NCBI GenBank assembly: GCA_965649825.1 | Contig: OZ287697.1 | Coordinates: forward strand, 1,722,351-1,786,350 | Length of the DNA stretch: 64,000 nucleotides | Source of the DNA: Penicillus capitatus | Taxonomy: Eukaryota; Plantae; Chlorophyta | Reading direction: 5' to 3' | In this document: positions 1 through 64,000 of the stretch, in pieces | How the letters are laid out: each line of letters starts with the position of its first letter | Numbering within the stretch: position 1 is the stretch's first letter | The notes under the pieces: generated by a model | The model's input: the letters and a program-made list of their open reading frames with translations, nothing else | Database searches by the model: none | Told to the model about the DNA's origin: nothing | Program-made: the position numbers and the translations under genes

Positions 1-982
1 CTTCGATGACAAAGTCTGTCAAGGTCACGTCGACGGCCCTACGTGTGAACGGTGCTGACATCGGTGCGACCGATGGAGCCAGCGCTTACCGAAATGTAAA
101 CAGTCCCTCGTTCTTCTGAGGACAGGTGAGCACGGTTCGCTTGTCAGAGATAGAAACGTTGACGTCGTCGTGCTCCCCTCGCCGGACGTAGCCGTTCATC
201 GTCAGTGGCCATGGAATAACGGTGCGCGAGGGAGGCCGGATCGTCTTCGTTATGTCGAGCAGCAGCAGCACGTCTCCTGGCCGAGAACAGTTGACGACGA
301 GCTGAAGGTCGTTCTCTATGTCGTTGAGAACTTCCGAGTTCAATAACCACTCTCCAGAAGCGGCGTTCCGGTAACGGCGACGCTGCTCCGCTGACAGATG
401 ACAGGCGACATCTGCGCAACGAAGATGGAACGTTTCAGTCGAGTCAGGAGGGCGCAGATCGAATGACGTTACCTGCCGTTTCCAGAGTCGTGAAAGATTC
501 TTGGAGCAACGTACGATGACGCTCCCGTACCTACGCAAAAAATAAGCAGCTGTTATTACACCATTTCAGTCAACGGATGGCAGAACTCACGAAGTGTGTC
601 AGCGTTTCGGTCTGGACTGCAGTGTCCAGTGGTAGAAGTTGGTCAGAACCTGTCCCATCTTCTGCGATAACACGAACAAAGAGTTTTGCTACAGGAAAAG
701 TGTCTTCTTGCCAGAGAGCGACGCTGTCTGTGTCAACTGCAGCTGCGTCGACTCAGGGACGCCCAAGTCATCCGCGAGTACGCAGAGGATGATACTCATC
801 ACTGACAGGCCGCAGAAGACAAGAGCACGTTTCTGACATAAGGGTGAAGAGAAAACCGCCATGTAGCCTCGCGTAAAGGGTTTCTTGCTGAACTCGATCA
901 GACGCTGCAACGGTCGAATAAACAGTCGTTGTATCAACAAACTCAAGATCAGAATGAGGAAGTTTATACAGAAGATGCGCAT
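1..982 (-). CDS. 5' part of a Pmp-like beta-helix/multi-TM family gene, running off the left edge; multi-exon
   Basis: ORF 86..538 encodes the family N-cap (DLQLVVNCSRPGDVLLLLDITKTIRPPSRTVIPWPLT...EGLFTFR), as in the copies at 20.6, 39.2 and 59.9 kb. A GT-AG intron at 39..89 occupies the same position as in those paralogs. A hydrophobic signal-like start MRIFCINFLILILSLL begins at 982 (start inferred). Confidence 0.7.
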
Positions 983-2505
983 CTGCCAAATCGTGCATTA
1001 GAGGATCAATTTTTCCGATTCCACTTCTCGAGAAGAAAGCGTTGCCCGCGCCATTAGAGCAGAGATTGAATCTAAAGCAATCATTCGATGATTTTTAGCC
1101 TTCGATATTTCGCGCAGTTCCACGTCGCGATGCAGGAAAACAAGAAAGTGGTTCCACAAATGCGTTCTGTCAATGTGACGACTACGAGAGATCTACGGTA
1201 ATGACCCCCAACGAAACGGTTTTGCAATTCGCAGCCTTTCGACTATGATAATCTGAAACAGCCAAAGGCAAACACGGAGGACGTTCGTCTTCTTGAATTC
1301 TATTGTGTGAAAGGACAGAACGCTGTTCTATAACAGATCAGACGTTCCCTTTGTTCAATTAGTCTTGTCGAAAAGGCACCTCCACTTAAACTGAAACGCA
1401 ACTCGCCCTTATTTTTAGAATGCCTCCGGGGCAGGTAGACATTAATGCGACCAATAGGATGACATAATCAACTGTCCACACAGCACTTGCGCACATCGCG
1501 GACGTGGATATAGGTAACTGGCGACACACTGCCAGATTGAAGGCCTATCCATCCGTTGCCCCAGCAAACCACCCATAGGAGACAAGCTAGATCTGAACTT
1601 CGAATTAGCACCATCAAGCCACACTGTGGTCGGAGCAGCACACTACCAGCGCCGCCGGACTGAACGATACAAGGGACGCATACTGGTATGACCATTCCCT
1701 GATCATCGCTCCCAGTGCGAATCAGTCATTGTAAGTTTCAATAAGCGCTCTGTCACTCCCTTGTATGCTGCTTTACCTACCTACGTTATCAAGCAGCCAC
1801 ATTCAAGCACGAAAGTAAAAAGACTGGAAGCTTTCACTACGTTGGTCAGTTCGCAACGCACGTAAACTCGTGCGCTGCACAAAGGATAGATGATATTGCA
1901 CGTGAGGAGGCTCCGTCTTCAGGGGCAAGTCAACCCTCGGGAAGGAAGTTGTGACGATGTCCCCTTCGTCTTCCTCACGCAAGAAAGTTCGCGTTCCCAT
2001 TCAGCCTCTCTCTCTATTCGTCATATTGCCGCGAAAACTAACAGACGGAAATGCTTCCTTGTGTTGTTGATGCCTTCGTGTACGGTATGGCTGTTCATCT
2101 ACTTCCCCTGTCACATCGCGGGATCGTCATTCTCAAGCCAAGATGAAGCGTTAATCGACAGACTGTCACATAACATGAGACAATTTCGTGCTTTTCTTCG
2201 GATAAATTCTTCCGGTTGCCAATTAAAGATGCGAGATCATAGATCAAATTTCCACCAGTTCCTATGAATTATTATTGCATAAAGCTTCTCACAATTCAGG
2301 GCAGCTTAAGCAACGAAAACAATGACTCGACAACAAAACAGAACATTATTGACGATCAAACAGTAACAGGACAGATGAATGACGACAGAGAAACACAAAT
2401 GGACAGTAACGCAATGAAGCCAAAATAAAACATTGATGAAACGGACAGACGAACGATCAGACTTATGCTGCGTACATGATACACATGTCGAGAGGGGTGA
2501 TGCAT

Positions 2506-5500
2506 TTAGGCACGTCCGGTATTATCTGGGGCTGTCGGGACAGGATGCCCCATCATGCGATTAAGAAGTCGATCCAGAGCTCTGGGGCAGCGCGATCGCA
2601 CATATACCTTTATCACGTGAAAGAATCCTTTCTCTGGATCGTAGTCAATGTTTTCAGCTTCTAAGATAGTTCTCAAATACTCGGCAGCAGCTTTGAAAAA
2701 TATAATGCCAAAAAACCCAACGATGCCCAAGTTTGCAAAGAGCAGAAAAATCGTCAGAAGGACTCGGACAGCATCCGAGGTACGGTCGTCGTTGAAGAAA
2801 AGGCCAGAGACGAATGTCAGCGAGCAGATGAGCAATGAAAGACCTTCGTATTCGTTAAGTGCTGCAAATTCTGAACGGAAGGGCTCGCAGACGATCTGAA
2901 AGTAAAGAGCAAACATCAGGACGCAGACACCCAGCACACCCTGCAGATTACCCCCGAGGGCGTAGGAGAAAACAACCACCACTGCTAAGATGGCCTTACG
3001 CAACATGATGACCGATTCCCAGTAGACGTACTTCGTCTGGTAGGCACGGTACATGAAACCGGTCGCCTCGAACAGCCACTCGCTCTCCATGTTGTGTCTC
3101 TTTCTCTCGAGCACCAGCAGCGCAGCGACGGCGGCGGGAAATCCGAAAGAAAAGATGATGAGGACGGGCCAGCCAATGAGGCCGGCAAGCACAGCATGGG
3201 AACCTTCATAGCATCGCAGAGACGTGTCCACTGCCCAGTAGGCATGCGTCGCATTCGAACCGAGCTCCAGTGAATCGTAGACATCGATGCAGGACAGGGC
3301 GTTGACAGCGGTCTTGGTGATGGCGATGTACGAGAGGTAGGAAACTGCCATGAAGCTGAGGATGCAGCGCTTGGCCAAGTAGCTGATGGTCTCGTTGAGG
3401 CGTGTGAAGGCAATGAACCAGGTGACAAAGTAGAGGCCTGACACCAGCATCGGTACCATGATGCTGACCACGGTGTGTATCGCCGATCGGGGAATGGCGG
3501 AATCCTTGGAGACGAGACAGTCCACGGAACGGGTCGCTGCTTCCGATGCCACACCGCCGAGAAACTCTGCAGTGACAGTTCGACTGCCCATCAGACAAAA
3601 ACAAGAATGCGGTGAAAACCTACCGGCTGTTTCAAAGATGCCGATGAGTGCCTCTGTCCAATCCACATTGATCGAGACAGCAACCGCAATCACTTGCAAG
3701 TAATTGATCGTTATCTAGATGAGATAATATGTGTGCGAAGAGTGAGAGTGGTACTGTTACCTTGAAGATTTCGACGGCCTTCCACTTGGCAAGCTGCTGG
3801 ATGTCGTTTCTTGGTTGCTCGGGCTCTTCTGGCGTCGGCGATCGCGGTGGCGACGGGGGAGTTGGTTGGAACCTGGACGACGCAAGGAACTCGGAGGGTG
3901 CGTGTCCCATACGCAGCATCTCGACGGTTTGCATGTTAAGTGCATGAGGTATTGCATTGGGCGACTCTCGCTTCTCTTCAGGAGCACGCGGAGGGGAAGT
4001 GGTCTCTATCGGCAGAATTGGCTGAGTCCCTTGCTGTCGATTTATATCTCTGATCAGTGTCTTCTTCGAAGGAAGACTGCTGCGGATGGCAAAGGTACTG
4101 AGAATGAGAAGAATGATGATAGAGATGAGCACCACCATGAAACTGCTGAACCCAACACGACAGGGCTCGCAACGGAAGGAACGCGTGCGGCCGTAAGAAG
4201 CCTCACAAGAACCGCACAGAGGACCTCTGTAACCCTATCGAGCAACAGAGGCGTCATACAACCATCAGGACTCCATGGCTGATGCGGGATACATACCTCG
4301 CGACATTGGACGTCGGCATAGCTCTGAATGAAGGGCTCGGAAAACTGGCACTCTTCGACGGTCGCTGCAAGCTTGTGCAGTTCTTTCGTTCTGTTCTTTT
4401 CGTCACAGGCGCGCTTTGTCAGACACTCTTGTATGTGATCTGAGCACGGGGTTCGATGCCAGTACCCAGAATCCGGGAGAATGACGACCGTGTCACAGTC
4501 GGCGTTGTCTGGGCACGACTGGCATCCTGGATCGGCACGATCTGGGAAGAAGTTGTAGGTGTTGCCGTTGCAGGGCTGACAGATGGTCCCGTTGGCCGCC
4601 ACAGCCTCGCCGATCGAACATCCTCGGATCTCGACGACAATGGTGAAGGGCGGAATGCTCTTCTCGCTAAAATCCACGCGGACGTTATAGAATCCAGCTT
4701 CGCGGTATCCAGCCACTCCTGAGAAGTTTCCTACCCCTTCGTCCAGTCTTACGCCGATGGATCCAGAGAACAGGCGATCAGGAGATGCCATAGTTGCCAC
4801 AACCGTGTCGTTTCCGGCACCGCTGGCGGGTCCCTGTCCCAAAGCATCCACTACCTCGACGTATAGACTGGGGATCTGCGTTCCACTGACATGGTTTCGC
4901 ACAAAGTATCGATTGCCTTTGACTTCCTCTTCGAAATCCCGATCTTCATAACGGATCACTTTTTTGACACGGCGAGCGTAAGAGGCCAGAGTGTTCCCGT
5001 AAACATCTGCTTCGTTTCCTTTCCACTTGGCGCAGATGCGGTCAAAGGAGTTGAGGATGTCCAGAGATTCGAATTCCTTCTTCGTCACGTAGCGATGAGA
5101 ATAACGGCGCGATCTGTTGGAGCAGCGAACACGGATGGCATTGAGATCGCTCGAGAGAATGGCGCCGCCTGCCGATGATGCTTGGTTTCCAGTGAAATGT
5201 GCGCTTCGCAGAGCGAGGAAGGTGCAGTTGGCGTTGTGTGCCGTGCAGTCCTTCCCCCCGTCTGCCGTTACCAGATGAATGGCCCCTGTTGAACACCGTA
5301 ACGACGACGGAAGAGATGAGGGCTGATCGATTACCTCCGAGAATCCCCCGGTTGTCTGAGAAGGTGCAGTTGTCGCACTGATAGGCGAGGAGTTGCGTCT
5401 TTTCTGATTCGATGTTGACAGCACCTCCCTTTCCGACGGCGAAGTTGTTATCGAACGCACAGTTGGTGCACAGCATGGACGATGAAACGTTGGCATGGAT

Positions 5501-8500
5501 CGCTCCCCCGTCAATGGACGCCCGGCATCCGATAAAGCGCACCTCGTCAGCCCAGAGATAAGACTCGTGCAGTTTTAGCGCTCCTCCCGACTTGGCACGA
5601 TTGGAGACGAAACTGGAACGGGAAATTGTCACAAAGCTGCCAGTTGCTGCATACAGACCGCCGCCCATGAAGGTGCTGGATCCGTTGATGACATCGACAC
5701 CATCCAGATTCAGTCGACCATCGAATACGGCAAACGCGGCTCCACGAATCGCTTCATTTTCCAGAAATCTTCCTCCTTGGACAGTCAGATTGCTGTGGTC
5801 TGCATTTGCCATTCCTCCATTTATCAAGGCGGAGTTGTTGTATGCATAACATGCTTCCATATGCCCGTCAGAATTATCCCTTAAGAATACCCCTCCGCCA
5901 AGTGGCGAGACATTCTGAATGAAAGAGACATTCGTCAGTCGGAGCGAACTTGCATCGTCTGCCATAACTCCGCCGCCAATGCTATCAGCAGTATTCTTGA
6001 AGAACGTCACATCATTGGCAAACAAGCTCGATGCTGTCGAGTGGATGCCTCCGCCATTGTCCTTGGCAAAGTTGTCTGACAAATCGGTGGATCGAATCGT
6101 CACGGCGGATTCGCTCAAAGTTAGAGCGCCTCCTGAGGTGTTCGTTTTGCACGCATTCACGACCGAGTTCGTCAAGTAGAGGATGCTTAAGTGCACCGAG
6201 ATCCCGCCACCGTAAGAGGCTTCCGAATGACTGAATCTTGAATCTGTGAGATTGGCACGCCCCTCAAAGACCGCAATACCGCCGCCAAAGCTGTCCGTTA
6301 TGCACGAAGATGTCGTGACATTGACAAACGTCACGGTTGAATTGTGTACAACCATGCCGCCTCCTGTATTTGTGGCCGAATTCGAGGCGACGATCGAATT
6401 GGTCACCAGCATATCGGACAATCCAACCAGATACAGTCCGCCACCTTGACTACTGGCGATGTTCTGAATGACACGGGATTGCTCCAGTGTTACTTGAGAT
6501 TCCGTTCCAGCGGACAAGGCGCCTCCAAAACTGGCGGCGTTGGCCTCGAAGAGGCAGTCAACGACACTTACAGTGCCGTTGGTGGTAGCGAGACCTCCAG
6601 CTGAGTCTACAGCGGAATTGGCATGGAAGACAACGCCGCTGAACTGAGCAGAGGAGTCTTTTACGCAGCTACCTGCACCGTCCTCTCCAGTGTTCTCTTC
6701 AAAAACGGAGTCCCGAAATGCTGCGTATGCTCCTTCGACGAGGGCACCTCCACCACACTCTGTGGCTGCGTCGTTTAACGTCCATGTCACATTGGTGAAG
6801 GTCGCCAAACAGTTTGCAATCACATTGCTGCCTCCACCTCCTTTCTCAGCTCTGTTCTGTCGAAATGTGGATCTTCGGACAGTGAGACGACCGTCTGTTC
6901 CGCAAGTCATGCCACCTCCGTAGCCCTCGGCAGCATTAGCCTCGAATGTGCAGTTGGCGATGGTGATATCTCCTTCTTGCATGTAAAAGCCTGCCCCAGA
7001 TGTCGCTTGATTGCGAGAGACAACCGTGTCTTCGATCTGCAGATCGACTTCGCCGAATTCGCCACCACCGCCGAAGCCTGTAGCGTTATTGCCGAGGAAA
7101 CGACATCTGGCGATATTCGCAAAGTTGGTCGACGCAACCGAAATCCCTCCGCCGTCTTCTGTTGCCAAATTTCCCTGAATGAGGGAGTCGTTCATCGCGA
7201 TCGAAGTCTTCCGGAGATGGAGACAGCCACCGACGGCTGCCGAGTTGAACTGACATGTCAGATTTCGCAAAGCGGCTGGAGAGGAGTCGCGGATGTCGAC
7301 AGCTCCTCCGTTACTCGATGCCGTGTTGCTGCGGAAGACGGTTCTCTCGATCGACAACGTTGTCTCTTCCACGTAAATCGCACCACCACTGATGTCTGCG
7401 CCATTCCTCTCGAATTCGGAATCGACCACTTCCACTTCGCCGCCGCCCACGATGCAAATGGCTCCCCCATCGTCAGCAGTGTTCTGAACGAAAGTGCTTT
7501 GTCGGATCTTCAACGTATCTGTGGCGTTCGAGAGGATGCCCGCTCCGGCGAGCGCTGGAACGAGGTTCTCGGAGAATGTGCAGTTTCGGACGTCGACGGT
7601 GAGGCAGCGGAAGAGGTGAACGGCTGTCCCGCCGACGGATCCTCTGTTCCGTTCGAAGTTCGAATCTCGGAGGGAGATGCTGGACCGGTCGGCGAAGAGA
7701 CCTGCACCCAGCAGCGCATTGCCGTCTTCGAAGCTGCATCGGCGGATGTCGGCTTCGGCGACAGTGAGGTAGACGCCGGCACCGTGCGCTTCGCCTTCTG
7801 TGTTGTCGATCTCTCTGTTCCGACGGAAGATCGAGTCCCTCATCTGCACCTCTCCGCGATGCACGTGCACAATGGGACCGTCGTTCTCCGATGCTACGAT
7901 GCTTCGAAGCGTCGTGCTGGATTCTGGAGGGGCGTAGAGGATGGCCGGAACGCCAGGCGCATCGATCTGCCTGTTGTCACGGATCCGAACGTTCGTCAGT
8001 TCGTTCTGGTTCGAGAGCACGGCGGCGCAGCGTCCAGAGCATGTGTTGCCCTCGAAGAGGACGTCGACCATCTCGACTGAGGAGCATGACTCCTCGTTCA
8101 GGAGCACGGCGACGGTGCCGTTGAGCTGATTCCGACGGAACACCACGTGATGCAGCTGGATGGTGCCGCGGTCGTCGTCGTCGTCGCATGCCCCGACGTC
8201 GATGATGGCGGTCGACTCGTCAGCGTTCAGGGCGCATTCCGCGAAGGCGAGATTCGCAAACAGGACGTCCGGAGACCTGAACTCCCAGACCTCATCGGAA
8301 TCGGTCGGCCATAAGGAATGATGCTCACCTCACGAGGAACAGGCTTTGGACATCGGGCTGGCAGATGAACGTCGTCTTCCGTCGAGTCTCTGGGAAGACG
8401 CCCTCGACGAGGTCGGTGTCCGGAGTGTCGGCAGTCAGTGTGAGTGACCAAGGAAGAGTGATCTGGCCAGAAGGTCGAAGTGTGTCGGAGACGTCGAAGA

Positions 8501-9064
8501 GAAGAGTGTCTCCCTCCTCGGAGCAGTTCACGATCTCCTGCAGATCTTCGTCGATGTCTCCCCAAAGCTCATCGTCGATGCGCCACGTTCTCGAACCGCC
8601 ATCCAACGCGCGGTCGATCACTCTTTCCGACAGATCGCACTCTGCAGACGACACACCTCACGCCGGCGACAGTTCTGCTGCTGCCGTACCGAAATCTCCG
8701 CCGAAGAAGTCCAACAGCTGGTGCAGTTTCCTCTGGGGCCGTGGGGTCTGGCGAAGAGATGGGAAGTTAGAGTGAGATGGATCGAAGGCGAATGTCGCAC
8801 TTTGAAGTGCTGTTCTTCGAAACGCTCGCTTCGCTGGGGGCGGATGTCGACCGAAGCCTTTCCTAAACAGCAGCACGCCCTCGCGCACGTTCTTCGTTTA
8901 AGGGCGAAGCTGCGCCCAAGACGGAAGCTGACGGGAGGTCAGTGGAGAGAGCTACCTGACTTCAGGACGGCGAGAGACAACGCCTCCAACCCTTGAGCAA
9001 GCAACAGGAAGCACAGCGCCGTGTGCACCGGACTCCTCCGTAATGAGTCGTAGTCGCGTCGCAT
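2506..9064 (-). CDS. Large Pmp-like (GGA[ILV]/FxxN) right-handed beta-helix protein with Cys-rich region and C-terminal multi-pass TM domain; multi-exon
   Basis: Exonic ORFs are 8325..8654 (N-cap), 5042..8146 (many GGAI/FxxN repeats), 4054..5514 (CQPC/CQSCPDNADC), 3632..4138 and 2506..3699 (about 7 hydrophobic helices, YWESVIMLRK). A signal-like start MRRDYDSLRRSPVHTALCFLLLAQGLEALSLA begins at 9064. The exact 5' exon joins are unresolved. Confidence 0.85.
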
Positions 9065-9361
9065 TGGTCAAAAAGTCAGAAGCCAAATTACCTGTGAACT
9101 GTCTTGTCACGGGGATTAAGTTGCAAAAGAGGCCAACCAAGAGTAACCGTCAGCTCAGAACCCGCAACGCCTTCCCGGACCTAGAGAACGCCTCACGGCA
9201 GTGACCACGACAGCAGCGTCGAACAAGAAGCATCAGCACCAGTGACGTCGATGATCGCCCTCGGCTGGCATCCCTTGTGTCTTGCCCCGCGTTGTTCGTC
9301 ATTTAAGGGAACCATCAGAATCATTAGCAGGGCAATTGATTCTTCCTTAGCTGTTGAGCGG

Positions 9362-10344
9362 ATGGGATACCACGACCTTGTACTTGACCGACACGTGCTG
9401 CTATGGGTGTTCATTCCGCTCACCTGCGCCGTCGTGCTGATGATGCTCCTGCGACAGTACGTCAGTAAAGTGCGTCGCCTGTCTTCGCCGCTCCCAATCC
9501 GACGCCGCGCGTGCCGACAGCTGATATCCCTCGGCAACGAAGGGCGCAAACAGGATCTCAGAGAGATACGCGAAGCTCAGGCCGTCGCCAAAAGCCAGAA
9601 GCTCCGCGACCAGGGCGCATGGATCCCACACGGCGCCTTCGTGAAGCGCAGGACGCAGCTCTGTTCTCAGGACAGTGGGATCCTCTACCAGAAGGTCGAA
9701 TCCAGATCGCTGCAGGAGACCTTTGCCACGGATCCATCCATGATGGTCAACATGCTGAAATCGCAGCTGACGGGACTCATTCCTCAGGCAACGACAGACA
9801 GACAGACGCCCCATCTGTCGTGCGATCCTTGCGTTCGGTGCAGATCATGATGGGCGCCTGGGTGAACTACTTCTTTGCTGGATTCGTCTTGGGCCGGGTG
9901 CCCTTTTCGTTGAGTCCCCGCTTTCGCCCGATGCTGCAGGTGAGGCGCATTCTCCGGCGCTCTTTGGAGGTGCTGCTGTGCAGAGGGGCATGGACATGCA
10001 GGCGTTGGACGTGTCTTACTTCACCGGACTGTCCTACTACATCCTGCTGCTCTTCGGAATGCGCGGCGTCTTTTCGCTGTTCTTCCGCGAAGACACGATC
10101 GACGACACGCAGCTCATGAGGCGTCAGATGAACCCCATGTCCAACATGGGACCGGGAGGAGATACGCAGAAGGCCTTTGCAAACGAAAAGGACCAACTGG
10201 AACTGGTAAGCATCGTATTGGACGTCCTCGCTGTCTAAACGGCGCCATCGACAGTACGAGCACCACTGGCGGTTACAGAAAGCGGAGCGACGTGCCACAT
10301 CCCTTCTGAAGCGGCTGCTGGAGATGCCGCCCGTCACATCATGA
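9362..10344 (+). CDS. EMC3: ER membrane protein complex subunit 3 (TMEM111/DUF106 family), 5 exons
   Basis: The spliced product reads MGYHDLVLDRHVLLWVFIPLT...IMMGAWVNYFFAGFVLGRVPFSLSPRFRPMLQRGMDMQALDVSYFTGLSYY...EHHWRLQKAE, matching EMC3 motifs. Introns are 9470-9520, 9788-9843 (GC-AG), 9940-9983 and 10206-10254. Confidence 0.93.
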
Positions 10345-11477
10345 ACGCCGCCGCCCTTTGAGCAAGATGGAATGCCAGTGGCCTGTGGCGATGTCTCTGC
10401 AGTCCGAATCGACAACGACTGGCTCAGAGATGCAGGACGATGCGAGATCGCGTGACACTTGTTGCAAGGCATTCCAGCCCCACCCATAGACGACGCCCGC
10501 TTTCGACAGCGCCATCGTGTGACGCGCCCCGCAGCACACCTGAACCCAACCACCCCTTCCGCACCGCCGTTGCTCCACTCTCGCACTTTGACGATATCCG
10601 CGTGTTCCAACAGAGGCGCGTCGACGAGGGCAGGCAGAGGATGCAGCACCTGTTCCGCCACGCCCAACTGTCCATCGGCATTGGACCCCCATCCGTACAC
10701 GTCGCCGCTCGCTAGACACACCGAGCGTGCGATCCGGTGCAGGGAGAGAGTTCTGCGGGACCTGAGAGCGCCATGGTGTGATGCAGTCCGGCCGAGACGG
10801 ACTGCACTTCCACACCTCCCATCTCCTTCACGTGCCGCGGCTCCGGGATGTCTTCCTTGGAGATCTGTCCGCATTCTCCGTGCAGATTGCATCCCCAGCA
10901 GAACACCGCTCCTCTCTGCGTGACGGCACAGCTGTGCACCATGCCGCAGGCCACCCAACGCACGGGCTCCGTGGCCAGCAGATCTCCCTCGTCGCAACCC
11001 GGTCCCAGAACACGATGCAGGGATGCCGCTGTCACATCACGCCTGCCGATGCCCAGACAGCCATTGCGATTCTCGCCCCAAGACCAGACGGAGCCATCCT
11101 CCATCGCGCACAGCACATGACCCTCACCTAAACCCCCTGCCACCTGCCCCGCTCGAAAGGGTGATGCCTTCACCTGCTGCGATTCGACAGACGTTCGTCC
11201 AGCGAGGAAGCTCCAAGAGGACGGGATGGGACGTGTCGCACGGAGTGGTCGGCAGGACGCGGAGGCGACGGTCGCCGCGTCTCGTTAAGCAGAGCGTCTG
11301 CCATCCGAGACATCCGACGACCACGTCTTCGTGTTTCTCGGACGACGCCCCCCACATCCGCAGTTCTCCGCCATCGAGGACGGCGCCGCTGATCCCCCAT
11401 CCGCCGAGGAGAAGCGTCGCGAACGGAGGCAGGACCGCAGGGATATCGGTTAGATACCCGTGCCCGATCAATTGCAT
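10339..11477 (-). CDS. RCC1-repeat (beta-propeller) protein, 4 exons
   Basis: Repeated RCC1 motifs: AAGEGHVL...VWSWGEN, VACGMVHS...VFCWGCN, VSAGLHHT...VYGWGSN, VCCGARHT...VYGWGWN, IATGHWHS. There are three short GT-AG introns (e.g. 11128-11173). The start at 11477 is inferred. Confidence 0.85.
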
Positions 11478-11511
11478 TACGCGTTGTGTCGTTTCGTTTC
11501 GGGAATCAGGA

Positions 11512-12384
11512 ATGGGGTCGGACGCTCCGAGCGGGTTCATCTTCGGCTGCACGAACGCGACGGAAGCGGAGTGTCGGGCGAAGAAGCTCTTTGGACTGCC
11601 CCCGCGTCACATCCACGCCGTTTCCAAGATTCCTCCGGGGACGCCCGTGTTTCTCTACAACTACGAAGCTCGCGTTCTGCACGGGGTATTCGAGTCGAAG
11701 TGCAAGGGAGGGTGGGAACTGGATCCGATAGCGTGGAGCGGCAGATTTCCGGCCCAGATCCGAGTGCGCGGAATCGGGATCTACCCGCACAAGGGCGAAT
11801 GTCTCGTCGCCGACGTTTTCTCCGAAGCCATCCGCAGGAACTACTTCTCGAAGACGCGGTTCACTTACGCCCTGTCCGAGAGACAGGTCGCGAAACTGCA
11901 GAGGCTCTTCTACGAGGCTGGATGGCAGCCGTCGTGGTCGGCCAGGTGGATGCGGCACAGGCATGAGACCCGTCGCGAGAGGGCGCAGAGGAGGAAGACC
12001 GAGACGCTGTCCTCCGGCGGGGTGCGAAAGAAATCGACGAAGCTGCGAAGAAGCCCCCGTGGCTGCGCGTCACCGGAGATCCAGAACCGACGCAGATCGA
12101 CATCCCCGTCATCCATCAGGACGGACGCGATGGATTACGTCATGGACTGCGATGTTCCTCCCCCAGTCGATGCGAAAGCTCCCAGCGCTTTGTTCGATCC
12201 CGCGCTGCTGCCTCAGCGCGAAGAAAACCACTCCGTCGCGAAGGCGGAGACTGCAACAGCCACTGTGCCGTCGGCGCCTCCGGAGAAGAAAGGACGGCCC
12301 GATGTGGCACATCTGGTCCACGAGATGGAAAACGTGTGCTCCTGCGTCGATCTGCCCATGCGTCCTACTCGGTGTGTTGTCTAG
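11512..12384 (+). CDS. DCD (development and cell death) domain protein with basic low-complexity C-terminus
   Basis: GFIFGCTNATEAECRAKKLFGLP...IPPGTPVFLYNYEARVLHGVFES...AWSGRFPAQIRV...F.YALSERQVAKLQRLF is a typical DCD signature. The ATG at 11512 is in frame with ORF 11023..12384. Confidence 0.85.
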   Translation: MGSDAPSGFIFGCTNATEAECRAKKLFGLPPRHIHAVSKIPPGTPVFLYNYEARVLHGVFESKCKGGWELDPIAWSGRFPAQIRVRGIGIYPHKGECLVADVFSEAIRRNYFSKTRFTYALSERQVAKLQRLFYEAGWQPSWSARWMRHRHETRRERAQRRKTETLSSGGVRKKSTKLRRSPRGCASPEIQNRRRSTSPSSIRTDAMDYVMDCDVPPPVDAKAPSALFDPALLPQREENHSVAKAETATATVPSAPPEKKGRPDVAHLVHEMENVCSCVDLPMRPTRCVV

Positions 12385-12837
12385 TTGCTGCAGACGGAGA
12401 TCTCTTGAAGGCGAATAACGAAAGACGGACGGACGGACGCGGTTGCGAAAACGAAGCTCAGTTGCATGTGTCAGTTGCATGTGTGTCATCCATCGAACGA
12501 TCGTTCTTTTCTTTTCGAAACGTTTGCACCTTCGATTTTGAACACTAGGCGAGTCCGAGGCGTCGAGAATTCGATTTTGTTAACGGGCGAAGGGCAAAGG
12601 GCGCGTCGCTGCGACGGGATCGTCGTCGAGAGATCGTCATCTCTGCACACCGCACGACGTCACTTCATCTGGTCGGCGAGACCTCCACAGACGTGTCGCT
12701 AATCGCCTTCTTTCATGGCGGTTAGTCTGCGTTGACTGTCTGCCCGTTCGCTCCTCTGCTTTGGTGTCTTCCACCGCGTCGCGGTCAACGACTCGCCGTC
12801 CGGCGTATCTCCGTCGCGTCTTGGACGATTGGACGTC

Positions 12838-14166
12838 ATGGCGGAGGACGAGGGGCCGAAGGACGAGGGTCGGATGCGTTCGCTGTTCGAGAGGGCGTTT
12901 CTCTTCGAACGCCTAATGCCGCTGCTGGACGCCGAAGACCTCCGCCGCTGCCGACTCGTCTGCCGCGGATGGCGCGACGCCTTCAAATCCCTTCCGCTTT
13001 CCCTGCCGACCTCTCGGGATCGCAACATCCGAGAGATCACGCGCAGCTTCCCCGGTGCCGTGGCGATGTCGGTCAAGATCGCCGACGACGAGTTCCCGGC
13101 AGACGTCTTCGCCGAGCTCGTCGCGGCCGAGAACCTTCAACGCCTGTCGGTCAAGTCCTTCCATCCGTGGATCGACGTCCCGGCGGCGACGGCGTACTTT
13201 CCTGAGCTGACCCACCTGCGTCAGCTGTCGCTGAGTTGGTGGAATGAAGACGGATGCCCCACCGTCTACACATCCCTCAACTGTTTCACCAATCTCACGT
13301 CGCTGCAGATCCGGTCGTCGATAGAGGAGACGGACGCATTCGATTTCCTCCGCGACCTACAGCGGCTCAAGGAACTCCGACTACATCTGAGCATCCGCTT
13401 GGAACCCGACGAGGAGATCTCGCTGCCGCCCCTGACGCACATCACCCATCTCGACGTCAACATCGAGCGATGGAGTCACACCGGCGCCTGGAAGACCCTT
13501 GAGGTGACAGCCCCTCGTCGACCTTTCTCCTGCCTGGATCTGCCGTCGTAGTTTGTCCTCGAGTATCGGCACGCGTTGCCGTCTCTGGCGTTTGCCTTTC
13601 CGACGAACCAGGACCTGTTCCACGACATGGTCTGCTTGACGTCCTTCGCCAAACTCAAGCAGCTGCGCGTGTACTCTCACTTCAACAACGCCGTTCTCCA
13701 CAGTGCGACGAATTTTCTGTCGGTCCTCGAGCGCATGAGCCAGTTGACGCATCTGGACTTCGATCTGAAGGCGTGCTCCATCGCGTCTGTTCTTCAGGCG
13801 GTCACGCACCTGACGTCTCTGAAGCGTCTGTCGTGCACGCATGTCTACGGCGTCGGCGCCCGGGGACCGCAACTCGCCCCTCCAGGATTCTCGGCGCTGA
13901 CCCAGCTGACCCGTCTGTGCATGTCCCGGGCGCCGATGCGGCTGTCGCTTCGGGGGTTGACGAATCTGGTGAACCTGGAGATCCGCAACGAAGCGGAGAA
14001 CATCCGCAAGCTCGAGGACAGTCTGGAACAGATGACCCGTCTCCAGAAACTCCACCTCGGATTCAGCGAGAGCTGCGAGATGGTCCTCCCCAGAAGCGTC
14101 CTTGTTCGCCTCAAGGCTCTGAACGACCTGCACCTGAGGGACGCAGAAATCGACGAGGATCTGTGA
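12838..14166 (+). CDS. F-box-like/leucine-rich repeat (RNI-like) protein, 2 exons
   Basis: The N-terminal LFERLMPLLDAEDLRRCRLVCRGW motif is F-box-like and is followed by LxxLxxLxL repeats. A 48-nt GT-AG intron at 13504-13551 joins ORFs 12829..13551 and 13576..14166 in frame. Confidence 0.8.
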
Positions 14167-14594
14167 CGTGCGGAAGGTGCTTGCGTTGACGCCCGTGTTG
14201 CGACATGACGGCGGCGCGGGCGCGTGAACTCCAGCGAAGGCCATTGTTTTGACTCTACGGACGACGACGATCTCCGAGATGTGTCGAGACGTTTTTTGAA
14301 AGAGCAGTCACTCCTTTACGCCTTTCGATGTCGGTTGCGATGTCCGCGCTCTTCGAGTCCATGACGAGATCTCCTTGCGGAATCGCGAAATCGGCGATGC
14401 GTTTGGCCTGTTTCTATGTGCAAATTCGTCATCTTATGTCTTTACATCTTAAGGCGTAACATGTTCGCCCCCTTGAGTATTAATCTGTGTGGCTGGCCAG
14501 GCAGGTTCAGTTCGACCCTTTGAGAGAGGCAGACATTTAATGGTCATTGTTGCGGCCGGATTCCTTGCAACGTTTGAAGTGCATGGAAGGCTCG

Positions 14595-14818
14595 GGCCGA
14601 GAAGGACCGGAAGCAAGAGGGTGATTGGGGAAAGGAGGACAGGATAGGATACTGGGTTAGACGACAAGGCCGAGAAGGACCGGCAGCAAGAGGGTGATTG
14701 GGGAAAGGAGGACAGGATAGGATACTGGGTTAGACGACAAAGCCGAGAAGGACCGGCAGCAAGAGGCCGATTGGGGAAAGGAGGACAGGATACTGGGTTA
14801 GACGACAAGGCCGAGAAG
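14595..14818. repeat. Minisatellite, ~73-bp unit, about 3 copies
   Basis: Units GGCCGAGAAGGACCGG...GGGTTAGACGACAA start at 14595, 14668, 14741 and 14809 (73, 73 and 68 bp). Confidence 0.9.
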
Positions 14819-17356
14819 AAGACCATAAGTGCGGAGCATTCAACAAACATACCGATCATTGCAAACGAGCTGGACGCGCACGAGGACGACAGCCGAAGAA
14901 GACCATGAGCGCGGAGCATTCGATGGACAGGTCGATCATTGCAGAGCAGCTGGAAGCACGCGAAGACGACGGACCAGTATTAGATAGATAGCCCCTCTTA
15001 ATCCATGAAGAGATATGTACTGGTTTAAGGACTTCCTCAAGGATCGAGAGATAAACATGCAAAGCGCGGATGTTGAGCTCGTTGCGGGGATATGACAGCA
15101 GACAGAAAAAGGGAGGGACGCCAGCTCCTCGCCGAGGAAGCTAGAGCTCTTTAGCAACGCCATCGTTGTGGAGAACTTTACTCGGAAGCGGATGAGAAGG
15201 CTTATTCGTCGAGATGTTGGATAAAGATTACGAATTGGCTGTCTTTCAGCACGGCGCGCCCTTGGAGGCGAAGCAAGGGTCGATGTGAAGATGAGGTTAT
15301 TGAAAATTCTGATCCATTAAGAGCCGGATCCTCGCAAGGGCGTTGGCAATTCGAGTTCTCGACGGCAGTTATAGACATTAGGTATCAGGTCGGCAACAAT
15401 TGACGGCCGTTGCTTATTCGCTCGTGCATTGGCACAAGGGTGCTTGACGATTCCTTACAGTTAAAGGTGAAGGATGGTAGAGCTTTAGATGGATGTCGCA
15501 AGATATCCCAACTGCACCAGATCAGTCACCCCGACATCTTGCATTGGAAGGTCCTTAGACTTGACGAGAAGTAACGTTAGCAAGGTGACCAGGACAGGGA
15601 ACATTTGTTTGTGGAACCCGTGTCCGCACAAGCCACGCTGCTGCATTCGCAGACATTTATTACGAAGAGCGGATGGTTCTGCGAAGAAACGACTCGTGGC
15701 GTTTGAACGTTGCCTGCGCTCCCCGGAAGATGAAATGTATACAGCAGCGTAGCGACAGTCTGCGTACAGCGCAAGCGAGGTTGTAGGCTAGAGAAGCACG
15801 ATTGGAAGATACAAACCAAGGAAGACGTGACAGGATGTTTCTACGGATCCGACACTTAGGACTGAGAGACAATATACGATGCGCGAGCTAAAGACGGAGA
15901 CAGTTGCGCGACGGCTTTGCACAGGCGACGTAGGAAGCGATGGCGCTCCGTCCAACTGTCCAAGCGACGAGCTCTCGCTCTGTCACAGTCTCGAGTGCTC
16001 GGTCACGGTGGGCCTAGCAGAACGCCTTCTGCAGAAGCAGAGTGGAGAGTAGACAACGCGTGGCACATGTAGTGCGTCTGTCACTTGTGGCGACGAAGGA
16101 CGCGAACATCGCAGACTGCGTTGGATAGCTCAGCGTACTCGGGCGTGGAGGGATTCTTTCCGCCGCCGCAGCCGAAGACCGTAGCAACAAGACGCGAAGA
16201 AACTTGAAACGCCTTCGATTGTTCGTCGCTGCATCGATCGAAATCGCGTCGACCAGACGACTGACTGCCCAAGAGACAAAACCCGAGCACCATAACGAAG
16301 CGTTCGGCGAAGGCTGAGGGAAGAAGCGCACGAAGGGCGAAGTCGTCTCGGTGTCGGTCGAAGAAGGCCCATCTTGAAGAACCGCGTCTTCTACCAGCGG
16401 ACGGAGGTGTCCGAAGATAGCAAAGGATTCAGAGGGAGAACGAGGGATGGCGGAAGTCGCCTGCGAAGTCCGAGGTGGCTGCCACGTGGAACTCGAACCG
16501 TCGTATTCGCGCTCAGCAGAAACGCGGCATCCGGAGGACGTCGGCGTGTCCAAGAACGAAGTTGAAGGTGCGCAGAACACTGTCCGACGTTGCTGACGTG
16601 TAGCATAGTCGATTGCTCATTGAATGCGCAATGCAGTTGAAGTGAGGACATGTATCGGTGCGCATCTTCGTTCGGCCGACATCTCACAATTTTGCAAGAC
16701 ATTGAGCACCTTTGTTCAGAGCATCAACACAGAGTAGTCGACTGTTGTCGAGCACACCGCTTCTTGGCTCTTGAGATGGTACACCCCAGGCATTCTGTGA
16801 TCTGCGTCAGCAGCGGAGACGCGTGCGTGACGGTATTCGATGTCGCGGACTCAATCGCGAGCATCTCCCTGTTCATTCCAGCTTCCGTCTCGCTTCGGTG
16901 AATGCACGCTGCTCTGGACAACGGCCATCATTCGCTGCGGCGAACAGAACATTCCATCTCGCAGTTAAACAGATGCCTGCGTTCTCTTTGTCTCGTGCGA
17001 AAGACAAAGTGCTTGGTGTTCTTAGCAGGGGGGCATTTCCCTCATCACTCGCGCCCTGCTGGACGATTGAATGCAGCAAGTATGTTGTCCGAGAGGCATG
17101 ATGTGACGTCCCTGAGCTAAAGCGGTATCGCAGAATGAAATAGTCGAAGAACAGAAAGGAACGCGCGTTGCTCAGTCAGGCCAATCAGTCTTTAACGCAG
17201 TCTTAATCGACTGTCGAACAGGACACAACATCTGGATACGGTTGTCCAGTACTTGATACTCGAGAGACTGCAAAGCTCTCCAAATGTGTAGATTCATTCA
17301 TTGATAGAGACCAAGAAAGGAACAGCGTCATGATGGTCTCTCTTCTTGAAACGAAC

Positions 17357-18992
17357 TTATCGCATTGCTTCGTAGGTTCGCAGACACGGAAATCTGCTAA
17401 ACAACACTCGTTCTTCTCCGTCTGGCAGCGTCGGCGATCCAATCGTCAGATGTCTGAGTCGAGGAAATGTCCCGTACCCGAAGAGGCCGAGGATATCGAA
17501 GTCTGGTCTGATGTCTGGGCCGCAACGAAGTCTGAGTTCCTGGAGCTGCGTCAGCAGGACGAACTGCATTCGGAAATCGTTCGGTTTGTTTCGTTTCGAC
17601 ATGCTCCAGAAAAAGAGGCTTGTCAGCTCGGGCAACGTCGCGAGGGTTTGGCAGAGTCGACGATCCACCTCGGTTTCCGTCACCAGCGTCAGCCGTCTCA
17701 GATTCTTCAAGCGACTGAGAACACAGTTCGGAGGAATGCGCAGGTCTTGTTCCATAAACTGCAACTCTGTCAGTTTGGTCATCTGCACGAGCCTCTTGTT
17801 CAGATCCTCGAACGGCTGTGGCAGACGTCTGAGGGAAAGATACACCAGTTCGTCGAGAGTACTGATGCCTCCTCTGATCGATACTCCAGCGAGAGCCAGC
17901 GAAGTCAGGCGCGTCAAGTGCGAGACGCAAACAGAAGCAGTCCTGAACTCAAAGAATGGGGTAATGATCAGACAAAGCGCTTGCAGGTTTGTTAGGGAAC
18001 GAAAGGACTTGTCGCCGATTCTCAGTTCGCTGCCGCGGCCACTAATCTCTAGACCGAGATCTTGCAAACTGACGATGAATTCGACGACAGAAGTGATGCG
18101 ACGAACAGACTCTTGCGACTGCATCCTAGGCACCGACAGCCTGAGCACCTCCAGGTGACCGAAGCGCTGCAGCGGCGCCCACGTTGTCTCGGGAAGAAAG
18201 AACTGCTTCAGATGCAGACTCAGAGACCGGACAGTGCCAGCGTAGCGGGAAGCATCCTGAAGACAGAAGAGCGGTCAGCGAAAGTGGAGCTGGCTGCGAA
18301 GGGCAGCTCACGTCGATCACTGATGCGCATCGCAGACCAGAGTCGTTAACTGTCAGCTTGGTCAGCATCGTCGAAGGAAACATGATCTGATTGCTTCCGT
18401 TTCTCAGCAAGGAGCCAGAAAGACTGACTTCGCAGAGGCCATCGAGCTCCGTCAGCGGGGTCCATGACGACGACTCGACGTCCGATCTCAGAGTGACATC
18501 AAGTCTCTTCAGTCCTGTCAGGGACAACAGCACACTGCGGAAGCCCTCGTACGATTCAACAGTCCCCAGATGCACACCGAGAGAATGCAGCCGAGAGTAC
18601 GTTTCTGAATGAAAGAGCTGAAGATCGCCGTCTGTCCCGTCGCCGAAGTAGTCCAGTCGCTCCAGCCGCTTCATTGAGGTCAGACCGGCGAGCCGCCGGG
18701 CAACGTCGAGATCTTCGGACGGAAAACTGGTTGAACAAGAGAGCTCGACGGCGTTTGGAAAAGCGGTCAGCACGTCAGACACGTGTTCAGGCGGCACCTG
18801 TTGAAGCTTGACGGGCAGAGACTTGCAAACTGCGTCCCATTGTCGACACACGCGACGGTACTCTTGAAGACCGTCGTCGAGAAGACAGCCGAGTACTTTA
18901 TGAAGGAACCAATCCTCTTCGAACAGGAGGCCAATGCAGTTCAGGTGACTGGACTGCGGTCGCCTTTCGCCGGAAACATCACGTTTTGCCAT
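17357..18992 (-). CDS. F-box-like/LRR protein, 2 exons (apparently intact member of the triplicated unit)
   Basis: MAKRDVSGERRP...FLHKVLGCLLDDGLQEYRRVCRQWDAVCKSLP is followed by LRRs. Intron 18257-18311 joins ORF 18126..19268 to 17357..18148 in frame. The start could lie further upstream, up to 19268. Confidence 0.8.
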
Positions 18993-20133
18993 GAGGTGTG
19001 TCGCCGGCTTGGTAGATTGTCTGAGACGTGGTTGTCGTTGCTTTAATGTCGGTGGGCTGTTCGACGGCGCCTCTTGCATGCGAACGCGCCGTTGCGCGCC
19101 AAAAGGTGGTGCGAAAACGGAGGTCGCCGAATGATGCCGTCGCGTCATCGACGTCTGCGCCTCGAGTGCTGACTCATCTGTCATGACAGGAGACTGACCC
19201 GACAGAAGCATGTCTTGACATCGGTCTTTGCGACACAGGACGATGGCTGCCACACAAGCACATTCCAACTGCAGACCTGGTTATTCTCATAGCCAAGCTC
19301 GTCGAGTGAACCGGACCGATTCATTGGATCGCTGTGTAGGTTGCACGAAGACTCACTTCACGCGTTCAGTACGTCCAAAGATGACGAGATTTGTACGAGC
19401 AGCGACAGGAGCGTCTCGTGCTTTAGACGAATTCGCTCTTAAGCGGAAGTGTGCGAACAGGACGAGATAGTGCGCGGAGTGTACCCAGAACATGAGGTCA
19501 GAAAACGCCTTGTCGCATGAGTCTCCGCCAACTTTCCAAATAGAAATGTTCGAACTGGATGTTCGTCTGTGGTACTGGACATCTTCTAAACGTTCGTTCA
19601 TGAGAGGTACGAAGAACTCGATTCCGAATCGACGCTTTGAGCTACAGAGTAAGATGGTGCCTCTAGCCGTTTGTGCGTTGTCGAGACAGAAAGGTTACCA
19701 TCAGGTTGACAGGAAGAAGTCGAAACGCTTTCGAACTGCCATCGCCCGCTCCGCGAATCTGCAACGGTCGAGGCGACCATTCTCGTAAGCGATGGTCGAC
19801 AAACGTCCAGTGTGTACCTGCCCGCTGTCGACTCTAAACAGCTGTATGTTCAAGATAGGCTTCGTTTGTCTACCTCGTCTGCACAGCTCCCGTTTATCCG
19901 AGTAACACTTCAGTGCGAGAACAGACGGTGGATGTGATCACAGCGCGCTGAACAGCGTGTGGATAAAGATGCAATGCTAGACACGTTTGATAGCAGACAC
20001 GTCATGTGTAGTTGCGGTTGCGCCAACGCTAATAACCTCAGTCGTATCAAAAGGAATCTGCTCTGTATGAAAGCCCGTTTTTTGTATCGACTGAGCACAT
20101 TTCAAGAGTCGCAGCAACTCTATTGCAATCAAC

Positions 20134-23100
20134 ATGCCAGCGAAGACCGAGCAAGTTTTTTCCCTCCTTTCGCTTGTGAGCGTTATCTCCGGCGTTGTCG
20201 CCGGAAGCGCGTTAACGGACCTAAGGTTAACGCCCACAAGTCATGCAATGACAACAGCGCCTGCTGGTAAGAGCATGGCGTTACTACTGCTGTCGGCAGC
20301 ACAGTGTTTCGTTTTGGATTGCAGAAGTGGACGACAAGCCTGCCATGCCCGTTCCAATCACCAAATCTGCATCATTCAAGACAGCCCTGTCGCTTCCAGT
20401 ACGTCTACCTTTCGACATAAGCAGTGCGGAGAGGGTCCTCTTTCGACGCCCAGGGAAGAAGCGATGTGCGCACCCTTCGCCAAGTGAACCTAGACGCTGA
20501 GGCGACAGCAGGTTCGTCCCATTCGCAGCCACGTCACGTCATGTCAATGACTGTGTTGTCGTGTTTTGGACAGGGGCCTCCTGTCGTCTTTCAACGGCGC
20601 AGCGTCGCCGTTATCTGAATGCTGCCACGCGAGAGTGGCTGCTCAACTCGGCAGTACTCGAAGAGATAGAGAACGACCTTCAGCTCGTCGTTAACTGTTC
20701 TCGACCGGGAGACGTGCTGCTGCTCGACACTTCAAAAACTATCCGTCCACCCTCTCGCACTGTCATCCCATGGCCACTGACGATACACGGCTACGTCCCG
20801 GGAGGAGAGCAGGACAACGTGGAAATTTCAGCCTCTGAAAAGCGAACCATCCTCACCTGTCCGCAGATGAACGAAGGACTGTTTTCTCTACGGTAAGTGC
20901 ATACTCCACCTGTCCTAACGATGTAACACGTGTCTGTTTTCAGGACCACTGATGTCACTCTAACAGACCTTGTCGTCAAAGGATGCGCGTTTGACGTTTC
21001 CGGAGAGTTGGATTCCATCATCGGCATCGAGGCGTGTGACTCTGAACTCGCTAGCGGAACCATCCGTCTGCATCACATCGGATTCAGAGAGAATCGTTTC
21101 TTTGGCGGAGCAGTCGCCATCCAGGCAAACGCAACAACCTGTTCAAGACTTGAGATCGAAGACTTCGATTTCCACGCGAACGCCTGCATTGGAGTCTGCG
21201 GTCTTGTTCTGGCAAAAGAGAACAGGATTCAGAATCTTTCTATGGAACAGAATCGACTGACATCATCTTTGCATTCCAGATCGGTGCTCGTTTTTGCTCC
21301 TCCTAAGTCCTCGACAGCTGCTGACGGGATCAGGGCTTTCGAGAACAGCTGTCCGATCTTTCAGATAGAAGGCGGTTCCTTCAATCTGTCAAACAGCATC
21401 TTCACGAAGAATTCTTTAACTGGTGTGGAAGACGATTCAATCAGTCCCTGTATCCAGCTCAGCGATGCATCTGTTTCGATCCAAGATAGCAGTTTTGAAA
21501 AGAACGAAGCAAGTTTTGGTGTGGCGATCAATGCACAAGGGTCAAACATTACTCTTAAGGATTGCATGTTTCGGGACAGCGTCGCTGGGATGAATGGGAC
21601 CATCTATCTACGGAATCAAAGTTCCTTGACGATCAACTCCTGTCGTTTTTTGTCAAACAGAGCTGATGGACATGGAGGAGGAATCTATTCGAATTACTCA
21701 ACCATTACTGCATGGGAAATGACTGCTGATGGAAACTGTGCTGTATCTGGAGGTGGCAGTATATCGATTACTTCAACATCCAATCTCACCGTGCATAACT
21801 CAGTATTCAAGAATGGTACCAGTCTTAGAGGAGGGGCAGTGGAACAGAGTGAGAACTCTGTGGGAAGATTCGTCGATGTGACCTTCGTTAACAATTCGGT
21901 CAATGAGGCAGGAGGATCCGTCTCTGCGAATAACGCAACTGTGGCTATTTACAACTCAAGATTCAGGGAGGGTGGTGTCACTCCAGGCTTTCGCATTGTG
22001 GCAGGTGGCTTTCTCTCCGCTACTCATAACAGCTCGGTTTTCGTAAAAAATACATCAATGATACATGGATCTGCAAAAGTGGGTGGTGCAATCGGTTTGA
22101 CGGAGTCCATTTTCGCAGCAAAGGACTTAAATGCGTCAAGTTGCGTAGCAAGTAATACTGGTGGAGCAGTGAACGCAATGAATTCTGAATTTCTCTGCAC
22201 AAACTGTTTGTTTGCTGAGAACATTGCCAACGGATTTGAAGGTCGTGGGGGTGGCGCCATCTCAGTCGATAGACAATGGCGTCACAAATCTATCATTCAA
22301 CTAAGAAAGAGCAAAATTCTGAAGAATAATGGGCCATTCGGAGGTGAATCTACTGAAATCGTGGATTGGGATTAATTGCAGTCGTTTGCTTTGCAGGGGG
22401 GCTTTATTTAGGCGAGCCATACTTTCCACGCTGCTTAGAGAACGGATACGAGTGCAACGCTGCAGCGATTATTGACACCCAGTTTGAGGAAAACAGGGCC
22501 ACCTTCGCTGGAGGAGCAATTTTTACGGAACACATGGAGATCATCAGATTCCAGTGCAATTCGTCGTCCAAGAATGGCAATCTGACGTTCACTGAAAAGA
22601 CAGATTGGAGCTTTTTGCATCCTATTACTTCCGAAGAGCTCCTCTGTCCTGCATGGAGAAACAATTCCGCCAGTTTTGCTGGGTATGGGCACATTGTCGG
22701 TTCATATGCCACGATGGCAAAGATGACTGTCGAGTACAAGGGAGAAAAGACAGAAGTCTTGACTGGGGGAGGATTCGAAGTTCAAGACTATGTCGGTGGC
22801 AACCAGCTGCCAACGCTGTCAGTGGAATTAATAGATGCACTGAAGCAAGGTCCGGCTACCATCGACTCCTTTAATGAGAGAATCAGCGCTACATTGTCGA
22901 CATCAGAAGGGTTTCGAGTCGGTGATGTTTCTATGCTTGTGGCACAACGAGTTGCCAAGTTTCCTCTTCTAATCGGTTTTGGATTACCGGGCGTCTACAA
23001 CATCACGATCACATTTTCGGATCAAGACAGCACTCTCGATGGCGCCTTTTACTTCAATGAATTCATTGATCCATTTATCATCACCGTCCATGTGCGAAAC

Positions 23101-25146
23101 TGCACTATTGGTGAAATGCCTGTCGGTGAGACGAAGATCTGCAGCAACTGCAGCACTTCTACCTACAACTTCGATCCTGAAGAAGAAGAGTGTCAGCCCT
23201 GTCCCGAGAATGGCAACTGCACGACAAGAGTGATCATTCCAAAGGCTGGGTACTGGCATGCGTCACCCTGCTCAGTCAACATTACGAGGTGCCTGACATC
23301 TTATGCATGCAAATTTGACAACCGCGTTGAGATATTGACAAACCTGACAAGAGACATGAAGAACTGCAGCATCAACGCTACCACGATTGAAGAGTATCAG
23401 AAAGAACAGTGTGCCGAGGCAAGTGATTGGTCACGACAAATCCGATCTTCTGAGTCTTTGTGTTCTGGGATTCAGGGTCACACTGGTCCTCTCTGTGGAG
23501 CATGCGACGCCTCTTATGGATCCTCCGTGTCTTCTGAATGCGAAGAATGCCCAACGGCATTTGGGAACATCGTGATCGTCAGCGTTTCAGCGTTGATCCT
23601 TCTTGGGTTGGCCGGCATTACTATTAGAGGAACACTGAATACCTTCAGCAGCAGACGGGCGATGCTTAGCGGCCATAGAAGAATTCCCCGCAGCATTCAG
23701 CTCAGAGATCTTTCGCTTCCATCTGAGGAAGAAGTCTCTGAAATACAGGCGTCTCAGGAGGATTCAGCCATGCTCCAAGATACAGATGGACTACAGAAAA
23801 GTGTGTCCGTCGCCGAAGTGACTCTGGGACAGTGGAAAGCGGTCGAGATGTTCAAAGTATAAAGTTCTCTATTTTTTGCGGAAGTGACAATTTTTGTTGC
23901 AGATAATGTTGAACTACATTCAGATGACAGTATTGATCGCATCACTGGATGTCGGATGGGCTGTCCCTATTCTTGTCATGGCAAAGATTACAGGTACACA
24001 GCTGCGAAAGCTGTTGATCTGTGTCTAACCCTCATCGTTGTGTGCTGTGCAGAGTTCCTTGGAGGACTCGCAGTGGATAGCATCCGACGTTCTGTGGTTT
24101 GTTTTGGCGGAGAGAACCAGTCACTGCATCCAACCGCATGGGCCTTTATCGTGAGTGTCTGTCTTGTTCCTGCATCTGTGTTCCTGCTGCTTGTGGTGTT
24201 CTGGATCACAATTGCACTCTTTCATCAAATCCGTCGTCCGATCCGCTACGTCATGCAAAGATCTCTGCTGTCTCTAATGGTTCTCTGGTATGTCACTTCC
24301 GTCCCAGTGATTAAGACGACTCTGAGCACAGTCCTTTGTGTCGACGCCTACAATGTTCTGGATGCGACGCCGGAGAAAGATGGCGAGAACAGCGACGTAA
24401 CGAAAGGAGAGATGGTCAGCTACTGGGCAGTTGACACAAGTCTGAAGTGCTTCGAAGAGGATCACCGGAGGCTGGTGGTTCTGATCATCTCGTTCGTCAG
24501 CCTTGTCTACGGCGGGCTGCTGATCGCCTTCATCGCCGTCCTTGGGTCCTCGGGAGAGCAGCTGAAAGACACAGACAGTTGGATCTACCAGACAATGGGA
24601 TTCCTGTATCGGAGCTACGGACACGGCCGTCGTCGCTACTGGGAGGTTGCTATAGTGGCACGGAAGGCTGGGGTAGCCTTTCTGGTGTTTTGCAGTCATC
24701 GCTTCGACAGCTCGCTGCCCATCGTCGGAGCTGCCGTCTTCCTGACGCTTGTCGTGAGTGTGCAGATTGTGGCGCTACCTTACAGGGACAGTTTCGACGA
24801 GCTAAACAAGATCGACATATTCTCTCTTTTCGTGTCGCTTTTAACGACACTTCTTGCAGCCATGATGAGGAGTGAGAGTCTTGCCATTGATGCTGGTCGC
24901 CTAGCTATTTCAATCCTGTGTGTTATTGTTAACATCACGACTCTCATCGTTTTTATTTCTTTTCTGTTCGGTTACTTTATTGCCTACGTTAGACTCTCCC
25001 TGAGAGAGAACGGAACGACAGTGGATTCCAATGCCAGTAGGCTCCATATCCTGAAGATCTGGTTGTTCTCTAACATTCAGAGTCTGGCTGTTTTCCTTGG
25101 CGTTTCCAAATCCGATGACAATTCGAGTATCTGTTCTGGCATATGA
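20134..25146 (+). CDS. Pmp-like beta-helix / Cys-rich / multi-TM protein (unit 1 copy), multi-exon
   Basis: Signal-like MPAKTEQVFSLLSLVSVISGVVAGS. Exonic ORFs 20561..20896, 20930..22375, 22366..23862 and 23884..25146 carry GGA/FxxN repeats, CQPCPENGNC, GHTGPLCGAC and a TM domain with YWEVAIVARK. Confidence 0.85.
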
Positions 25147-27200
25147 TCTTTTTTGTTCGTTCTTCATACTTTCTTTCATTTTAAGCAGAGTGAGAAGTCC
25201 TCTCACTCATGACGGACTTTGCGCCCTAGTACTTACTTGTACATAGTGTTGAGTCCAATCGAAGTGTGAGGGCTTTCGGGAAGATATGAACGAGGCTGAC
25301 GCGAAGATGTGATTAAGTGTCACTCTTCAAGACATGACATTATTGTTTAAGTGACTTGACGAAAAGAGGCTGCGTTTGTGTCGTTCTTATCGATGTCGGA
25401 CGAACTGAGCTCCGAGATCATGCAAGTGGAGAGTGCGAACGATGGTCCACGAACGTGTCTCCAGACGCTTTCTGCGCATCATAAACAACTGCCTAGTCTA
25501 ACGAGGCCGCGCTTAACGTCACAGCGTTGAAATCCAACAGAACCCGGCCAGAAGGCCTCCCAACACATTAATATCCGCTGCAAGCACCTAAAGGAACACC
25601 CCGCTCAGAAAACGAACAAGACATTGGCAAGAACAAGCTGCAGAACCGTGCCAATTGTGGATTGCGAAGTCGAGAGAGCCTCTTCGACGGCCAGAACCGT
25701 GCGTCCGGTCTCGCCGTCGCCAGAAATCACCGCCGCCGCGAAAGAGGCTGCCGGAGACTGCCCGAATCGAGTTCGCGCCACTTTCGTGTAACACGAGCTA
25801 CTTTTCACAGAGAGCGTCGCTTGGCTTGAAACTCAGCAGGAAGGCATCTGCGGAGAGCCACTATCCAACGCAGAAGACAGCACCAGCAATCACCGTCTGA
25901 GCATTGAGAACTGCGATGTTGCACGGTGCGCAGATTCAAGTGTAACGCGCGTACAGGTAAAGCAGATACGGACGAGGACGCCGTACACGACGCTGCGCAT
26001 ACGACGTCCTCGACCGTATTGGAAGACCAGGACCGTATCAGACATAACTTCCGCTGCATAAAAGTCACATCAACCTTCTTCTGCTGCAATCTTTTCCGTC
26101 TTCATTGGTGATATGATGTCTTCAGTCTTTAACCCTGTAACCTTTGAACGCAAAGCGCTTCGAAAGAAGTCCTCCTCGGACGCGGTGCGACTGTGGAAGC
26201 GAGTCAAGGACAGGAAAAGGCAGATCTCTTTCGTGCAGACGGCAGTTTTCCAATCCAGATCGTTGTCTTTTATGAGCTGAAGTCACCTCAGTCTTCATGA
26301 CTCTCAATACCTCAGCAGCAGATTGGTCACGACTCGATCGATGCAAAAGAAAACGTCATCGCTCACTCCGATCACCTTCTTAGCAAACGACTCGAAGCGC
26401 AAAGCTGAAGGATTCGACGAATATCCTAGTTCTCCGCTGTCACTCCTGCAAGTTGATATCCATCTCTAGGCTCTTTTCATATCGCGTTGTCGCGTTCAAA
26501 GCGGACAGAATTGGAGTTGTCAAGGCCACTTTCTTACCTCGATAGCCGGAGATTGGTTAGTACATACTCACCTCTACTGATCTCTGCTTGACCATCGCTG
26601 AGGTTCTTGCGTTTTTTGGCCACCGTCGGTGACCACTACAACACTCTTAAACAAGAACCTCGCTTCCTCACGCCGACAAAACACTTTCACTTGTCATATC
26701 GTAAGACTAAGACTAAGAGTGCCCCAGTCCAGTCATGACTCTGCCCCAAAGAACAACCTGCCTCGTCAACTCAAGCATTGCTGAGATTTTACAGTGACAG
26801 ACAACAATGAATAAAGTGGTCTACATCCGTCCGTGTTCGATGTATTGAAAATTCGATGTCTTTGGTTCGTTGATGGGTGAGTATACGGTTCCTGCGGAAT
26901 CGGGATCGAATACGGCGCTTCATCAATTCCGACGCCGAAGACGGAACCTGATAGATACGCCAGTGCGATATCGTTCACTCCTGTCCTTATCTTCTCCGCA
27001 CACACTTTCATCGAGGCCAAGAATTGCAACTCAATGCGGCCGAAACACGTTCGACAGCAATCCATCGCTTCAGGCGACTGGCGGTAGGACACCACTCTCG
27101 ATGTAGACTCCGACCGAACATGTTCCAGCGATAAACGTCACGTGCTGTTTGGGAAAGGAATCTCCACAAGTGCAAGTGCGGATTACTGAGGAATGCACTG

Positions 27201-27495
27201 TACGGCATTCTCTCGAAGAGATATCAGCGAGTTTAAGGAGATTGATCATTACTTCGACAAATGCAAACGTCTCGTGTAGACAATGAAAAGTGTGTACCCT
27301 GTGAAAGAGGTTCGGCTCGATGCACGCGTTCAGACACAGCTTCAAAGAAAAGAGCGGTGCTGTATTTGATTAATAGACAGTTGGCAGATGGATTCGACAA
27401 AGCACGATTGCAGGAATCCTTCGACGAATCATGCTTCATTGTTCGGACAGCAACCGGCAAACATCACCCCCACAAGGCCCGTCCACTTCAGACGG
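27201..27495. repeat. Dispersed ~295-bp repeat, homologous to 47073..47365
   Basis: About 80% similar by eye. Shared blocks include CAGACACAGCTTCAAAGAAAAGAG, TTCGACGAATCATGCTTCATTG and GTCCACTTCAGACGG. Confidence 0.85.
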
Positions 27496-27883
27496 ACTCA
27501 TCAAAAATGTAATCATGTGTGACAGAGGTTGCCAGTCATCTTCAAGGACTGACGTTGCAGAGAAGTTAAAAAATGTTTGTTCGTGCAGCAGCCTGCAGAA
27601 GCATTGTTCGTCTGAGAAGTGAGAGAAGCGAACACGCACCGATGCACAGCTGCATGACAGGACTGAACGACCAATGTTGTCTCAGGTCTTCGGACCGACA
27701 TCGACTGCTTTGCCTTCTTAATTTGCAGCTAGGGCGTGACGCATTTTGATGTCGCTACGATGGAAATCGTTGCTTACCGTCATGATCTTCGACAGGTGGT
27801 TGTTCGTAAGCAGAGCCCTTTGCCGGAAAATGTGTAGGGATGCCTGCATAGAACGGCGAACGACTAGGATGATGACCAATAAA

Positions 27884-27989
27884 ATTCTCCGTCGGCCTGA
27901 ACGTGTAGCCAAGGGAAGCCTGATTCTCCGTCGGCCTGAACGTGTAGCCAAGGGAAGCCTGATTCTCCGTCGGCCTGAACGTGTAGCCA
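27884..27989. repeat. 39-bp tandem repeat, 2.7 copies
   Basis: ATTCTCCGTCGGCCTGAACGTGTAGCCAAGGGAAGCCTG starts at 27884, 27923 and 27962 (last copy partial). Confidence 0.95.
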
Positions 27990-30075
27990 GGGTTTGCCTC
28001 AAGCGATTCCAAACGAGGACGATACGCGCTTCCCTGTGAACCATACGGTGTCAGCGCGTCCGTCGAGAGGTTTTGCTCTAGTACGTCGGTTGCTCACCTG
28101 GTGGACGAAGACGAGCAGCAGGGCCGTCAGGAACGCCGTTTTCGCAGAAAACATTCTAAAAGATCTCCGCAAAACCCGTCTACCAAACTCAGAAAGGGGA
28201 CACGGACGAAGTTAAAACAGGCAAATGGTCGGTCGGAGAATGGAGAAATGGGCTTTTATGCAGAGTCCATTCGCATGTGCGCGGGACCATTGCTGACCAC
28301 GCGTTGAGGGGACCGTTGTAAGAATCTGTTTTGGTACGAGCAGTCCATCCAACGCAGACACGTCTTGTTATCCTAATGACAACAAGTGATAAAAAATGTC
28401 AGTCTGTGAGCCACTTCCGTGGCCACCGTCTGCGTCGTCCAAACGTAACAGCTGCGTTCCGACGGTGGAGGTCCTGTCACTCCTCGTCAGGTACGTGCGA
28501 GCATTAGCAGAACGGCGTGTCCGCCACGAGGTCAAGAGATAGATCACTTTTGGCGGCGGCGGATTTACCGACTTGGCCACAGGCATCTGAACGTGACTGT
28601 CGTCTCTCGGCGTTCTCGGCCTGAAATGCCCTACAGCATACAAGATCCTAGCAACGCACTTACCCCCTCGAGACGCGAAGGCGTTTGAAGTCTTACTCAC
28701 GACGGCAGAACACAGTTCAGCGCGATAGAACGCGAAGAGCAGTTTGCACTCGACGAAAGAACGTCGCCGAGACTCGTGCCGACCGACTCTGCAAACGGCG
28801 TCTTTACGGGAGGCATGTGCATGGAGACGCTCGCCTTCAAGGTCTCTGTGGACGCGTTCAAATCTGCGACCATGGATGAGACATCAACATTGAACCCTTC
28901 GCCATCGACGTTATCTCTTAAGCGTTAGCAGCCGACAAAGGACTCCGGTCGTCTCTTCGGTCCTGCTGTCGTGTCATCAGCGCGAGAGTCGACTGACGGC
29001 GGCGACGCGTGGACATGTGCCAATCTTCCGAGGACAGATCAAGAGAGAATTACGTCGAAGAGATCGAACTTCGTGGACGTCGCAGTCAGCCTATCGCCGT
29101 GAAACACTGATCGCGCAGGAAACGTGCGCAAAGAAGCACTTCGACACATTTGCAGAGGATGGTTCTTTTGAGATGCTCTTTATGCCAAGAGCGAAGTGCT
29201 GGTCTGTCTCTTCTGCGGATCCACGAAGAACAGCGCTATCAAGCTGCCAACGACAAATGAGTTTCAGCCTGTCACCGAACGGGCATCGCTTCGTCCAGAG
29301 ACAAGCACCACAACTGGACTTCGGATCGAGAGAAAGAGATGCGCTCTCCAGTCGCATCACACAGGAATCTCCCGCCGAAGACCCTCCAGCAAAAAGCATC
29401 TCTCGACACACAGCGACGGGGCTACACACAAAGGCGAGTGGCTCCGTATCAGACACAATCTGCCACGACCGAGATGGACGCGCCCCAGTCGTCTTGGACT
29501 GTCAGGTTCTTGTCACTGCCGTAGGATGAACGGACAAGAGCTCCACGGCTGAACAGATCTGCTGTCAGAGACGCTCCTGGTCTTCTATCTCTTAGCTTCT
29601 GTTCTCCGCCTTCGTGCCGACTGGCCTTTATCATCTCTACAGTCAGCTTCTGTCGCTCCGGCCAAGGCCACTGTCGTATCTCGACATGCCAGAGACACAT
29701 GGATTGCTTCACAGGGTGCGTCGAAAGCGAACGCAGCGAGAGGCGCGTCTTTGCGTGTCCTGTCTTCTCTCCTTCCGTTGATGCTTCCGCTAGATAATGG
29801 AAAGATGACAGCGAAATGAACTGCTCCACTGCAAGTCTTTCGCATCCACTGTAAAGCCAGACCACAATACCTCGCGTTACGAATTGGGCCTTCAACCGCA
29901 GGCATTTCTCGTGTGCCTTCGGCACGGACCCCTATCGTCGACGAGCACACGTTCGTTTCTGCAGCGACGTAATTTTACGATTTGCCGAACGGACACACCT
30001 CAACGACGCACGCTTCTGAGAACGACGACTTCGCTTTCTGCATCCGACGTCCGGTTCCCCGTCACCCAATCCGAG

Positions 30076-33000
30076 ATGCAGACGTCCTCGGTCTGGCCGC
30101 TTCTCGTCATCTTCCTCGCCATGCATTCATTCGCGTTTGGCCAAGGTACGAGGAGCACGAAGCCGGCAGACGGCTCCCTTCTGAGACCGTCTGTTGCAGA
30201 TCTCTGCGACTCCTTCGTGGAGAACAACGCGCTGATCGTCACCGCCAGGATCGAACGAGAGATAAACGCACTGAAGACGTCTTTTCAGGCGCTCGTGGAC
30301 TGCCTTCATCCGGGAGGAACGATCCGATTCAAGACGCGGAGCTTTTCGCCGAGCAAAACCATTCGCATCGAAAAAAGCATCACCGTGTCGACCGTCGCCG
30401 AAGAGAAGATCGCCATTGCGTGCAACGGAAGGCCGGTTTTCGACATCAGGTCGAATCTGTTCCGGCGCCGACTGAGCTGACGCAGTGATGCGCGCACAGG
30501 AATGCCTCGGTCGAGATCTCTAACATCCTTATCGGCGAATGCAGCTTGAGCGACAGCGCCGTCGCTCCGCTGATCGTCGGACCGGATTCGGTGGTCACGC
30601 TGAGATCCGTTGCCTTCCTGCGCAATGCGAACGCCGACGGCGCCAGCTGCATTTTGGCTATGGCCGGATCCGGCATCGCCATAGAAGACTCGGAGTTTCG
30701 AGAAAACAGAGGTTTCCTGGGACCGGCGATTCTGGACGATGTCCGTCGTCTGACGGTCTCTGCGTCGACCTTCGCCGAGAACAGGGCTTACGGTTTTGGA
30801 GAGGGAGGCGGCGTCTTTCGCATCCACGTACGCACGGTGCATTCCTAACACGCACCGTCGACTCTCTGTCTGACTGCAGGGCGAGAATGTACCGACGGTC
30901 GTCGTCGTGAAGGACGAGAGTCGATTCGTCAAGAACGACGCCTTCCAAGGAGACGGCGGCGTCTTCTTCGCGTCCGGCGACAGCATCTCGCTCGCTGTCG
31001 AAAACAACACGCTCTTCAAGGGGAACGCCACCAAGCGTAGGGGCGGAGCCATCTTCATCTCGTCGGCGAGGAACTTGACCATCACGGATTCCTTCTTCGT
31101 GGAGAACCTGTCCAAGGGCACGGGAGGCGGAGCGATATTCGCCGAGGTGGATGGGCCGTCGGTATCCCGTTCGGCAGAGACGACTGACGCTCTCTTCTGC
31201 GCAGGATACGAGTGAGAGTGGTTTGGACGTCGCGATATCCAATTCGCTCTTTGCAAGGAACCGTGCCAGCGGGTACCTCGCCGCTGGCGGCGGAATCCGC
31301 CTCCAGGGACGCGACGTTCGCTGCTCTTTGCGCGAATCGGTCGCGTTCTCACACAACGTCGCAGACCTCGACGGCGGAGGCATGTACCTTCTGGATCAAG
31401 CCTCTTGCGACATCGAGAGCGCAACGTTCGTCGGAAACGAGGCCTTGAACGGAGGCGGTGCCGCCATCTACGTTCTGGTACGCTGACGTGGCGGCGCCTC
31501 CTTCCTCACCCTTTGCTCGCGCTGTCTCAGTCGCTGCAGCAAGCCCGTGGCCGTGTGTTGGAAGTCGTCGTCGCGCAGACGACCTTTCTCTTCAACAGCG
31601 GCCTGTACAGCGATCGCGGCGGCGGGTGCATCGGCGTGACGGGCCTCGGATCGAAGATGACGATCCGGGATTGCACGTTCCGAAGCAACGACGGGGGAAG
31701 AGGCAGAGGCGGCGCCATCTACGCGTTTCACGGACCGGTGATCGAGATCGTGCATTCGCACTTCGAGCGCAACAAGGCGGAAAGAGGCGGCGCCCTGTAC
31801 GGCGAGGTAGAGGACGCACGAACGTCGGTCACTCCTTCGTCTACAATCGTGTGTCTCAGAGTGACGCCTCATTCGACATCCGAGACTCGACGTTTGTGGA
31901 GAATTCGGCTTTCGAAGGAGGGGCCGTTTACGCATGGGGCGACGTTGACATCGATGTGGGGCGTTGTGCATTCGAAAGAAACAGGGCACTGAGGGAGGGC
32001 GGCGCACTGAAGCTGCGCAATTTCGGATCGGGCGGGTCAGAGCTGGCCCGCTTTCGAATGAACGGCAGCGCGCTGGTGGAAAACGGAGCTGGCTCCAATC
32101 TGTTCGAAGACCGTCTCCTCGGCAAGAAGACACAGGGAGGAGGCGTCCTTGCCGAAGGCAGTGGACTGGTGCTCGAGTTCGTGGACGGCGCGTTCAGACG
32201 CAACGTCGCGTCGAACGGAGGCGCACTGAGCATTCGCGCCGTCGGCGACTGCATCATCGACCAGGGCAACGAGTGAGAATCCATCGGGCGTCTTGCGGGC
32301 GCGACTGGGGTTTGTGCAGATTCGAGGACAACAAGGCCACCTTCGGCGGGGCGGTTTTTCTGGTCGTTGACGAACAGATCGATCTCGTCAGACGGCGAAA
32401 CTACTTGATTGCAAGAACCACCTTTCGGAACAACAACGCAGACTACGAGGGCGGAGCCCTGCATGTCTCGAGCACCAAGACGGAGTCCAATTTGGTGTCG
32501 CAGAACGCATTCGTATTCCTCTTGACGGTCGAGGAGAGCGCGTTCAGGGAGAACACGTGAGATTCGCCGCACTTGTCCGGCACGGATTCGCGATGACGTG
32601 CCTTTTCGCGCAGAGCACGGCGTGGCGGCGGTGCCGTATCGATCGTCGGGTCGGCTGCCAGGATCTACCGAAGCGCCTTCGAGTCGAACCGTGCCGCGAT
32701 CGATTCGACGGACGTAGAAGCGACAGTGCTCGGCTTTGGAGGTGCCATGAGTCTTCAAACCGGATCCTCCGTCGAATGCACCGACGTGCAGTTTCGATCG
32801 AACTCGGCAGACGTCGGAGGGGCCGTCTTCGTCCGAGATGGTTCTTTCGAAGGGACGGGCGTCGAATTCGTCGACAACGCCGTGCTCGACGGCGGCGTCG
32901 GCGGCGCTGCGGCGGTCGAAGTGTCCAAGGGGAAGAGGATACCCGTCCTCAACAGCGGCGACTACGTGCTCAACATCGCCTTCCAATGCGACGTATGCCA

Positions 33001-35901
33001 TTTCCTGAGAAACTCTGGATCGCTTGCAGGAGGTGCATCTCCTGGCGTCCGCCTCCGCGAGCTGACGACCGTATCTCCAGGTGCCGTCCATGTGCACGAC
33101 ATGGATCCCGGAGGAACGTTTGCCGAAGACAACGAGCTGAGGATCGATGGCTGCGTGGAGGGGACGAGGGGCACGTCCGGCGACCGAGACAACGCGCTGA
33201 CCTGTCCGTCCTACTTCCGGTTCGTGGAATCGGTCGACGCGCGTTCCGTTCGATTCAGGAACACCGCCTTCGCCGAAAACGAAGCCAGAGCCGGAGGAGC
33301 CATCTTCACCAACAACCTTTCGATGATCAGCATCATGCCAGACGTGCGAGCGGTGGTAGACAAGTCCGTCGCCCTCGGATTCGTTCTGCAGGAGAACGAG
33401 GCGCATCTGGAGAAGAGCAACGTCACCTTCCTCGACAACAGCGTCGTCGACGGGGGATACGGCGAACGCGTGGCGTCCACACCCGTCACGGCATTGCTCA
33501 CGGATCTGGACGACGACAGCGGCGGACGTCCGGGGATCGCTTTGACGAAGAGCGACTTTCTCAGCGGCGCTCGGCTTCGATTCGGTGTCGAGTTCGAGGA
33601 CGGCCTGGACGCGTCCGTTACCTTTGCCGATCGTCTGACGGCGCACATCAGCTGCGACGAAGATCGATTGGACGAGCAAGCGGCGGACTGTGCGCTTCTG
33701 GAGATTTCGGGACAGGAGGCGGCCGAAGTGAGCGAGAAGGGCATTGCGAACTTCACGGCTGTCCGGCTGAGAGGCCTAGAGAGCCAGACATACGCGCTGC
33801 GTGTGGAGTACCGTTCGGCATCTGAGCTTCAAACGCTGAACACCGAACCGTCGCGCGTTCGAGTGACGATGCGACCCTGTCGGATCGGAGAGAGAACCGT
33901 CAGCGGCGAAGGAGAACTGCTCGAGTGTCAGGAGTGCAGCAGCTCGACGTACAACCTCAGTCCCAGAGACGCCGAGTGCCAGCCGTGTCCCGAGAACGGC
34001 AACTGCGAGTCCAGAGTGATCGTTCCGCACAGCGGATACTGGCAGGACTCGCCCTGCTCCGTGTCGATCGCCAAGTGCCTGACGTCTCACGCGTGCAAGT
34101 TCGGAGAACGCGTTCGAAAGCTGCGGAGCATGACGGACGACCTCTCGAGCTGCGATATCTCAGAGGCGGAGATAGAGGCGTACCAGAGAGCCCAGTGTGC
34201 ACAGGTGCGTTATGCTTTCTGCGAATGGAGGCCTGTGAGGTGTCTGTTTTGCGATTCCAGGGTCACACGGGGCCGCTCTGCGGAGCGTGCGAGAGCGGAT
34301 TCGGCAGTTCGTTGTCGTCCAGGTGCAAAGAGTGTCCGTCCGACATCGGCAACGTGGCTGTCATCTGCTTGTCGGTTGTGACGCTGCTGGGCTTGACCGC
34401 CATCACGATCCGAGGGACGCTGGGCGTCGCGAGGGGCAGGAGCTCGGGAGGCTTCAACCAGAGCGCAAGTCGAGCGTCCGTTCAACCGTCCCAGTCTTTC
34501 TCGCCGAGCGCCGTGCAAACGGGGCGGGCACAGGCGGTCAACATCGCAGGACAGCGAGACAGCGCAGACACCGAGGAAGCTGGAGGGTTTCCTGCCACCG
34601 ATGCAACGCTAACGCAATGGAAGGTCGTCGAGATGTTCAAGGTATGGCGCTCTGCGTGTTCTTTCGTAAAGGGCCAGTCGTTGGCGCAGATGACGCTGAA
34701 CCACATTCAGATGACGGTCCTGATCGCGACTCTGGACGTCGGCTGGGTCGTCCCGTTCCTCGTCATGGCAGAGATCGCAGGTCCGCACCCCTCCCGCTCG
34801 TCTGCGCGACTAACTCGAAGTCGGATGCTGCCGTGTTCAGAGTTCCTGGGAAGCCTTGCGATCGAGAGCATCCGCCGTTCCGTGGTCTGCCTGAGCGGAG
34901 AGAGCCAGTCGTTGCATGCGACGGCGTGGGCGTCGATCGTGAGCGTCTGCATCGTTCCGGCTTCTGTCTTCCTCCTGCTCGCGCTGCTGTGGACCACAAA
35001 CGTCGTCTGCCGTTTCATCGAAAGGCCGGTCCATTATCTAGCCAAGAGAGCGCTCCTGTCCATCATGGTCCTCTGGTACATCACTTCCGTCGCCGTGATC
35101 AAGACGACACTCGGCACCGTCCTCTGCGTCAGCGCCCACAACGTCCTGGACGCGACAGACGGAGAGAAAGAGATGAGCTACTGGGCGGTGGACACCAGTC
35201 TAAAGTGCTTCGAAGGGGATCATCAGACGCTGGCCGTCCTCATCCTGTCGTTCGTCGGCATCGTCTACGGCGGGCTGCTGATCGCCTTCGTCGCCATCCT
35301 TGGGTCCGCGGAAGAGCGGCTGAACGACGCAGACCACTGGATCTACCAGACCATGGGATTCCTCTACCGCAGCTACCGGCACGGGTGGCGTCGCTACTGG
35401 GAGGTTGCGATTGTCGCAAGGAAGGCAGGAGTCGCCTTTCTCGTGTTCTGTGCGCATCGCTTCGACAGCGTGCTGCCTATCATCGGCTCTGCTGTCTTCC
35501 TGACGCTTGCCCTGGGTGTGCAGATGGTGGCGATGCCCTACAGGCAGAGATCCGATGTGCTGAACAAGATCGAATTATCCTCGCTGTTTGCCTCCCTTCT
35601 GACGTTGCTTCTCGCAACCATGTTGAAGAGTGGGGATTCCGCCGAGGGCCGGAGTGGTTGGACCCTCTCTGCTCTATGTGGTCTGCTGAACATCGGCACT
35701 TTGATCGTGTTTCTGTCGTTTCTTATGCACTATTTTGTGGATCACTTGAGGGTTGTGATGCGCGAACGGGGAACTCGGGTGAATGTTGAAGGTGTCGGAG
35801 ATCTTCGGGTCTTGAAAATCTGGGCGTGGCACGAAGCTCAGCGCCTTGCTTGCTTGTCAGGTCTGTTCGGTCCGGAGAGCACTACCCCTTCGCTGTCCTG
35901 A
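30076..35901 (+). CDS. Pmp-like beta-helix / Cys-rich / multi-TM protein (divergent paralog), many exons
   Basis: Signal peptide MQTSSVWPLLVIFLAMHSFAFGQ. GGA/FxxN repeats occur across ORFs 30546..33200, with CQPCPENGNC, GHTGPLCGAC and a TM domain in 33925..35901. Introns are about 50 nt, several at positions conserved with the other copies. Confidence 0.85.
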
Positions 35902-35920
35902 TTTTATTTTTCCTTGAAAT

Positions 35921-36200
35921 GTGTGGCAAAACGAATGTTGGTTGTTTCTGTGGAACGTTGTCGTCCATGTTACTTGTCTCCTGACGGACGACTCGGAAAT
36001 GGTGTGTAAGGAAAGAGGCAGGTTGTGTCTATCCTTCTTAAAGAGTGACTTGGCGATGAGCACAATAGCACAAATCTCACTCTTTGGAGGCAATGGGACG
36101 TGATGGTCATCAACCGACAACCACAAGAGAGAAGGCCGTCAAGCACTAACAATTCAGTGGACTCGATATTTGACAAATTGACAGAATCATCGATGGAGAC
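35921..36200. repeat. 3'-flank of the 30076..35901 gene, duplicated at 56411..~56700
   Basis: GTGTGGCAAAACG...GTAAGGAAAGAGGCAGGTTGTGTCTATC...GAGTGACTTGGCGATGAGCACAATAGCACAAATCTCACTCTTTG is shared by both sites. The end coordinate is approximate. Confidence 0.85.
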
Positions 36201-36413
36201 CAAGAGAAGGACTGGACGAATTCAAGATCCACGCTTCTTGCGGTGCTAGCTGTAGCCGTCTGAGATCCTTCGCCTGGGAAGGAACACGCTTCGGCGGAAT
36301 TTGAAGCAGCTCGTTCCGCAACGGCAACTCTTTCAATTAGTCATCTGCACGAGCGCGTTGAGCACATACCTCGACGATTGGACAGCGAGTAAAGAGAGAG
36401 GCACGTCAGCTTG

Positions 36414-37547
36414 TCAGGGAATCAATGGTTCTTTGATCGAACGTCGTTCAAGTAACAGCGATGTTAAACGTGTCCAATGCGAAACATAAACGGAATAGTC
36501 CCCGGACTGAAAGCATGGGTCGACGATCAGAAGGAGCGAGTGTAAATCTGTCAGACGAAAAGAGCTGTCGGCAATCCTAAGTCCGCGGCAGCTGACACCG
36601 ATTCTCAGAGTCGGATCGTGTAAACTGACAATCAGTCGATGCCTGCTGCCTGTGAACAGAAGAAAAGACGCTGTTGACTGTACCAACGGAAATGCCAGAT
36701 GGAGCACTTCGAGTTGACCAAAGTACTGAAAACTTGTCCACGGTGCGAGAAATAGATCAGGTCAGAACAGATCTAGATTCGAGGGACAGACTGCGCCAGC
36801 GTACTAAATAGCGTCCTAAAGAGGCAGAAGAGCGATTAGGGATTAGGAAACTGGTTATGAATGACGGACATCACTGACAGGTAACTGATGCGCATTGCGG
36901 ACCATAGTCGTTTACTATCAGCTTGGTCGGCGACGTCGAGGGAAACAGGATCTGATTGCTCCCGTTTCTCAGCAAGAAGCCAGGAAGACTGACTTCGCAG
37001 AGGCCTGCGAGCGCGATCTAGGACGACGACTCGACGGCCGATGTTCAGTGTGACGTCGTCTCTTCAGTCCTGTCAGGGACAACAGCACTCTGCGGAAGCC
37101 CTCGTACGATTCAGCAGTCCCCAGATGCACACCGAGAGAATGCAGCCGAGAGTACGTTTCTGAATGAAAGAGCTGAAGATCGCCGTCTGTCCCGTCGCCG
37201 AAGTAGTCCAGTCGCTCCAGCCGCGTCATTGAGGTCAGACCGGCGAGCCGCCGAGCAACGTCGTGATCTTCTGACGGGAAACAGGCCGAACAAGGGAGCT
37301 CGACGGCGTTTGGAAAAGCGGTCAGCACGTCAGAGACGTGTTCAGGAGGCACCTGTCGAAGCTTGACGGGCAGAGACTTGCAAGCCGCGTCCCATTGTCG
37401 ACACACGCGGCGGTGCTCTTGAAGACCGTCGTGAAGAAGATAGCCGAGTACCTCGTGAAGGAACAAATCCTCGTCGAGCAGAAGGCTAATACAGTTCAGG
37501 TGACTGGACTGCGGTCGCCTTTCGCCGGAAACATCACGTTTTGCCAT
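36414..37547 (-). pseudogene. F-box-like/LRR pseudogene (unit 2 copy of 17357..18992)
   Basis: ORF 36969..37661 matches the 18126..19268 protein up to LTGLKR and then shifts frame through indels. ORF 36414..36707 is a degenerate match to 17357..18148. Confidence 0.8.
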
Positions 37548-38274
37548 GAGGTGCACCGTCGGCTTTGTAGATTGACTGCGACGTGGTTGTCGTTGCTTCA
37601 AGTGTCGGCGGGCTGTTCGACGGCGCCTCTTGCGTACGACAGCTCTGTCGGCGTGTGACACGAGGCGTGGACGTCGCGTGCGCCATGTAATGCGGTCGCG
37701 TTACCGCGATTTGCGATGCGAGTACTAACAGCGCTTGATGTGACTTGAGTTCTCTTAGAAATGCACATCGTGGGCAGTTTGTGTCACACAGAAGGATGGA
37801 CGTTGGGTGAATCAGTTCGTCCACGACAGGCTTTGACCCTTATTACTCAAGGCCCGCTCGGGAGGACAGGTTCGCGACTGGATACGGCGCTTCGCTGTGC
37901 ATTAGCATGGAGACGCTGCCGTCATCGCATTCCTCCCACTATCGGTGCTCCGAAGATGGCGATACTGTTGCCAGAACTGAGACCGATAGTACGTTCTTCC
38001 GGTAAAATCGTCTCCAGACAGACTGCAAAAACAGATGACGAGAACAGGTTAGGCGTGTGAAATCGGACAAGGGAAATGCCAGCGAACTCCAATCCTCCAA
38101 CATCGTCACAGATGCGACCTCAGACTTGGTTGTTCTGAGACAGCAACGGAGGAACTTGTGGATTCACGTTGCACGCACCCGCATGCTGGTTCATAACTGC
38201 TCCAGAAACGCGTTCCTGACCCACTCTGTTTCTCCATCAGAGGCTCAGCTCCATCCACCAAATTCGCTTCCAAG

Positions 38275-41200
38275 ACAGAAGCGTTGTCGCCGCACGGAAG
38301 ACAAGGCAGTCCGCCGGGGACGAAACCTCGTGCCGGCGACGGTCGACGACGCGCCCAGTGCGCACTCACTCGCCGTCGACGCACGACAGGTCTGTGCTCG
38401 AGACTGGGTCGCCTGTTTGCCTCGCCTGTGTAGTCCATTTGCCCGAGTCTCGACTTGTCGACAAAACGAGACGGTGGATATCATCACAGCACGTTGGATA
38501 TTATGTGGACAGAGCGGCAGCATGCTGGAACGTGCTTCCACGGAAGGCCGTCATGTGTGGTCGCTGTCGCGCCAGCGCTGATGACCCCAGTTGCGTCAAG
38601 GGGCACCTACACTATAAAGCCCCTGACTTCGATTTGATCAAGCACACAGCACGAGTCAAAACCTTCTACACTGCGAACAACATGCGAGCGAAGGCTGAAT
38701 CAGTTTGTTCGGCCCTGTTGATCATGAGTACTACCTTCGGCCTCGTCGTCGGATGTGCGTTGACGGCCTCGACGTTGACGCACGCAAGGCATGCACCGAC
38801 ATCATCGCTTTCCGGTGACAGCATGGTTTACTGCTTCGTCACTCACCTGGCTGTTGGTTCTTAACTTCGCAGAACTGGACGACGAGCCTGTTGTGCCCGT
38901 TCCTAGTGCCAAGTCTGTATCGTTCAAACCAACCCTACAGCCTCAAGTACGTCTACCTTCTCTGCACAAGCAACGCGGAGAGGGTCCTATCTCGGCGCCC
39001 AGGGAAGAAGCGACGCGCGGACCCTTCGCCAAGTGAGCCAAGATGGCAAGGCGACAGCAGGTTCGTTCCATTCGCTGTCACGTCGCGCCTCGTAGCTGAC
39101 TGTGCTGTCGCGTTTTCGCTAGAGGTCGCCTGTCGTCTGTCGAAGGCGAGGCGTCGCCGTTATCTGAATGCCAAGACGAGAGAGTGGTTGCTCAACTCGG
39201 CAGTCCTCGACGAGATACAAGACGACCTCCAGCTCATCGTCAACTGTTCTCGACCGGGAGACGTGCTGCTGCTCGACACCACGAAGACAATCCGGCCTCC
39301 TTTACGCACCGTCATCTCATGGCCGCTGACGATCAGCGGCTACGTCCCGGGAGGAGAGCACGACAGGGTCAACACTGCTGCCTCGGAGAAGCGAACCATC
39401 CTCGTCTGTCCGCAGATGAACGAAGGACTGTTCACATTTCGGTAAGCTCAGACTCTATCCGTCCTAATGATGTTAGATGTGTTCGCTCGCAGGACCACTG
39501 ATGTCACTCTGACGGACCTTGTCGTAGAAGGGTGCCTATTCGTCGTTTCTGGCACATCGGAGTCCGTCATCGGCTTCGAAAAGTGTGACCCTAAAGCCAC
39601 CAGGGGACTCACTGGGGGAACCATTCGGCTAGATCGCATCGGATTCAGAGAGAATCGTTTTCTTGGCAGATCAGTTGCCATCCAAGCGAACGCGTCATCC
39701 TGCTCAAAACTGGAGATCGAAGATTTCTACTTCCAGAAGAACACCTGCAATGGAGTCTGCGGTCTTCTTCTCGCCAAAGCGAACAGGCTCCAGAACATCA
39801 CCATCAGACAGAATCGACGAATATCATCGCTCAATGGAGTCAACGATCTGCTTCTGACCGAAGAGAACAGACTTCAGAAACTTTCCATGGAACATTTCCG
39901 ATCGATACCATCCTTATCTTCCAGATCGGTGATCATTTGGGCACCTCCTCGGTCCTCGACATCTGCCGAAAACATCAGTGCTTCGGAGAATAGTTGTGCC
40001 ACAATCGAGGTCGACGGAGGCTCCTTCGGTCTGTCAAACAGCATCTTCAGGAAAAACGCGGCAACCGATGAGGAGGGAGACGACTCCATCAGTGCCTGTA
40101 TCAAGATGAAAGACGCATCTGCTGTCATCCGTGACTGCAGTTTCGAGGAGAACGAAGCAAGTTACGGTGTGGCGATCAATGCTCGAAGATCGAACATCAC
40201 TCTCGAAGATTGTGCATTCCGTGGCAATGTTGCTGGGATGGACGGGACCATCTATCTCCGGAATAGAAGTTCCTTGACGATCGACTCCTGTCGGTTTTCG
40301 CGGAACAGAGCCGAGAAGTCTGGTGGTGCAATCTATGCACAGAATGCCGAACTGAGCGTCACACACTTGACCTGTGTGCAGAACAACGCTACACTGAAGG
40401 GAGGGTGTCTGCACGTGGCCGGGTTCGGCTCAGTGAAGATGACCGACTCTGTCCTGAAAGGAAACAGAGCTCGCTCAGGCGGCGCTCTACATCTCAGAAA
40501 TACATCAGCAGCAATCGACAGCTCGAAGTTTTTATCGAACCGAGCTGAAAAACTGGGAGGAGGAATCCGTTCGATCGGCTCAAACATCACTGCAAATGGA
40601 ATCATAGCTGACGGTAACCACGCTGAATATAGAGGTGGCAGTGTTTCGATCGCTTCAAGATCCAATCTCACCGTGCACGACTCAGTCTTCAAGAACGGCG
40701 CCAGTTCTAGGGGAGGAGCAGTCGAACAGAGTGAGAACTCTGTGGGAAGGTTCGGCAATGTGACCTTCGTGGACAATTTGGTTGATGAGGAAGGAGGCGC
40801 CATCTTTGCGGATAACGCGACAGTGATTATTCATAACGCAAGATTCAGAAATGTTAGATCTGGTACTCAATCGTATCTCTCAGGCCGAGGCGGCTTTCTA
40901 TTCGCGAGGCATCACAGCTCAGTTTTCGTCGAACATGCAACGATGACAAAAGTAACTGCGGGAAATGGCGGGGCGATCTTCTTAGAAGATTCCGTCTGCA
41001 CGGCAAAGCAGCTAAACGTGTCAAAGTGCACTGCAGTATTTGCTGGTGGAGCAGTAGTCGTTGGAAGTTCTGAATTCCTCTGCACAAACTGTCTTTTTGC
41101 TTCGAATACGGTCTCGACTATTGGCGGAGGTGCCATTTATATCACTAAAAACAGACGCCGCAGATCTATTGTCCAATTACAGGAGAGCAAAATAATAAAC

Positions 41201-43266
41201 AATAGTGGGAGATGGGGAGGTGAATCTACTAAATCATGCATTGATGGAGCATCTTTATTGGTTTGTTTCGTAGGGGGTCTTCATGTTTATGACAGCCGAA
41301 AGTGCTTAAAAGACGTATACAAATGCATTGCTGTAGTTATCATTGACACTCAGTTCGAGGGAAACAGTGCCTATGAGGCTGGAGGAGCGATCTTTGCAGA
41401 CCGCTTGGAAAACATCAGATTTCAGTGCAACTCGTCATCCAAGAATGGCAATCTGAAATTCTTGGAAGAAAAAGAATGGAGTTCTTTGAACCGTATTACA
41501 CCCGACACGACTCTCTGTCCTGCGTGGAAAAACAATTCTGCTGGCATCTACGGGGAGGTTGTTGGTACAATGGCCACCATGGCGAAGATGACTGTCGAGT
41601 ACAAGGGAGAGAAAACAGAAGTCTTGACTGGAGAAGGATTCGAAGTTCGAGACTATGTCGGTGGCAACCAGCTGCCAACGCTGTCAGTGGAAATGCTGGA
41701 TGAACTGAAACAGGGTCCGGCGAACGCCAACACGATCGGTCCGGATGGTATGGCTACATTGACAGCATCAGAAGGGTTTCAAGTTGGCAGTTCTTCTCTG
41801 TCTGTGGAAGGACAGACTGCCAACTTTCCTCTTCTGATCGGTTTTGGATTGCCGGGCATCTACAACATGACAATTAGATTCGCGAGGCACGAATGTGCTG
41901 GAGATCATAACAACAGCGCATTTGTCGATCCATTAACCATCACCGTCCATGTGCGAAACTGCACTGTTGGTGAAATGCCCGTCGGTGAGACGAAGATCTG
42001 CAGCAACTGCAGCACCTCTACGTACAACTTCGACCCTGAAGCAGAAGAATGTCAGCCCTGCCCTGAGAACGGGAACTGCAAGACAAGAGTGATCGTTCCG
42101 AATGATGGATACTGGCACGCGTCTCCCTGTTCCGTCAACATTACGAGGTGCCTGACCTCGTATGCATGCAAATTCGACGATCGCGATGAGAGATTGACAA
42201 ACCTGACAAGAGACATGAAGAACTGCAGAATCAACGCTACCACAGTTGAGGAGTATCAGCAAACTCAGTGTGCTGAGGCGAGTGATTGGTCAGCCTTTTG
42301 ATCTTCTGAGTCTTTGTGTTCTGGGATTCAGGGCCACACGGGTCCTCTCTGTGGAGCATGCAACACCTCGTATGGATCCTCCGTGTCTTCCAGATGCGAA
42401 GAATGCCCCACGGCATTCGGCAATGTCATGACGATTTGCTCTGCGACAGTGATCCTACTTATTCTGTCCGGTGTTACGATCAGAGGGACACTGAGTACCG
42501 CTAGCAGCAGACTGGCGATGCTTTCCGGCCATCGAAGAGTTCCCCGCAGTATTCAGCTCAGAGATCTTTCGCTTCCAGCCGAGCCAGAAACGTCTGAGAT
42601 ACAGGCGTCCCAGGAGGAGTCGCCTGCGATCCAAGACACGAACGAATGTCAAGAAAGCCTGACTGTCACCGAAGTGACCCTGGGACAGTGGAGAGCGGTC
42701 GAGATGTTTAAAGTATGAAGCTATGTGGCATTCGTGAGACTGACAGTCTTCGTTGCAGATAATGTTGAACTACGTTCAGATGACAGTGCTGATCGCATCA
42801 CTGGATGTCGGATGGGCAGTTCCTATACTTGTCATGGCAGAGATATCAGGTCCGCATCTGCGAAAGCTGACAGAATGTTTCCACCCTTCATCGTTGTGTG
42901 CTGCACAGAGTTCTTTGGAGGATTCGCGGTGGACAGTACCCGACGTTCTGTTGTTTGTTTGGGCGGACACGACCAGTCACTGCATCCAACCGCATGGGCC
43001 TTTGTCGTGAGTGTCTGTCTTGTTCCTGCATGTGTGGCGTTGGTGTTCATCGTGTTCTGGATCACAGTTGCACCATTTCATCAGATCCGTCGTCCGGTCC
43101 GCTACGTCATGCAGAGATCTCTGCTGTCTCTGATGGCTCTTTGGCATATTACTTCTGTTCCGGTGATCAAGACGACTCTGAGCACAGTCCTTTGCGTCGA
43201 CGCCTACAATGTTCTGCATGCGACGCCGGAGAAGGATGATGAGACGACCATAGATGGGACGAAAGG
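38275..43266. repeat. Recent segmental duplication, copy at 59006..64000
   Basis: Offsets are 20731 and 20734 bp. ORF translations are identical outside 40832..41765, and looser similarity extends left to about 37460/58194. Confidence 0.92.
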
Positions 43267-44005
43267 AGAGATGGTCAGCTACTGGGCAGTTGACACAAGT
43301 CTGAAGTGCTTCGAAGAGGATCACCGGAGGCTGGTGGTTCTGATCATCTCGTTCGTCTCCCTCGTCTACGGTGGACTCCTGATCGCCTTCGTCGCCATCC
43401 TTGGATTCTCAGAAGACCGGCTGAACGACACGGACAGCTGGATCTACCAGTCTGTGGGATTCCTCTACCGCAGCTACGGACACGGGAGGCGTCGCTACTG
43501 GGAGCTTGCAATTGTGGCAAGGAAAGCAGGGATTGCTTTCCTGGTGTTCTGCAGCCATCGCTTCGACAGCGTGCTGCCCATCTTCGGAGCTGCCGTCTTC
43601 CTGACGCTTGCCGTGAGTGTACAGATTGTGGCGATGCCCTACAGGCAGAGTTTCGACGACCTGAACAAGATCGACACATTCTCTCTTTTCGTGTCGCTTC
43701 TGACGACACTTCTTGCAGCCATGATGAAGAGTGAGAGTCCTACCATTGATGCTGGTCGCTCAGCTATCTCATTTCTGTTTGTTTTCCTCAACATCACGGC
43801 TCTCGCCGTTCTGCTCTCGTTTCTTTTTCGTTACTCCGTTGCCTACGTTAGACTCTCCCTGAGAGAAAGCGGAACGAGAGTGGATTCTGATGCCACTGCG
43901 CTGCATGTGCTGGGGATCTGGTTGTCTTGTATGACTCGGAATCTGGCTGTTCTTCTTGGGTTTTCCAAGCACGATGACAAGTCGAGCATCTGTTCCGGCA
44001 TGTGA
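38682..44005 (+). CDS. Pmp-like beta-helix / Cys-rich / multi-TM protein (unit 2 copy), multi-exon
   Basis: Start MRAKAESVCSALLIMSTTFGLVVGC. Introns 38815-38872, 38948-39003 and 39061-39123 restore the frame into the N-cap. Main exonic ORFs are 39467..42301, 42314..42718 and 42725..44005. Confidence 0.87.
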
Positions 44006-45827
44006 TCTTTCTTTTTTGTCCGTTCCACATACATCATTCTTTTGTTTTCAAGCTGAGTGGAAAGCGGAGCCTTTCTAACTCATGACGAACTTTACACCCC
44101 TGCAGCCCTTCGTACCTTCATATCTAATCCTAGTGTGTGAGGGCTGTAGCGAAGATATGGCCGAGTGTCACTCTTCGAGATATGACGATTGTTGTTTAAT
44201 TGACTTGACGAAAAGATGACGCACGTACGCCGATCGCGTCGGCATCGAATGAACAGAGCTCTGAGGTTACACAGGCGAAGAGTGTGCATGGTGCGACCAA
44301 GAATTTGTCCAACACACGGTGCTGACAATCCGAAGTATTCGACGAAACGACTTCCATGGCCGAGACCACAGACAGACGATTGATTCTTCAGATGACGCTT
44401 GCATTGAAGCCGACGGCCGCTCAAGGACCCTCGAACAGAACGGACACGTCAGCTGCAATCGCGATTCTATGTTCTCCACCACAGCCAACCGCGCAATGAA
44501 AAACTCATCTTTCTCCGCTCGTGGCGGCGGGAAATGCTGTTTAGAGAGCGATCGGCGAGAAAACCTCAAATGGAGAAGACGTCTGGGCTGGTTTCGTTCT
44601 CACGCACATTCTAAAAGCAGGCGATAACAATCCAGCGCGGCGAAAGAACGTGCCATCGGTTTTTCATGGGGGATGAAGGCGATACGAGAGTCGATGCATG
44701 ATCGTTCGCACAAACCTTCAGAACCTGTCGATGTCGCCGTCTTCTGCGCGTTATCACGTGAAGGTCGAAGCGCTGGGTACCGAATGTCCTTAACGCCTAC
44801 AGGAGACGAGCCCTTGGGAAGACTTTCGACCAAGGCGTGCCCTATAGCAGCGAAGGTCAACTATTCTGGACGTGAGGAAATCGACACCGTGTGGAGCATG
44901 GGAATGCAAGAAACATGAAAAACCAGCTAACAACACCAAATCGAGTAACTTACCGCATTCGGCGACCAAACTCAAGCTGCCGAAGTGAAACGCAAACCCA
45001 AACAGTCGTGTGTTTTCAAGACGCTCCAAAGAAGGTTGTCGCTTTTCAAGAAGCAAAGATCACTCTTTCTTCCAGATTTGAGAATAGGTCGTTGACGGGG
45101 GACACGCAGAGGTGACGGGTGTCGATGTGACAAAAGGGCTCGCTGAGTTTTTGGAACGAGTGCTGCAACGAATGGTGCGGAGACGGTTGATCCAGAGCCT
45201 CTAGTGCCTGGAGCCTAGAGGACTAAAGGCTAAAGTAGTGTCAAGCCGAGGATCCAGTGATTTGATTGATGTGTCCAAGAAGACAATGAAATGACCTGTT
45301 GATACAAAAGATCCTAGACTATGTGGATAATGCCCTTTTAACAAAACACTGCAACCTCGTTTTTAAGACAATTCATCGCGATGGGATCACAGTAGACTGG
45401 GCAAAACTTGTGTCGGAGCCACTCGAGTCCTCCGATTACCAGAAGATGGTAGAGAAGTGCTGCTTAAGGTTTTAGAATACTTCCTTTTTCCCTCCCAAAG
45501 GCGACCATAGAAACGCCGCCCACCAACTGTGGATCAGACCTATTCTCATGTCCTGAGTGCGTGTCAGATGTCGATCTTGATCTGTAACAGCGCAAAAAAC
45601 GACAGCGGGGCCAACCAAGAAGGTCGTTAGCAAAAGCGACGACGCGGTAGTCATCCGTCGGTCTGTGCGGTTAGTTCTTCGCCGTCGAGGAACGTTTAAC
45701 CGCTTGTTGGATTGTGAGTTTGGTTATCGGCTGTTCTGCGCTCAATTGTTGACTTTTCTGTGCACTGACTTGCTATGAACTTTGGTTGCAGTACTAGCGA
45801 GGCCCTTTGCGGGGGTCCTCGATCTAT

Positions 45828-46017
45828 TCGTTGCGAGCCCTTTCGTTCAAAATTTGGTAAACCTTAGCGAATACGAAGGCATCTCATTGCTCATCTGCTC
45901 GCTGACATTCGTGTCTGGCCTTTTCTTCAACGACGAGCGTACCTCGGATACTGTACGAGTCCTTTTGACAATTCTTCGGGTTTTTTTGCCAATCTGGGAA
46001 CGATCGTGTCTTTCATG
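45828..46017 (+). pseudogene. Relic of the TM domain of a paralog of the 2506..9064 gene
   Basis: It encodes EYEGISLLICSLTFVSGLFFNDERTSDTVRVLLTI, versus EYEGLSLLICSLTFVSGLFFNDDRTSDAVRVLLTI in ORF 2506..3699. The flanks are frameshifted. Confidence 0.85.
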
Positions 46018-46246
46018 TGTCAGTAGAAGTTGGCTCTTACTTCGTGACTGCGTCGTTATTTAGGGGTTCCATCTTCCAAGAGGCACTCATGAGTGGTTCA
46101 TGTCATCTCAGGGTTCCTTTTCTATGGCTCTGGGAAGTGGGTGACTCATCTGCCTAGACAAGTCATGTCACGTGCACCGTATGAATACGTGAAATATGAA
46201 CCTGTAGATACCTTTGCCCTGTAAACGTGAAAGCATTCCTCTGACA
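46018..46246 (+). mobile_element. Solo LTR (229 bp) related to the satellite-element LTRs
   Basis: Termini are TGTCAG...CTGACA, with flanks TCATG/ACATG (4/5 TSD match). It shares TTTTxTATGG..CTGGG...GA.TCA.CTGCCTAGACA with the 55656..55921 LTR. Confidence 0.65.
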
Positions 46247-46296
46247 ACATGACAGTATGATGATTAAGATGAAAGAAAATGATGACGTGACAAGGG

Positions 46297-46519
46297 TGTC
46301 AGAAGGAGTGAAGCCGTCCCAACGTGACTGCCTCGTTGTCTAAGGGTTCTGTCTCCGAAGGAAGGCCTACACGAGGTTTACGTTAGCCCATGGATCCTTT
46401 CCCGTGGTCCCGATAGGCCGGTGACTCATCGGTCATGTCGCCTGTGGCATACAAATATGCGAACGTAGACCATTTTTACCTTGCTCTGTAAAACAATTCC
46501 TCTGACATGGTTTCGGAGC
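46297..46519 (+). mobile_element. 5' LTR plus PBS of a truncated LTR element
   Basis: TGTCAG...TTCCTCTGACA (46297..46507) is similar to 46018..46246 and is immediately followed by TGGTTTCGGAGC (46508..46519). No partner LTR was recognised. Confidence 0.7.
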
Positions 46520-47365
46520 TAAGACAACGCTTATCGTTCTGTCTTCCTGACTTTGTCCACATTTCACAACAGTATTCCTCAGAGCTGTCGCATAATACGT
46601 AAAGACGACCCTGAACGTCGAAAACATTGATTGTGGTTCACAGAGTGGATCTTTCATGTGATCCGTGTGTATCTTTTTTTTGCTATTCGAGAACCTGAAC
46701 CGAGTTCTCAATTACACTGGGAGACGACCGGTGAGGACGATCCCAGCCAACACTCCTAGTGCTTAAGTGCATGTATTGTATCTTAAAACGTCACGGTCGA
46801 AACAGAAATCGCAGTCGGACTGTTAAACATCGCCGTTTGGTGTTCCATTGTTTTCCCGGCAAATGCGATTTCTTTTTTAGTCTATGTATATGTGTCTGCT
46901 TGTGTTTGAGTCATTCTCAATTGTCTCTTTAGATCTGTCAACGCGTCTTCTTTTCTAAGGCGTGTTAGCCGTTACATCCTGTCGATAATGTGTGACGTGT
47001 AATGGAAGGCGGAAAAGCTCACGTGATGCGAAAGAAATCTTTGCGACCTTGACGTGTGGATTGATTAGACTCTACGGCATTCTCTCAAAGAGATGTCTGC
47101 GAGGTTAGGGAGATTGAACATCTCTTCGGCGAATGCGGTCGTCTCGTGTAGACAATGATGAGTGACTGTCCTGTGAAAGAGGTTCGGGTCGATGCGCGCA
47201 TTCAGACACAGCTTCAAAGAAAAGAGTGGTGCCGTATTTGATTAATAGACAGTTGGTAGATGGATTTGACAAAGCCTGGTTGCAGAAACCCTTCGACGAA
47301 TCATGCTTCATTGTTTGGACAGCAACCGGCAAACAACACCCAACAACGCCGTCCACTTCAGACGG

Positions 47366-47598
47366 TGTTGTGAGAATTCGCTCGGAAAGTTAAGCAGTGC
47401 TCGTTCGCGGTTTGCTATTCGTATGCAGAAACGTATAGAACACAGTTACAAATCTGTGATCGTGTGCGTCCGTTTGTCAGTGAACAGCTGTCCACCTTCG
47501 TGCAGCTAGCTGCCACGGGACGCGTTGATGTGACATTTGACGCGTATAAATCCGAACGATTAATTGTTACAACAATCTTTATAACCAGTGTGTGTGGG
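47366..47598. mobile_element. LTR-like fragment flanking the Gypsy element
   Basis: It starts with TGT exactly where homology to 27495 ends. It shares AGTTACAAATCT and CACGGGACG with the solo LTR at 54063/55992. Confidence 0.5.
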
Positions 47599-47777
47599 TG
47601 TCAGACTAAATGAGCACAATGAAGGCATCCCGACGGCATAAGAGAAGTCGCATCAGAACCTACTACATGTCACATCAAAACCCTAGCACTATAAAAGGGG
47701 GACAATTGCGTTGTTTACGTCATTCTGTTTTAAAAGTCTTCCGCTAATGCGTGTGTTTGTTCACCTACGACGCGACA
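47599..47777 (+). repeat. 5' LTR of the Gypsy element
   Basis: TGTCAGAC...GCGACA, with TATAAAA at 47690. I counted 7 substitutions versus the 3' LTR (about 96% identity). Confidence 0.95.
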
Positions 47778-47789
47778 TGGTTTCGGAGC
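47778..47789 (+). promoter_or_regulatory. Primer-binding site TGGTTTCGGAGC (initiator-Met-tRNA-like)
   Basis: It abuts the 5' LTR and differs at two positions from the plant tRNA-iMet PBS TGGTATCAGAGC. Confidence 0.85.
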
Positions 47790-47800
47790 ATCGATCCAAG

Positions 47801-48154
47801 ATGCGACGTTGTTTCTATGTTCTGGCAGCCCTACTTCTATTCGGGCTCGGTGGAGTTGGAGGTCAGGCGGAGGCTAAATCCACCCTGGACCGGAAGTTGA
47901 AGATGGACGACGAGATCAACTTTCAAGATCTCCTGGAGGCGATTAAAAACAATCAAGACGCAACGGAGAACTTACAAGAGGTTGTTGACAATATTGTGGA
48001 GATCGTATCCGTTCTGGCGGCAGACGCTGCGGCCGCTAAGGCGGCAAAGGAGGAAGCCCAGGGTTTCGATGTCGAGCTGGAATTCACATCGGAAACGTGG
48101 CATTGCGTCAAGGAATGTCTCCGTCTTTTTTTCGAGGATGCTATGAGCTCATAG
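47801..48154 (+). CDS. Retroelement ORF1: signal-peptide-like N-terminus plus acidic coiled-coil-like segment
   Basis: MRRCFYVLAALLLFGLGGVGGQA-EAKS. It overlaps ORF2, which lies in the -1 frame, across T TTT TTC (48127..48133). Confidence 0.7.
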   Translation: MRRCFYVLAALLLFGLGGVGGQAEAKSTLDRKLKMDDEINFQDLLEAIKNNQDATENLQEVVDNIVEIVSVLAADAAAAKAAKEEAQGFDVELEFTSETWHCVKECLRLFFEDAMSS

Positions 48155-49488
48155 TCGGCATCGTGGGTCGATTGGGCATAGCGTGGAATCAAGGAGACTT
48201 TGTTACAAAGTCTCCGTTGACCTTCATGATATACAACACGGTATGCACCATACCGGGTGCCGTTCGAAATGCTGTGTGGTTCGTGGTCCAAGTATGGACT
48301 GCGTACAACGCCCTACGTAGCTGGTTGAGGGGAAGCCCTAAACTTGAGAAGGGCGAAAAGATGAACGACTCGATTGAAAGTTACGAGGAACTGACGCAAG
48401 TCCGTCGGTATCGAGAAGAAAGACTCCAAGACTTCGTCGACAGACTTGTCACGAAGTGGAAGACCCTCACACCCAAGATCTCAGACGCAAGATTCCTGAG
48501 AGTGTTGAAACAACATTTTCCCCGAGAATTCCTGCAAGGCCTGCACGATCTCAATCTTGACGAAGTGAAGGTGAATACAGTGATCGAAAAGTGGAACAAT
48601 TTCTGCAAGTGGACAGCCCCTCCGGCGAACAGAGCAGCTCCCCGGGCAACGCAGCCCACGGCAGCGAGAGTGCAACCAGTCAGAAGGGATGCGAGACAAA
48701 ACCCGCAGCAGGGACAGCAGCAGGGACAGCAGCAGGGACGACAAGACGAGAGGAGGTGCTACAGATGCAATCAGCCAGGGCACTTGTTTGCCCAGTGCCC
48801 TTTGAATGCCCCGGGTCGCTATAACCGAAGGGCAGTTCAGGAAGTTAATGTACCAGAAGGCTACGAGTTGACACCTGCCCCATACAACGCCCAGTGGGAG
48901 CAAGAGGGACGATGCGATCGAGAGCCACCGTCGCCGTGTGCACAGTGCGGCGAGCGCCATTGGACTAGCCATTGTCCGAGTCGTCAGCCAAGTTCGAGCT
49001 CCCATGCAGAAGCAGAGGCACCGAGACAGGTCTTTCACGACGAAGGGTCGGACACCGAAGAGAGCACTCGTCGCACCGAGAGCGTGAGCGTTTTCTCGAT
49101 TGCAAAGACAGGGACTCCCTTTATTGCGAAGAAGATCCACATCACGTTCCAGTTCACGAACAGGGACAAGAAGGTTCAGCCGGTGAAGGCGTTGGTTGAC
49201 ACCGGTAGCTGCGCAAATGTCGTCTCATTCTCGGCGCTTCAGAAGTTGGGATACGCTAAGACCGACCTCATACATGACGCAAAAGTACCTTCAGCATTAG
49301 CCGGGTTCGCAGGCGAGGACGCCAGAACACTTGGAGGCATCTTCCTCAAGGTGCGCCTGGGAAGCGTCACCCGCGATATACCGTTCATCGTGATGAACGA
49401 CGTCCTGACGCACTGCATCATTGGTATGCCGGCGATTGACGCATTTGACCTCCACATCCGTGGACGGGCACGTGCAGTGTCTTTTTAG
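48097..49488 (+). CDS. gag: Retroelement ORF2: hydrophobic segment, Gag (two zinc knuckles) and aspartic protease
   Basis: Motifs are YEELTQVRRYREERLQDFVDRL (gag-like), CYRCNQPGHLFAQC, CAQCGERHWTSHC and ALVDTGS...IIGMPAI (protease). Confidence 0.9.
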   Translation: MALRQGMSPSFFRGCYELIVGIVGRLGIAWNQGDFVTKSPLTFMIYNTVCTIPGAVRNAVWFVVQVWTAYNALRSWLRGSPKLEKGEKMNDSIESYEELTQVRRYREERLQDFVDRLVTKWKTLTPKISDARFLRVLKQHFPREFLQGLHDLNLDEVKVNTVIEKWNNFCKWTAPPANRAAPRATQPTAARVQPVRRDARQNPQQGQQQGQQQGRQDERRCYRCNQPGHLFAQCPLNAPGRYNRRAVQEVNVPEGYELTPAPYNAQWEQEGRCDREPPSPCAQCGERHWTSHCPSRQPSSSSHAEAEAPRQVFHDEGSDTEESTRRTESVSVFSIAKTGTPFIAKKIHITFQFTNRDKKVQPVKALVDTGSCANVVSFSALQKLGYAKTDLIHDAKVPSALAGFAGEDARTLGGIFLKVRLGSVTRDIPFIVMNDVLTHCIIGMPAIDAFDLHIRGRARAVSF

Positions 49489-52330
49489 AACATCCTGCCG
49501 AGGAGGGCGACTCTGCAGGATTCCGCGTGGTACAGTTGTGGGAGACGGAGAAGGGAATCCGCCCTTTTTGTAGACAGAATCTCATCAAGTTCCCGTTAGG
49601 CAAGACCAAGTTTGTCCCACCGCGTGAGTGGGTCAGTTACAATTTTCCTTGGGCCGTTCGTGGGGATCTGTCGTCTGTGTCTTTTCATTGCTCTCTGAAC
49701 AGATGTCCTTTTCTTGCGTTTGTGACCGTCTCTGACTCGGGACAGTTTCGTCTGAACATCTACAACACATCGAACGAGGCTCAAGTTCTGCTAGGGAGCA
49801 CCTTTGCATGCAACTTTTGGTATTCCGGTCGGATGCGGTGCAAGTTTTTACCCCTCTGGAATAAAGGGGATGGCGAGGATCGAGCAGTCAAGGCCGTGTT
49901 TTCAGTCAGTGGTGATATGTTTTCCGAGTTCCCCGAAGTTTTTGATGATGGGACCTACTGCGTGACGCCTGCGATGAAGGCTTTGCGCGTTGACATCCGA
50001 GAGTGCCGTCTGAAAGGTGATCCGACGTTCATGGGCGAGCGTACCTGTCCGAAGATCGACCACCTAGTCCCCGAGCAGCGCATTCGAGAGGAGATAGATT
50101 CCTTTTTGCGAAAAGGCTTCATCGAGCGTGTGAAGTCGAGTGACGAGGGTTTCCTCACGCCTATCTTCTTCTTGCCGAAGAAGGATGGAAAGAAGATAAG
50201 GACACTCAATAACTACCGCAAGCTTAACGCGATGTGTGACTTTTCGTCGGCGACATTCGTCGACGCCATGAGGACGATGCGGTCCATACCGAGGATCTGG
50301 AAACACTTCAGCAAGCTGGATCTGGCGAACGCTTTTTTCAGTGTGGGGTTGAGCCGCGAAACGTCGAAACTCTTCGGGTTCAACATCTTCAACGAGACGT
50401 ACGTGTGGAGGGTGATCCCCCAAGGTTTCGGGTGGAGCCCTATTTGGTTCGTCGAACGAGTGAAGGACATTCTGCACAAGCTCCCCGTCGTTGTATACGC
50501 TGACGACGTGCTCGTTGGAGCCGATTCGGAGGCTGAGCACAACCGAATTCTACGGTTGGTGCTGCAGAGGTTCGAGAGGTTCGGTCTGCGTTTGAACAAG
50601 GACAAAGTTATCATCAATGTTCCCGAAGTTGACTTTCTCGGCTTCCGCGTCAAAGGAGGCGGTTTCAACCTGAAGTGTTACATGGAAGAGAAAGCGACCA
50701 AGACACCGAAGCTTGAACACTACAAGCAACTAGAGAAGACGATCGGTGCCCTCAACTTTTGCCGGGCGCATGTCCCGAATCTGAGCAAGAAGATGGATAT
50801 GCTTCACTCGGCCAAACAGAGAGCCCTGAGGTGTCCAGCCGACTGCGATGAAGCATGGTGGAAGGCGATCAACGAAAAGGTCAGAGAGATATGGGTAGAC
50901 GTAGTGCGAAGCGGCGTCGAACTCAGTCTCGGCGGGTCATTCGACTCGTTTGAGCTCTATGTCGACTGGAGCGGCCCGCATCGCGGATACGTCCTATTCG
51001 GCAAGTGCGATGCCGCGAGGGAAAAGCGCATCGTTGCCGTGGGATCTGCGAAGGACCCGATCCCCCACCAGAGTTCCTTTCTAGGCGAGATTCGGGCAGT
51101 GAAGTGGGCTCTTCAACAGACGACACAGTTTCGAGGAGCCATCAAGACGAAGACATACGTCGACAACAAGGTGGTGGTCGATGGCCTGAACAAGGGGATT
51201 GCGGCGTTCTGCGATGACCGAAGGTGTGCTCGAGTGTTTGCCTTTATATGTGAGAACGAAGGAAACGTGATGTTCTCCTATTTACCTGGAAACCTGAACC
51301 AGATAGCCGACCAGCTTTCCCGATTAGACTCGGGTGGACTTACGCAACAGCCCTTAGACAAGGCGATCATGGCGATTGACCGCCCCGCGGAACAGGAGAT
51401 CGAACGCAGGATACGTTCCGCCCATTTCGGACACTGGGGATACCTGACGACGCTCCAGAACCTGCTCCTCGAGTCGGAGAGGTGGCCAAACATGGAGCGG
51501 GACGTACGCAACTTCGTGTCGAGCTGTCCGAACTGCGCCTTCAACGGCGAAGAGCAAAGGAGGGATGTCCCGAGCACCGAAATATCTCGCAGAATCGGCG
51601 AGAGAGTGTCCATGGATCACTGTGGGCCATTTTTCGACGGATCGCATATCCTCGTAATCGTGGACGACGCGACAAAATGGGTAGAGGCTCTGAGAACCCC
51701 AGGAACTGGAGCCGTGCACGCCATGAGAGCGTTGGATCAATGGCAAGCAAAGCACGGAAGGATCGAGCTGCTTTGCACGGATAATGCAAGCGCTTGGAAC
51801 TCAGACACCTTCCGAAGATGGGCAGCAAGCCGACGCATCGACACTAGGAGAAGTCCGAGTTATCACCACCAGGCCAACGGATTGGCAGAGCGCACCATCA
51901 AGACGCTGTGCGAGCGAATCAGGCGCTTCATGAATGGGTCGACGAGGGCGTGGCCCAAAGCGATACAAGGAGCCGTAGACGCCATCAACACATCGTGGAG
52001 TTCAGTGACTAAGACCACGCCGCAGTCTCTCATGCTAGGCATTGATCGCAACGGCGCATTGCTGGATGACGAAACAAGCCGAAAAGCTTGGGAAGATGCG
52101 TGGAGAAGCGCTCAGCTCGCCAAGACGTACAAGCACGAGCGATTCAAGTGGAAACACCCGCGGCTGTCGAAGCCACTGCGTGTAGGCAATCGGGTGCTGA
52201 TGAAGAATTACCACCGGTCGAATCACCCGCTCGGAAAGCTGGGCCCGAAGTGGATCGGTCCCTTTATGATCGAAGAGCAGAGATCGGAATCGACCTGGAT
52301 CGTGCGAGAGGGACGAGGCTTACCGCCTGT
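49449..52330 (+). CDS. pol: Retroelement pol (RT, RNase H, integrase), interrupted at 52330; last 13 codons at 55998..56037
   Basis: RT motifs NNYRKLN, KLDLANAF, PQGFGWSP and YADD; RNase H-like LYVDWSG...GEIRAV; integrase HFGHWG...CPNC, MDHCG, TDNASAW, NGLAERTI; GPY/F motif KWIGPF. The frame is open from 49449, -1 relative to ORF2. Confidence 0.95.
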
Positions 52331-54057
52331 TGTCGCGCGGAGGCGCCGAACGAAACGATAACAAACAGCGGAAGTCTTACAGTGTTCGAAGCAAGGTCTA
52401 CAAAGACTCAGATTGTCCATTAAATACTTGCGCGATGACGCGACTTGACAAGGCAGGTGAATCACCCTAGCCTCAGAACCAGAGAAAATGGCCTTGGGTG
52501 ATTCAACCAAGACCCCCCAGGATATGGCCTCCTCAAAAACGAGGCAGTGTCATATCGCTCGGCGACACCACGCTTCCCGCCAAACTCCGAAAAACTGCAA
52601 GCAAGCCCCCACGAAAACAACAGAAGGAAATCAGTCTATGCCCGAGGTGAATCGTCGCAGCGCCGAGAAAATGGTCCATCCCGAAGATGATGATGCTTCT
52701 GTGTTTGGTTCCCCCTCTCTCTGCTGCGCATCCGATATCGTCGGATCCACTGACTCGACCGCATTAATCCGCGCTTGCGGACAGTCCTTGGCCAGATGCC
52801 CCTTGCATCGGCACACATAACATATCCGACCGCGCTTGATGGCACCTCCGTCATCATCTGCCGCGTCGGTTGCTCTCGCCCGTCGTCGGCGCGGGAACCG
52901 CCCAATGTCGTGCAAAACGCGCTTCATCTGATGCAACGTCTTCACGGTTCTCCGTCCTTCTGCCGGTCTTGTCGTCATCAACTCAGCCGTCCTTTCGCCG
53001 TTCGTCCGTACGGTTTCCTGCAGAGTCTTCACCTCGGCGGCCAAAGACTGTAGACATGGCACCAAATCAGGTGCCGAAATAAACTTTTTCTTCGCCTCTG
53101 TGAAGGCGGCATCAGTCTCTCTAAGCTTCTCATGGAGAGAGGAGGCTTCCACGCGTGCCTCGTTTGCATTTCTCTGTGCCTCAACGATACCTCGTTCTGC
53201 CTCGGAAAGCTCTTGTTGAAGCTTTTGTTTCTGCTCCTGCAGATTCTCATTTCCGACCATCAAACACTCCATCTCGTCGCTGGCTTCACTAGCTTCCCAT
53301 TCGGCCTCACTGGCTCGTCGTTGTGCACATTGCAGCTCCCGTTTCAATCGTTCATTCTCCTTGTGCAAACGTCCCGTCGTCACTTGCAAATCCCGTCTTT
53401 CTTGTAGTCGCGGACAAACGTATCTGATGAAGTCGACCAGTTCGCCCGCGTCAAACAAAAAACTCTCAGGGCGCTGGCCGCCCACCACGTTAACCCGACC
53501 CCACGTCCACACCTTATGACAACGAAGCGCACCAGGGTACAGACCCTCCTCCTCCTCCAATTCTCTGAGCAAACTCGGTCCGTAGACAGTGTTGCCATAA
53601 TACCCGGTGAAACCTTCCCCTCCTTGACCTTGCTCTGCTCTTCTTTCTCGTCGCCCTCGACTCATCCTTGCTCCTGACTCTTGAAATTCCTAGGTATGTC
53701 TAGAAAATGTCTAGACAGGACTCGACTTCCCCGAAGTAAGCGCTTTAGTGCACACAGCACGCGCGCAACGTCACTGAGACGGAGTTCAAACTGAGGAGCG
53801 TTATCTCAGCTCCGAAACCACGTCGCGCGGAGGCGCCGAACGAAACGATAACAAACAGCGGAAGTCTTACAGTGTTCGAAGCAAGGTCTACAAAGACTCA
53901 GATTGTCCATTAAATACTTGCGCGATGACGCGACTTGACAAGGCAGGTGAATCACCCTAGCCTCAGAACCAGAGAAAATGGCCTTGGGTGATTCAACCAA
54001 GACCCCCCAGGATATGGCCTCCTCAAAAACGAGGCAGTGTCACATCGCTCGGCGACA
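52331..54057 (-). mobile_element. Non-autonomous LTR element A (1727 bp), antisense inside pol
   Basis: The 237-bp LTRs 52331..52567 and 53821..54057 show 2 differences. The PBS is at 53820..53809 and a PPT-like GGCGGGAAGCGTGG precedes the 3' LTR. The TSD CCTGT is at 52326-30 and 54058-62. Confidence 0.92.
52631..53665 (-). CDS. Element A single ORF: unknown N-domain, coiled coil, CCHC zinc knuckle
   Basis: A 344-aa intact ORF with a heptad-rich ERLKRELQ...EARVEASSL segment, CYVCRCKGHLAKDC and a C-terminal FTSGID. Confidence 0.85.
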   Translation of the reverse strand: MSRGRRERRAEQGQGGEGFTGYYGNTVYGPSLLRELEEEEGLYPGALRCHKVWTWGRVNVVGGQRPESFLFDAGELVDFIRYVCPRLQERRDLQVTTGRLHKENERLKRELQCAQRRASEAEWEASEASDEMECLMVGNENLQEQKQKLQQELSEAERGIVEAQRNANEARVEASSLHEKLRETDAAFTEAKKKFISAPDLVPCLQSLAAEVKTLQETVRTNGERTAELMTTRPAEGRRTVKTLHQMKRVLHDIGRFPRRRRARATDAADDDGGAIKRGRICYVCRCKGHLAKDCPQARINAVESVDPTISDAQQREGEPNTEASSSSGWTIFSALRRFTSGID

Positions 54058-54176
54058 CCTGTTGTTAAACGTTGCTTCAGAAGACGCAGTAAAGTTCTTA
54101 AAGAAAGTTCGTGCGCAGAAGTTACAAATCTAATCGAATCTCTTTTTACTTATACGCATGATGTGATGTTACCACC

Positions 54177-55921
54177 TGTCGGCAAGATGGCGTTTTGCTG
54201 ATGTGACTGTCTTGTTTTCGATGGGTCCACATTCAGGGGGGGGCTTGGTTGAATCACCTAAGGCCATTTTCTTTGGTTCTGAGGCTAGGGTGATTCACCT
54301 GCCTAGGAACGTCGCGTCACCGCGCACATACATAAGGACACATTCTGAACACTCAGGACCTTGCTCCAAACAGTTTGTAAGTCTTCCGCTGTGTTAATCT
54401 TTCGTCCGGCCCGATCGCCGACAGTGGTTTCGGAGCGTGTATACGTTCCTCAGTTGGGGCTCCGTCTTTGTGACGTTGCGTGGCTGCTCTGTGCATTGCG
54501 CTCTCCTACGTGGAGAACGAGTCCTGTCTAGGCGACTAGACGCACCAAGGAAAGCCCCAGGGACGGCAGTTGAGGGATGAGTCAAGCACGAATAGAATGG
54601 ACAAGGGAGCGAGGTCGAGAGGAGTGTTATATCTACGAGACATACAAGAACGTCGCGAGCATGCTCGCGCATATGGGTCAAGACGATGGCCTCAGCCCTA
54701 GCCTTGCGGGAACACCGGTGCTGGCAGGCTCGGTGCTGGCGGGCATCTGCAATGAGCAGCCTCATTTGCAGTACGTGGTGGCGGACGGGGACATAGCTGA
54801 TTTCCTTAGTTATGTTTGTCCGCGACTGCAAGAAAGACGAGACCTGCTAGGGACGACGGGACGGTTGCGCGAGGAACGAGAGCGGCTGCGCCAGCGGGTG
54901 GCGACCGTCGAGGCCGAAAAGGAACAGCTGCAACAGCAGCTGCGGCGTGAACAGCGAAGGATATCCGAGGCAACGGCAGAAAACGATCGGCTGTCAGGCG
55001 ACAACACGAAGCTGCGACATGACATTTCCAAGGCAGAACGAGGCATCGTCGAGGCACGACGAGACGCAAACGAGGCACGCGTAGCAGCCTCCTCTCTACA
55101 GAAGAAGCTCGAAGAGACAGAGACCGCCTTCGGAGAGGCAAAGAAACTTTGGTGTCTAGTCTTCGGTCGTTGTCCACAGAGGTGAAGGCACTGCATGAGG
55201 AAGTCCGGACAAGTGGCGAAAAGACAATCGAAGCGGTGGTGAGGAGACCACCAGAGGAACGACGGAATGGGAAGACTCTACGCCAGATGAGGAGAGTGCT
55301 GCATGACATCGGACGGTATCCGCGGCGACATCGAAGAGGGAGGGCAGCCGGCGCAGCTGACGATGGCGGGGAAGCCACGAAGCGCGGCCGAGTCTGCTAC
55401 AGCTGCCGGTGCAAGGGGCACCTGGCGAAGAACTGTCCGCGGGCGCGGACAGACACGGTTGCGTCAGCGGAGCCGACGGGATCGGATACGCAGCCGAGAT
55501 CCGACATGGCGACAGAGTTGAATACAGCATCAGCGTACTCAGGGCTCAAGATCTTGTCCTTTTTCCGGCGGAATTTCACCTCGGGCATCGACTGAACATT
55601 AGTAATTGTGTTTGGGGGGCCTTGCATCTGTTTTCGGAGTTGGCGGGAAGCGTGGTGTCGGCAAGATTGAGGTGCTGATGTGACTGTCTTGTGTGGGAGG
55701 GGGCCACCTTGCTCTGGGACACTCGGGGTCGTGTCATTTGAGGTTTTGGGCCGAGAAGAGGCCTTTTTTATGGTCCTGGGGCAGTACTGAGTCACCTGCC
55801 TAGACATGTCGCATCACAACGAGGGTATTTAATGGGACAATCCGAACCATGTTTACCTTGCTCCAAACAGTTTGTAAAGTCTTCCGCTGTGTTAATCTTT
55901 CGTCCGGCCCGATCGCCGACA
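54177..55921 (+). mobile_element. Non-autonomous LTR element B (1745 bp), same family as A
   Basis: LTRs are 54177..54423 and 55656..55921 (TGTCGGCAAG...CGCCGACA), the PBS is at 54425..54436, and the TSD CCACC is at 54172-76 and 55922-26. Confidence 0.9.
54577..55595 (+). pseudogene. Element B ORF, homolog of the element A ORF, broken by a frameshifting deletion near 55147
   Basis: ORFs 54577..55185 and 55149..55595 together align to the A protein (YVCPRLQERRDL, CYSCRCKGHLAKNC, FTSGID). About 19 nt present in A are missing. Confidence 0.8.
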
Positions 55922-55997
55922 CCACCGTGCTGAGCACGGGACGATGTTCAGTAATAATCTTCATTACTTGCCTTCATCATCCCATCTCGACACCTGT

Positions 55998-56037
55998 TCT
56001 GGTTCATTCCTCCCAAATAAAGCCCTATCTAACATAA
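55998..56037 (+). CDS. pol: Displaced 3' end of the host integrase
   Basis: Removing 52331..55997 joins CCT GT to T CTG GTT CAT... in frame and restores ...REGRGLPPVLVHSSQIKPYLT-stop. Confidence 0.88.
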
Positions 56038-56142
56038 AATCACCTGGCTGGAACGCTTTTATACTTTCCCTCAAGTCGTGCACATCGTCTCCATGTGGCC
56101 TCCTATCTCTTCGGAGTTTGCGCTCGGAAGGTGATGAGCCCA

Positions 56143-56321
56143 TGTCAGACTAAATGAGCACAATGAAGGTATCCCGACGGCATAAGGGAAGTCACATCAG
56201 AACCTACTACATGTCACATCAAAACCCTAGCACTATAAAAGGGTGACAATTGCGTTGTTTACGTCATTCCGTTTTAAAAATCTTCCGCTAATGCGTGTGT
56301 TTGTTCACCAACGACGCGACA
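56143..56321 (+). repeat. 3' LTR of the Gypsy element
   Basis: A 179-bp near-copy of 47599..47777. Confidence 0.95.
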
Positions 56322-56410
56322 GACCAGATGATCTTATCTGTTTTTAAGGGTCTGCCTCCGCATACGTTCGACCGATTCTCCTCCGCCGACGTGAGTGTTC
56401 GAGTGCGACA
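56322..56410. mobile_element. LTR-like terminal fragment
   Basis: It ends in GCGACA exactly where homology to 35921 begins. Confidence 0.45.
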
Positions 56411-57006
56411 GTGTGGCAAAACGGATATTGGTTGTTTCTGTGGGACGTTGTCGTCCGTATTACATGTCTCTTGACGGACGGCCTAGAAATGGCGTGTAAG
56501 GAAAGAGGCAGGTTGTGTCTATCATCCCTAAAGAGTGACTTGGCGATGAGCACAATAGCACAAATCTCACTCTTTGAAGGCAATGGTACGTGATGATCAT
56601 CAATCGTCAACCAGACAACAGACACGACCGTCAAGCGCTAACAATTCAGTAGACTCACTATTTGACAAACAGACATGATCGTTGATAGAGGCCAAGAGAG
56701 GGACTGTGTCGCGATGGACTTGCTTGCTTTGTTCTTACGGTTAATCTATTCCATTGCTTCGAAGGCTCTCACACATGGACATTTGCTGAATAGTATTCAT
56801 TCTTCGCTATTCGCCTGTTGCGTCGATCTGATTTTAAGATCTCTGAGACGAGGGATTATCCCTTCACCTAAAAGGCCAAGAACTCCGAAGTCGTGTCCGT
56901 AGCGAAATTCGGTTCCTGAAGCTGCGCCAGCAGAATAAGCTAGCTACGTTCGAGAACCGTCGAGTTTATCTTCTTCCGACAAATTGAAGTAATTGCATCC
57001 GTCAGG

Positions 57007-58284
57007 TTAGTCAGCGACGTCGAGGGAAAGGTAATCTGATTGCTTCCGTTTCTCAACAAGAAGCCAGGAAGATTGACTTCGCAGAGGCCATCGAGCTCTG
57101 TCAGCGTGCATGGTCCAGGTTGATGACTCGACGTCCGATCTCAGTGTTACATCAAGTCTCTTCAGTCCTGTCAAGGACAACAGCACACTGCGGAAGCCCT
57201 CGCACGCTTCAGCAGTCCCCAGATGCACACCGAGAGAATGCAGCCGAGAGTACGTTTCTGAATGGAAGAGCTGAAGATCGCCGCCGTCTGTCCCGTCGCC
57301 GAAGTAGTCCAGTCGCTCCAGCCGCGTCATTGAGGTCAGACCGGCGAGCCGCCGGGCAACGTCGAGATCTTCGGACGGAAAACTGGTTGAACAAGAGAGC
57401 TCGACGGCGTTTGGAAAAGCGGTCATTAAGTCAGAGACGTGTTCGGAAGACACCTGTCTAAGCTTGACGGGCAGAGACTTGCAAGTTGCGTCCCTTTGTC
57501 GACACACGCGGCGGTACTCTTGAATGCCATCGTCGAGAAGATAGCCGAGTACTTTATGAAGGTGTGAAGAACTTCCTCCGACACTTTCTCCCTGCACCTC
57601 TCTTTCGACGTCCTTGGCCTGGACGACGCGGATTTCCCCCTCGTCTTGACCGGGGGGCGGAGGAGGAGCATTGTCGCCGGAGTCGTTCCCGTGTTGGCTC
57701 AGCTCACAAGCGCGGCGGAAGTCTTGAAATTGGATGAGGATGGGCGATAGTTCGAAGGCCACACAGACAGCGTTTCAGCAAAGGGCGACTTGTTACAACT
57801 GAGAATAGACAGCGAATGTTTTGCAAGGTATAAACAGAATGTATGCGATTCACCGATGACAAAGGAACTTGATCGTCAAACGAAAGATGTCTTTATGTGT
57901 CGAAGCCTTGCTTAAATACTCAGACCCTGATGTGACGACAGGAAGAGTCGATGAACTTCAAGAGTGAGTTTGCAATAAGATTCTCAATTAGACTAGGGAA
58001 TTCAGTATGAACTTCTAGAAGTTTCCTAGGAACTTCTCAGGAACTCACTCCCAGTCATCACGACTTGTCTGCGACTCAGCCGTGATGGTTACTTTTGCAT
58101 AGCCAAAGACCCGACAAGTGCTAGGTGACAGAAATGTCACTATTATATGGACGTCCCATCACCTCTTCGTCAGAATTGCGCCATTCTTTCACAGAAGGAA
58201 CCAATCCTCGTCCAGCAAGAGGCCAATGCAATTCCAGTGACTGGACTGCGGTCGCCTTTCGCCGGAAACATCACGTTTTGCCAT
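57007..58284 (-). pseudogene. F-box-like/LRR pseudogene (unit 3 copy) split by a solo LTR
   Basis: The N-terminus MAKRDVSG...DEDWFL is at 58284..58194 and continues HKVLGYLLDDGIQEYRR at 57562..57007. Similarity is lost beyond about 57007. Confidence 0.85.
57563..58193. mobile_element. Solo LTR, 631 bp, unrelated to the nest LTRs
   Basis: TGTGAAGA...TCTTTCACA termini, with the 5-bp TSD GAAGG at 57558-62 and 58194-98. The empty site TGAAGGAAC is visible in the paralogs at about 18901 and 37457. Confidence 0.9.
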
Positions 58285-59412
58285 GAGGTGCACCGTCGGC
58301 TTGGTAGATTGACTGAGACGTGGTTGTCGTCGCCAGATTGTCGTCGCGCTGTTCGACGGCGCCTCTTGCGTACGACGGCTCTGTCGGCGTGTGATACGAG
58401 GCGTGGACGTCGCGTGCGCCATGTAATGCGGTCGCGTTACCGCGATTTGCGATGCGAGTACTAACAGCGCTTGATGTGACTCGAGTTTTCTTAGAAATAC
58501 ACATCGAGGGCAGTTTGTGTCACACAGAAGGATGGACGTTGGGTGAATCAGTTCGCCCACGACAGGCTTTGACCCCTACCACTCAAGGCCCGCTCGGGAG
58601 GACAGGTTCGCGACTGGATACGGCGCTTCGCTGTGCATTAGCATGGAGACGCTGCCGTCATCGCATTCCTCCCACTATCGTGCTCCGAAGATGGCGGTAC
58701 TGTTGCCAGAACTGAGACCGATAGTACGTTCTTCCGGTAGAATCGTCTCCAGACAGACTGCAAAAACAGATGACGAGAACAGGTTAGGCGTATGAAATCG
58801 GACAAGGGAAATGCCAGCGAACTCCAATCCTCCAACATCGTCACAGATGCGACCTCAAACTTGGTTGTTCTGAGACAGCAACGGAGGAACTTGTGGATTC
58901 ACGTTGCAAGCACCCGCATGCTGGTTCATAACTGCTCCAGAAACGCGTTCCTGACCCACTCTGTTTCTCCATCAGAGGCTCAGCCCCACCAAACACGCTT
59001 CCAACACAGAAGCGTTGTCGCCGCACGGAAGACAAGGCAGTCCGCCGGGGACGAAACCTCGTGCCGGCGACGGTCGACGACGCGCCCAGTGCGCACTCAC
59101 TCGCCGTCGACGCACGACAGGTCTGTGCTCGAGACTGGGTCGCCTGTTTGCCTCGCCTGTGTAGTCCATTTGCCCGAGTCTCGACTTGTCGACAAAACGA
59201 GACGGTGGATATCATCACAGCACGTTGGATATTATGTGGACAGAGCGGCAGCATGCTGGAACGTGCTTCCACGGAAGGCCGTCATGTGTGGTCGCTGTCG
59301 CGCCAGCGCTGATGACCCCAGTTGCGTCAAGGGGCACCTACACTATAAAGCCCCTGACTTCGATTTGATCAAGCACACAGCACGAGTCAAAACCTTCTAC
59401 ACTGCGAACAAC

Positions 59413-62400
59413 ATGCGAGCGAAGGCTGAATCAGTTTGTTCGGCCCTGTTGATCATGAGTACTACCTTCGGCCTCGTCGTCGGATGTGCGTTGACGGCCT
59501 CGACGTTGACGCACGCAAGGCATGCACCGACATCATCGCTTTCCGGTGACAGCATGGTTTACTGCTTCGTCACTCACCTGGCTGTTGGTTCTTAACTTCG
59601 CAGAACTGGACGACGAGCCTGTTGTGCCCGTTCCTAGTGCCAAGTCTGTATCGTTCAAACCAACCCTACAGCCTCAAGTACGTCTACCTTCTCTGCACAA
59701 GCAACGCGGAGAGGGTCCTATCTCGGCGCCCAGGGAAGAAGCGACGCGCGGACCCTTCGCCAAGTGAGCCAAGATGGCAAGGCGACAGCAGGTTCGTTCC
59801 ATTCGCTGTCACGTCGCGCCTCGTAGCTGACTGTGCTGTCGCGTTTTCGCTAGAGGTCGCCTGTCGTCTGTCGAAGGCGAGGCGTCGCCGTTATCTGAAT
59901 GCCAAGACGAGAGAGTGGTTGCTCAACTCGGCAGTCCTCGACGAGATACAAGACGACCTCCAGCTCATCGTCAACTGTTCTCGACCGGGAGACGTGCTGC
60001 TGCTCGACACCACGAAGACAATCCGGCCTCCTTTACGCACCGTCATCTCATGGCCGCTGACGATCAGCGGCTACGTCCCGGGAGGAGAGCACGACAGGGT
60101 CAACACTGCTGCCTCGGAGAAGCGAACCATCCTCGTCTGTCCGCAGATGAACGAAGGACTGTTCACATTTCGGTAAGCTCAGACTCTATCCGTCCTAATG
60201 ATGTTAGATGTGTTCGCTCGCAGGACCACTGATGTCACTCTGACGGACCTTGTCGTAGAAGGGTGCCTATTCGTCGTTTCTGGCACATCGGAGTCCGTCA
60301 TCGGCTTCGAAAAGTGTGACCCTAAAGCCACCAGGGGACTCACTGGGGGAACCATTCGGCTAGATCGCATCGGATTCAGAGAGAATCGTTTTCTTGGCAG
60401 ATCAGTTGCCATCCAAGCGAACGCGTCATCCTGCTCAAAACTGGAGATCGAAGATTTCTACTTCCAGAAGAACACCTGCAATGGAGTCTGCGGTCTTCTT
60501 CTCGCCAAAGCGAACAGGCTCCAGAACATCACCATCAGACAGAATCGACGAATATCATCGCTCAATGGAGTCAACGATCTGCTTCTGACCGAAGAGAACA
60601 GACTTCAGAAACTTTCCATGGAACATTTCCGATCGATACCATCCTTATCTTCCAGATCGGTGATCATTTGGGCACCTCCTCGGTCCTCGACATCTGCCGA
60701 AAACATCAGTGCTTCGGAGAATAGTTGTGCCACAATCGAGGTCGACGGAGGCTCCTTCGGTCTGTCAAACAGCATCTTCAGGAAAAACGCGGCAACCGAT
60801 GAGGAGGGAGACGACTCCATCAGTGCCTGTATCAAGATGAAAGACGCATCTGCTGTCATCCGTGACTGCAGTTTCGAGGAGAACGAAGCAAGTTACGGTG
60901 TGGCGATCAATGCTCGAAGATCGAACATCACTCTCGAAGATTGTGCATTCCGTGGCAATGTTGCTGGGATGGACGGGACCATCTATCTCCGGAATAGAAG
61001 TTCCTTGACGATCGACTCCTGTCGGTTTTCGCGGAACAGAGCCGAGAAGTCTGGTGGTGCAATCTATGCACAGAATGCCGAACTGAGCGTCACACACTTG
61101 ACCTGTGTGCAGAACAACGCTACACTGAAGGGAGGGTGTCTGCACGTGGCCGGGTTCGGCTCAGTGAAGATGACCGACTCTGTCCTGAAAGGAAACAGAG
61201 CTCGCTCAGGCGGCGCTCTACATCTCAGAAATACATCAGCAGCAATCGACAGCTCGAAGTTTTTATCGAACCGAGCTGAAAAACTGGGAGGAGGAATCCG
61301 TTCGATCGGCTCAAACATCACTGCAAATGGAATCATAGCTGACGGTAACCACGCTGAATATAGAGGTGGCAGTGTTTCGATCGCTTCAAGATCCAATCTC
61401 ACCGTGCACGACTCAGTCTTCAAGAACGGCGCCAGTTCTAGGGGAGGAGCAGTCGAACAGAGTGAGAACTCTGTGGGAAGGTTCGGCAATGTGACCTTCG
61501 TGGACAATTTGGTTGATGAGGAAGGAGGCGCCATCTTTGCGGATAACGCGACAGTGATTATTAATCACTCCAGATTTAGGGATGGAGCTGCTACTTCGCC
61601 TTATGGCTGGAATTATGGTGGTTTTCTATTAGCGAGGAATCACAGCTTAGTTTTCGTGGAACATGCAACGATGACAAATGGAACTGCGCGACATGGCGGG
61701 GCGATCTACTTAAAAAATTCCGTCTGCACGGCAAAGCAGCTAAACGTGTCAAAGTGCACTGCAATATTTGCTGGTGGAGCAGTAGTCGTTGGAAGTTCTG
61801 AATTCCTCTGCACAAACTGTCTTTTTGCTGCGAACACGGCCGAGTCTGGCGGAGGTGCCATTTCGATCGATACATACCGACCCCGCAGATCTTTTGTCCA
61901 ATTACAGGAGAGCAGAATGGTAAACAATAGTGCGAGATGGGGAGGTGAATCTACTAAATCATGCATTGATGGAGCATCTTTATTGGTTTGTTTCGTAGGG
62001 GGTCTTCATTTAGACGAGGTATACCATTATTCACGATTGTTGGATGATGGATACGAATGCACTGCTGCAGCAATCATTGACACTCAATTCGAGGGAAACA
62101 ATGCCACTCAGGCCGGAGGAGCAATCTTTGCAGACTGTTTGGAAGGCATCAGATTTCAGTGCAACTCGTCATCTGAAAATGCCAATCTGACATTCTTTGG
62201 AGAGAAGGACCTGAGTTCTTTGCGTCGTATTACACCTGACAAAACTTTCTGTCCTTCGTGGAAAAACAACTCTGCTGGCATCTACGGGCAGGTTGTTGGT
62301 ACGTTGGCCACATCGTCAAAAATGACTGTCGAGTACAAGGGAGAAAACACAGTTGTCCTACCTGGAGAAGGATTCGAAGTTCGAGACTATGTCGGTGGCA

Positions 62401-64000
62401 ACCAGCTGCCAAGGCTGTCAATGGAATTGCTGGATGAACTGAAACAGGGCCCGGCGACCATCGACTTACTGAATGAGAGAATCTTCGCCGAAGTTTCAAC
62501 ATCAGAAGGGTTTCAAGTTGGCAGTTCTTCTCTGTCTGTGGAAGGACAAACTGCCAACTTTCCTCTTCTGATCGGTTTTGGATTGCCGGGCATCTACAAC
62601 ATGACAATTAGATTCGCGAGGCACGAATGTGCTGGAGATCATAACAACAGCGCATTTGTCGATCCATTAACCATCACCGTCCATGTGCGAAACTGCACTG
62701 TTGGTGAAATGCCCGTCGGTGAGACGAAGATCTGCAGCAACTGCAGCACCTCTACGTACAACTTCGACCCTGAAGCAGAAGAATGTCAGCCCTGCCCTGA
62801 GAACGGGAACTGCAAGACAAGAGTGATCGTTCCGAATGATGGATACTGGCACGCGTCTCCCTGTTCCGTCAACATTACGAGGTGCCTGACCTCGTATGCA
62901 TGCAAATTCGACGATCGCGATGAGAGATTGACAAACCTGACAAGAGACATGAAGAACTGCAGAATCAACGCTACCACAGTTGAGGAGTATCAGCAAACTC
63001 AGTGTGCTGAGGCGAGTGATTGGTCAGCCTTTTGATCTTCTGAGTCTTTGTGTTCTGGGATTCAGGGCCACACGGGTCCTCTCTGTGGAGCATGCAACAC
63101 CTCGTATGGATCCTCCGTGTCTTCCAGATGCGAAGAATGCCCCACGGCATTCGGCAATGTCATGACGATTTGCTCTGCGACAGTGATCCTACTTATTCTG
63201 TCCGGTGTTACGATCAGAGGGACACTGAGTACCGCTAGCAGCAGACTGGCGATGCTTTCCGGCCATCGAAGAGTTCCCCGCAGTATTCAGCTCAGAGATC
63301 TTTCGCTTCCAGCCGAGCCAGAAACGTCTGAGATACAGGCGTCCCAGGAGGAGTCGCCTGCGATCCAAGACACGAACGAATGTCAAGAAAGCCTGACTGT
63401 CACCGAAGTGACCCTGGGACAGTGGAGAGCGGTCGAGATGTTTAAAGTATGAAGCTATGTGGCATTCGTGAGACTGACAGTCTTCGTTGCAGATAATGTT
63501 GAACTACGTTCAGATGACAGTGCTGATCGCATCACTGGATGTCGGATGGGCAGTTCCTATACTTGTCATGGCAGAGATATCAGGTCCGCATCTGCGAAAG
63601 CTGACAGAATGTTTCCACCCTTCATCGTTGTGTGCTGCACAGAGTTCTTTGGAGGATTCGCGGTGGACAGTACCCGACGTTCTGTTGTTTGTTTGGGCGG
63701 ACACGACCAGTCACTGCATCCAACCGCATGGGCCTTTGTCGTGAGTGTCTGTCTTGTTCCTGCATGTGTGGCGTTGGTGTTCATCGTGTTCTGGATCACA
63801 GTTGCACCATTTCATCAGATCCGTCGTCCGGTCCGCTACGTCATGCAGAGATCTCTGCTGTCTCTGATGGCTCTTTGGCATATTACTTCTGTTCCGGTGA
63901 TCAAGACGACTCTGAGCACAGTCCTTTGCGTCGACGCCTACAATGTTCTGCATGCGACGCCGGAGAAGGATGATGAGACGACCATAGATGGGACGAAAGG
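59413..64000 (+). CDS. Pmp-like beta-helix / Cys-rich / multi-TM protein (unit 3 copy), truncated by the window end
   Basis: Same exon structure as 38682..44005 at +20731 bp, with ORFs 59622..60176, 60198..63035 and 63048..63452. Confidence 0.87.

Follow-up and report, generated by a model that had tools for sequence, protein, structure and literature searches.

The window, that is the whole stretch of 64,000 nucleotides analysed here, was found by tblastn and spliced protein-to-DNA alignments to hold six genes of one architecture and one frameshifted relic, in agreement with the count given in an earlier note on this DNA. Genes A, B, C and D lie whole within the window, while E and F are truncated by its ends. 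Each gene starts with a signal-peptide-like stretch (signal peptides were judged by eye), continues through a beta-helix built of Pmp repeats, a small middle domain and a Cys-rich stalk, and ends in a multi-pass membrane module. Gene models were derived from sequence logic and paralog comparison, and the copies are as follows.

814 to beyond 1, minus strand: 5' part of gene F, comprising the signal-peptide exon, the N-terminal cap domain and the first stretch of the beta-helix, from spliced alignment to D
9064 to 2506, minus strand: gene A, 'A-type', about 2050 aa, from spliced alignment and open reading frames (ORFs)
8281-5335, minus strand: long uninterrupted beta-helix exon of A, ORF model
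5285-4297, minus strand: middle domain and Cys stalk of A
4234, minus strand: GYRGPLCGSC of A, from motif search
4234-2506, minus strand: 9-TM core of A
5334-5286, 4296-4235, 3760-3715 and 3623-3567, minus strand: introns of A, equal to D positions 771, 1105, 1232 and 1263
20134 to 25146, plus strand: gene B, intact, 1523 aa in 9 exons, with no stops or frameshifts in the spliced alignment
30076 to 35901, plus strand: gene C, N-terminal model approximate
34205-34260, 34642-34689 and 34781-34840, plus strand: C-terminal introns of C, equal to D positions 1105, 1232 and 1263
38682 to 44005, plus strand: gene D, the reference model, 1627 aa, with eight introns of 46-62 nt
38682-38814, 38873-38946, 39003-39060, 39123-39441, 39493-41219, 41274-42277, 42332-42712, 42759-42849 and 42909-44005, plus strand: exons of D
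45826-46763, plus strand: relic, an A-type C-terminal fragment (last TM helices and tail) with 4 frameshifts and 1 stop
59413 to beyond 64000, plus strand: gene E, which runs off the window at aa 1381 and is a near-copy of D

Both truncated genes are complete in the parent contig, where E encodes 1628 aa with the same eight introns as D and 94% protein identity to it, and F, which crosses the left window end, is 50% identical to D over the whole gene. In F, introns follow aa 69, 89, 195, 771, 1105, 1232 and 1263 of the D numbering; its model is provisional at the 5' extreme, where the first intron and a single apparent frameshift around window position 711 fall. Gene A has an open frame through all of its modelled exons, which begin at 8641 and give 1955 aa; further upstream, at 9064, lies a putative ATG with a hydrophobic leader after it. 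The product of its last exon, searched for as an exact match in a contig index, returned no record. The beta-helix of B is about 100 residues, or roughly four coils, shorter than that of D, and dS between the two genes is 0.51. In C the beta-helix is divergent, G+C-rich and split by at least seven further short introns, a canonical intron of 43-57 nt being placeable at each ORF break, and the stalk and 9-TM core are D-type. Because repeat numbers differ, the D template gave spurious long 'introns' in the beta-helices of A, C and F, and these parts were modelled from ORFs instead. The relic matches the C-terminus of A at 79 of 129 aa, and its nucleotides 45828-45977 are 87% identical to 2745-2894. 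No further family fragments above background were found in the window, including the spacers at 14.2-17.4, 25.2-29.9 and 52.4-58.8 kb, and no tRNA genes were found in it.

Introns of the family are short (46-62 nt) and of both GT-AG and GC-AG types, which bears out the eukaryotic origin proposed earlier. The conservation of intron positions was likewise confirmed: B and E have all 8 D introns at identical position and phase, A has five of the D positions and C no fewer than three. The intron at 42278-42331 in D, just before GHTGPLCGAC, is GC-AG, as it is in B and E on copy comparison. The window also carries an EMC3 gene, 72% identical to that of Bryopsis sp. KO-2023, 69% to that of Ostreobium quekettii and at most 57% to those of other green algae; its best match, at 74%, is a EukProt record with the id style (gNNNN.t1) of the Caulerpa lentillifera set. 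By this gene the host is placed in the Bryopsidales (siphonous green algae), and the window is read as nuclear DNA. F-box/LRR genes are interleaved among the receptor genes.

The domains of the reference gene D, and the stalk motif in the plus-strand copies, were located as follows.

39493 to 41450, plus strand: beta-helix of D, Pmp-type repeats, aa ~195-830, from Pfam, with one intron at 41220-41273
41451 to 41932, plus strand: middle beta-rich domain of D, aa ~831-990, from AlphaFold2 strands
41933 to 42421, plus strand: Cys-rich stalk of D, 15 Cys in 145 residues, spanning the GC-AG intron 42278-42331
23476, 34261, 42332 (to 42361 in D) and 63066, plus strand: GHTGPLCGAC, from motif search
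42419 to 44002, plus strand: 9-TM module of D, from hydropathy and AlphaFold2

The beta-helix exons matched the Pfam family Chlam_PMP (PF02415) with E values of 3e-15 (the D beta-helix) and 5e-9. Each ectodomain has 6-11 copies of GGA[ILV] and 10-22 of FxxN, as against 0.1-0.3 and 3-5 in shuffled sequences; the observed counts were reached in 0 of 500 shuffles, and the commonest spacing between motifs was 26 residues. In the AlphaFold2 model of D, aa ~400-830 show a repeating three-strand pattern at a pLDDT above 90, and among the top Foldseek matches listed almost all were right-handed beta-helix lyases, tailspikes and adhesins. Together these results uphold the GGA[ILV]/FxxN beta-helix of the earlier note as a predicted fold. 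The D ectodomain carries 23 NxS/T sites, and the part of the family that varies most, aa ~905-935 in D numbering, lies inside the middle domain. Stalk matches to the Pfam families DUF7630, Ephrin_rec_like and TNFR_ELAPOR1 were weak and below the cut-off in the window genes, and above it in relatives. In the gene models the beta-helix is indeed succeeded by a Cys-rich stalk and a multi-pass module, and GHTGPLCGAC was present, as had been noted, in the four plus-strand copies, with GYRGPLCGSC in the minus-strand gene A.

The resemblance to chlamydial Pmps thus extends to the GGA[ILV]/FxxN repeats, their period of about 26 residues, the predicted right-handed beta-helix and the membership of a multigene family. 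The Pmps, however, belong to the type V autotransporters of bacteria and end in a C-terminal beta-barrel, whereas in the window genes a Cys-rich stalk and an alpha-helical 9-TM core come after the helix, and the coding sequence is interrupted by spliceosomal introns. No autotransporter domain was matched by Pfam in the window genes, whose C-terminus is an alpha-helical bundle of nine TM helices. Nothing relevant on Pmp repeats in eukaryotes or in Bryopsidales turned up in a literature search. MAR1, a gamete receptor of Chlamydomonas that is single-pass and without Pmp repeats, was rejected as a counterpart.

The membrane module had been described as having about seven TM helices. Hydropathy and AlphaFold2 corrected this number to nine, arranged as 1 + 8, with TM1 followed in D by a disordered linker of ~75 aa and then by an eight-helix bundle, which carries a Cys-bearing outer beta-hairpin and a GFLYRSY..YWE..RK motif (pLDDT 84.8, pTM 0.85 for the module). 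The nine-helix topology is predicted to place the N-terminus outside and the C-terminus inside, and the conserved Cys residues C174, C253 and C291 (numbering of the 522-aa module) sit in two loops predicted to be outside. Pfam assigned the module to no family, a PDB sequence search with the module profile gave a chance match only (E 0.19), and Foldseek of the AlphaFold2 core against the PDB found nothing below E 0.1 (best E 0.11, TM-score at most 0.24). Because of this Foldseek result, GPCR-, TRP/PKD- and transporter-like readings were dropped, and the choice between a GPCR-like and a TRP/PKD-like fold, which had been suggested as a check by AlphaFold and Foldseek, ended with neither matched. 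The best GPCR match had E 0.11, TM-score 0.11 and rmsd 29 Å for a module of nine helices, and Pfam matched no 7TM family and detected no GAIN domain. TRP/PKD proteins were absent among the 50 best-ranked Foldseek matches listed and had no Pfam match.

A homologue was found in a different group of proteins. The cysteine repeat modular proteins (CRMPs) of alveolates have a 9-TM core and EGF-like domains, form an obligate heterodimer of two paralogous cores, one from the CRMPA and one from the CRMPB clade, and are needed for the discharge of rhoptries or mucocysts, a role known solely through gene knock-outs made in Toxoplasma, Plasmodium and Tetrahymena (PMC9815656, PMC9670195). With the TgCRMPA and TgCRMPB core sequences taken from S2 Table of PMC9815656, hhalign aligned a 44-sequence profile of the family with the TgCRMPA core at a probability of 99.9% (E 4.5e-32, 381 columns) and with the TgCRMPB core at 97.4% (E 1.5e-11), while the reversed-sequence control gave 0.4% (E 0.16). 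Pairwise BLASTP gave 25% identity over 135 aa (E 1e-4), and the identity to CRMPs in the profile alignment is low, about 16%. The stalk pattern G.TGPLCGAC..Y......C..CP aligns with TEYLCSECRRGY...CTSCP of TgCRMPA. Judged by these alignments, the stalk and membrane module are homologous to the core conserved among the CRMPs of Toxoplasma, Plasmodium and Tetrahymena, which consists of a Cys-rich EGF-like element and nine TM helices. Of the multi-pass signalling or channel module proposed in the earlier note, the multi-pass part stands, and the channel-like part is set aside by the homology to the CRMP core and the lack of a PDB fold match.

Shared with the CRMPs (TgCRMPA/B; PfCRMP1-4 and PbCRMP1-4; TtCRMP1/2) are the Cys-rich EGF-like element just before TM1, the multi-helix core (the Toxoplasma and Plasmodium proteins, too, are reported to have nine helices) and a large N-terminal ectodomain, here outside by prediction, together with the motifs NY.Q in TM2, SxDCL, GFL..G(Y/F)....YWE....RK and QP(F/Y)....L(N/D)..E. 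In contrast, CRMP ectodomains are made of Kringle, MAR or EGF modules and that of the alga is a Pmp-type beta-helix, and while the CRMPs are encoded by 2-4 dispersed genes in alveolate hosts, the genes described here form a large tandem family in a green alga. The array holds two divergent core types, A-type (A, H and the relic) and D-type (B-G), which are about 29% identical.

The closest named relatives are 11 proteins of Caulerpa lentillifera, and at E ≤1e-30 the family spans 503 cluster representatives; by database matches, the membrane core is conserved between eukaryote supergroups. Predicted C. lentillifera proteins (EukProt EP00210, e.g. P003957 and P000407) share the Pmp beta-helix, Cys-rich stalk, DUF7630 and membrane core, and the Blepharisma stoltei 'LNR domain-containing protein' (CAG9330614.1) and many metagenome proteins have the same overall architecture. 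These relatives differ in being database entries without description, some with LNR repeats or duplicated ectodomain-core units, and outside the core the window genes are at most 40% identical to them.

The parent contig shows that the array extends beyond the window, with at least nine intact genes in about 85 kb and a tandem duplication unit of ~19-21 kb, and dozens of family members seem to be present in the assembly. Genes D and E lie in a segmental duplication.

37457 to 43266 (with D) and 58194-64000 (with E): the two copies, 96.4% identical over 5.8 kb

The D and E genes have identical nucleotides over aa 1-638 and 971-1627 and diverge only in aa ~639-970 (~40823-41872 in D), where E is partly closer to paralog G; as the contig comes from a 13x long-read metagenome assembly, the long perfectly identical stretches could in principle be influenced by assembly. 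As read from these copies, the family grows by tandem duplication, loses copies and shuffles ectodomain segments via gene conversion or unequal exchange, so that the birth-and-death evolution suggested earlier is supported by the tandem units, the relic and the D/E mosaic.

Pairwise omega (dN/dS) was 0.14-0.9 in every domain and for all pairs, with values of 0.41-0.82 in the middle domain, 0.14-0.16 in the stalk and 0.21-0.33 in the eight-helix bundle. The sole 60-codon window with omega above 1 (1.2-2.0), situated in the middle domain, was non-significant (P ≥0.13), and a 31-codon cut picked post hoc gave P 0.07. By these estimates the stalk and core are under purifying selection. The likeness to an immune or self-recognition locus drawn in the earlier note was thus left unsupported, with omega below 1 in every domain and no window significantly above it.

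Taken together, these proteins probably act at the cell surface as CRMP-type sensors or adhesins whose ectodomain is a Pmp beta-helix, a function that we infer from the analysis above. They would be very large type-I-like surface proteins of 1500-2050 aa, predicted to consist of a cleavable leader, an N-terminal cap, a right-handed beta-helix of 26-residue coils, the middle domain, the stalk and nine helices. By analogy with the CRMPs, the beta-helix and middle domain may recognise a ligand outside the cell, for which a glycan or protein on a surface is the likeliest candidate, and the 9-TM core may relay a signal to the cytoplasm, perhaps as a heterodimer of an A-type and a D-type protein; in alveolates a comparable signal triggers regulated exocytosis. 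A point against this reading is that CRMP function is known only from alveolates, which possess dedicated extrusive organelles, whereas green algae, to our knowledge, lack such machinery. A comparison with adhesion GPCRs has been drawn for CRMPs (PMC9670195), and here too a big adhesive ectodomain sits on a multi-pass core and a path from contact to intracellular signal is proposed, but adhesion GPCRs have seven helices as against nine here, and no GPCR fold was matched.

Four other explanations were weighed against this one. The proteins could be passive adhesins or wall anchors, in which the beta-helix ties the plasma membrane to the wall, the substrate or epibionts and the 9-TM core is a non-signalling anchor. 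Chlamydial Pmps, PfbA and Ag43, the last two among the Foldseek matches of the beta-helix, are adhesins, and Pfam recognised no signalling domain in the cytoplasmic parts. Anchoring, however, needs one helix only, and the eight-helix bundle is among the more conserved parts (omega as given above) and is kept between eukaryote supergroups, a conservation which points to a function of its own beyond anchoring, so that we regard a purely passive role as unlikely. Alternatively, the core might conduct ions or a solute as a ligand-gated channel or transporter, gated by the ectodomain. While conserved polar or charged residues (H296, E356, R362/K363 and N410) lie in or beside the helices, and Foldseek against the PDB gave the core no other fold assignment, the same search returned no channel or transporter below E 0.1 (TM-score at most 0.24), the AlphaFold2 model is without internal repeats or pore-loop features, and the work on CRMPs gives no hint of transport; conduction is thus quite improbable.

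The features of the ectodomain bear on the remaining two. If the array were an immune-like or self/non-self locus, its ectodomains would be diversifying to recognise microbes or conspecific cytoplasm, and the tandem arrangement, the relic, the exchange of ectodomain segments among copies, the position of the most variable stretch in the ectodomain, the interleaved F-box/LRR genes and the apparent dozens of members are all consistent with this. Yet dN/dS stays below 1 in all domains and pairs, the local excess is non-significant, and tandem arrays with gene conversion are common in many surface gene families, which leaves such a locus a slim chance. The structural neighbours of the beta-helix also include PL6 alginate lyases, phage depolymerases, the AlgG epimerase and a polygalacturonase, as would suit a membrane-tethered enzyme that modifies wall polymers as a lyase, epimerase or glycosidase. 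These structural matches, at E 3e-4 to 0.08, TM-score 0.1-0.4 and 8-14% identity, are weak and indicate no more than a shared fold, and the sequence matches are to the non-catalytic Pmp repeat and none to lyase or hydrolase families, making catalysis very unlikely.

The sensor or adhesin reading can be carried further, into a conjecture to which we give little credence: that the CRMP core, far from having arisen in alveolates with rhoptries and mucocysts, is an ancient eukaryotic contact sensor, which in coenocytic green algae was joined to Pmp-type beta-helices, arrayed and set to work as A-type/D-type heterodimers coupling surface contact or wounding to a rapid, regulated secretion, such as wound-plug or cell-wall release.

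The poorly understood CRMP receptor core is now placed in green algae, behind a quite different ectodomain, and by database matches it is also present in ciliates and many uncultured protists. This weakens the view of the module as specific to alveolate extrusive organelles, and it offers a deeper alignment of the core in which functional residues may be located, and non-pathogenic, possibly tractable organisms in which the core may be studied; for Bryopsis, an RNAi method is available (PMC12961179). 'Chlamydia Pmp' annotations in eukaryote genomes can correspond to genuine intron-bearing receptor genes and not to bacterial contamination. For the coenocytic seaweeds themselves, the array represents a large, rapidly reshuffled family of surface proteins, which are candidates for the sensing of contact, wounding or epibionts.

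The DNA of the window is eukaryotic, with a G+C content of about 47-62% and many interrupted ORFs. Its long ORFs comprise a GGA/FxxN-rich, beta-helix-like class, Cys-rich and hydrophobic classes downstream of it, a gag-pol pair and a few ordinary genes. With the ORFs of one family copy as query, tblastn found five full-length relatives and an N-terminal fragment at the left window edge, and a self-comparison of the window placed these copies within repeated units. The reference gene model, that of copy D, was made by hand from a DNA alignment of B, D and F across their 5' regions, with introns chosen by enumerating GT/GC..AG introns that preserve an open frame. Other copies were modelled with a purpose-written protein-to-DNA aligner with intron states, which reproduced the D model exactly. 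The family copies and neighbouring genes are as follows.

Family copies (A to F), relic and neighbouring genes, in window positions
814 to left edge: F, 5' end of a gene running on beyond the window
9064-2506, minus strand: A; introns common with D at positions 771, 1105, 1232 and 1263, and one near 195
9242-10119, plus strand: EMC3 gene, between A and the first F-box/LRR gene
10997-9867, minus strand: RCC1-repeat gene, in the same block
11023-12384, plus strand: DCD (development and cell death) domain gene (PF10539, E 5e-34)
12829-14166, plus strand: F-box and leucine-rich-repeat (LRR) gene
19268-17357, minus strand: F-box/LRR gene
20134-25146, plus strand: B; all eight D introns at the same codon and phase, no stops or frameshifts
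30076-35901, plus strand: C; last three introns common with D
36884-37633, minus strand: F-box/LRR N-terminal fragment adjoining D
38682-44005, plus strand: D; nine exons, eight introns of 46-62 nt, product of 1627 aa
45826-46763: relic resembling the last helices of A, with four frameshifts and one stop
47599-56321 (approximate limits), plus strand: Ty3/gypsy-type retroelement between D and E (ORFs 48097-49488 and 49527-52361)
57001-57562 and 58194-58369, minus strand: F-box/LRR N-terminal fragment adjoining E
59413 to window end, plus strand: E; all eight D introns at the same codon and phase, no stops or frameshifts

The spliced models, together with the tblastn matches and the disrupted relic, bear out the six genes and one relic described in the earlier note, as well as its conserved intron positions, eight of which are common to B, D and E with subsets common to A and C. 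The beta-helix exon of A is uninterrupted and far longer than that of D, and the corresponding region of C is divergent and G+C-rich with at least seven extra short introns, a canonical intron being placeable at each ORF break. A search of the spacers for more family fragments in the window gave none above background besides the relic. The motif GHTGPLCGAC was present, as had been claimed, in the four plus-strand copies B, C, D and E; its counterpart in A is GYRGPLCGSC. The intron before the exon carrying this motif uses a GC donor (GCGAGT or GCAAGT) in D (42278-42331), B (23419-23475), E (63012-63065) and, outside the window, the further copy G, and a GT donor in C (34205-34260), A (4296-4235) and, outside the window, F. 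The GC donor is a shared derived character uniting B, D, E and G.

In both D and A the beta-helix exons matched the Pfam Chlamydia Pmp repeat (E 3e-15 and 5e-9). Across the ectodomains GGA[ILV] was enriched 20- to 80-fold and FxxN 3- to 5-fold above shuffles, with 26 residues as the commonest recurrence. An AlphaFold2 model of the D ectodomain (1137 aa, 29-row alignment) had a mean pLDDT of 75.5, with a disordered leader and first ~95 residues, and values above 90 across residues ~400-830, where an unbroken run of three-strand coils was predicted. Nearly all of the top Foldseek matches listed against the PDB were right-handed parallel beta-helix proteins, among them PL6 alginate lyases, phage tailspikes and depolymerases, the PfbA adhesin and Ag43, at marginal E-values of 3e-4 to 0.08. 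Thus the modelled coils and their structural neighbours support a right-handed beta-helix fold class for the ectodomain, implying no particular relative. C-terminal to the beta-helix lie a beta-rich middle domain and then a stalk with 15 Cys per 145 residues, to which Ephrin_rec_like and DUF7630 gave weak Pfam matches.

The membrane module was expected to have about seven TM helices; instead, nine are indicated by hydropathy (seven strong and two weaker hydrophobic segments), by AlphaFold2 and by the placement of the conserved C174, C253 and C291 (module numbering) in two loops that would be outside under a nine-helix, N-out/C-in topology. The model of the D module (522 residues, 44-row alignment; pLDDT 84.8, pTM 0.85) comprises TM1, a disordered acidic linker of ~75 residues and an eight-helix bundle with a short beta-hairpin between the fourth and fifth helix. 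Searches with the module matched no Pfam model and, in a profile search, no PDB sequence, and Foldseek of the model against the PDB gave a best E of 0.11 with TM-scores of at most 0.24. The choice between a GPCR-like and a TRP/PKD-like fold posed in the earlier note was therefore answered by neither, and GPCR, TRP/PKD channel and known transporter were all rejected on these tests.

A homology search with the module found 82 proteins across many contigs, almost all of them unnamed ORFs from ENA assemblies. Searched exhaustively with the profile, 1.84 billion cluster representatives yielded 503 proteins at E <=1e-30 and 8494 at E <=1e-3, the latter an upper bound because the profile also takes in part of the stalk; many were of 1300-3400 aa with the matching segment C-terminal. 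Named matches included 11 proteins of Caulerpa lentillifera and one of Blepharisma stoltei, in which Pmp repeats, Cys-rich stalk, DUF7630 and core follow one another as in the window genes. The core carries a motif pattern, an NY.Q helix and GFLY..Y....YWE....RK, that recalls the cysteine repeat modular proteins (CRMPs) of alveolates, whose 'conserved core' in Toxoplasma consists of EGF-like domains and nine TM helices (PMC9815656, PMC9670195). Using the TgCRMPA and TgCRMPB core sequences from S2 Table of PMC9815656, where they had served for structure prediction, a 44-sequence family profile matched TgCRMPA at 99.9% probability (E 4.5e-32, 381 columns) and TgCRMPB at 97.4% (E 1.5e-11), the alignments extending from the Cys-rich element to the last helices. 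Reversed TgCRMPA, which keeps composition and hydrophobic blocks, gave 0.4% (E 0.16), and BLASTP of D against TgCRMPA gave a weak alignment that keeps register (25% identity over 135 aa, E 1e-4). On these sequence comparisons, the stalk and core thus belong to the CRMP core family. The Cys-rich element and nine-helix core are common to CRMPs and the algal family, whereas the algal Pmp-type ectodomain is not CRMP-like. The CRMP papers present the family as alveolate, save for a brief mention of Dictyostelium homologues (PMC9815656).

The window corresponds to positions 92,533-28,534 (reversed) of the 576,620-bp contig ctg340394_13x_l in the ENA metagenome assembly ERZ25074695. Among named sequences, the window's EMC3 is nearest to a EukProt entry whose name follows the Caulerpa style (74%), then to Bryopsis sp. 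KO-2023 (72%) and Ostreobium quekettii (69%), with all other green algae at 57% or less. The source is therefore a siphonous, coenocytic green alga of the Bryopsidales, distinct from the three already sequenced; the DCD-domain gene fits a green-lineage genome. The RCC1 and DCD ORFs adjoin each other in head-to-head orientation, and the block 9242-12384 is the G+C maximum of the window (~60%). Another contig of the assembly, ctg340592_344x_l (6.9 Mb, 344x; also in NCBI), carries family members just 42-44% identical to D. Two related algae, or a host alga with a second one, are probably present in the sample.

On the parent contig E is complete, and the next gene is an unrelated one of the RelA/SpoT type. 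F, which runs off the left end of the window, is also complete and is followed by G (6448-11572 of the left-flank locus L004, ~10 kb from the window), a D-type copy 70% identical to D with the same introns, and, on the opposite strand, H (15287-21417, minus strand of that locus; parent contig ~107.1-113.3 kb), an A-type copy 82% identical to A with the same five introns. The array thus totals at least nine intact genes and the relic over ~85 kb. F-box/LRR genes are interspersed with receptor genes, and the repeat unit of ~19-21 kb combines an F-box/LRR gene, whole or as a fragment, with a receptor gene and sequence downstream; C separates the B unit from the D unit, and the interval from D to E holds the retroelement and relic. 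The fragments beside D and E contain the N-terminal part only, ~90% identical to 18319-19077, and travel with the duplication unit. Both retroelement ORFs are open (gag/protease: zf-CCHC, Asp_protease_2; pol: RVT_1, Integrase_H2C2, rve), and direct repeats lie at 47599-47777/56143-56321 (96%) and 52332-52569/53822-54059 (100%). Short spacer tandem repeats occur at 14595-14970 and 27884-27989 (73 nt x 3.1, 80 nt x 2.0 and 39 nt x 2.7 copies). D and E do not differ by a single nucleotide across codons 1-638 and 971-1627, whereas in codons 639-970 (D 40823-41872, E ~61554-62606) dS reaches 0.55, and parts of E there are 88-95% identical to G and only 56-88% to D. Barring an assembly fault, this mosaic looks like the result of unequal exchange or gene conversion among paralogs. 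Tandem units, relic and mosaic together uphold birth-and-death evolution, with shuffling of segments.

The features shown or predicted are a leader of secretory type, a large beta-helix ectodomain that could be glycosylated, a stalk rich in disulfides and a conserved, CRMP-homologous core of nine helices. In such a protein the ectodomain would bind an external ligand and the core would pass its signal inward. CRMPA and CRMPB form a heterodimer needed for rhoptry discharge in Toxoplasma, and in Tetrahymena the CRMP requirement is in mucocyst discharge (PMC9815656, PMC9670195). By analogy, signalling could end in triggered secretion and the functional unit could be a heterodimer; the array has two core types, A-type and D-type, ~29% identical. 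We consider the general reading, a CRMP-type surface sensor or adhesin, moderately probable, and a specific tie to exocytosis, which draws on the analogy, far less so.

Rival readings are a passive adhesin, a tethered enzyme, a channel and a recognition locus. Adhesin or enzyme would each suit a fold class populated by adhesins and lyases alike; for a channel, the Foldseek comparison with the PDB was negative. A recognition locus was the proposal of the earlier note, and its birth-and-death component stands; diversifying selection like that of an immune locus is not supported. Pairwise dN/dS among B, D and G was 0.31-0.39 for the whole gene, 0.14-0.16 for the Cys stalk, 0.21-0.33 for the eight-helix bundle, 0.34-0.45 for the beta-helix and 0.41-0.82 for the middle domain, all below 1. 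A single 60-codon window (aa 891-950) reached 1.2-2.0 in comparisons with D, and Fisher tests on it were not significant (P >=0.13).

In the searchable literature we found no description of this architecture, and such proteins are present in public databases. The CRMP core itself is known; what is new is a Pmp-type beta-helix on that core, tandem-expanded in a green seaweed. The main interest of the family is the broader comparative base that it offers for a parasite invasion sensor with a poorly understood core.

Follow-up and report, generated by a model that had tools for sequence, protein, structure and literature searches.

A mosaic block between otherwise identical tandem paralogues, a probable footprint of gene conversion in a green-algal gene family

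Main finding

The window analysed here, the whole stretch of 64,000 nucleotides, carries two neighbouring surface-receptor-like genes (units 2 and 3, hereafter the twins) that are identical over a long core except for one base and a central block, and this block is a statistically significant mosaic of pieces with unequal synonymous ages. The twins are probably tandem paralogues of an old duplication that recently underwent conversion along a long tract, the central block being left unconverted or overwritten by patches. What is new is the example, from an uncharacterised green-algal protein family; the phenomenon is known, and the mosaic is of the textbook type, not a new mechanism. The case would display two scales of gene conversion on one gene pair, a 6.75-kb homogenising tract around a 0.93-kb island stitched from short pieces.

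Table 1. Position of the units, tracts and gene parts within the window.
Feature	Position	Strand	Remarks
Unit 1, older paralogue	20930..25146	+	identity to units 2 and 3 ~78-79%; within the block, one fragment of conversion size in common with unit 3
Unit 2, duplicated segment with one full-length family gene	37457..45911	+	BLAST, L001 vs L002
Identical tract 1	38275..40831	+	2,557 bp, 0 differences from 59006-61562
Unit 2, further upstream exon	ends 39441	+	intron 39442-39492
Unit 2, spliced model	39493..44005	+	coding exons 39493-41219, 41274-42277, 42332-42712, 42759-42849, 42909-44005
Divergent stretch I	40832..40988	+	includes hypervariable loop 1 (FxxN-to-GG turn of one rung); sub-block A dS 0.80
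Shared tract a	40989..41101	+	113 bp, a single mismatch (41036); permutation P of the halves 2e-4 and 0.02
Divergent stretch II	41102..41208	+	rung turn TVSTI/TAES and YITKNRRRR/SIDTYRPRR
Shared tract b	41209..41284	+	76 bp, 0 differences, holds the intron; 41 family-polymorphic sites; P = 5e-5
Putative spliceosomal intron	41220..41273	+	54 nt, phase 1, GTGAAT...TCGTAG; unit 3 copy 61945-61998
Divergent stretch III	41285..41765	+	loop 3, last PMP rung, linker, Ig-like domain (first half, including loop 4)
Identical tract 2	41766..45024	+	one G/A at 41815, then 3,209 bp without difference; takes in the remaining gene and ~1 kb of 3' flank
LTR retrotransposon between units 2 and 3	47599..56321	+	8.7 kb
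Unit 3, twin of unit 2	58194..64000	+	cut by the window end, continues to ~66642 (window-equivalent)
ORF P0002 in unit 3	60198-63035
Unit 3 version of the block	61563..62499	+

Extent and age of the duplication

When units 2 and 3 are aligned with MAFFT and BLAST, the clustered differences begin at 40832/61563 and end at 41765/62499. Upstream of the block no difference is found as far as 38275, and downstream a single isolated synonymous G/A (41815/62549) is the only one as far as 45024, the unit 3 side being followed beyond the window end in the source contig (locus L002). The homogenised core of the twins (38275-45024) is thus 100% identical except for the block and this one base. The identical flanks described in the earlier note (~2.5 kb before the block and ~1.5 kb after it) are real, save for the synonymous base, which had been overlooked.

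Outside the core the pattern is nested, with an identity of 95.4% and 97.2% in the zones 37533-38274 and 44951-45900, and of 87-93% in the weaker, outermost collinear patches (35921-36214, 36918-37461 and 46637-47365). The complete BLAST alignment of the two loci (L001 and L002) covers 8.47 kb at 97.2% identity. Between the copies lies an LTR retrotransposon, whose LTRs of 179 bp each (47599-47777 and 56143-56321) are 96% identical and whose gag/pol ORFs occupy 48097-52361. Because the edges of the duplication are only 87-97% identical and these LTRs have diverged by 4%, the duplication is old. An exact-sequence look-up of the 426-residue ORF common to the twins led to two known places only, with no further haplotypes or samples carrying other versions of the block.

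A block made of several pieces

Between the twins, 176 of the 934 columns of the block 40832-41765 differ (81.2% DNA identity), through 163 substitutions and three in-frame indels of 3, 3 and 9 nt. At the protein level 203/297 residues (68%) are identical; the 5' exon part retains 89 of 129, against 88/130 in the earlier note. The peptides then quoted, HNARFRNVRSGTQSYLSGR versus NHSRFRDGAATSPYGWNY, are present in the blocks of the twins. So are GYECTAAAIIDTQF and QGPATID..NERI, through which unit 3 had been said to resemble unit 1 in places. These two units are identical at 21 consecutive polymorphic sites (41723-41749, P < 5e-5).

The differences fall into three divergent stretches, which are split by two significantly long identical tracts of 113 bp (with 1 mismatch) and 76 bp. 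When the block columns were shuffled 20,000 times, the longest run of identity had a mean of 27 and a maximum of no more than 68, the observed value being 76. Similarly, Sawyer-type permutation tests run on family-polymorphic sites gave P = 5e-5 for 41209-41284 (41 sites) and P = 2e-4 for 41037-41100 (34 sites), and on the flanks the identical tracts take in 379 and 860 such sites (P < 0.001). What had been called a hypervariable cassette is therefore a real divergent block, but one that is itself a mosaic and not uniformly hypervariable.

Traces of gene conversion

Synonymous divergence between the twins varies strongly along the block, with dS values of 0.80, 0.058, 1.0, 0.35 and 0.23 in sub-blocks A to E and of 0 in the flanks. 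Sub-block B, formed by stretch II and positions 40916-40988, accounts for the lowest of these values (25 non-synonymous and 4 synonymous changes), and dS changes ~17-fold between adjacent sub-blocks (0.058 to 1.0). One divergence time cannot account for such a pattern. Moreover, both states are also present in other paralogues at 84 of the 163 differing sites.

The block was compared with possible donors, namely unit 1 and the loci L003-L007 and L010 (the last one holding P0330, the same-contig twin of P0003), so that the family DNA considered here represents 8-9 members out of possibly dozens. Along the block the nearest paralogue switches among L006, unit 3, L005 and unit 1. Unit 2 is P0005/L006-like at 40832-40899, and its stretch I agrees with P0005/L006 at 20/24 informative sites, whereas unit 3 is P0003/L005-like at 41285-41449 and 41720-41769. 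In sub-block A, dS is 0.08 between unit 2 and L006 but 1.0 between unit 3 and L006; in sub-block C it is 0.20 between unit 3 and L005 but 1.6 between unit 2 and L005. The best sub-block matches reach 85-94% (P0003/L005 and its twin P0330/L010), and no sampled family copy exceeds 94% identity to the block in any 150-nt window. Since no near-identical donor occurs among the sampled copies, the imports would be old or would come from unsampled paralogues, or else the divergent stretches would be unconverted remnants.

The edges of the block fall inside exons and inside a domain, which fits conversion tracts and not exon shuffling. Many other pairs of the family also exhibit significant shared fragments across the gene in Sawyer-type tests. 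At another locus, two homologous contigs agree at 98-100% in the single-copy flanks but at 79-93% in the family gene; exchange is habitual in the family. Patchwork gene conversion, as proposed in the earlier note, is well supported by the jumps in dS, by the states that half of the differing sites share with paralogues, by the nearest paralogues that differ among sub-blocks and by the fragments found in many pairs. The patchwork of the block appears to be what gene conversion ordinarily leaves behind in a family of tandem genes.

The intron inside the block

Removal of the segment 41220-41273 leaves an in-frame reading in all 8 paralogues, and several ORF-called relatives stop within it. Splicing at this place yields a GGGL motif, and the spliced homologue P0021 presents ...CGGGLEF... 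at the same position, all of which points to a genuine spliceosomal intron. The version of unit 1 is one base shorter and contains a stop. In the twins the intron is equal base for base, as had been noticed earlier, although this identity is not specific to the intron, the identical run of 76 nt including 11 exon nt on either side. Identity by constraint can be ruled out: read off the family alignment, the intron of unit 2 departs at ~6/54 positions from that of its next closest paralogue, L005, and the 76-nt run enters both exons. The identity of the twins is therefore due to recent common ancestry of the tract.

Selection and the origin of the block

In the preferred reading, units 2 and 3 would be tandem paralogues of a large green-algal gene family, in which a recent event, non-allelic gene conversion over a long tract or unequal exchange, made the 6.75 kb identical. 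The central part may have escaped conversion, or may later have been overwritten in both copies by short patches (tens to a few hundred bp) from other paralogues. The outcome would be a mosaic of three divergent stretches with different ancestries and of two short identical tracts, one of which happens to hold the intron. Homogenisation may have preceded overwriting, or two flanking tracts may never have covered the block. That the zone stays different could be explained by sequence divergence, which can itself stop homogenising tracts, or by selection favouring variety; the data do not require selection.

A selective cause has some points in its favour and is possible, though rather unlikely as the main explanation. 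Diversifying or balancing selection on a ligand-binding surface would keep the block different, homogenising conversions being purged there while the flanks and the intron were free to homogenise, as in the MHC or in plant resistance-gene clusters. The block indeed lies where the family as a whole varies most (pairwise nucleotide differences averaging 0.25-0.29 at 40814-41308 vs 0.18 outside, Mann-Whitney P = 0.001), and this overlap is what suggests that it may be a ligand-specificity region. Family omega amounts to 0.5-1.05 in the 5' half vs 0.3-0.45 further on, variable residues bunch at the N-to-GG turns of consecutive rungs and within two long loops left without structure in the model, and both twin copies are intact genes. 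Sub-blocks B and E have an omega of 2.0 and 2.15 in the twins (25N:4S and 27N:5S), but each with P = 0.15 and chosen after the fact. On the other side, the Nei-Gojobori estimates for the twins over the block are dN = 0.194 and dS = 0.277 (omega = 0.70; pS of 0.23 and pN of 0.17), hence synonymous sites have diverged more than non-synonymous ones, and region-wide positive selection is rejected. In the largest sub-block (D, 108 codons) omega falls significantly short of 1 (0.35, P = 0.002), changes found in one copy only (N:S of 32:7 and 26:9) are indistinguishable from neutrality, and all other pairs have an omega of 0.32-0.74 in this region. The DSSP loops of the AlphaFold model hold no significant excess of variable residues (48/141 vs 44/152, P = 0.38). 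The diversifying selection invoked in the earlier note is thus not borne out; a dN/dS well below 1 with equally diverged synonymous sites had been set beforehand as speaking against it, and the values obtained come close to this.

Two further explanations were considered. Repeat collapse, or switching between strains or haplotypes, could have produced the perfect flanks or misassigned the versions of the block; the record is a metagenome contig labelled 13x, and for long stretches another contig from this sample (12x) reaches 93-99% identity, so that close haplotypes, strains or large duplications coexist. Such an artefact is nevertheless very improbable, given that each unit has its own outer flanks with the 8.7-kb retrotransposon in between, that typical HiFi reads are longer than the 6.75-kb core, that the shared 426-residue ORF maps to these two places only, and that both versions of the block retain an open reading frame and correct splice sites, each with its own mosaic kinship with other paralogues. 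Even less credible is a very recent duplication followed by rapid point mutation limited to the block, which would fit the sharp boundaries and the flanks free of differences. We reject such hypermutation because synonymous sites have diverged heavily and unevenly, because other paralogues share half of the differing sites and because of the divergence of the LTR pair (4%), which together with an outer duplication diverged by 3-13% indicates that the duplication is not recent; the intron within the block is also untouched.

Gene model and protein family

The spliced model of unit 2 comprises 1,432 codons with one terminal stop, and the introns between the exons listed last for it in Table 1 measure 54, 54 (GC-AG), 46 and 59 nt. 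Both twins are full-length and have their own upstream regions. The encoded protein combines a beta-helix of Chlam_PMP repeats, an Ig-like domain, a Cys-rich stalk and a multi-pass membrane domain. The repeats match PF02415 with E = 3.4e-15 (55 bits vs a Pfam cut-off of 20.6), the homologue P0021 matches Pfam Beta_helix at 5.7e-35, and the AlphaFold2 model of the ectodomain (mean pLDDT 79.5) presents regular short strands at residues ~155-653. A Foldseek search with the ectodomain gave generic hits only, to beta-helix proteins (lyases, tailspikes and adhesins at the top) and to Ig-like folds, all with E > 1e-3. The ectodomain is accordingly predicted to adopt a right-handed parallel beta-helix fold. 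The block encodes residues 456-767 of a 944-residue ORF, i.e., the last beta-helix rungs, the linker and half of the Ig-like sandwich, and ~170 residues of Cys-rich stalk separate it from the first TM helix; the membrane-proximal coils of the earlier note are thus a misnomer.

The Cys-rich region gave only sub-threshold matches to Ephrin_rec_like and DUF7630 in Pfam. It is followed by ~nine hydrophobic helices, predicted to be alpha-helical and multi-pass, for which the Pfam scan returned no match, the preceding Cys-rich segment reaching only sub-threshold DUF7630. The AlphaFold model of this membrane module (pLDDT 67) has no fold match in the PDB (best E = 0.48), and a profile search returned 89 proteins, none of them named. 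At least 85 sequence clusters share the module, and the case points to a large unnamed family of surface-protein genes in an uncultured green alga, module and family alike lacking a structurally solved relative. Literature searches on PMP-repeat families in green algae retrieved nothing relevant. For a neighbouring ABC1 kinase gene of the same contig, the best matches that bear a name come from green algae.

If the variable zone sets binding specificity, this family would be a candidate algal recognition system. More specifically, and quite speculatively, it might form a repertoire of receptors for microbes, viruses, mates or self, whose binding face owes its diversity to short segments shuffled among paralogues, tandem as well as dispersed, the island of the twins being a specificity difference preserved by selection. 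Such a repertoire, if real, would be an algal counterpart of the plant receptor-like resistance gene clusters, on a scaffold known mainly from bacterial adhesins.

Likeness to known systems

The cysteine repeat modular proteins (CRMPs) of apicomplexans and ciliates, proposed contact sensors, carry a Cys-rich extracellular part and five to nine C-terminal membrane helices (PMC9670195). The likeness to our family is one of architecture only, a large Cys-rich extracellular part preceding several C-terminal membrane helices, with no match in sequence or fold. The chlamydial Pmp proteins (type V autotransporters) share with it the Chlam_PMP repeats (GGA[ILV], FxxN), a predicted right-handed beta-helix, the organisation as a multigene family and variation between copies. 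Unlike them, the present gene is eukaryotic, with five introns of 46-59 nt, a Cys-rich stalk and ~nine hydrophobic helices, and Pfam scans of the downstream ORFs and of the spliced C-terminus detected no autotransporter beta-barrel.

In Anaplasma msp2, Borrelia vlsE and mosaic VSGs, silent partial cassettes feed one expression site. As here, a central variable region between conserved flanks is rebuilt from pieces of the family, but each twin is a complete and intact gene that has an upstream region of its own; no array of block-only cassettes was found in the window or the loci, where block-like sequence occurs only inside full-length paralogues. The tandem receptor-like resistance genes of tomato Cf-4/Cf-9 (Hcr9) are comparable too, patchwork exchange between copies having reportedly been described by Parniske et al. 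in 1997. They too are tandem paralogues with repeat-built, membrane-anchored ectodomains, in which exchange is focused on one part of the repeat region and the membrane side is conserved and homogenised. Hcr9 proteins, however, are built of LRRs with documented positive selection, whereas here a PMP beta-helix and a multi-pass domain come with an omega below 1 over the block. Finally, Cereb and colleagues are said to have reported in 1997 that the introns of MHC class I genes are homogenised and their peptide-binding exons diverse. The resemblance lies in an identical intron between diverged exon sequences, explained by recombination; MHC class I sequences are alleles, whereas the twins are paralogues in which the identical tract, one of two, also takes in 11 exon nt on each side.

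Extent and coordinates of the divergent block

Units 2 (37457-43266) and 3 (58194-64000), which are 96.4% identical overall when the window is compared with itself, belong to a duplicated segment spanning in full 37457-45911 and 58194-66642. The copies are identical on both sides of the block (see table), and in the contig past the window end (L002) this identity persists to 45024, so that the homogenised core measures 6.75 kb. Outside this core, twin identity drops to 95.4% and 97.2%, and farther out to a patchy, indel-interrupted 87-93%. Inside the block, 163 substitutions and three in-frame indels leave an identity of 81.2% in DNA and of 203/297 in protein. The earlier note had placed the block at 40832-41765, and these coordinates hold for a statistically solid difference between otherwise identical twins; identity in the 5' exon part is 89/129, where 88/130 had been counted, and every peptide quoted was found in the sequences.

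Features of unit 2 and of its divergent block relative to unit 3 (unit 2 coordinates)
Feature	Position	dS	omega	Remark
No-difference tract	38275-40831			2,557 bp; column-by-column comparison
First difference	40832			
Divergent stretch I	40832-40988			
Shared tract a	40989-41101			One mismatch
Divergent stretch II	41102-41208			
Shared tract b	41209-41284			Zero mismatches; intron plus 11 exon bases per side
Divergent stretch III	41285-41765			
Last clustered difference	41765			
Lone synonymous difference	41815			G/A
Zero differences	41816 to window end			
Sub-block A	40829-40915	0.80	0.48	
Sub-block B	40916-41219	0.058	2.0	25N:4S, P = 0.15
Sub-block C	41274-41344	1.0	0.36	
Sub-block D	41345-41668	0.35	0.35	P = 0.002 for omega <1
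Sub-block E	41669-41767	0.23	2.15	27N:5S, P = 0.15
Intron	39442-39492			Joins long ORFs of the unit 2 gene
Intron	41220-41273			Within the block
Intron	42278-42331			5' end GC
Intron	42713-42758			
Intron	42850-42908			

Mosaic structure and the block intron

Differences within the block are strongly clumped, three divergent stretches being separated by two shared tracts (P = 5e-5 and 2e-4 by permutation of family-polymorphic sites); the longest identical run reaches 76 and never exceeded 68 after shuffling of the block columns. The identical intron inside the variable block, stressed by the earlier note, is therefore a real effect, but not one specific to the intron, since the significant tract also covers the flanking exon bases. 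For the whole block, dN is 0.194, dS 0.277 and omega (dN/dS) 0.70 (Nei-Gojobori). Synonymous divergence of neighbouring segments spreads 17-fold beside adjoining flanks with dS = 0, and which mutation following a single duplication cannot produce; the pieces differ in history.

The block intron (54 nt, GTGAAT...TCGTAG, phase 1) happens to stay open in frame in units 2 and 3 and in several relatives, which explains why ORF callers translate it along with the exons. The unit 1 version is shorter by one base and includes a stop, and the ORFs of several relatives terminate within their own counterparts of the intron. Removal of the intron places 8/8 aligned paralogues in frame and creates the GG motif expected there (...RWGGGLH...), which the spliced homologue P0021 also has. 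From its sequence, it appears to be a real intron. Its sequence does vary within the family; unit 2 and L005, the locus of P0003, differ at about 6/54 intron positions as read off the family alignment.

Kinship with other paralogues

Six further full-length paralogues were compared: P0004 and P0006 from the same contig as the window (ctg340394), P0003 and P0005 from ctg340204_12x of the same sample, P0007 from a related alga, and P0330. At 84 of the 163 differing sites, the unit 2 and unit 3 states are both present in other paralogues; among the remaining ones, a private state is seen in unit 2 at 39 and in unit 3 at 35. Kinship switches along the block, and both twins are thus mosaics. In 40832-40899, unit 2 agrees with L006, the locus of P0005, at 20/24 informative sites (dS 0.08), and unit 3 is distant from it. 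Unit 3 sides with L005 at 30:5 sites in 41285-41449 and 21:5 in 41720-41769, where the two are 85-91% identical, above unit 3 versus unit 2. The resemblance of unit 3 to unit 1 reported earlier (QGPATID..NERI) is borne out by 21 consecutive polymorphic sites identical between them in 41723-41749 (P < 5e-5). Significant fragments are shared in other parts of the gene too, among them those of units 2/3 with L003, L004 and L006 in 42352-42641, and those of unit 1 with units 2/3 in 43259-43357.

Exchange among paralogues is a general property of the family. At the homologous positions of ctg340394_13x and ctg340204_12x (L003 7900-14350 versus L006), single-copy flanks are 98-100% identical, whereas the family member they enclose (P0004 versus P0005) reaches just 79-93%. 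Unlike this pair, P0330 and P0003 have genes with 99-100% identity. The two contigs may represent haplotypes, strains or a large duplication. The patchwork gene conversion proposed earlier was thus right, given the uneven dS, the sites common to several paralogues, the switching nearest relatives and the significant shared fragments.

Order of events and maintenance of the block

The twin duplication is not recent, because its edges are 3-13% diverged and an LTR retrotransposon (47599-56321; 179-bp LTRs, TG...CA, with 7 mismatches) lies between the copies. With an old duplication, the perfect 6.75-kb core would be due to later homogenisation that made units 2 and 3 identical there. Sub-block B, whose dS of 0.06 is close to the divergence of the outer zones, may be an unconverted remnant, and sub-blocks A, C, D and E, being older than the duplication edges, must include imported sequence. 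No donor more than 94% identical to any block segment was found among the sampled paralogues, so the imports would be old or their sources would lie outside this sample.

That selection keeps the block different between the twins might be argued from its overlap with the family's most variable zone (pairwise differences average 0.25-0.29 at 40814-41308 versus 0.18 elsewhere, P = 0.001), in which family omega is somewhat higher (0.5-1.05). However, purifying selection clearly acts on part of the block, private changes (N:S of 32:7 and 26:9) compare with a neutral expectation of 0.77, and the 92 variable residues have no overall enrichment in loops of the AlphaFold2 model. No positive-selection test was significant, and the diversifying selection on membrane-proximal coils put forward in the earlier note is not established, besides being wrongly located. 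A neutral account fits the island no less well: because conversion depends on near-identity, homogenising tracts would halt where the gene is most diverged. Selection is therefore considered possible, though rather unlikely.

Sequence exchange occurs among tandem plant receptor-like resistance genes, and introns are homogenised at MHC loci; by analogy, the exchange and the intron homogenisation in the twins resemble these patterns. The block is a tidy new instance of a process already known, here in a family of algal genes that has yet to be characterised. Cassette-type antigenic variation was rejected, as each twin is an entire gene and neither the window nor the other loci compared contain an array of partial donors.

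Gene and predicted protein

Removal of the five short introns, all of 46-59 nt, yields a single reading frame of 1,432 codons ending at 44005. The 5' end of the intron at 42278 is GC in units 1-3 and GTGAGT in P0004-type paralogues; its frame is open in unit 1 and interrupted by a stop in units 2 and 3. Three parts can be discerned in the AlphaFold2 model of the 944-residue ORF (39467-42301; pLDDT 79.5), a regular beta-helix (residues ~155-653), a beta-sandwich (~703-806) and, C-terminal to it, a Cys-rich part modelled with lower confidence. A first hydrophobic helix, then about eight more, follow the Cys-rich part. In this model the block (residues 456-767) takes in the last ~6 rungs, the linker and the sandwich's first half, and it is set off from the membrane by some 170 stalk residues; the earlier note had wrongly called it membrane-proximal.

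Rung number also varies in the block zone, as an extra 26-codon rung is found in P0004, P0005 and P0006 exactly at 40988/40989 of the family alignment, the border of divergent stretch I and shared tract a, and the relatives P0008-P0010 have even more rungs. In P0005, the extra rung is a near-perfect tandem copy. The C-terminal multi-pass module (42725-44005 and relatives) defines a family that comprises, in ENA assemblies, at least 85 clusters of sequences (40-77% identity), all of them without a name; it has no Pfam domain, and its AlphaFold model has no PDB fold match.

Foldseek matched the ectodomain model just to generic beta-helix enzymes, tailspikes, adhesins and Ig-like domains. The protein carries Chlam_PMP repeats (Pfam), and resembles chlamydial Pmp adhesins in these repeats and in fold; unlike these, the algal family is eukaryotic, has introns and lacks a barrel. 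Its layout is similar to that of the CRMP contact sensors of apicomplexans and ciliates (PMC9670195), but Pfam, profile and fold searches found no sequence or fold link to them.

Surroundings of the units

The 944-residue ORF matches a single ENA metagenome contig, ERZ25074695:ctg340394_13x_l (576,620 bp), and the window corresponds to positions 28,534-92,533 of that record in reverse. Green-algal affinity is consistent with the RETICULATA-like, RelA/SpoT and DCD genes of the contig; an ABC1-kinase exon ~60 kb away on it is closest, among named matches, to sequences of Trebouxia, Chlamydomonas, Volvox and Coccomyxa (45-57% identity). The retrotransposon has a PBS-like TGGTTTCGG 3' of its 5' LTR and gag/pol ORFs with zf-CCHC, aspartyl protease, RVT_1 and rve domains; a matching target-site duplication was not seen. 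A 238-bp direct repeat (52332-52569 / 53822-54059, 99.6%) around a minus-strand zf-CCHC ORF may be a nested element.

Upstream of each unit lies an unannotated minus-strand ORF (18126-19268, 36969-37661 and 57007-57762), 87-91% identical between units, which is a component of the repeat unit; the window copies have no Pfam match, and neighbouring ORFs in the related locus L007 match LRR_14. A more distant PMP-repeat gene occupies 5042-8146 (-), and an RCC1/DCD gene pair (9867-12384) is also present upstream of other family members (L004, L007). The G+C-rich sequence at 32726-35901 is a partial or divergent copy, to which units 1 and 2 align over their Cys-rich and membrane part only. Window positions 1-3429 are 99% identical, inverted, to part of ctg340204 (L005 1-3432). 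P0330 (locus L010), a P0003-like gene, lies on the opposite strand ~6.6-9.2 kb left of the window, and the array therefore extends past the window in divergent orientation.

Follow-up and report, generated by a model that had tools for sequence, protein, structure and literature searches.

A nest of LTR retrotransposons marks a probable recombinational deletion in a tandem array of membrane-protein genes

Of the three copies in a tandem array of membrane-protein genes, the middle one, which carries nested LTR retrotransposons, has lost at least ~0.8 kb of sequence relative to its closest paralogue. The most probable history (to which we give a probability of roughly 0.58) is that LTR retrotransposons integrated at two sites in this copy and that unequal homologous recombination between them deleted the intervening DNA, most likely together with a B-type paralogue. 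The window, i.e. the whole stretch of 64,000 nucleotides that was analysed, is organised as R0-A1-L1-(block with B1)-R1-A2-L2-(nest)-R2-A3-L3-(start of block)-unique DNA, with unit 3 extending beyond the window end (Table 1).

Table 1. Features of the array and of the retrotransposon nest (positions in the window).
Feature	Position	Strand	Characteristics
L1, unit 1 left flank	27197..27495	+	homologous to unit 2 47069-47365 and to unit 3
Unit 1 block without counterpart in unit 2	27496..35920	+	8,425 bp; 27496-28318 also in unit 3
B1, B-type family gene	30076..35901	+	signal peptide, Chlam_PMP repeats, Cys-rich region, multi-helix C-terminal domain
R1, unit 1 right flank	35921..36214	+	homologous to unit 2 56411-56706
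L2, unit 2 left flank	47069..47365	+	GACGG at its breakpoint end
O-left, 5' 233 bp of outer LTR	47366..47598	+	TGTTGTG start; TATAAA near 47545; homologous to a diverged O-like LTR in unit 3
G 5' LTR, 179 bp	47599..47777	+	TGTCAG...GCGACA; PBS TGGTTTCGGAGC at 47778
G gag-protease ORF	48097..49488	+	CCHC knuckle, DTGS aspartyl protease motif
G pol ORF	49527..52330	+	RT with YADD, integrase zinc-binding and core domains; cut at 52330/52331 by E1
E1, non-autonomous LTR element	52331..54057	-	LTRs 99.6% identical; perfect TSD CCTGT
E2, non-autonomous LTR element	54176..55921	+	perfect TSD CCACC
G 3' tail	55927..56142	+	remaining open pol codons and polypurine stretch before 3' LTR
G 3' LTR	56143..56321	+	7/179 mismatches versus 5' LTR
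O-right, 3' 89 bp of outer LTR	56322..56410	+	ends GTGCGACA; U5-like motif common to G and E LTRs
R2, unit 2 right flank	56411..56706	+	GTGTG at its breakpoint start
LTR-like insertion in unit 3, internal control	57563..58193	+	631 bp, TGT...ACA, perfect TSD GAAGG

An earlier note on this DNA, made from the letters alone, had proposed that homology between units 1 and 2 ends at 27495/47365 and restarts at 35921/56411, and self-blastn together with base-level alignments proved this to be exact to the base. The left flanks are 87.3% identical and the right flanks 86.8% by self-blastn, and the sequence passes from CTTCAGACGG to TGTTGTGAG at 47365/47366 and from GTGCGACA to GTGTGGCAAAAC at 56410/56411. 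The breakpoints coincide with canonical LTR termini. The TGT start and ACA end seen there by the earlier note are real, but they belong to an outer LTR, O, and not to the Gypsy element. Similarly, the insert in unit 2, which had been described as only LTR DNA, is actually a full-length Ty3/Gypsy element (G, spanning 47599-56321) and two gag-only LTR elements (E1 and E2) nested in it, all inside a split 322-bp LTR that belongs to a different family. The claim that only the 3' flank of the gene is left in unit 2 stands, with homology restarting 20 bp past the B1 stop codon.

The loss of DNA from unit 2, also claimed earlier, is best seen from unit 3, which is its closest paralogue (96-99% identical over ~8 kb). 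Unit 3 follows unit 2 at 92% identity up to 47365 and, past the left break, aligns instead with the unit 1 block (27496-27827 at 90% and 27980-28318 at 78%). Since unit 3 thus continues for ~0.8 kb like the block in unit 1, unit 2 has lost sequence, which rules out simple insertion as the origin of the nest. The match between unit 3 and the block ends at the equivalent of 28318, so that the ~0.8 kb of host DNA past its left site complements the 8,425 bp between the flanks in unit 1 as a reference, while being uninformative on what lay further right. Base-level alignments show that the right site in unit 1 and the left site in unit 3 are both empty, hence both integrations occurred in unit 2. 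The same empty sites led us to reject the idea that the A2/A3 duplication arose by unequal crossover between elements belonging to separate units.

Judged on its sequence, O is a real LTR family. Its two parts display both termini, no internal region except G and homology to an LTR family, as is characteristic of solo LTRs, and they appear to add up to about one complete LTR when gauged against the diverged O-like LTR of unit 3. This sole relative found (266 bp, covering both parts) has ~73% identity, with 34 nt missing around the point at which G inserted. Its alignment with O-left scores 135, against 37±6 for shuffles (blastn E = 1.5e-14), and O-right has in common with the LTRs of G and E not only the U5 motif but also the GACA end. 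Searches of ~137 kb of the contig with blastn-short and nhmmer found no further copy besides that in unit 3, and the JGI metagenome collection yielded none. The possibility that O-left and O-right are parts of longer G LTRs or relatives of the E LTRs was discarded, since they do not align. O is flanked by GACGG and GTGTG, i.e. it has no TSD.

G is a Ty3/Gypsy LTR retrotransposon, as seen from its direct TG...CA LTRs, gag-pol order, PBS and polypurine tract (GGAAGGTGATGAG, upstream of 56143). Its Pfam domains come in the order zf-CCHC, Asp_protease_2, RVT_1, Integrase_H2C2 and rve; no model matched RNase H at E <= 0.001, and no tRNA primer matching the PBS was found in the loci searched, which contain no tRNA genes. 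The nearest pol proteins are 81, 77, 75, 58 and 45% identical (those at 81, 77, 58 and 45% in other assemblies), and the LTRs of these relatives do not align with those of G. Two features that the earlier note had reported, LTRs differing by ~4% (96.1% identity) and a missing TSD (GTGGG versus GACCA), were both found again, the latter marking a rearranged copy and being no argument against family membership. Its description of pol as intact holds for the RT-IN frame, which is open, but not for the 3' end, where E1 and E2 sever at least 110 further open codons. That the ORFs are open despite 3.9% LTR divergence (neutral-decay P = 0.03 as point estimate, 0.25 at the lower confidence limit) fits a chimeric G modestly well. 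At the 5' junction of G with O, ACCAG is shared and there are 10 additional bases, TGTGTGTGGG; these could have been a remnant of the polypurine tract, an idea that was abandoned because the sequences differ.

The two elements that interrupt the end of G pol each have a perfect 5-bp TSD, and so does the 631-bp LTR of unit 3 (whose site is empty in units 1 and 2), which shows that 5-bp TSDs are normal in this array. E1 encodes a 344-aa gag-like protein with coiled-coil and CCHC, and its PBS is identical to that of G; the 5' LTR of E2 is a mosaic, the middle of which matches E1-type LTRs. Canonical termini combined with unlike 5-mer flanks, as found for both O and G, are the signature of a recombinant element or solo LTR with deletion.

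What unit 1 holds at the corresponding place is indeed a gene, as had been claimed, and a member of the family, although calling it a receptor, like any such naming of genes A and B, is a guess. B1 starts with an ATG at 30076, followed by a signal-peptide-like N-terminus, and has an intact 3' half with two conserved short introns. Its 5' half (30076-32597) is split across at least three frames, unlike in its paralogues, which may reflect a pseudogene, extra introns or assembly indels from 13x coverage. The two short introns are the preferred reading since every paralogue in four loci interrupts the ORF at the same two places; for that reason, the in-frame TGA/TAA in A1-A3 were not taken as nonsense mutations or a variant code. 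The C-terminal domain of A and B genes has no Pfam match and no PDB relative by sequence, and its AlphaFold model, which shows 7-8 long helices, is too poor (pLDDT 56) for the domain to be named by its fold.

How the nest might have come about can be outlined as follows. After unit 2 had diverged from the other units, LTR retrotransposons would have integrated at two of its sites, (i) a GACGG target at the junction between L2 and the block (equivalent to 27495/27496) and (ii) a GTGTG target downstream of the B-type gene, 20 bp from its stop codon (equivalent to 35920/35921). Unequal homologous recombination between two copies in the same orientation would then have removed everything between them, roughly 8 kb. 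What stayed behind would be the equivalent of a single element, joined by its left end to the first site and by its right end to the second. Parsimony suggests that a B-type paralogue lay in the lost interval; no remnant of one was found in unit 2. This history retains from the earlier note the recombination between two insertions, which would account for the DNA loss and the missing TSDs, but with breakpoints at the ends of O and not of the Gypsy element. No undeleted allele, second haplotype or sister strain was found in the collections searched, the family proteins of the array being represented by one member on one contig each. The contig, ctg340394_13x_l (ERZ25074695), on which the nest occupies positions 36124-45168 (92534 minus the window position), comes from a 13x metagenome assembly, which was counted against the deletion explanation.

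The copies that recombined may have been either two O elements, generating a hybrid solo O LTR into which G would have inserted a single time, forming an odd junction, or else two copies of G, each within an O LTR. The former is at least as likely as the latter: since O-left and O-right make up about one LTR, recombination between G copies would require that G had entered two O LTRs at almost identical places. A weak point of recombination between O copies is that G is left without a clean TSD. If they were the partners, the TSDs of an undeleted allele would be GACGG and GTGTG, not GTGGG and GACCA. There is a slim chance of something more unusual, i.e. that G integrates at a fixed position, ~50 nt 3' of the TATA box in O-type LTR promoters, or that it was captured without integrase. 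In the first case, two independent G copies would have landed nearly alike in two O LTRs before recombining; in the second, the junction consisting of ACCAG and TGTGTGTGGG would record an integrase-independent, filler-bearing capture. If true, such a mode of targeting or insertion, in a protist that has been little studied, would be unusual for a Ty3/Gypsy lineage.

Among the alternatives to a two-site deletion, the one that survives best, unlikely as we consider it, is that unit 2 lacked a B gene from the outset. In the ancestral repeat, R-A-L-blockstart would have been joined directly to the next R, 28319-35920 with B1 would have been added to unit 1 later, and the nest would have removed only ~0.8 kb. 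This would be in line with the homology of unit 3 to the unit 1 block stopping at 28318, with no B remnant being found in unit 2 or 3, and with B1 sitting on a long branch and having a broken 5' half. However, it demands a base-level coincidence, namely that B1 was inserted exactly at a unit junction that is also the O terminus, and it sits uneasily with both the recurrence of a B-type then A-type pair in the neighbouring cluster (C0 then A0 there, B1 then A2 here) and array growth via flanking-repeat recombination, which copies intervening DNA.

It is improbable that a single aberrant integration, in which the ends of one O cDNA joined targets ~8 kb apart, deleted the interval in one step, with O later collapsing to a solo LTR into which G then inserted. 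Clean LTR termini without TSD at both junctions, and an O-left and O-right that equal one LTR, would be expected from such an event, but the missing TSD of G stays unexplained and, in comparison with recombination between elements, integrase-mediated LTR insertion rarely entails a large deletion at the target. An assembly artefact, whereby the assembler collapsed two element copies or mis-joined units 2 and 3, is slightly less probable still. Although the low coverage (13x) and the near-identity of these units could promote it, the protein collection contains no second G copy at >=90% identity, the O LTR of only ~0.3 kb is easily spanned by long reads, and the order and orientation of the flanks are as expected for the array. 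Moreover, collapsing two G copies requires the same O position for both, just as recombination between G copies does. Finally, a simple nested insertion with all host DNA kept, for which intact termini speak and nothing further, is refuted by units 1 and 3 running past the left break with sequence missing from unit 2, and by flanks that are not duplicated.

Deletion by recombination between retrotransposons is a known mechanism, so this locus is a further example rather than a new principle. Its appeal lies in what would be the trimming, by retrotransposons, of a surface-protein gene array in an uncultured, probably algal eukaryote, with the paralogous units serving as built-in empty-site controls. 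It also calls for caution during annotation, where the gene missing from the middle unit should be treated as a deletion, real or possibly created by the assembly, rather than as divergence of the region. Of greater interest may be the gene family itself, which is uncharacterised.

Several known systems offer instructive parallels. E1 and E2 resemble LARD/TRIM-like gag-only elements, which need an autonomous partner, in having LTRs, the PBS of G, a polypurine tract, 5-bp TSDs and a gag-like ORF only, whose homology to G gag is not clear outside the CCHC knuckle; they may depend on G. Integration-coupled deletions of target sites, known for L1 and for aberrant retroviral integration, are single-step events that share with our locus a TSD-less insertion replacing host sequence, but here both termini are canonical and the interval is large for that mechanism. 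Another parallel is offered by the deletions caused by Ty elements in yeast and by HERVs in humans (such as AZFa), where direct-repeat recombination between dispersed copies likewise removes intervening genes; parental and deleted alleles are both documented there, only the deleted one here. There is also a match with plants, in which unequal homologous recombination between elements gives rise to solo LTRs or complete TSD-less elements, with the interval deleted, a process described in Arabidopsis, rice and barley (PMC7251063, citing Devos 2002, Ma 2004, Shirasu 2000, and Vitte & Panaud 2003). As in these cases, intact TG...CA termini are here found with mismatched 5-bp flanks, the host DNA between the integration sites is lost and neighbouring elements have normal TSDs. 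Unlike them, our locus lies in a microbial eukaryote rather than a plant and is known from its deleted state, without the parental two-insertion state, and what survives is a split LTR enclosing a full element that is TSD-less as well.

Self-comparison of the window and of 9 kb fetched past its end (part of locus L004) outlines an array of three tandem units, U1 to U3, each with an A-type gene (A1 to A3), while B1, a B-type paralogue, lies between A1 and A2. The window corresponds to the reverse strand of contig ctg340394_13x_l (576,620 bp; ENA metagenome assembly ERZ25074695), where subtracting a window coordinate from 92534 gives the contig coordinate. Homology between U1 and U2 stops at 27495/47365 and resumes at 35921/56411, with base-level alignments reading ...CTTCAGACGG/TGTTGTGAG at the left junction and ...GTGCGACA/GTGTGGCAAAAC at the right one. 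The U1 interval between these breakpoints measures 8,425 bp and contains B1; its place in U2 is taken by a nest of retroelements. The observation is real, and both approaches return the breakpoint coordinates of an earlier note, which had ascribed the loss of a receptor paralogue from U2 to recombination between two Gypsy elements. Weak homology (~66%) of 17298-18400 to the inter-unit flanks R1/R2 extends the array upstream of A1, and these R regions differ mutually by several hundred-bp indels and carry minus-strand LRR-like ORFs. Host genes near the array (9867-14244 and L004 21076-22838) encode RCC1-repeat, DCD (development and cell death), F-box/LRR and RelA/SpoT (HD_4 + RelA_SpoT) proteins, a mix that suggests a photosynthetic or alga-like eukaryotic host. 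A dispersed ~150-bp repeat (83-87% identity; 2745-2894, 45828-45977 and L004 16363-16445), whose copy at the window start is inverted relative to those of U2/U3, could be a small transposon fragment. Tandem repeats occur in 14595-14970 and 27884-27989 (73-bp x 3.1, 80-bp x 2 and a perfect 39-bp x 2.7, the last inside the U1 block, in a part to which no U3 sequence aligns).

Coordinates of the array, its family genes and its retroelements
Feature	Position	Details
U1	~17.3-36.9 kb	
U2	36.9-57.0 kb	
U3	57.0 to ~69.3 kb	extended window coordinates, which continue past the window end
Family gene A1	20930-25146	
Family gene B1	30076-35901	ATG 30076, stop 35901
Family gene A2	39467-44005	
Family gene A3	60198-64000	within window
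Further family gene(s)	2506-8146	minus strand
ORF-break positions	A2 42299-42301, 42716-42718; A3 63033, 63450; A1 23860; B1 ~34204-34258	
O-left	47366-47598	233 bp; begins TGT, has TATAAA
O-right	56322-56410	89 bp; ends GCGACA
G LTRs	47599-47777 and 56143-56321	179 bp each; 7/179 positions differ
G gag-protease ORF	48097-49488	
G RT-integrase ORF	starts 49527	
E1	52331-54057	minus; LTRs 99.6% identical; TSD CCTGT
E2	54176-55921	plus; TSD CCACC
LTR-like insertion in U3	57563-58193	631 bp, TGT...ACA; perfect TSD GAAGG

The genes concerned belong to a large, uncharacterised family of three clades (A, B/C and D), which occurs in tandem and inverted clusters and has relatives in two or more further metagenome-assembled genomes. 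Its members have a signal peptide, Chlam_PMP repeats and a Cys-rich region; their C-terminal domain, for which 7-8 helices are predicted, has no match in Pfam or PDB. In-frame TGA/TAA codons or frame changes recur at two shared positions in all paralogues, other loci included. The best reading is a pair of conserved short introns, and at both of them the prokaryotic gene caller of this assembly cuts each family gene, giving three ORFs. The 3' half of B1 is intact and its 5' 2.5 kb is broken across at least three frames, in contrast to the single 944-codon exon of the A genes; B1 is not clearly functional.

The closest relative of U2 is U3: their identity is 96-99% over the A gene and 92% across the final 730 bp left of the breakpoint. 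Over 37457-45911 versus 58194-66642, the unit edges reach just 87.5% and 92%, values close to the divergence from U1, which suggests that A2 and A3 were later homogenised by gene conversion. U3 follows U2 exactly to 47365 and then matches U1 27496-27827 (90%) and 27980-28318 (78%). Two of the three units agree beyond the left breakpoint and U2 is therefore the derived state, the loss from it of at least ~0.8 kb being well supported by these alignments. A simple nested insertion with nothing lost, one of the two findings that the earlier note had named as fatal to its proposal, is refuted since U1 and U3 both continue past the left breakpoint.

What the lost interval held is a separate matter, and here the loss of host DNA claimed by the earlier note stands on the comparison of U3 with U2, while its lost receptor gene is a likely reconstruction. 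That U2 never carried a B gene is improbable: (i) R2, downstream of B1 in U1, is present in U2, which must therefore derive from a segment spanning the block, (ii) a later entry of B1 into U1 would need the exact site of an O terminus and (iii) a pair of B-type then A-type genes recurs (C0 followed by A0 in the inverted cluster next to the array, B1 followed by A2 in the array itself). On the other side, U2 and U3 hold no B-like remnant, U3 running past the block-start homology into unique DNA and then the RelA/SpoT gene, so that its evidence reaches no further than the start of the block. No undeleted allele was found, each of the array's family proteins being one member on one contig.

The nest itself is layered differently from what the earlier note described, in that its outermost element is not the Gypsy but a split LTR, O, inside which the Ty3/Gypsy element G (PBS TGGTTTCGGAGC) is inserted. 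The U5-like motif of O-right is common to the LTRs of G and of E1 and E2, two non-autonomous elements that share the PBS of G, encode only a coiled-coil + CCHC gag-like protein each and both sit in the 3' end of G pol. If these two insertions are passed over, pol would remain open for at least 110 further codons, to the 3' LTR, and so the earlier note's claim of an intact pol does not strictly hold; the ~4% difference between the G LTRs (3.9%) and the absence of a TSD were borne out. The LTRs of E2 (54176-54423 and 55656-55921) are mosaic: their ends agree (the last 45 nt are identical) and the middle of the 5' LTR resembles E1-type LTRs, not E2's other LTR, suggesting that the inverted E1 LTR ~120 bp off was the donor in a gene conversion.

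Flanks are mismatched for both G (GTGGG/GACCA) and O (GACGG/GTGTG). Perfect 5-bp TSDs flank E1, E2 and also the 631-bp LTR of U3, whose empty site is seen in U1 (18902-18906) and U2 (37457-37461); simple insertion in this array therefore duplicates 5 bp and removes nothing. Part of this U3 LTR resembles 13020-13186 of L005 (76%), beside a Gypsy relative in another assembly. ACCAG is found on both sides of G, with ten extra bases (TGTGTGTGGG) between it and the 5' LTR (chance ~3%, a hand estimate), and may be a displaced TSD.

Each nest junction is a clean LTR terminus, and the two fall at different host sites. The right site in U1 and the left site in U3 are empty, so that both integrations took place in U2 and a crossover between elements of different units is excluded. 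Two same-orientation copies in U2 would have undergone unequal homologous recombination, deleting the interval between them, a reading to which we give a probability of about 0.6. The mechanism is of the kind proposed in the earlier note, its layer is not: the breakpoints are termini of O rather than of G. Recombination between two O copies is a tentative choice, favoured because exchange between G copies would need two G hits at nearly the same position in two O copies. Exchange between G copies, somewhat less likely, is favoured by the lack of a clean TSD for G and by ORFs still open although its LTRs have diverged by 3.9%; if G had decayed neutrally in situ, this would have P = 0.03 (point estimate), or 0.25 taking the lower confidence limit. 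U3 carries a diverged O-like LTR (extended 66772-67036, minus strand; L004 16575-16839; local alignment score 135 vs 37±6 shuffled, blastn E = 1.5e-14), which shows that O-left and O-right would together make about one whole LTR. It sits in a U3-specific 566-bp segment (66768-67333) with no clear TSD seen, beside two short segments order-swapped relative to U2 (46297-46474, 46537-46639), and there the start of O-left, TGTTGTGAG, reads CGTCGCGAG, a CpG/TpG pattern. JGI scans gave no O copies, and the nearest G relatives examined are all from other assemblies.

An aberrant integration that deleted its target in one step is quite unlikely, and an assembly collapse, conceivable at 13x coverage, slightly less likely still. 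Recombination between elements would place the U2 deletion in a textbook class of events, that is, unequal homologous recombination, whose known products are solo LTRs and complete elements that lack TSDs (PMC7251063).

Follow-up and report, generated by a model that had tools for sequence, protein, structure and literature searches.

A cytosolic capsid of two domains is generally regarded as a constant of LTR retroelements and retroviruses. The mouse IAP element derives from a retrovirus and keeps MA-CA-NC together with a short hydrophobic N-terminus, and its Gag is reportedly targeted to the ER by SRP. It is described as an Env-less retroelement whose Gag goes to the ER, where its particles form and accumulate (PMC12776083). 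The glyco-Gag of MuLV (gPr80) is presented as an extra, CUG-initiated isoform of type II topology that is made beside the normal Gag (PMC3042739). According to PMC3945221, SRP brings the Gag of Ty1 to the ER although no signal is recognisable in it, and a Gag fragment consisting of the CTD only, p22/p18, is reported to exist (PMC8458377). Membrane proteins have also been tied to Ty3/Gypsy elements: the position of env is described as variable, including an ENV-GAG-POL order in two mites (PMC13524379), the membrane protein sORF2 is linked to such elements (10.1101/2025.03.14.642691), and the Drosophila gene Gagr is a gag that has been domesticated and carries a membrane domain (PMC8956099). As these three sources present them, the proteins are encoded by ORFs of their own and have F, gB or FAST-like features, or are the product of a host gene.

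The locus considered here lies in a 64,000-nucleotide stretch of Penicillus capitatus DNA (hereafter, the window) and is a broken copy of a divergent family of Ty3/Gypsy-like LTR retroelements. With Ty3/Gypsy elements (Metaviridae) it shares LTRs ending in TG...CA, a PBS-like motif, a Gag with a likely CA-CTD and a CCHC knuckle, the order PR-RT-RH-IN, 5-bp target duplications (in nested relatives) and a Pol profile that scores best on Ty3. Unlike them, the window family has a Gag with a predicted signal peptide, a predicted lumenal coiled coil and a candidate membrane helix, apparently has no CA-NTD, and encodes its protease in frame with Gag, pol following in a shifted frame; its RT is very divergent. 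In contrast to IAP, which it resembles in the predicted destination of Gag, the family has a predicted cleavable signal, an ectodomain of 100-150 aa, a separate candidate membrane helix and a seemingly truncated capsid. Like glyco-Gag, it has an ER-targeting segment ahead of Gag sequence, but the segment stands on the only evident Gag, and capsid and NC are predicted to be cytosolic, opposite to the topology of glyco-Gag. A predicted ER/SRP route for a retrotransposon Gag and a capsid reduced to its CTD recall Ty1 (PMC3945221, PMC8458377), whose Gag, however, has no recognisable signal or membrane helix, whose p22 is an inhibitor rather than a structural Gag, and which is of the Copia type. 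Where the Env, sORF2 and Gagr proteins stand apart, the window family has a predicted small helical ectodomain fused in frame to the capsid of its own Gag.

The element and its relatives

Two LTRs with TG...CA ends bound the copy (Table 1), and inspection of the 5' LTR reveals a TATA-like box near 47691. No priming tRNA for the PBS-like motif was found in a search covering less than the whole genome, the polypurine tract is weak, and the flanks of the element do not match each other, so that there is no target-site duplication. Because only about 105 nt separate the pol stop from the 3' LTR, an env gene at the 3' end would not fit; no separate env ORF with an F or gB ectodomain occurs in the element, and the N-terminal module of 100-150 aa lies in the Gag frame.

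Table 1. Features of the retroelement copy, with positions counted from the first nucleotide of the window.
Feature	Position	Strand	Remarks
5' LTR	47599..47777	+	TG...CA, 179 bp; 96% identical to 56143-56321 by self-comparison
PBS-like motif	47777..47789	+	motif start 47778, directly after LTR; common to four elements in the window
ORF1	47801-48154	+	after PBS-like motif
Predicted signal peptide	47801..47875	+	basic n-region, hydrophobic core, A-x-A site
Acidic predicted coiled coil and CxxxC helix	47876..48132	+	predicted lumenal; Cys 48104-48118; ORF1 frame
T7 run	48126..48132	+	one-base frame offset relative to relatives
Slippery heptamer U_UUU_UUC	48127-48133	+	canonical, in correct frame
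Two RNA hairpins	48138-48184, 48193-48215	+	strongest local fold in the element
Amphipathic helices	48142-48186, 48271-48315	+	hydrophobic stretches of the initial annotation
Candidate single transmembrane helix	about 48211..48264	+	after invariant Trp; between the two amphipathic helices
Capsid C-terminal domain-like region	48361..48612	+	31% identical to P0048 domain
CCHC zinc knuckle	48757-48798	+	Pfam zf-CCHC, E 7e-4
Second knuckle-like motif	48937-48975	+	from sequence
Aspartyl protease	49177..49434	+	Gag frame; Pfam Asp_protease_2, E 2e-5; ORF end 49488
Zinc-knuckle and protease ORF	up to 49488	+	-1 frame relative to ORF1
pol: ~150-aa domain, RT, RNase H, integrase	49449..52330	+	-1 frame relative to Gag-PR; Pfam RVT_1, RVT_3, Integrase_H2C2, rve
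Nested LTR element block	52331..55992	.	3.66 kb, by self-BLAST; splits integrase C-terminus
Displaced last pol codons	55993..56037	+	translates to PVLVHSSQIKPYLT*, matching P0004 end
3' LTR	56143..56321	+	96% identical to 5' LTR

Homologues were collected as two close intact sequences, then 12 representatives (the window's two ORFs included), then three more. P0002 is an intact homolog 88-92% identical to the window copy, and P0003 is 57-64% identical. The named relatives come from Caulerpa lentillifera only, in which one family has an RT 59-61% identical and another a Gag 31-41% identical to those of the studied element; siphonous green algae are on these grounds the likely hosts of the family. 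The two kinds of similarity fall in different Caulerpa elements: P0044 and P0052 have the most similar Gag, yet a distant RT (35%), and P0010 and P0012 have the closest RT (59-61%) with a Gag that has no CTD, and gag and pol may therefore have been exchanged between lineages. The second Caulerpa family shows a weak link to the N-terminal module (hhalign E 0.11; profile E 5e-4, for P0013 only).

The Pol profile matched Ty3 Gag-Pol best (169 bits), followed by foamy virus (115 bits) and orthoretroviral RTs (60-80 bits); when a single RT sequence was used, unlike the profile, the best match was foamy virus. Placed by match scores, the element is Ty3/Gypsy-like but divergent. Searches with the locus of metagenome contigs and viral contigs returned no matches, and the ESM Atlas held no usable match for P0002 or P0035, a result that says nothing on absence or novelty. 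No description of such a retroelement family was found in the open-access literature (Repbase-type entries fell outside this search); the main text of PMC11441479 has no LTR-element content, which its supplement may list.

Predicted signal peptide, candidate membrane helix and predicted topology of Gag

The initial annotation recognised a signal-peptide pattern at the start of the first ORF. We find this pattern in place, with ATG 47801, preceded by the 179-bp LTR and the PBS-like motif, opening MRR, a hydrophobic core and small residues, and we find it kept in relatives that are 26-57% identical to ORF1, contrary to what would be expected had ORF1 been unconserved among copies. The N-terminal hydrophobicity of P0002 was equalled by 42 of 10,000 shuffles of the same protein, and by one of 84 other first-Met ORFs of at least 100 aa in the window, a comparison that leaves out ORF1 itself, which is scored there from an upstream ATG. 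On a crude, hand-coded dG scale, 12 of the 14 proteins scanned have an N-terminal hydrophobic window with dG <= 0.6; of the two that do not, one is an N-truncated call and the other a decayed copy. The cleavage site proposed earlier, GQA|EA, fares less well: the small residues are present, but the relatives align better with AEA|KST, as judged by eye.

Two further ATGs lie upstream in the Gag frame, one inside the 5' LTR at 47747 and one at 47777, where the last LTR base and the PBS together read MVSE. Extensions of 8 or 18 residues from these ATGs would leave the signal near the N-terminus. Since the Caulerpa relatives P0053 and P0035 also begin with MVSE and three JGI relatives begin with MVAK, a start on the LTR/PBS junction may be a habit of the family; in P0003 a different frame runs through the PBS. 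In several relatives translation seems to pass through the primer-binding site, the LTR end and PBS forming an in-frame ATG.

Behind the predicted signal, the two cysteines of the CxxxC pair are invariant in all eight aligned relatives, and low-confidence models place a long helix in this middle domain (AlphaFold on a 2-sequence alignment gave pLDDT 41). A trimer prediction for the N-terminal module, in which the alignment went unused, scored 0.24 against a mark of 0.32. A cleaved signal that is not followed by a stop-transfer segment would carry both nucleocapsid and protease into the lumen and so separate them from RNA; the model set out below therefore needs a second hydrophobic segment. 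The two post-junction stretches to which this role had been assigned do exist, but they are amphipathic (moment 1.2-1.7 in P0002) and would make poor membrane spans, and we rejected them in favour of the segment that lies between them. This segment is non-amphipathic, and on the same crude scale it scores better than any of three cytosolic Pol controls (best dG 2.0) in 10 of 14 proteins. It is weakest in the window subfamily, where P0002 and P0068 score dG 3.0 and 3.1, worse than the best Pol control, where no post-junction segment has dG below 2.7, and where the helix of the window copy is marginal and contains prolines. The second Caulerpa family, in contrast, has a clear membrane span (dG -2) at the matching position. 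The distribution of charges, a basic n-region in 9 of 10 proteins, an acidic middle in 10 of 10 and a basic region past the helix in 9 of 10, follows the positive-inside rule as a type I protein would, a topology read from crude hydropathy. Glycosylation sequons are not conserved among the relatives, and neither a fusion peptide nor a myristoylation motif is evident in Gag.

We regard membrane targeting of Gag as a real and conserved trait of the family. The idea of an ER- or membrane-targeted Gag thus gains support from the conserved signal pattern, but the version with a secreted ORF1 product does not hold family-wide. We consider it fairly probable that the family's Gag-PR, a single protein in relatives, is of the signal-peptide, single-pass type I class of ER-membrane proteins, and that particles assemble on the ER membrane and would bud into the ER. 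The signal peptide would send the acidic coiled-coil domain of 100-150 residues, with its CxxxC pair, into the ER lumen co-translationally, until one hydrophobic helix halted the transfer, leaving the basic amphipathic helix, CTD, zinc knuckles and protease on the cytosolic side, able to bind RNA and Pol. Gag-PR would thereby gather element RNA and Pol at the ER membrane, and budding into the ER is then a reasonable inference. For the cell-to-cell spread that had also been suggested we find no support; the host is likely a single multinucleate cell.

The capsid-like domain

The earlier recognition of a short capsid-like region ahead of the zinc knuckles agrees with the fold predicted for a homolog. 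Sequence comparisons gave little here, since Pfam returned no capsid or Gag match in nine family proteins, nor for the CTD alone, and a search of PDB sequences with the Gag profile returned only matches with E >= 0.37. In an AlphaFold model of P0048 built on an 8-sequence alignment, block-mean pLDDT reached 82-92 over the last ~80 residues only. When this CTD model was compared with 48,161 chains, ranks 1-10 were all retroelement capsid domains (Copia, PEG10, Arc, PNMA2, Ty1-type, RSV and MOAP1; Z 6.8-8.3), nine of them with rmsd 2.6-4.6 over 74-86 residues, and the Ty3 CA-CTD and Ty1 p22 structures were also among the matches. Foldseek E-values were all >= 0.1, and Z scores of 7-8 are borderline for helical domains, but the best-ranked matches agree with one another and the region lies ahead of the zinc knuckle, so that 48361..48612, whose fold was modelled on this homolog, likely corresponds to a CA-CTD.

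The candidate membrane helix is separated from the CTD by 35-44 residues in seven relatives and by 189 in P0048, a difference from which we suspect that most of the family has lost the capsid NTD. Directly before its CTD, P0048 has a further 145-150 partly helical residues beyond the N-terminal module. Several Foldseek alignments to whole capsids run to 147-155 columns, longer than the CTD, with high rmsd, and suggest that this insert could be a CA-NTD, though module and insert are modelled at pLDDT 35-60 only. No CTD motif was found in P0036 or P0013, and the second Caulerpa family likewise shows no CTD.

The same stretch of protein can be read differently. If the N-terminus were an uncleaved or aborted ER anchor, as in IAP, with the rest of Gag cytosolic, the helices from the CxxxC pair to the CTD would be a divergent NTD and the capsid would be complete. 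The two quoted stretches have the amphipathic character of helices in soluble bundles, the window subfamily has a marginal membrane helix, about 90 helical residues before the CTD come close to the length of an NTD, and IAP Gag particles are reported to accumulate in the ER (PMC12776083). We nevertheless hold this arrangement to be unlikely: P0048 has the N-terminal module in addition to its 145-150 residues, translocation and cleavage are the better fit to a basic n-region and A-x-A sites, and the second Caulerpa family has its clear span at the matching position.

Under the preferred model of a type I membrane Gag, the lattice contacts that an NTD normally makes would come instead from anchorage in the membrane and from the coiled coil on the lumenal side. 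A half-capsid coat protein of the ER membrane would be an unusual design for a retrotransposon particle. It is possible, but we offer it tentatively, that an LTR lineage of siphonous green algae fused a small envelope-like ectodomain to Gag, that the membrane scaffold then replaced the capsid stepwise, and that enveloped vesicles, with a single type I membrane Gag as their building block, bud into the ER and travel within the endomembrane system of a giant cell with many nuclei, between these nuclei or into gametes; the proposed capsid series would run from full (P0048) through CTD only (the window family) to none (the second Caulerpa family). If true, a membrane scaffold can take over the compartmentalisation of reverse transcription, with graded loss of capsid domains among members, and the family would provide a natural series for how Gag first became coupled to membranes, apart from the myristoylated matrix and captured env. 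Because intact members occur in Caulerpa lentillifera, which is cultured and sequenced, localisation and electron microscopy are feasible.

Frame breaks, remaining readings and nested elements

The initial annotation noted a -1 junction, which falls at the T run. The offset is present in the DNA, but it is not common to the relatives: of 20 examined, 18 cross the junction in one chain (P0002 and P0003 read through it), one ends before it, one begins at the CTD, and none breaks there. These 20 are what remains of 26 scanned proteins with Gag regions, from which most redundant cluster members had been left out, once the two ORFs of the window copy and four members of the second Caulerpa family are subtracted; some are near-duplicates, and eight had built the profile. 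A secreted ORF1 product accompanied by a frameshifted Gag-PR is thus not borne out as a family feature, the relatives being single-frame, and the break most likely represents a frameshift found in this dead copy alone.

An assembly error was rejected as its source, since read contigs carry the window form. Two of three runs from one study contained this form, free of differences, together with an in-frame form that diverges by about 8%, in contigs that begin 22 nt to the left of the T run, which is below the 31-nt bridging rule, and that may derive from the source sample. The depth of the window-form contig was 74.5 against 79-95 in neighbouring window-specific contigs (run X1) and 37.7 against 36.9 (run X2), values compatible with a single copy or very few, although depth is no copy number. 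We read the offset as a real frameshift, private to the window copy or a small subfamily, that probably reflects decay; as such it is of less interest than the membrane-targeted Gag.

Within the window subfamily the T run might instead be a site of programmed -1 shifting or slippage, yielding mostly a secreted ORF1 product and, in smaller amount, a membrane-bound Gag-PR. The slippery heptamer is in frame and is followed, beginning 5 nt downstream, by hairpins whose fold (z -3.56, reached by 1 of 200 shuffles) has the lowest z among 224 windows of the element, so that two products can be contemplated for this subfamily alone; the read contigs with the window form speak for a genuine sequence. 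We judge such a site quite improbable, with the offset in none of the 20 relatives, a depth that fits one or very few copies, an element otherwise dead from nested insertions, and two shifts needed to reach Pol.

Less probable still is that the whole of Gag-PR enters the ER lumen by its signal peptide and is then retrotranslocated with no stable anchor: the membrane helix is weak in the window subfamily and yeast Ty1 Gag offers a precedent (PMC3945221), but that Gag is described in the same source as having no recognisable signal sequence, and most relatives of the window copy have a usable stop-transfer segment with a charge switch. That Gag starts at ATG 48361 as CTD-NC-PR, like Ty1 p22, the upstream part being untranslated or a decayed captured gene, we practically discount, for although this ATG falls exactly at the start of the CTD and p22 structures are among the fold matches, the Met is present in one of eight aligned relatives and the upstream part is conserved as a single-frame protein down to about 26% identity. 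By the same count, the family has no extended isoform beside a conserved normal Gag start, as glyco-Gag has.

At the junction of PR and pol the situation differs. Gag-PR relatives generally stop past the protease, with pol called separately, and a read contig bridges the junction of the window copy without differences; this offset is therefore likely to be a real programmed frameshift, and no strong RNA fold lies 3' of it (z -0.97). Pfam gives the order PR-RT-RH-IN, with a weak match for RNase H (E 0.011). Between protease and RT, a domain of about 150 aa (49500-49910) is conserved in all relatives; it has no Pfam match, and looks dUTPase-like by eye only.

The nested block consists of two LTR elements in tandem inside the integrase gene, at the same 5-bp target CCTGT (52326, 54060 and 55993), with a third nested element at about 54170-55921, and a contig of run X2 passes directly from 52325 to 55993 in a form that does not have the block. 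Repeated insertion at one 5-bp site hints at a target preference. The ORFs of the nested elements (52634-53689 on the minus strand and about 54574-55595 on the plus strand) encode a coiled-coil and zinc-knuckle protein only, with no pol and with no hydrophobic signal in this Gag-like protein. These elements have the same PBS motif, their read-contig depth is far above that of the pol-bearing element, and they are likely to be its abundant non-autonomous partners.

Upstream, at 46018-46520, two related short LTR-like repeats of the form TGTCAG...CTGACA are followed, past the second, by the same PBS motif (46508), and the studied element may itself have inserted into another element. A block of host genes occurs in three copies, at about 18500-25100, 37000-44000 and 57100-64000, which are 83-99% identical in parts; a tested piece has no Pfam match, and the block encodes repeat proteins with a multi-pass membrane C-terminus.

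Follow-up and report, generated by a model that had tools for sequence, protein, structure and literature searches.

A predicted programmed −1 frameshift signal directly after the protease in a compact Ty3/Gypsy-like retrotransposon family

Programmed −1 frameshifting in retroelements is well known, and the locus considered here raises the question of how a polymerase is made when its frame lies one base behind a protease frame closed by a stop codon. The locus lies in a stretch of 64,000 nucleotides of Penicillus capitatus DNA (GCA_965649825.1 OZ287697.1:1722351-1786350), the whole of which is called the window below. A preliminary description had interpreted it as a Gypsy element with two successive −1 shifts. 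Comparison of related copies makes it highly probable that the site after the protease is a programmed −1 ribosomal frameshift signal of a compact Ty3/Gypsy-like family, and that the break between ORF1 and ORF2 is a defect of this copy. The comparison covered nine intact relatives (L001-L007, L009, and L012) from four assemblies other than that of the window (ERZ26696514, ERZ23500384, Logan SRR20820735, and JGI 3300015263).

All features of the element are on the plus strand. The 5' LTR (47599-47777; 179 nt, TGTCAG...GCGACA) is a direct repeat of the 3' LTR (56143-56321) with 96% identity, and its first ~30 nt are similar to the LTRs of the relatives, which are only 88-113 nt long in a family of 5.3 kb elements. 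The predicted primer binding site (PBS), the 12-mer TGGTTTCGGAGC (47778-47789), directly follows the 5' LTR; it is identical and adjoins the 5' LTR in L001-L003 and L009 as well, and is also found in L004, L006, and L007. The polypurine side (56113-56142) is located 5' of the 3' LTR, and GGAGTTTGCGCTCGGAAGGTGATGAGCCCA occurs in near-identical form at the equivalent place in L002, L003, and L009. The last three copies are flanked by 5-bp duplications, unlike the window element, at whose two LTRs the compared 5-bp flanks do not match. Together with the TG...CA ends and the domain order Gag(CCHC)-PR-RT-RNase H-IN, in which the integrase is 3' of the reverse transcriptase, these LTR features assign the element, as far as sequence can tell, to a Ty3/Gypsy-like (Metaviridae-like) group.

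The gag-PR gene (47777-49488) contains one frame change in the window copy and reads as ORF1 and ORF2. The frame of ORF1 is open from 47687 to 48154, and its in-frame ATG at 47777 straddles the LTR/PBS boundary. ORF2, whose residues 110-482 align with the C-terminal ~340 residues of the relatives' gag-PR, comprises a CCHC knuckle and an aspartic protease and ends with GCA GTG TCT TTT TAG. The nucleocapsid-like zinc knuckle (48754-48801, ORF2 residues 239-254) is a weak match to Pfam zf-CCHC (E 7e-4, 20.0 bits, slightly under the 20.8 cut-off), and the match is likewise weak in the gag-PR proteins of the relatives. The retropepsin-type protease domain (49177-49434, ORF2 residues 380-464), with its D-T-G and I-I-G-M-P motifs, exceeds the cut-off for Asp_protease_2 (E 2e-5, 25.6 bits). 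The end of this domain is separated from the stop codon by 17-20 residues in the eight copies counted (the window and L001-L007).

The pol gene (49449-56037), which is predicted to be entered at the shift site, is represented in the window by an intact 970-codon ORF in the frame of reverse transcriptase, RNase H, and integrase. Near its 3' end, ~3.6 kb of unrelated repeated DNA has been inserted, and therefore the ~15 terminal codons are displaced downstream; the last ~15 Pol residues of the family are matched just 5' of the polypurine side, beyond the insertion. The reverse transcriptase domain with its YADD motif (50175-50651; RVT_1, E 7e-25) and the integrase (51396-51866), composed of the H2C2 region (51396-51539; Integrase_H2C2, E 5e-8) and the catalytic core (51636-51866; rve, E 5e-7), are recognised by Pfam. 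The RNase H-like domain (51033-51323) is weak, with an RVT_3 match under the cut-off (E 1.6e-3); RVT_3 is also matched by P0003, P0096, and P0098. The window Pol shares 75-82% identity with the Pol of relatives over ~960 residues, and the nearest proteins beyond the element's own family share 20-31%. The best solved relatives of Pol are the foamy-virus and Ty3 enzymes (E 1e-20 to 1e-25). For the reverse transcriptase, the foamy-virus PR-RT ranks first in the PDB and Ty3 second, with a caulimovirus-type polyprotein also among the best solved matches; for the integrase it is PFV integrase (E 4e-18).

The N-terminus of Pol is formed by an all-beta domain (49578-49823), which is conserved throughout the family; in distant relatives, Pol proteins that lack PR begin with it as well. 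No match to it was found at the sequence level among Pfam or PDB profiles. The top 50 PDB matches returned by Foldseek were all dUTPase or dCTP deaminase, although with E values of only 0.04-0.25 and from an AF2 model of low confidence (pLDDT 47 overall, 54-81 within the domain). The domain is possibly dUTPase-like in its predicted fold; the Asp of its D-S-G stretch varies across the family.

At the boundary between protease and polymerase, the features pointed out in the preliminary description were confirmed. ORF2 (frame open 48040-49488) ends with TCT TTT TAG, the pol frame (49449-52361) is open at −1 relative to it with an overlap of 40 nt, and a hairpin begins three nucleotides past the stop. 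The shift site together with the stop (49479-49488) reads G UCU UUU UAG in the zero frame and GUC UUU UUA G in the −1 frame. The 3-nt spacer (49489-49491) places the stem 6 nt from the last sense codon. The predicted stimulatory stem-loop (49492-49521; arms 49492-49502 and 49511-49521, loop 49503-49510) consists of 7 bp, a 1x1 mismatch, 3 bp, and an 8-nt loop. Its minimum free energy of −15.5 kcal/mol compares with −8.8 ± 2.3 kcal/mol for shuffled sequences (z = −2.96), 2 of 200 of which equalled it; a simple hairpin of such stability counts as a modest stimulator. The sequence UCU UUU does not conform to the canonical X XXY YYZ heptamer. In the window, L001-L005, and L009, where UCU UUU or UCA AAC stands before the stop, only the last codon could re-pair fully, and a two-tRNA slip at UCU UUU would leave the P-site serine tRNA poorly paired. 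This lowers the standing of the window type as a canonical signal, not the expectation that it works by −1 slippage. What lifts the protease/pol junction beyond chance is the comparison with relatives, not the window by itself.

Whole-Pol identity to the window is 45-81% among the intact relatives; L012 was compared in the N-terminal Pol domain, where it shares 23%. Despite such divergence, gag-PR is followed by pol at −1 in the window and in all nine, with overlaps of 13-148 nt. The shortest overlaps, of 13 and 16 nt, confine the predicted shift to the last codons at the stop. The alignment of other copies, called for in the preliminary description, revealed the T-run site in six copies and equivalents in five more diverged ones. 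TCT TTT TAG is invariant in the window, L001-L003, L009, and L010, whereas the flanking codons vary; the other sites are TCT TTT TGA in L004, AAA AAA TGA in L006, AAA AAT TAA in L007, TCA AAC TGA in L005, and AAA AAC TAG in L012. Canonical heptamers are thus present in L006 (A AAA AAA), L007 (A AAA AAU), and L012 (A AAA AAC). The last sense codon is slip-prone throughout and has its first base repeated immediately 5' (U UUU, A AAA, A AAU, A AAC); the stop, for which UAG, UGA, and UAA all occur, stands directly 3' of it in every copy. In all intact copies the stem begins 3-4 nt past the stop and 6-7 nt past the last sense codon, within the range of 5-9 nt after the slippery codons.

The stem itself is maintained by compensatory change. 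Eight of its 11 pairs are changed on both sides and 92% of cells are paired, a level reached in none of 500 shuffles, while slid controls gave 36-50%. Stem-loop energies in the intact relatives range from −14.1 to −23 kcal/mol, with −33.9 kcal/mol in L012, and z-scores in intact copies from −2.0 to −5.2; in the decayed copy L010 the stem has −10.1 kcal/mol and z −0.14. A pseudoknot between the loop (AGGGCG, 49504-49509) and CGCCCT (49560-49565) is possible, not established: three pairs are kept in 9/9 sequences and two pairs have one double-sided change each, but the signal is not significant against shuffles, 33 of 500 of which reach it. Among five close copies, synonymous-codon identity is 0.7-0.83 from 49485 to about 49634 and about 0.5 beyond; this raised conservation 3' of the site could partly stem from the conserved protein domain.

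These comparisons bear directly on the suspicion that a one-base defect, or a homopolymer error of the 13x long-read assembly, has separated a protease and a pol that are really in one frame. The short T run, the low coverage of the contig, and the further defects of the window copy speak for this suspicion. However, the identical site and frame relation recur five more times, in copies from other contigs and another assembly, and equivalent sites with different slip motifs are present in five more diverged copies. Moreover, the hairpin covaries and the arrangement is kept in recently inserted relatives: in L002, L003, and L009 the two LTRs are 100% identical and the 5-bp target duplications perfect, and therefore elements with the same layout have transposed recently. 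A defect or error at 49479-49488 is refuted by this comparison of copies and retains almost no probability; the doubt about assembly raised earlier is dropped for the protease/pol site, as the site and its equivalents come from five assemblies in all.

The frame could also be changed in the RNA, if the polymerase slipped on the homopolymer run and a share of transcripts had protease and pol in frame. Runs of T or A are indeed present at the site in most copies (T5, A6, A7), but they are short for transcriptional slippage, being shorter than the runs usually tied to it, and L005 keeps the design unchanged with a run of only three A (TCA AAC TGA). Slippage by the polymerase would also need no covarying stem at frameshift distance, and this explanation is very improbable.

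Another possibility is separate expression of Pol, whether a spliced or subgenomic mRNA encodes it, initiation is internal, or ribosomes reinitiate after terminating at the stop; the hairpin would then have some other role, such as packaging or dimerisation. Foamy viruses make Pol from a separate spliced mRNA, and their reverse transcriptase and integrase are the closest solved sequences to those of this element; in L006, moreover, an ATG of the pol frame overlaps the gag-PR stop. On the other hand, neither the window nor most relatives have an AUG at or near the junction. In the window, the pol frame has its first AUG inside the conserved N-terminal domain, and therefore independent AUG initiation would cost Pol about 115 conserved residues. 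A slip-prone codon has also been held at the stop through four motif changes, ~6 nt from a covarying stem, which counts against an independent Pol because a frameshift signal needs this arrangement and the other mechanisms do not. Independent expression is accordingly regarded as unlikely, and −1 frameshifting as the preferred reading of the protease/pol junction.

The upstream junction must be judged differently. The preliminary description had noted that the octamer GTCTTTTT is common to both junctions, which is correct (48123-48130 at ORF1/ORF2 and 49479-49486 at protease/pol), but the sharing is unremarkable: the window contains five copies where 2.8 are expected, and five or more turn up in 15 of 100 shuffles. 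Use of two programmed −1 shifts by the window's subfamily would be in line with the position of the octamer within the ORF1/ORF2 overlap, with ORF2 being at −1 of ORF1, and with about 1450 stop-free codons of ORF2 and pol; the 5' region of the subfamily is, in addition, known from two copies only. Nevertheless, L008, the closest relative (93% nucleotide identity in the region) and the sole other copy of the subfamily, has the homologues of ORF1 and ORF2 in one frame despite the presence of the octamer. From the ATG at the LTR/PBS boundary, gag-PR is read without a break in one frame as far as the protease stop in L001-L004 and L009. It is likewise a single ORF in L006 and L007, yet a stop separates it there from the boundary ATG. 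In L001-L003 and L009 the octamer occurs only at the protease/pol junction. A conserved second frame change between gag and protease is absent from all intact relatives and from L008.

The ORF1/ORF2 junction was consequently rejected as a second recoding site on the basis of the single gag-PR frame in the relatives and L008, and two programmed shifts are quite improbable. Degeneration is evident in the window copy: besides the single frame break in gag it has a single insertion in pol and diverged LTRs, and no matching target duplication flanks it. Because the relatives and L008 have a single frame and the window copy is otherwise degenerate, the first junction is best read as a copy-specific frame break, caused by mutation or by an assembly error in a contig of only 13x coverage. 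Of the double-frameshift Gypsy proposed earlier, the −1 shift after the protease, at a stop followed by a hairpin, is retained and the shift between ORF1 and ORF2 is not. The three-tier scheme leading from ORF1 to Gag-PR and Pol finds no support, gag-PR being continuous in relatives and in one frame in L008.

Under −1 frameshifting at the protease/pol junction, the ATG at the LTR/PBS boundary would start a single protein comprising Gag and protease. Most ribosomes would meet the stop after the last sense codon, UUU in the window, and release Gag-PR. A fraction may be held by the stem-loop 6 nt past this codon, slip back by one base on the U-run, and enter pol, giving a Gag-PR-Pol fusion with the N-terminal beta domain, reverse transcriptase, RNase H, and integrase. 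The slippage of ribosomes, the tRNA or tRNAs that slip, and the efficiency of the process are what we infer from comparison of the copies. The signal is intact in the window copy, and it may be a relic there, because the element carrying it is degenerate. The preliminary description had proposed slippage of the P-site tRNA on UUU at the stop; a two-tRNA slip with UUU in the A site would be the alternative. For the window type (UCU UUU plus stop), we tentatively suggest that the stop is obligatory, and that a termination-coupled single-tRNA −1 slip of peptidyl-tRNA-Phe takes place with a stop in the A site, stimulated by the hairpin 3 nt beyond this stop; this variant is possible rather than probable. 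A stop-dependent slip would account for the stop adjoining the slip codon in every member, through four motif changes and with any of the three stop codons, and for re-pairing being dispensable at the P-site codon of the two-tRNA model.

The layout resembles the '0/-1' pattern of Rous sarcoma virus (RSV), with pol at −1 relative to a common frame for Gag and protease (PMC1224870). As in this alpharetrovirus, the shift would take place at the end of the protease frame with a structured stimulator downstream; in RSV, where the shift occurs near the gag end, unshifted ribosomes terminate at once and the stimulator has a possible long-range pseudoknot arm (PMC5009743), for which the present data are only suggestive. 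Unlike RSV, the element is an LTR retrotransposon: it lacks env, its LTRs are very short and its Pol is only distantly related, and the shift site of the window type departs from the canonical heptamer. The likeness is one of layout only and does not imply membership of Retroviridae, and the window copy departs from it by its gag frame break. Beta- and deltaretroviruses also shift by −1 between protease and polymerase (PMC1224870, PMC7075266), but there a further conserved shift separates gag from pro, whereas here gag and protease are in one frame. At the site itself, there is a mechanistic likeness to the umbravirus-type signal G_GAU_UUU of pea enation mosaic virus RNA 2, with UAG 3 nt after it (PMC5009743): an A-site UUU is preceded by U, the P-site re-pairs poorly, and in the umbravirus the nearby stop contributes. 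The likeness concerns mechanism only, the latter being an RNA plant virus with the stop one codon further on.

Among Ty3/Gypsy elements, the usual pol is PR-RT-RNase H-INT, with the protease within pol (PMC2238898). Gag/pol −1 frameshifts in animal Ty3/Gypsy and other LTR retrotransposons were covered by a 2003 survey, as summarised in PMC5009743. The present family belongs to the same element class as the animal frameshifters in that summary and shares with them the direction of the shift and, in L006, L007, and L012, heptanucleotide sites. In the usual Gypsy layout, however, the recoding site precedes the protease, whereas here the protease is upstream of the site, a placement that is unusual for a Ty3/Gypsy-like element insofar as the summary reflects the survey. 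Within the wider group the layout has at least one exception: the distant relative P0095 has protease and Pol in a single 1810-residue protein. Dictyostelium Skipper, a Gypsy-type element with a separately recoded protease, is an unconfirmed lead that, if correct, would be a precedent for recoding around the protease in a Gypsy-like element. Skipper has been given two ORFs with the protease inside ORF2 (PMC5006619), and a literature search for its separately recoded protease found nothing further.

Three aspects are new here. The first is a Ty3/Gypsy-like element in which, by the predicted frames, the protease would be made with Gag and Pol alone would depend on the shift. The second is a single family in which site, stop, spacer, and stem keep a fixed arrangement while the slip motif is swapped, so that canonical and noncanonical sites occur together. 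The third concerns annotation: prokaryote-style gene callers split such elements into two genes, and in at least one eukaryotic case, P0008 of Caulerpa lentillifera, the gene model appears to contain an invented intron that spans the shift. The series of variants is relevant to whether one tRNA or two slip and to what the adjacent stop contributes; if the stop-dependent slip were true, the family would offer a natural eukaryotic series of stop-dependent −1 sites beside canonical heptamers. Judging from its LTRs, the family has recently been active in the sampled genomes, which probably belong to siphonous green algae, and the placement of the protease with Gag alters the protease:polymerase ratio to be expected in its particles.

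The retroelement under study, a Ty3/Gypsy-like element bounded by long terminal repeats (LTRs), is read on the + strand in three successive frames. The LTRs are 179 nt each and 96% identical (47599-47777 and 56143-56321), and immediately before the 3' LTR is a sequence that relatives also have at the equivalent position. The ORF1 frame is open from 47687 to 48154. The ORF2 frame, -1 relative to ORF1 and open from 48040 to 49488, encodes a retropepsin-type protease (PR) as well as a CCHC zinc knuckle. The pol frame, -1 relative to ORF2 and open from 49449 to 52361, encodes reverse transcriptase (RT) and integrase, the latter with its zinc-binding and core domains, and contains a weak RNase H-like match. 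ORF2 ends in GCA GTG TCT TTT TAG (stop at 49488), and 3 nt after the stop begins a hairpin (49492-49521) with a folding energy of -15.5 kcal/mol and a z-score of -2.96 against shuffles. The three frames, the end of ORF2 and the hairpin had been reported in the preliminary description, together with an octamer common to the PR/pol and upstream junctions, and all were confirmed in the window sequence. Neither matches to Rfam families nor tRNA genes were found anywhere in the window.

A protein search with Pol was used to find relatives, and the DNA of ten loci was compared. The search returned a small family at 45-81% identity, separated by a gap from the next matches, ordinary Gypsy-type polyproteins with 20-31% identity. 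L012, a much more distant locus, came from searching exhaustively with the N-terminal domain of Pol; in JGI metagenome contigs and IMG/VR, scanning with a Pol alignment yielded no relatives. Three of the loci hold 5.3-kb elements with perfect 5-bp target duplications and LTRs of 88-93 nt (TGTCAG...CTGACA), the two LTRs of each pair being 100% identical (L002, 3387-3479 and 8646-8738; L003, 3406-3497 and 8664-8755; L009, 6833-6920 and 12071-12158). All three inserted recently and exemplify a working design. The window LTR is twice as long as those of the relatives, yet has the same beginning. Genes for HPAT, NACHT and beta-helix proteins were observed in the flanks of the relatives. Two family members are Caulerpa lentillifera proteins of the EukProt set. 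In one of them (P0008, 1320 aa), the gene model fuses Pol to Gag and the beginning of PR, but about 90 residues are missing around the junction, as if an intron had been predicted across the frameshift.

All nine intact relatives carry a single gag-PR ORF, with pol downstream in the -1 frame and overlapping it by 13-148 nt. The gag-PR frame ends in TCT TTT TAG in the window, L001-L003, L009 and the decayed L010, in TCT TTT TGA in L004, AAA AAA TGA in L006, AAA AAT TAA in L007, TCA AAC TGA in L005 and AAA AAC TAG in L012. In every copy compared, the final sense codon permits full or near-full re-pairing after a backward slip of one base, and the stop codon directly adjoins this slip-prone codon. 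Because the shortest overlaps span only 13 nt (L005) and 16 nt (L012), the frame change is confined to the slip codon and the stop. An error of assembly, such as the homopolymer miscount previously considered for the PR/pol site, or a defect specific to one copy is excluded by the comparison among copies. Transcriptional slippage at the site does not fit L005, in which the longest run is three bases.

The downstream RNA is also conserved. Each copy has a stem-loop whose first base pair lies 3-4 nt beyond the stop; its energies are -14.1 to -33.9 kcal/mol in the intact copies, and in the decayed L010 it has lost its advantage over shuffles. In an eight-copy alignment, the 11-pair stem is 92% paired and shows changes on both sides in 8 of the 11 pairs, which none of 500 shuffles equalled; as a control, sliding the partner strand by 1-3 columns lowered the pairing to 36-50%. 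Among five close copies, synonymous-codon identity is 0.7-0.83 from the shift site to about 49634 and about 0.5 beyond. This high synonymous-site conservation over about 150 nt (49485-49634) peaks at the stem-loop, at about 49545-49589 and at about 49605-49634, and the RNA element may reach beyond the hairpin. A pseudoknot between the loop (49504-49509) and 49560-49565, located 38 nt past the stem, is possible but without statistical support, since the region varies little and its two double-sided changes are reached by 33 of 500 shuffles. Further long-range helices were proposed by RNAalifold, but without covariation.

The geometry of slip codon, stop, 3 nt and covarying stem, with 6 nt from slip codon to stem, is fixed and is of the kind needed for -1 ribosomal frameshifting; the PR/pol junction is very probably a signal for such a shift. 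The earlier proposal of a -1 shift after the protease is supported by its frame relation, its stop-adjoining slip codon and its covarying stem, all of which are kept in the relatives. Translation of Pol independently of gag-PR is unlikely: the pol frame of the window holds no AUG upstream of the conserved N-terminal domain, and with L006 alone having an AUG at the junction, internal initiation and reinitiation were not favoured. In L006 (6001-6004), the A-run and TGA form ATGA, so that a pol-frame ATG overlaps the gag-PR stop, and termination-reinitiation is conceivable there.

Two variants of the -1 shift are compatible with the data. In the first, two tRNAs would slip together; judged from the homologous canonical heptamers in L007 and L012, the final sense codon would lie in the A site. 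At a site of the window type, the serine tRNA in the P site would then re-pair poorly; sites with poor P-site re-pairing exist, such as the umbravirus G_GAU_UUU, where a nearby stop matters (PMC5009743). In the second, which is the one proposed in the preliminary description, a single tRNA, paired with the final sense codon in the P site, would slip with the stop codon in the A site. The constant adjacency of stop and slip codon speaks for a role of the stop in the shift, a role that would fit either variant.

The preliminary description had also placed a first -1 shift at the ORF1/ORF2 junction, giving two successive shifts to reach pol. This part fails, as L001-L004, L006, L007 and L009 each carry gag and PR in a single ORF. 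In L001-L004 and L009 the continuous gag-PR frame opens with an ATG at the boundary of the LTR and the primer-binding site (PBS); in L006 and L007 the gag-PR ORF is single, but a stop intervenes between it and this ATG. Only one other copy, L008 (93% nt identity), covers the 5' region of the window's subfamily, and there the homologues of ORF1 and ORF2 lie in one frame, although the octamer is present too. ORF1 is the true Gag N-terminus of this subfamily. Its ATG, in frame with ORF1, is formed by the final A of the 5' LTR and the first TG of the PBS TGGTTTCGGAGC, which lies directly 3' of that LTR (within 47777-47789). The start codon has the same position in L001 (3653), L002 (3479), L003 (3497), L009 (6920) and L004 (51), and the first four Gag residues are identical in all these copies and the window (M-V-S-E). 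The PBS is therefore coding, and no leader separates the 5' LTR from gag. Variation across the family is greatest in the Gag N-terminal region. In this subfamily, the product of ORF1 (47777-48154) has a hydrophobic, signal-peptide-like stretch at its N-terminus followed by a probable coiled coil, and is without similarity to the N-terminal part of Gag (~390 residues) in other relatives.

The window copy itself is degenerate. Its gag-PR region contains one frame change and no stops, and its pol carries one insertion of ~3.6 kb near the 3' end, the 970 extant codons being free of stops and frame changes; its LTRs are 4% divergent and the flanking 5-mers are unmatched. The extra DNA lies downstream of the extant pol ORF and upstream of the polypurine side of the 3' LTR. 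It is built of a ~1.5-kb unit that occurs in both orientations and has terminal direct repeats of 238 nt (99.6% identical), and is possibly a small nested repeat element. Its ORFs of 344 aa (52631-53665, -) and 202 aa (54577-55185, +) have no Pfam match. The element is flanked by a segmental duplication (35921-44062 and 56411-64000; 96% over 5.8 kb; period ~20.7 kb), of which a third copy, at 20124-25196, is 77-79% identical. The duplication copies contain ORFs of ~945 aa with Chlamydia-PMP/beta-helix repeats (39467-42301 and 60198-63035; also 5042-8146, -). Further host-type ORFs at 11023-12384, 12829-13551 and 9867-10997 (-) encode DCD (development and cell death), F-box/LRR and RCC1-repeat proteins; across the window and the loci, the host-type ORFs comprise DCD, F-box/LRR, RCC1, HPAT and beta-helix/PMP repeats. 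Taken with the Caulerpa lentillifera proteins, which are the only named relatives, these genes are suggestive, though no proof, of a green alga as host.

Between the shift site and RT lies a conserved all-beta domain (49578-49823; Pol residues ~32-113 counted from 49485); distant relatives have Pol proteins that lack PR and begin with this domain. With a low-confidence model, its top 50 Foldseek hits in the PDB were all dUTPase or dCTP deaminase (E 0.04-0.25); sequence-level support for a dUTPase was not found for this domain. In two distant relatives, P0095 (1810 aa) and P0107 (1301 aa), the domain is internal. At least one distant relative carries PR and Pol as a single protein: in P0095, PR (749-841) directly precedes the domain, so the wider group may include an in-frame variant of the layout.

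The family shares with RSV the documented "0/-1" layout, in which Gag and PR occupy one frame and pol the -1 frame (PMC1224870). The pol of standard Ty3/Gypsy elements starts with PR (PMC2238898), whereas here PR stands outside pol, upstream of the shift; beta- and deltaretroviruses, in contrast to the single probable shift here, follow a two-shift pattern. Within the literature searched, nothing usable turned up on a Gypsy element with a shift after PR, on Skipper or on Bryopsidales retrotransposons. The best sequence matches of Pol (49449-52361) to solved structures were foamy-virus PR-RT (E 6.5e-25 to 3.1e-24), and foamy-virus matches were reported ahead of Ty3 (E 1.5e-20), with the PFV integrase at E 4e-18. 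The RNase H of Pol has its match in the RVT_3 type, in contrast to the RT_RNaseH type usual in Gypsy elements. The family may have a deep position among Ortervirales-like elements.

Follow-up and report, generated by a model that had tools for sequence, protein, structure and literature searches.

A probable heterologous double insertion at one pentamer of a Ty3/gypsy-like retrotransposon in Penicillus capitatus

Nested clusters of LTR retrotransposons occupy the intergenic regions of maize, and piles of Ty elements and solo LTRs lie upstream of yeast tRNA genes. As at the locus described here, elements pile up in these nests, solo LTRs form, and young copies sit within old ones. Unlike the present case, these nests are ordinary nesting, with no re-use of an identical staggered cut.

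Double insertions keep the target site in the junction between two elements. They have been reported for P, hobo, non-LTR, and some LTR elements (PMC5932611), and an LTR-element example is a pair of Rover copies in inverted arrangement with ATATAT between them (McGurk & Barbash 2018, PMC5932611). The locus analyzed here has the same duplication–element–duplication–element–duplication layout, as expected for two insertions at one site. It differs in that the occupants come from different families (a gag-only element, A, and an unrelated putative solo LTR, C), no preferred target motif is evident, and a single case is described rather than a population survey.

Ty3 inserts at Pol III start sites with a 5-bp duplication (PMC6673722). 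The duplication length is shared, and Ty3 illustrates that repeated independent strikes at one nucleotide position are possible. In contrast to Ty3, 17 other insertions examined here have no recurrent site or conserved context, and the window (the whole 64,000-nucleotide stretch of DNA that was analyzed) holds no tRNA gene. Tf1 and Tf2 can form integrase-independent tandems through single-strand annealing, with one shared LTR and no duplication between the copies (PMC11042837). Here, too, related elements that are already in place receive the new copies, and this route explains a shared-LTR array at one of our comparison loci, L002. The A–C junction differs from such tandems: both termini are complete and a duplication of 5 bp is present, a combination that is the signature of an integrase.

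TR-GAG elements, a kind of non-autonomous LTR retrotransposon (PMC8704663, PMC13570524), are described as having LTRs, a primer-binding site (PBS), a polypurine tract (PPT), and one gag-like ORF without pol, with cis signals in common with an autonomous family. The elements A and B of the present locus share all these traits. The difference from that description is that their protein matches the gag of the interrupted element at the CCHC knuckle alone.

The interrupted element and its three pentamers

The host of the insertions is an autonomous Ty3/gypsy-like LTR retrotransposon of 5.06 kb. Its parts and the three CCTGT copies, each of which abuts a TGT...ACA terminus, are as follows.

47599–47777, plus strand: host 5' LTR, 179 bp, TGTCAG...GCGACA, 96.1% identical to 56143–56321
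47778–47789, plus strand: host PBS, TGGTTTCGGAGC, adjoining the LTR; the 12-mer also occurs in A, B, and every related family
48097–49488, plus strand: host gag-protease ORF, 463 aa, Pfam zf-CCHC and Asp_protease_2
49527–52361, plus strand: host pol ORF in its interrupted form, with Pfam matches to RVT_1, Integrase_H2C2, and rve; 81% identity with P0001
52326–52330, unstranded: first CCTGT, the left duplication of A
54058–54062, unstranded: second CCTGT, common to A (right) and C (left)
55993–55997, unstranded: third CCTGT, the right duplication of C
55998–56037, plus strand: displaced end of host pol, LVHSSQIKPYLT and stop, from the joined-flank translation; colinear with L005
56143–56321, plus strand: host 3' LTR; the TTCGGAGT box and a polypurine tract lie before it

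The host LTRs are direct repeats, the PBS starts at 47778, and the purine-rich tract ends in GGAAGGTGATGAGCCCA. The protease lies in the upstream ORF and is followed by RVT_1, Integrase_H2C2, and rve. The Pfam matches of the pol copy in the window include no RNase H model; RVT_3 is present in the relative P0003. The closest solved sequences are foamy-virus RT, PFV integrase, and Ty3. The host gag-protease aligns with its relatives only over the C-terminal half, where it is ~50% identical to that of L004. The flanks of the host element show no matching target-site duplication (GTGGG vs. GACCA); the sister autonomous families have perfect 5-bp duplications in 9/9 copies.

The lineage is marked by LTRs of 90–180 bp, a universal 12-nt PBS that recurs at the 3' end in the form of a box, and gag-only dependants of diverse kinds. 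Scanning the JGI metagenomes with a gag-like profile yielded no relative, and scanning them with GACA plus the PBS gave 119 chance 16-mer matches, none with pol or gag homology. The window also encodes a DCD-domain protein, and a search with it turned up relatives from ENA and EukProt only.

The sequence-only reading had proposed the order CCTGT–A–CCTGT–C–CCTGT, with CCACC–B–CCACC lying inside C, and we located all pentamers and termini as claimed. The CCACC copies, at 54172–54176 and 55922–55926, flank the inner element B and both abut TGT...ACA termini. A pentamer match at fixed boundaries has a chance of ~1/1024 per pair. Joining the outer flanks (52330 to 55998) yields an in-frame pol end, ...LPPVLVHSSQIKPYLT-stop, read as ...GRGLPPVLVHSSQIKPYLT*, and the tail regained in this way is conserved among relatives. 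The paralogue L005 (92% identical) carries this DNA uninterrupted, as ...CACCGCCTGTTCTGGTTC...; CCTGT occurs in it once, and it shows no gap where the flanks meet. The restoration of the frame on excision is borne out. The double-insertion layout is complete: CCTGT borders the whole on either side, stands once more between the two occupants, and is present as one copy in the empty site of L005.

The RT and integrase of the host pol are native up to 52330, and the final nine codons of the interrupted ORF come from the LTR of A. The integrase has therefore lost residues from its tail, as had been suggested, but their number is 12 (LVHSSQIKPYLT) and not 13; the nine LTR-encoded residues VARRRRTKR stand in their place. 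In the AlphaFold model of P0001, strands 885–888 and 892–894 (pLDDT ~88–91) are made up of residues that follow the insertion point. The C-terminal domain of this model has five strands, and the residues lost from the host correspond to the last two β-strands of the integrase. Because these predicted strands are missing, this host copy is probably dead as a source of integrase.

The three occupants

A spans 52331–54057, and B spans 54177–55921 within C.

52331–52567, minus strand: A 3' LTR (in A's own orientation), 237 bp, with two differences from 53821–54057
52631–53665, minus strand: A ORF, 344 aa, intact, gag-like with coiled coil and CCHC zinc knuckle; 30 homologues, all in ENA assemblies
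53809–53820, minus strand: A PBS, an exact TGGTTTCGGAGC match
53821–54057, minus strand: A 5' LTR (in A's own orientation), from comparison with 52331–52567
54063–54176, unstranded: left part of C, 114 bp, starting TGTTAA, its final 5 bp being CCACC (from terminus and pentamer)
54177–54423, plus strand: B 5' LTR, 247 bp, a mosaic of B-type ends and an A-like center (LTR comparison)
54425–54436, plus strand: B PBS (12-mer match)
54577–55590, plus strand: B gag-like coding region with a frameshift near 55150–55185 (three-frame translation against the A protein)
55656–55921, plus strand: B 3' LTR, 266 bp (LTR comparison)
55927–55992, unstranded: right part of C, 66 bp, ending TCGACA (from the terminus)

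A and B are non-autonomous, TR-GAG-like LTR elements. Each is 1.7 kb long with an interior of 1.25 kb, and each has LTRs, a PBS, a PPT, and a single gag-like ORF; Pfam found no RT or IN match in either interior. The two interiors share ~70% DNA identity. The LTRs of A differ at 52331 (T, vs. C at 53821) and 52553 (T, vs. C at 54043) and nowhere else. With exactly 2 of 237 sites divergent and the ORF intact, the earlier view of A as a recent arrival stands. The two LTRs of B are mosaic; they are only ~79% alike in the center and near-identical outside the conversion tract.

The 12-nt PBS, the TTCGGAGT box, and the TGTC...GACA termini are identical between the autonomous and gag-only families, A and B included, and the 5-bp duplications are also common to A, B, and their autonomous partner families. 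BLASTP of the A and B gag against the host gag gave an alignment limited to the 17-residue zinc knuckle (E = 0.006), and A and B are therefore not simple deletion derivatives of the host. Since they are non-autonomous and have their cis signals in common with the autonomous element that they interrupt, a helper–parasite relation is plausible, and we infer that enzymes of the host type may have mobilized A and B in trans. This much of the parasitism proposed in the sequence-only reading can be retained; the other part, the targeting of the integrase 3' end, is not supported.

C amounts to 180 bp, TGTTAA...TCGACA, with CCTGT on both flanks, a structure that makes it a putative solo LTR. No relative was detected in the window or in the 18 loci L001–L018 at word sizes 7–9, its global alignments with 11 LTR types scored within the shuffle range, and the LTRs of the sister autonomous families L004, L015, and L016 do not match it. 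As no relative is known, both its LTR status and its presumed origin through an integrase of the same type are structural readings. The LTR of A and C show no similarity, as had been claimed. The two are unrelated, C holds the older nested B, and A is nearly undiverged, all of which points to separate events. The structure fits two strikes on one pentamer and a third, nested insertion, as first proposed. A single-event or composite origin of A and C found no support.

In principle, this arrangement could have been built by exchange between copies with different occupants, through ectopic recombination or gene conversion, or by the movement or duplication of a pre-formed composite. Recombination is indeed active among these elements, as seen from the A-like conversion tract in the 5' LTR of B and the shared-LTR tandem array in L002, and the host lacks a target-site duplication of its own. 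Nevertheless, recombination between occupied copies would still require two independent strikes on the same pentamer, neither a second C nor a second A–CCTGT–C unit occurs in the window or the 18 loci, and each of the three pentamers and every terminus is base-perfect. We regard such a rearrangement as improbable. A chimeric join in the assembly is slightly less probable again. The contig derives from a long-read metagenome at low coverage (13x; contig name ctg340394_13x), and the region is rich in repeats. Three elements with complete termini, matching duplications, and a fully restorable ORF are nevertheless unlike the products of collapse or chimerism, and the two LTRs of A are distinguishable.

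Other insertions, the pol codon, and LTR edges

The other insertions of these families number 17 and carry 16 perfect 5-bp duplications and one of 4 bp. All 17 target sequences are different, and hence the staggered cuts of these enzymes span 5 bp but are not specific for any pentamer. A symmetrized profile of 13 sites revealed weak biases only: the first duplicated base is seldom T, and purines predominate at position −2. The CCTGT site does not fit this profile notably well, no sequence feature of a hot spot was found, and neither tRNA genes nor Rfam matches occur in the window.

It had been proposed that non-autonomous elements specifically target the 3' end of the integrase gene of their helper, in a form of retroelement-on-retroelement parasitism. 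Two insertions at one codon would suit this idea, as would the cis signals that the gag-only elements share with their target. Against it, the codon is empty in L005, which is the only other copy of the same family, and likewise in no fewer than 14 related pol sequences whose tails are complete (P0001–P0005 and ten further cluster members). P0152, one of these further members, is present on 6 contigs. The nine other gag-only insertions have unrelated sites and duplications. Insertions often lie within other retroelements (L012, L014, and the LTR piles in L002 and L008). The nested copies strike other parts of pol: the RH–IN linker in L012 and the inside of the RT ORF in L014. The gag-only copy in L003 lies between host genes, and further gag-only copies have still other locations. 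Moreover, one occupant, C, is a putative solo LTR and may not be a gag-only element. The sequence-only reading had asked whether insertions of these families are enriched at this codon, and had named scattered insertions and a codon empty in the other host copies as the pattern that would speak against targeting. As the insertions are scattered and unrelated, with no recurrence at the codon, and the other copies are empty there, this is the pattern observed. A dedicated targeting of the integrase tail is not supported, and this explanation is close to refuted.

Integration directed by LTR edges, in which new copies would insert right beside old LTR ends or no more than a few bp away, deserves more weight, although we still consider it unlikely. 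The intasome might bind resident termini like cDNA ends, or might favor the DNA structure of an LTR/duplication junction. The cut of A coincides to the base with the junction between C's LTR and its flank, and TGTC...GACA termini are common to all families. The duplication of the autonomous element in L008, GTCAG, lies within TGTCAGAT, an 8-bp string resembling an LTR start, which is directly 5' of the start of a degenerate solo LTR and near further LTR fragments. In L002, an inverted solo LTR begins 3 bp past the final LTR of the tandem array. However, among at least 18 other datable insertions in 313 kb, the A–C junction is the sole LTR–5 bp–LTR junction that joins two termini, and counts of GACA-N(k)-TGT over the same 313 kb show no excess at k = 5. 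No LTR terminus lies near the insertions in L001, L003, L004, L006, L007, L009–L011, L013, or L015–L018. A look-alike junction in L003 was ruled out as a second case, having no matching downstream LTR end with AGATG. L002 and L008 were dropped as clean adjacent insertions; the neighboring pieces lack clean duplications, and deletions or fragments are involved in both. A bias toward LTR edges is possible, with L002 and L008 as two messy hints. That integrases are drawn to resident LTR termini, thereby forming piles and sparing genes without a chromodomain or known tether, seems a shade less likely than the bias as such.

Order of events and meaning

We favor, as the probable explanation, that two elements were inserted in turn by integrase at a single staggered cut, i.e., a heterologous double insertion within a transposon nest. 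We infer the order of events and the cause of the site re-use as follows. An element with C-type LTRs would have entered the host element 145 bp upstream of the 3' LTR, duplicating CCTGT, and would later have collapsed to the 180-bp solo LTR. The gag-only B would then have entered C, duplicating CCACC. Lastly, the gag-only A, in the opposite orientation, would have cut the same 5 bp that form the left duplication of C, yielding the third CCTGT. The relative ages are taken from the host LTRs (96.1% identical), the LTRs of B (near-identical outside the conversion tract), and the LTRs (2/237 differences) and intact ORF of A. The placement of A last rests on this LTR identity and is weakened by gene conversion, which can distort identity, as in the LTRs of B.

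Assuming uniform insertion over the ~7-kb nest, an exact strike on one of the two junction pentamers of C has p ~3e-4, and pure chance is thus uncomfortable unless many nests have been screened. Because every insertion leaves a copy of its target on either side, a position that is locally favored or selectively tolerated can be struck a second time. Most likely, the repeat strike was a rare event within a small target space of neutral sites, or the site is a locus-specific hot spot.

Double insertion itself is a known phenomenon, and a new parasitic strategy is not the best reading of this nest. The case would be a clean, base-exact heterologous double insertion, for which the empty site is verified, in an uncharacterized retroelement lineage. 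It is of use as an annotated example and also cautions that a shared target duplication is no proof of a single event. A bias toward LTR edges, if it held true genome-wide, would give LTR elements a new route to safe havens.

The nest and its empty site

The interrupted host element is an autonomous LTR retrotransposon, which encodes a gag-protease ORF and a 944-aa pol ORF (RVT_1, Integrase_H2C2, rve) and measures ~5.06 kb without its inserts. Its 179-bp LTRs (TGTCAG…GCGACA) have a mutual identity of 96.1%. The flanks differ, with GTGGG (47594-47598) on one side and GACCA (56322-56326) on the other. Because its own target duplication is absent, this copy may have arisen by recombination between two copies, or one flank may have been lost.

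Features of the nest near the 3' end of pol
47599-56321, host LTR retrotransposon, enclosing 52326-55997
52331-54057, minus strand, element A, with 237-bp LTRs
54177-55921, plus strand, element B, a relative of A (interior ~70% identical)
114 + 66 = 180 bp surrounding B, C, with termini TGTTAA…TCGACA

The CCTGT copies start at 52326, 54058, and 55993, and the CCACC copies at 54172 and 55922; every one adjoins a TGT…ACA terminus. With 52330 joined to 55998, the translation reads …GRGLPPVLVHSSQIKPYLT-stop, and the pol tails of relatives include …PPVLAHSSQIKPYLN, …PPFLVHSSQIKPYVT, and …LLVHSSQIRPYLEN, among others. L005, a same-family paralogue on another contig (92% identical), reads …CACCGCCTGTTCTGGTTC… with a single CCTGT and no gap. 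This uninterrupted sequence is the empty site. Positions, termini, joined flanks, and the empty site confirmed the layout proposed in the sequence-only reading (three CCTGT, two CCACC, and a restorable tail), which had counted 13 lost integrase residues; the displaced residues number twelve. L005 also carries a nonsense change (GGA to TGA, L005:8868-8870) seven codons upstream of the insertion point, due to which its called protein (P0169) ends in …TWIVRE.

The two LTRs of A mismatch at 2 positions. A lacks pol, and its intact ORF specifies a 344-aa protein that combines a coiled coil with a CCHC knuckle; the ORF of B is frameshifted. The B LTRs (54177-54423 and 55656-55921) are mosaic: they are near-identical over ~40 bp at the start and ~70 bp at the end, but the center of the 5' LTR resembles that of A and is missing an 18-bp block that the 3' LTR has; the two look only 79% alike. 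Such a pattern indicates gene conversion or recombination between subfamilies, rather than age, and LTR identity is therefore no clock for B. C had been read as a solo LTR. Its termini and duplication are present, but the identity is putative and structural only, and C matched nothing in the window, the 18 comparison loci, or 11 LTR types.

In the order of events, C must have arrived after the host element, and B after C. A, which had been proposed to be recent, would be the youngest insertion, given the 2 differences in its 237-bp LTRs and its intact ORF. Its integration would have opened the top strand ahead of CCTGT and the bottom strand precisely at the C/flank junction, so that A and C would have used the identical two bonds.

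A gene cluster of ~7-8 kb occurs three times (17691-25459, 36254-44309, and 57001-64000), and the nest occupies the spacer that separates copy 2 from copy 3. The 944-aa proteins encoded by the cluster contain Chlamydia PMP-type repeats; identity is 96% between copies 2 and 3 and about 77% for copy 1. Neighboring genes include PMP-repeat, RCC1, and DCD-domain genes. A 229-bp solo LTR at 46018-46246 has a near-perfect duplication (TCATG/ACATG). A related 211-bp LTR follows 50 bp later (46297-46519). To its left is a purine-rich tract and to its right the common primer-binding site, which is the layout of a tandem's middle LTR or of a truncated element.

Gag-only relatives and shared signals

For the gag-like protein of A, 30 homologues were found, every one in an ENA assembly. 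Nine further gag-only copies were fetched, showing LTRs of 123-247 bp, the common primer-binding site, and clean duplications. Three sister autonomous families have perfect 5-bp duplications in nine copies.

Target duplications at the comparison loci
L001, gag-only, ATCTG
L003, gag-only, AGATG
L012, gag-only, GGAAG
L013, gag-only, GAAGG
L014, gag-only, CCGT
L017, gag-only, GCCGC; also a solo LTR with GTTCT
L018, gag-only, AACAC
Sister autonomous copies: GACGT, ATTCT, GGTCA, GTCAG, AAACG, AACGC, ACCTC, GGTAT, GCATC

Autonomous and gag-only families have in common the TGTC…GACA termini and one 12-nt primer-binding site, TGGTTTCGGAGC, found at 47778-47789 (host element, directly 3' of the 5' LTR), 53809-53820 (A), 54425-54436, and 46508-46519, and also in L001-L018. 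A TTCGGAGT box, which repeats the core of TGGTTTCGGAGC, lies 25-35 nt upstream of the 3' LTR in both. Neither the window nor the loci yielded a tRNA gene matching the primer-binding site. Since the only match between the A protein and the host gag is the zinc knuckle, A and B are TR-GAG-like dependants and not deletion derivatives. We infer that they are mobilized in trans by host-type enzymes.

Choice of the insertion point

Targeting to the helper's integrase tail, or to existing LTR ends, had been suggested. The former is not supported. The insertion codon is empty in L005, in the pol relatives P0001-P0005, and in ten cluster members whose tails are complete; one of these occurs on six contigs. 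Gag-only copies lie between cellular genes (L003), in the RH-IN linker of an unrelated pol (L012), within an RT ORF (L014), and at still other locations. No target pentamer recurred among the insertions compared, and the symmetrised profile (13 sites) showed weak biases only.

A bias of new insertions towards LTR edges is a minority possibility. In L008, the GTCAG duplication of an autonomous copy falls within TGTCAGAT, an 8-bp LTR-start-like string edging a degenerate solo LTR, and in L002 an inverted solo LTR starts 3 bp past a tandem array. However, deletions affect both loci. When all 313 kb were scanned for LTR-end/N(k)/LTR-start, k = 5 was not in excess, and no second junction joining two LTR termini emerged. 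The evidence for this idea is thin.

The L008 insertion edges a pile of LTR 5' fragments (35, 8, and 63 bp) and an inverted solo LTR (L008:2500-2570, 7894-8160). The L002 array (L002:2743-7328) reads LTR-interior-LTR-interior-LTR-interior-LTR, with a period of 1451 bp, 98-99.6% identity, and no duplication between units; the inverted solo LTR past it is accompanied by a 5'-truncated gag-only element (L002:7329-9097).

For chance, the probability that uniform insertion over the ~7-kb nest meets either of C's two junction pentamers is ~3e-4. A chance re-hit is unlikely in one nest; it is not absurd over a scan of many windows, or in a compact genome with a small tolerated target space and frequent nesting. 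Published double insertions are recognized by the order duplication-element-duplication-element-duplication, which has been recorded for P, hobo, non-LTR, and some LTR elements (PMC5932611), and Ty3 profiling showed that one nucleotide position routinely receives independent insertions (PMC6673722). The integrase-independent route described for Tf1/Tf2 fits the shared-LTR tandem array of L002, but not the A-C junction, because two full termini and a duplication stand there (PMC11042837). The nest holds a real, base-exact double insertion.

Consequence for the host integrase

A set of 5.8 billion proteins contained only ~10 close relatives of the host pol, each of them from ENA, Logan, or EukProt; further matches fall to 29% identity. 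In the PDB search, the nearest solved sequences were foamy-virus RT and PFV integrase, with Ty3 ranking behind. This suggests that the host pol belongs to a deep, undescribed branch.

P0001, a relative with 81% identity to the host pol, has an AlphaFold model with a mean pLDDT of 82.7. In this model, the residues that follow the insertion point form strands 885-888 and 892-894 (pLDDT about 88-91), the last two of five in the C-terminal domain. The HSxx[IL]Kx[YF] motif is kept even where relatives' pol is only ~45% identical to the host's. As the lost residues form these modeled strands and the motif is kept in distant relatives, the truncated integrase of the host copy is probably defective.
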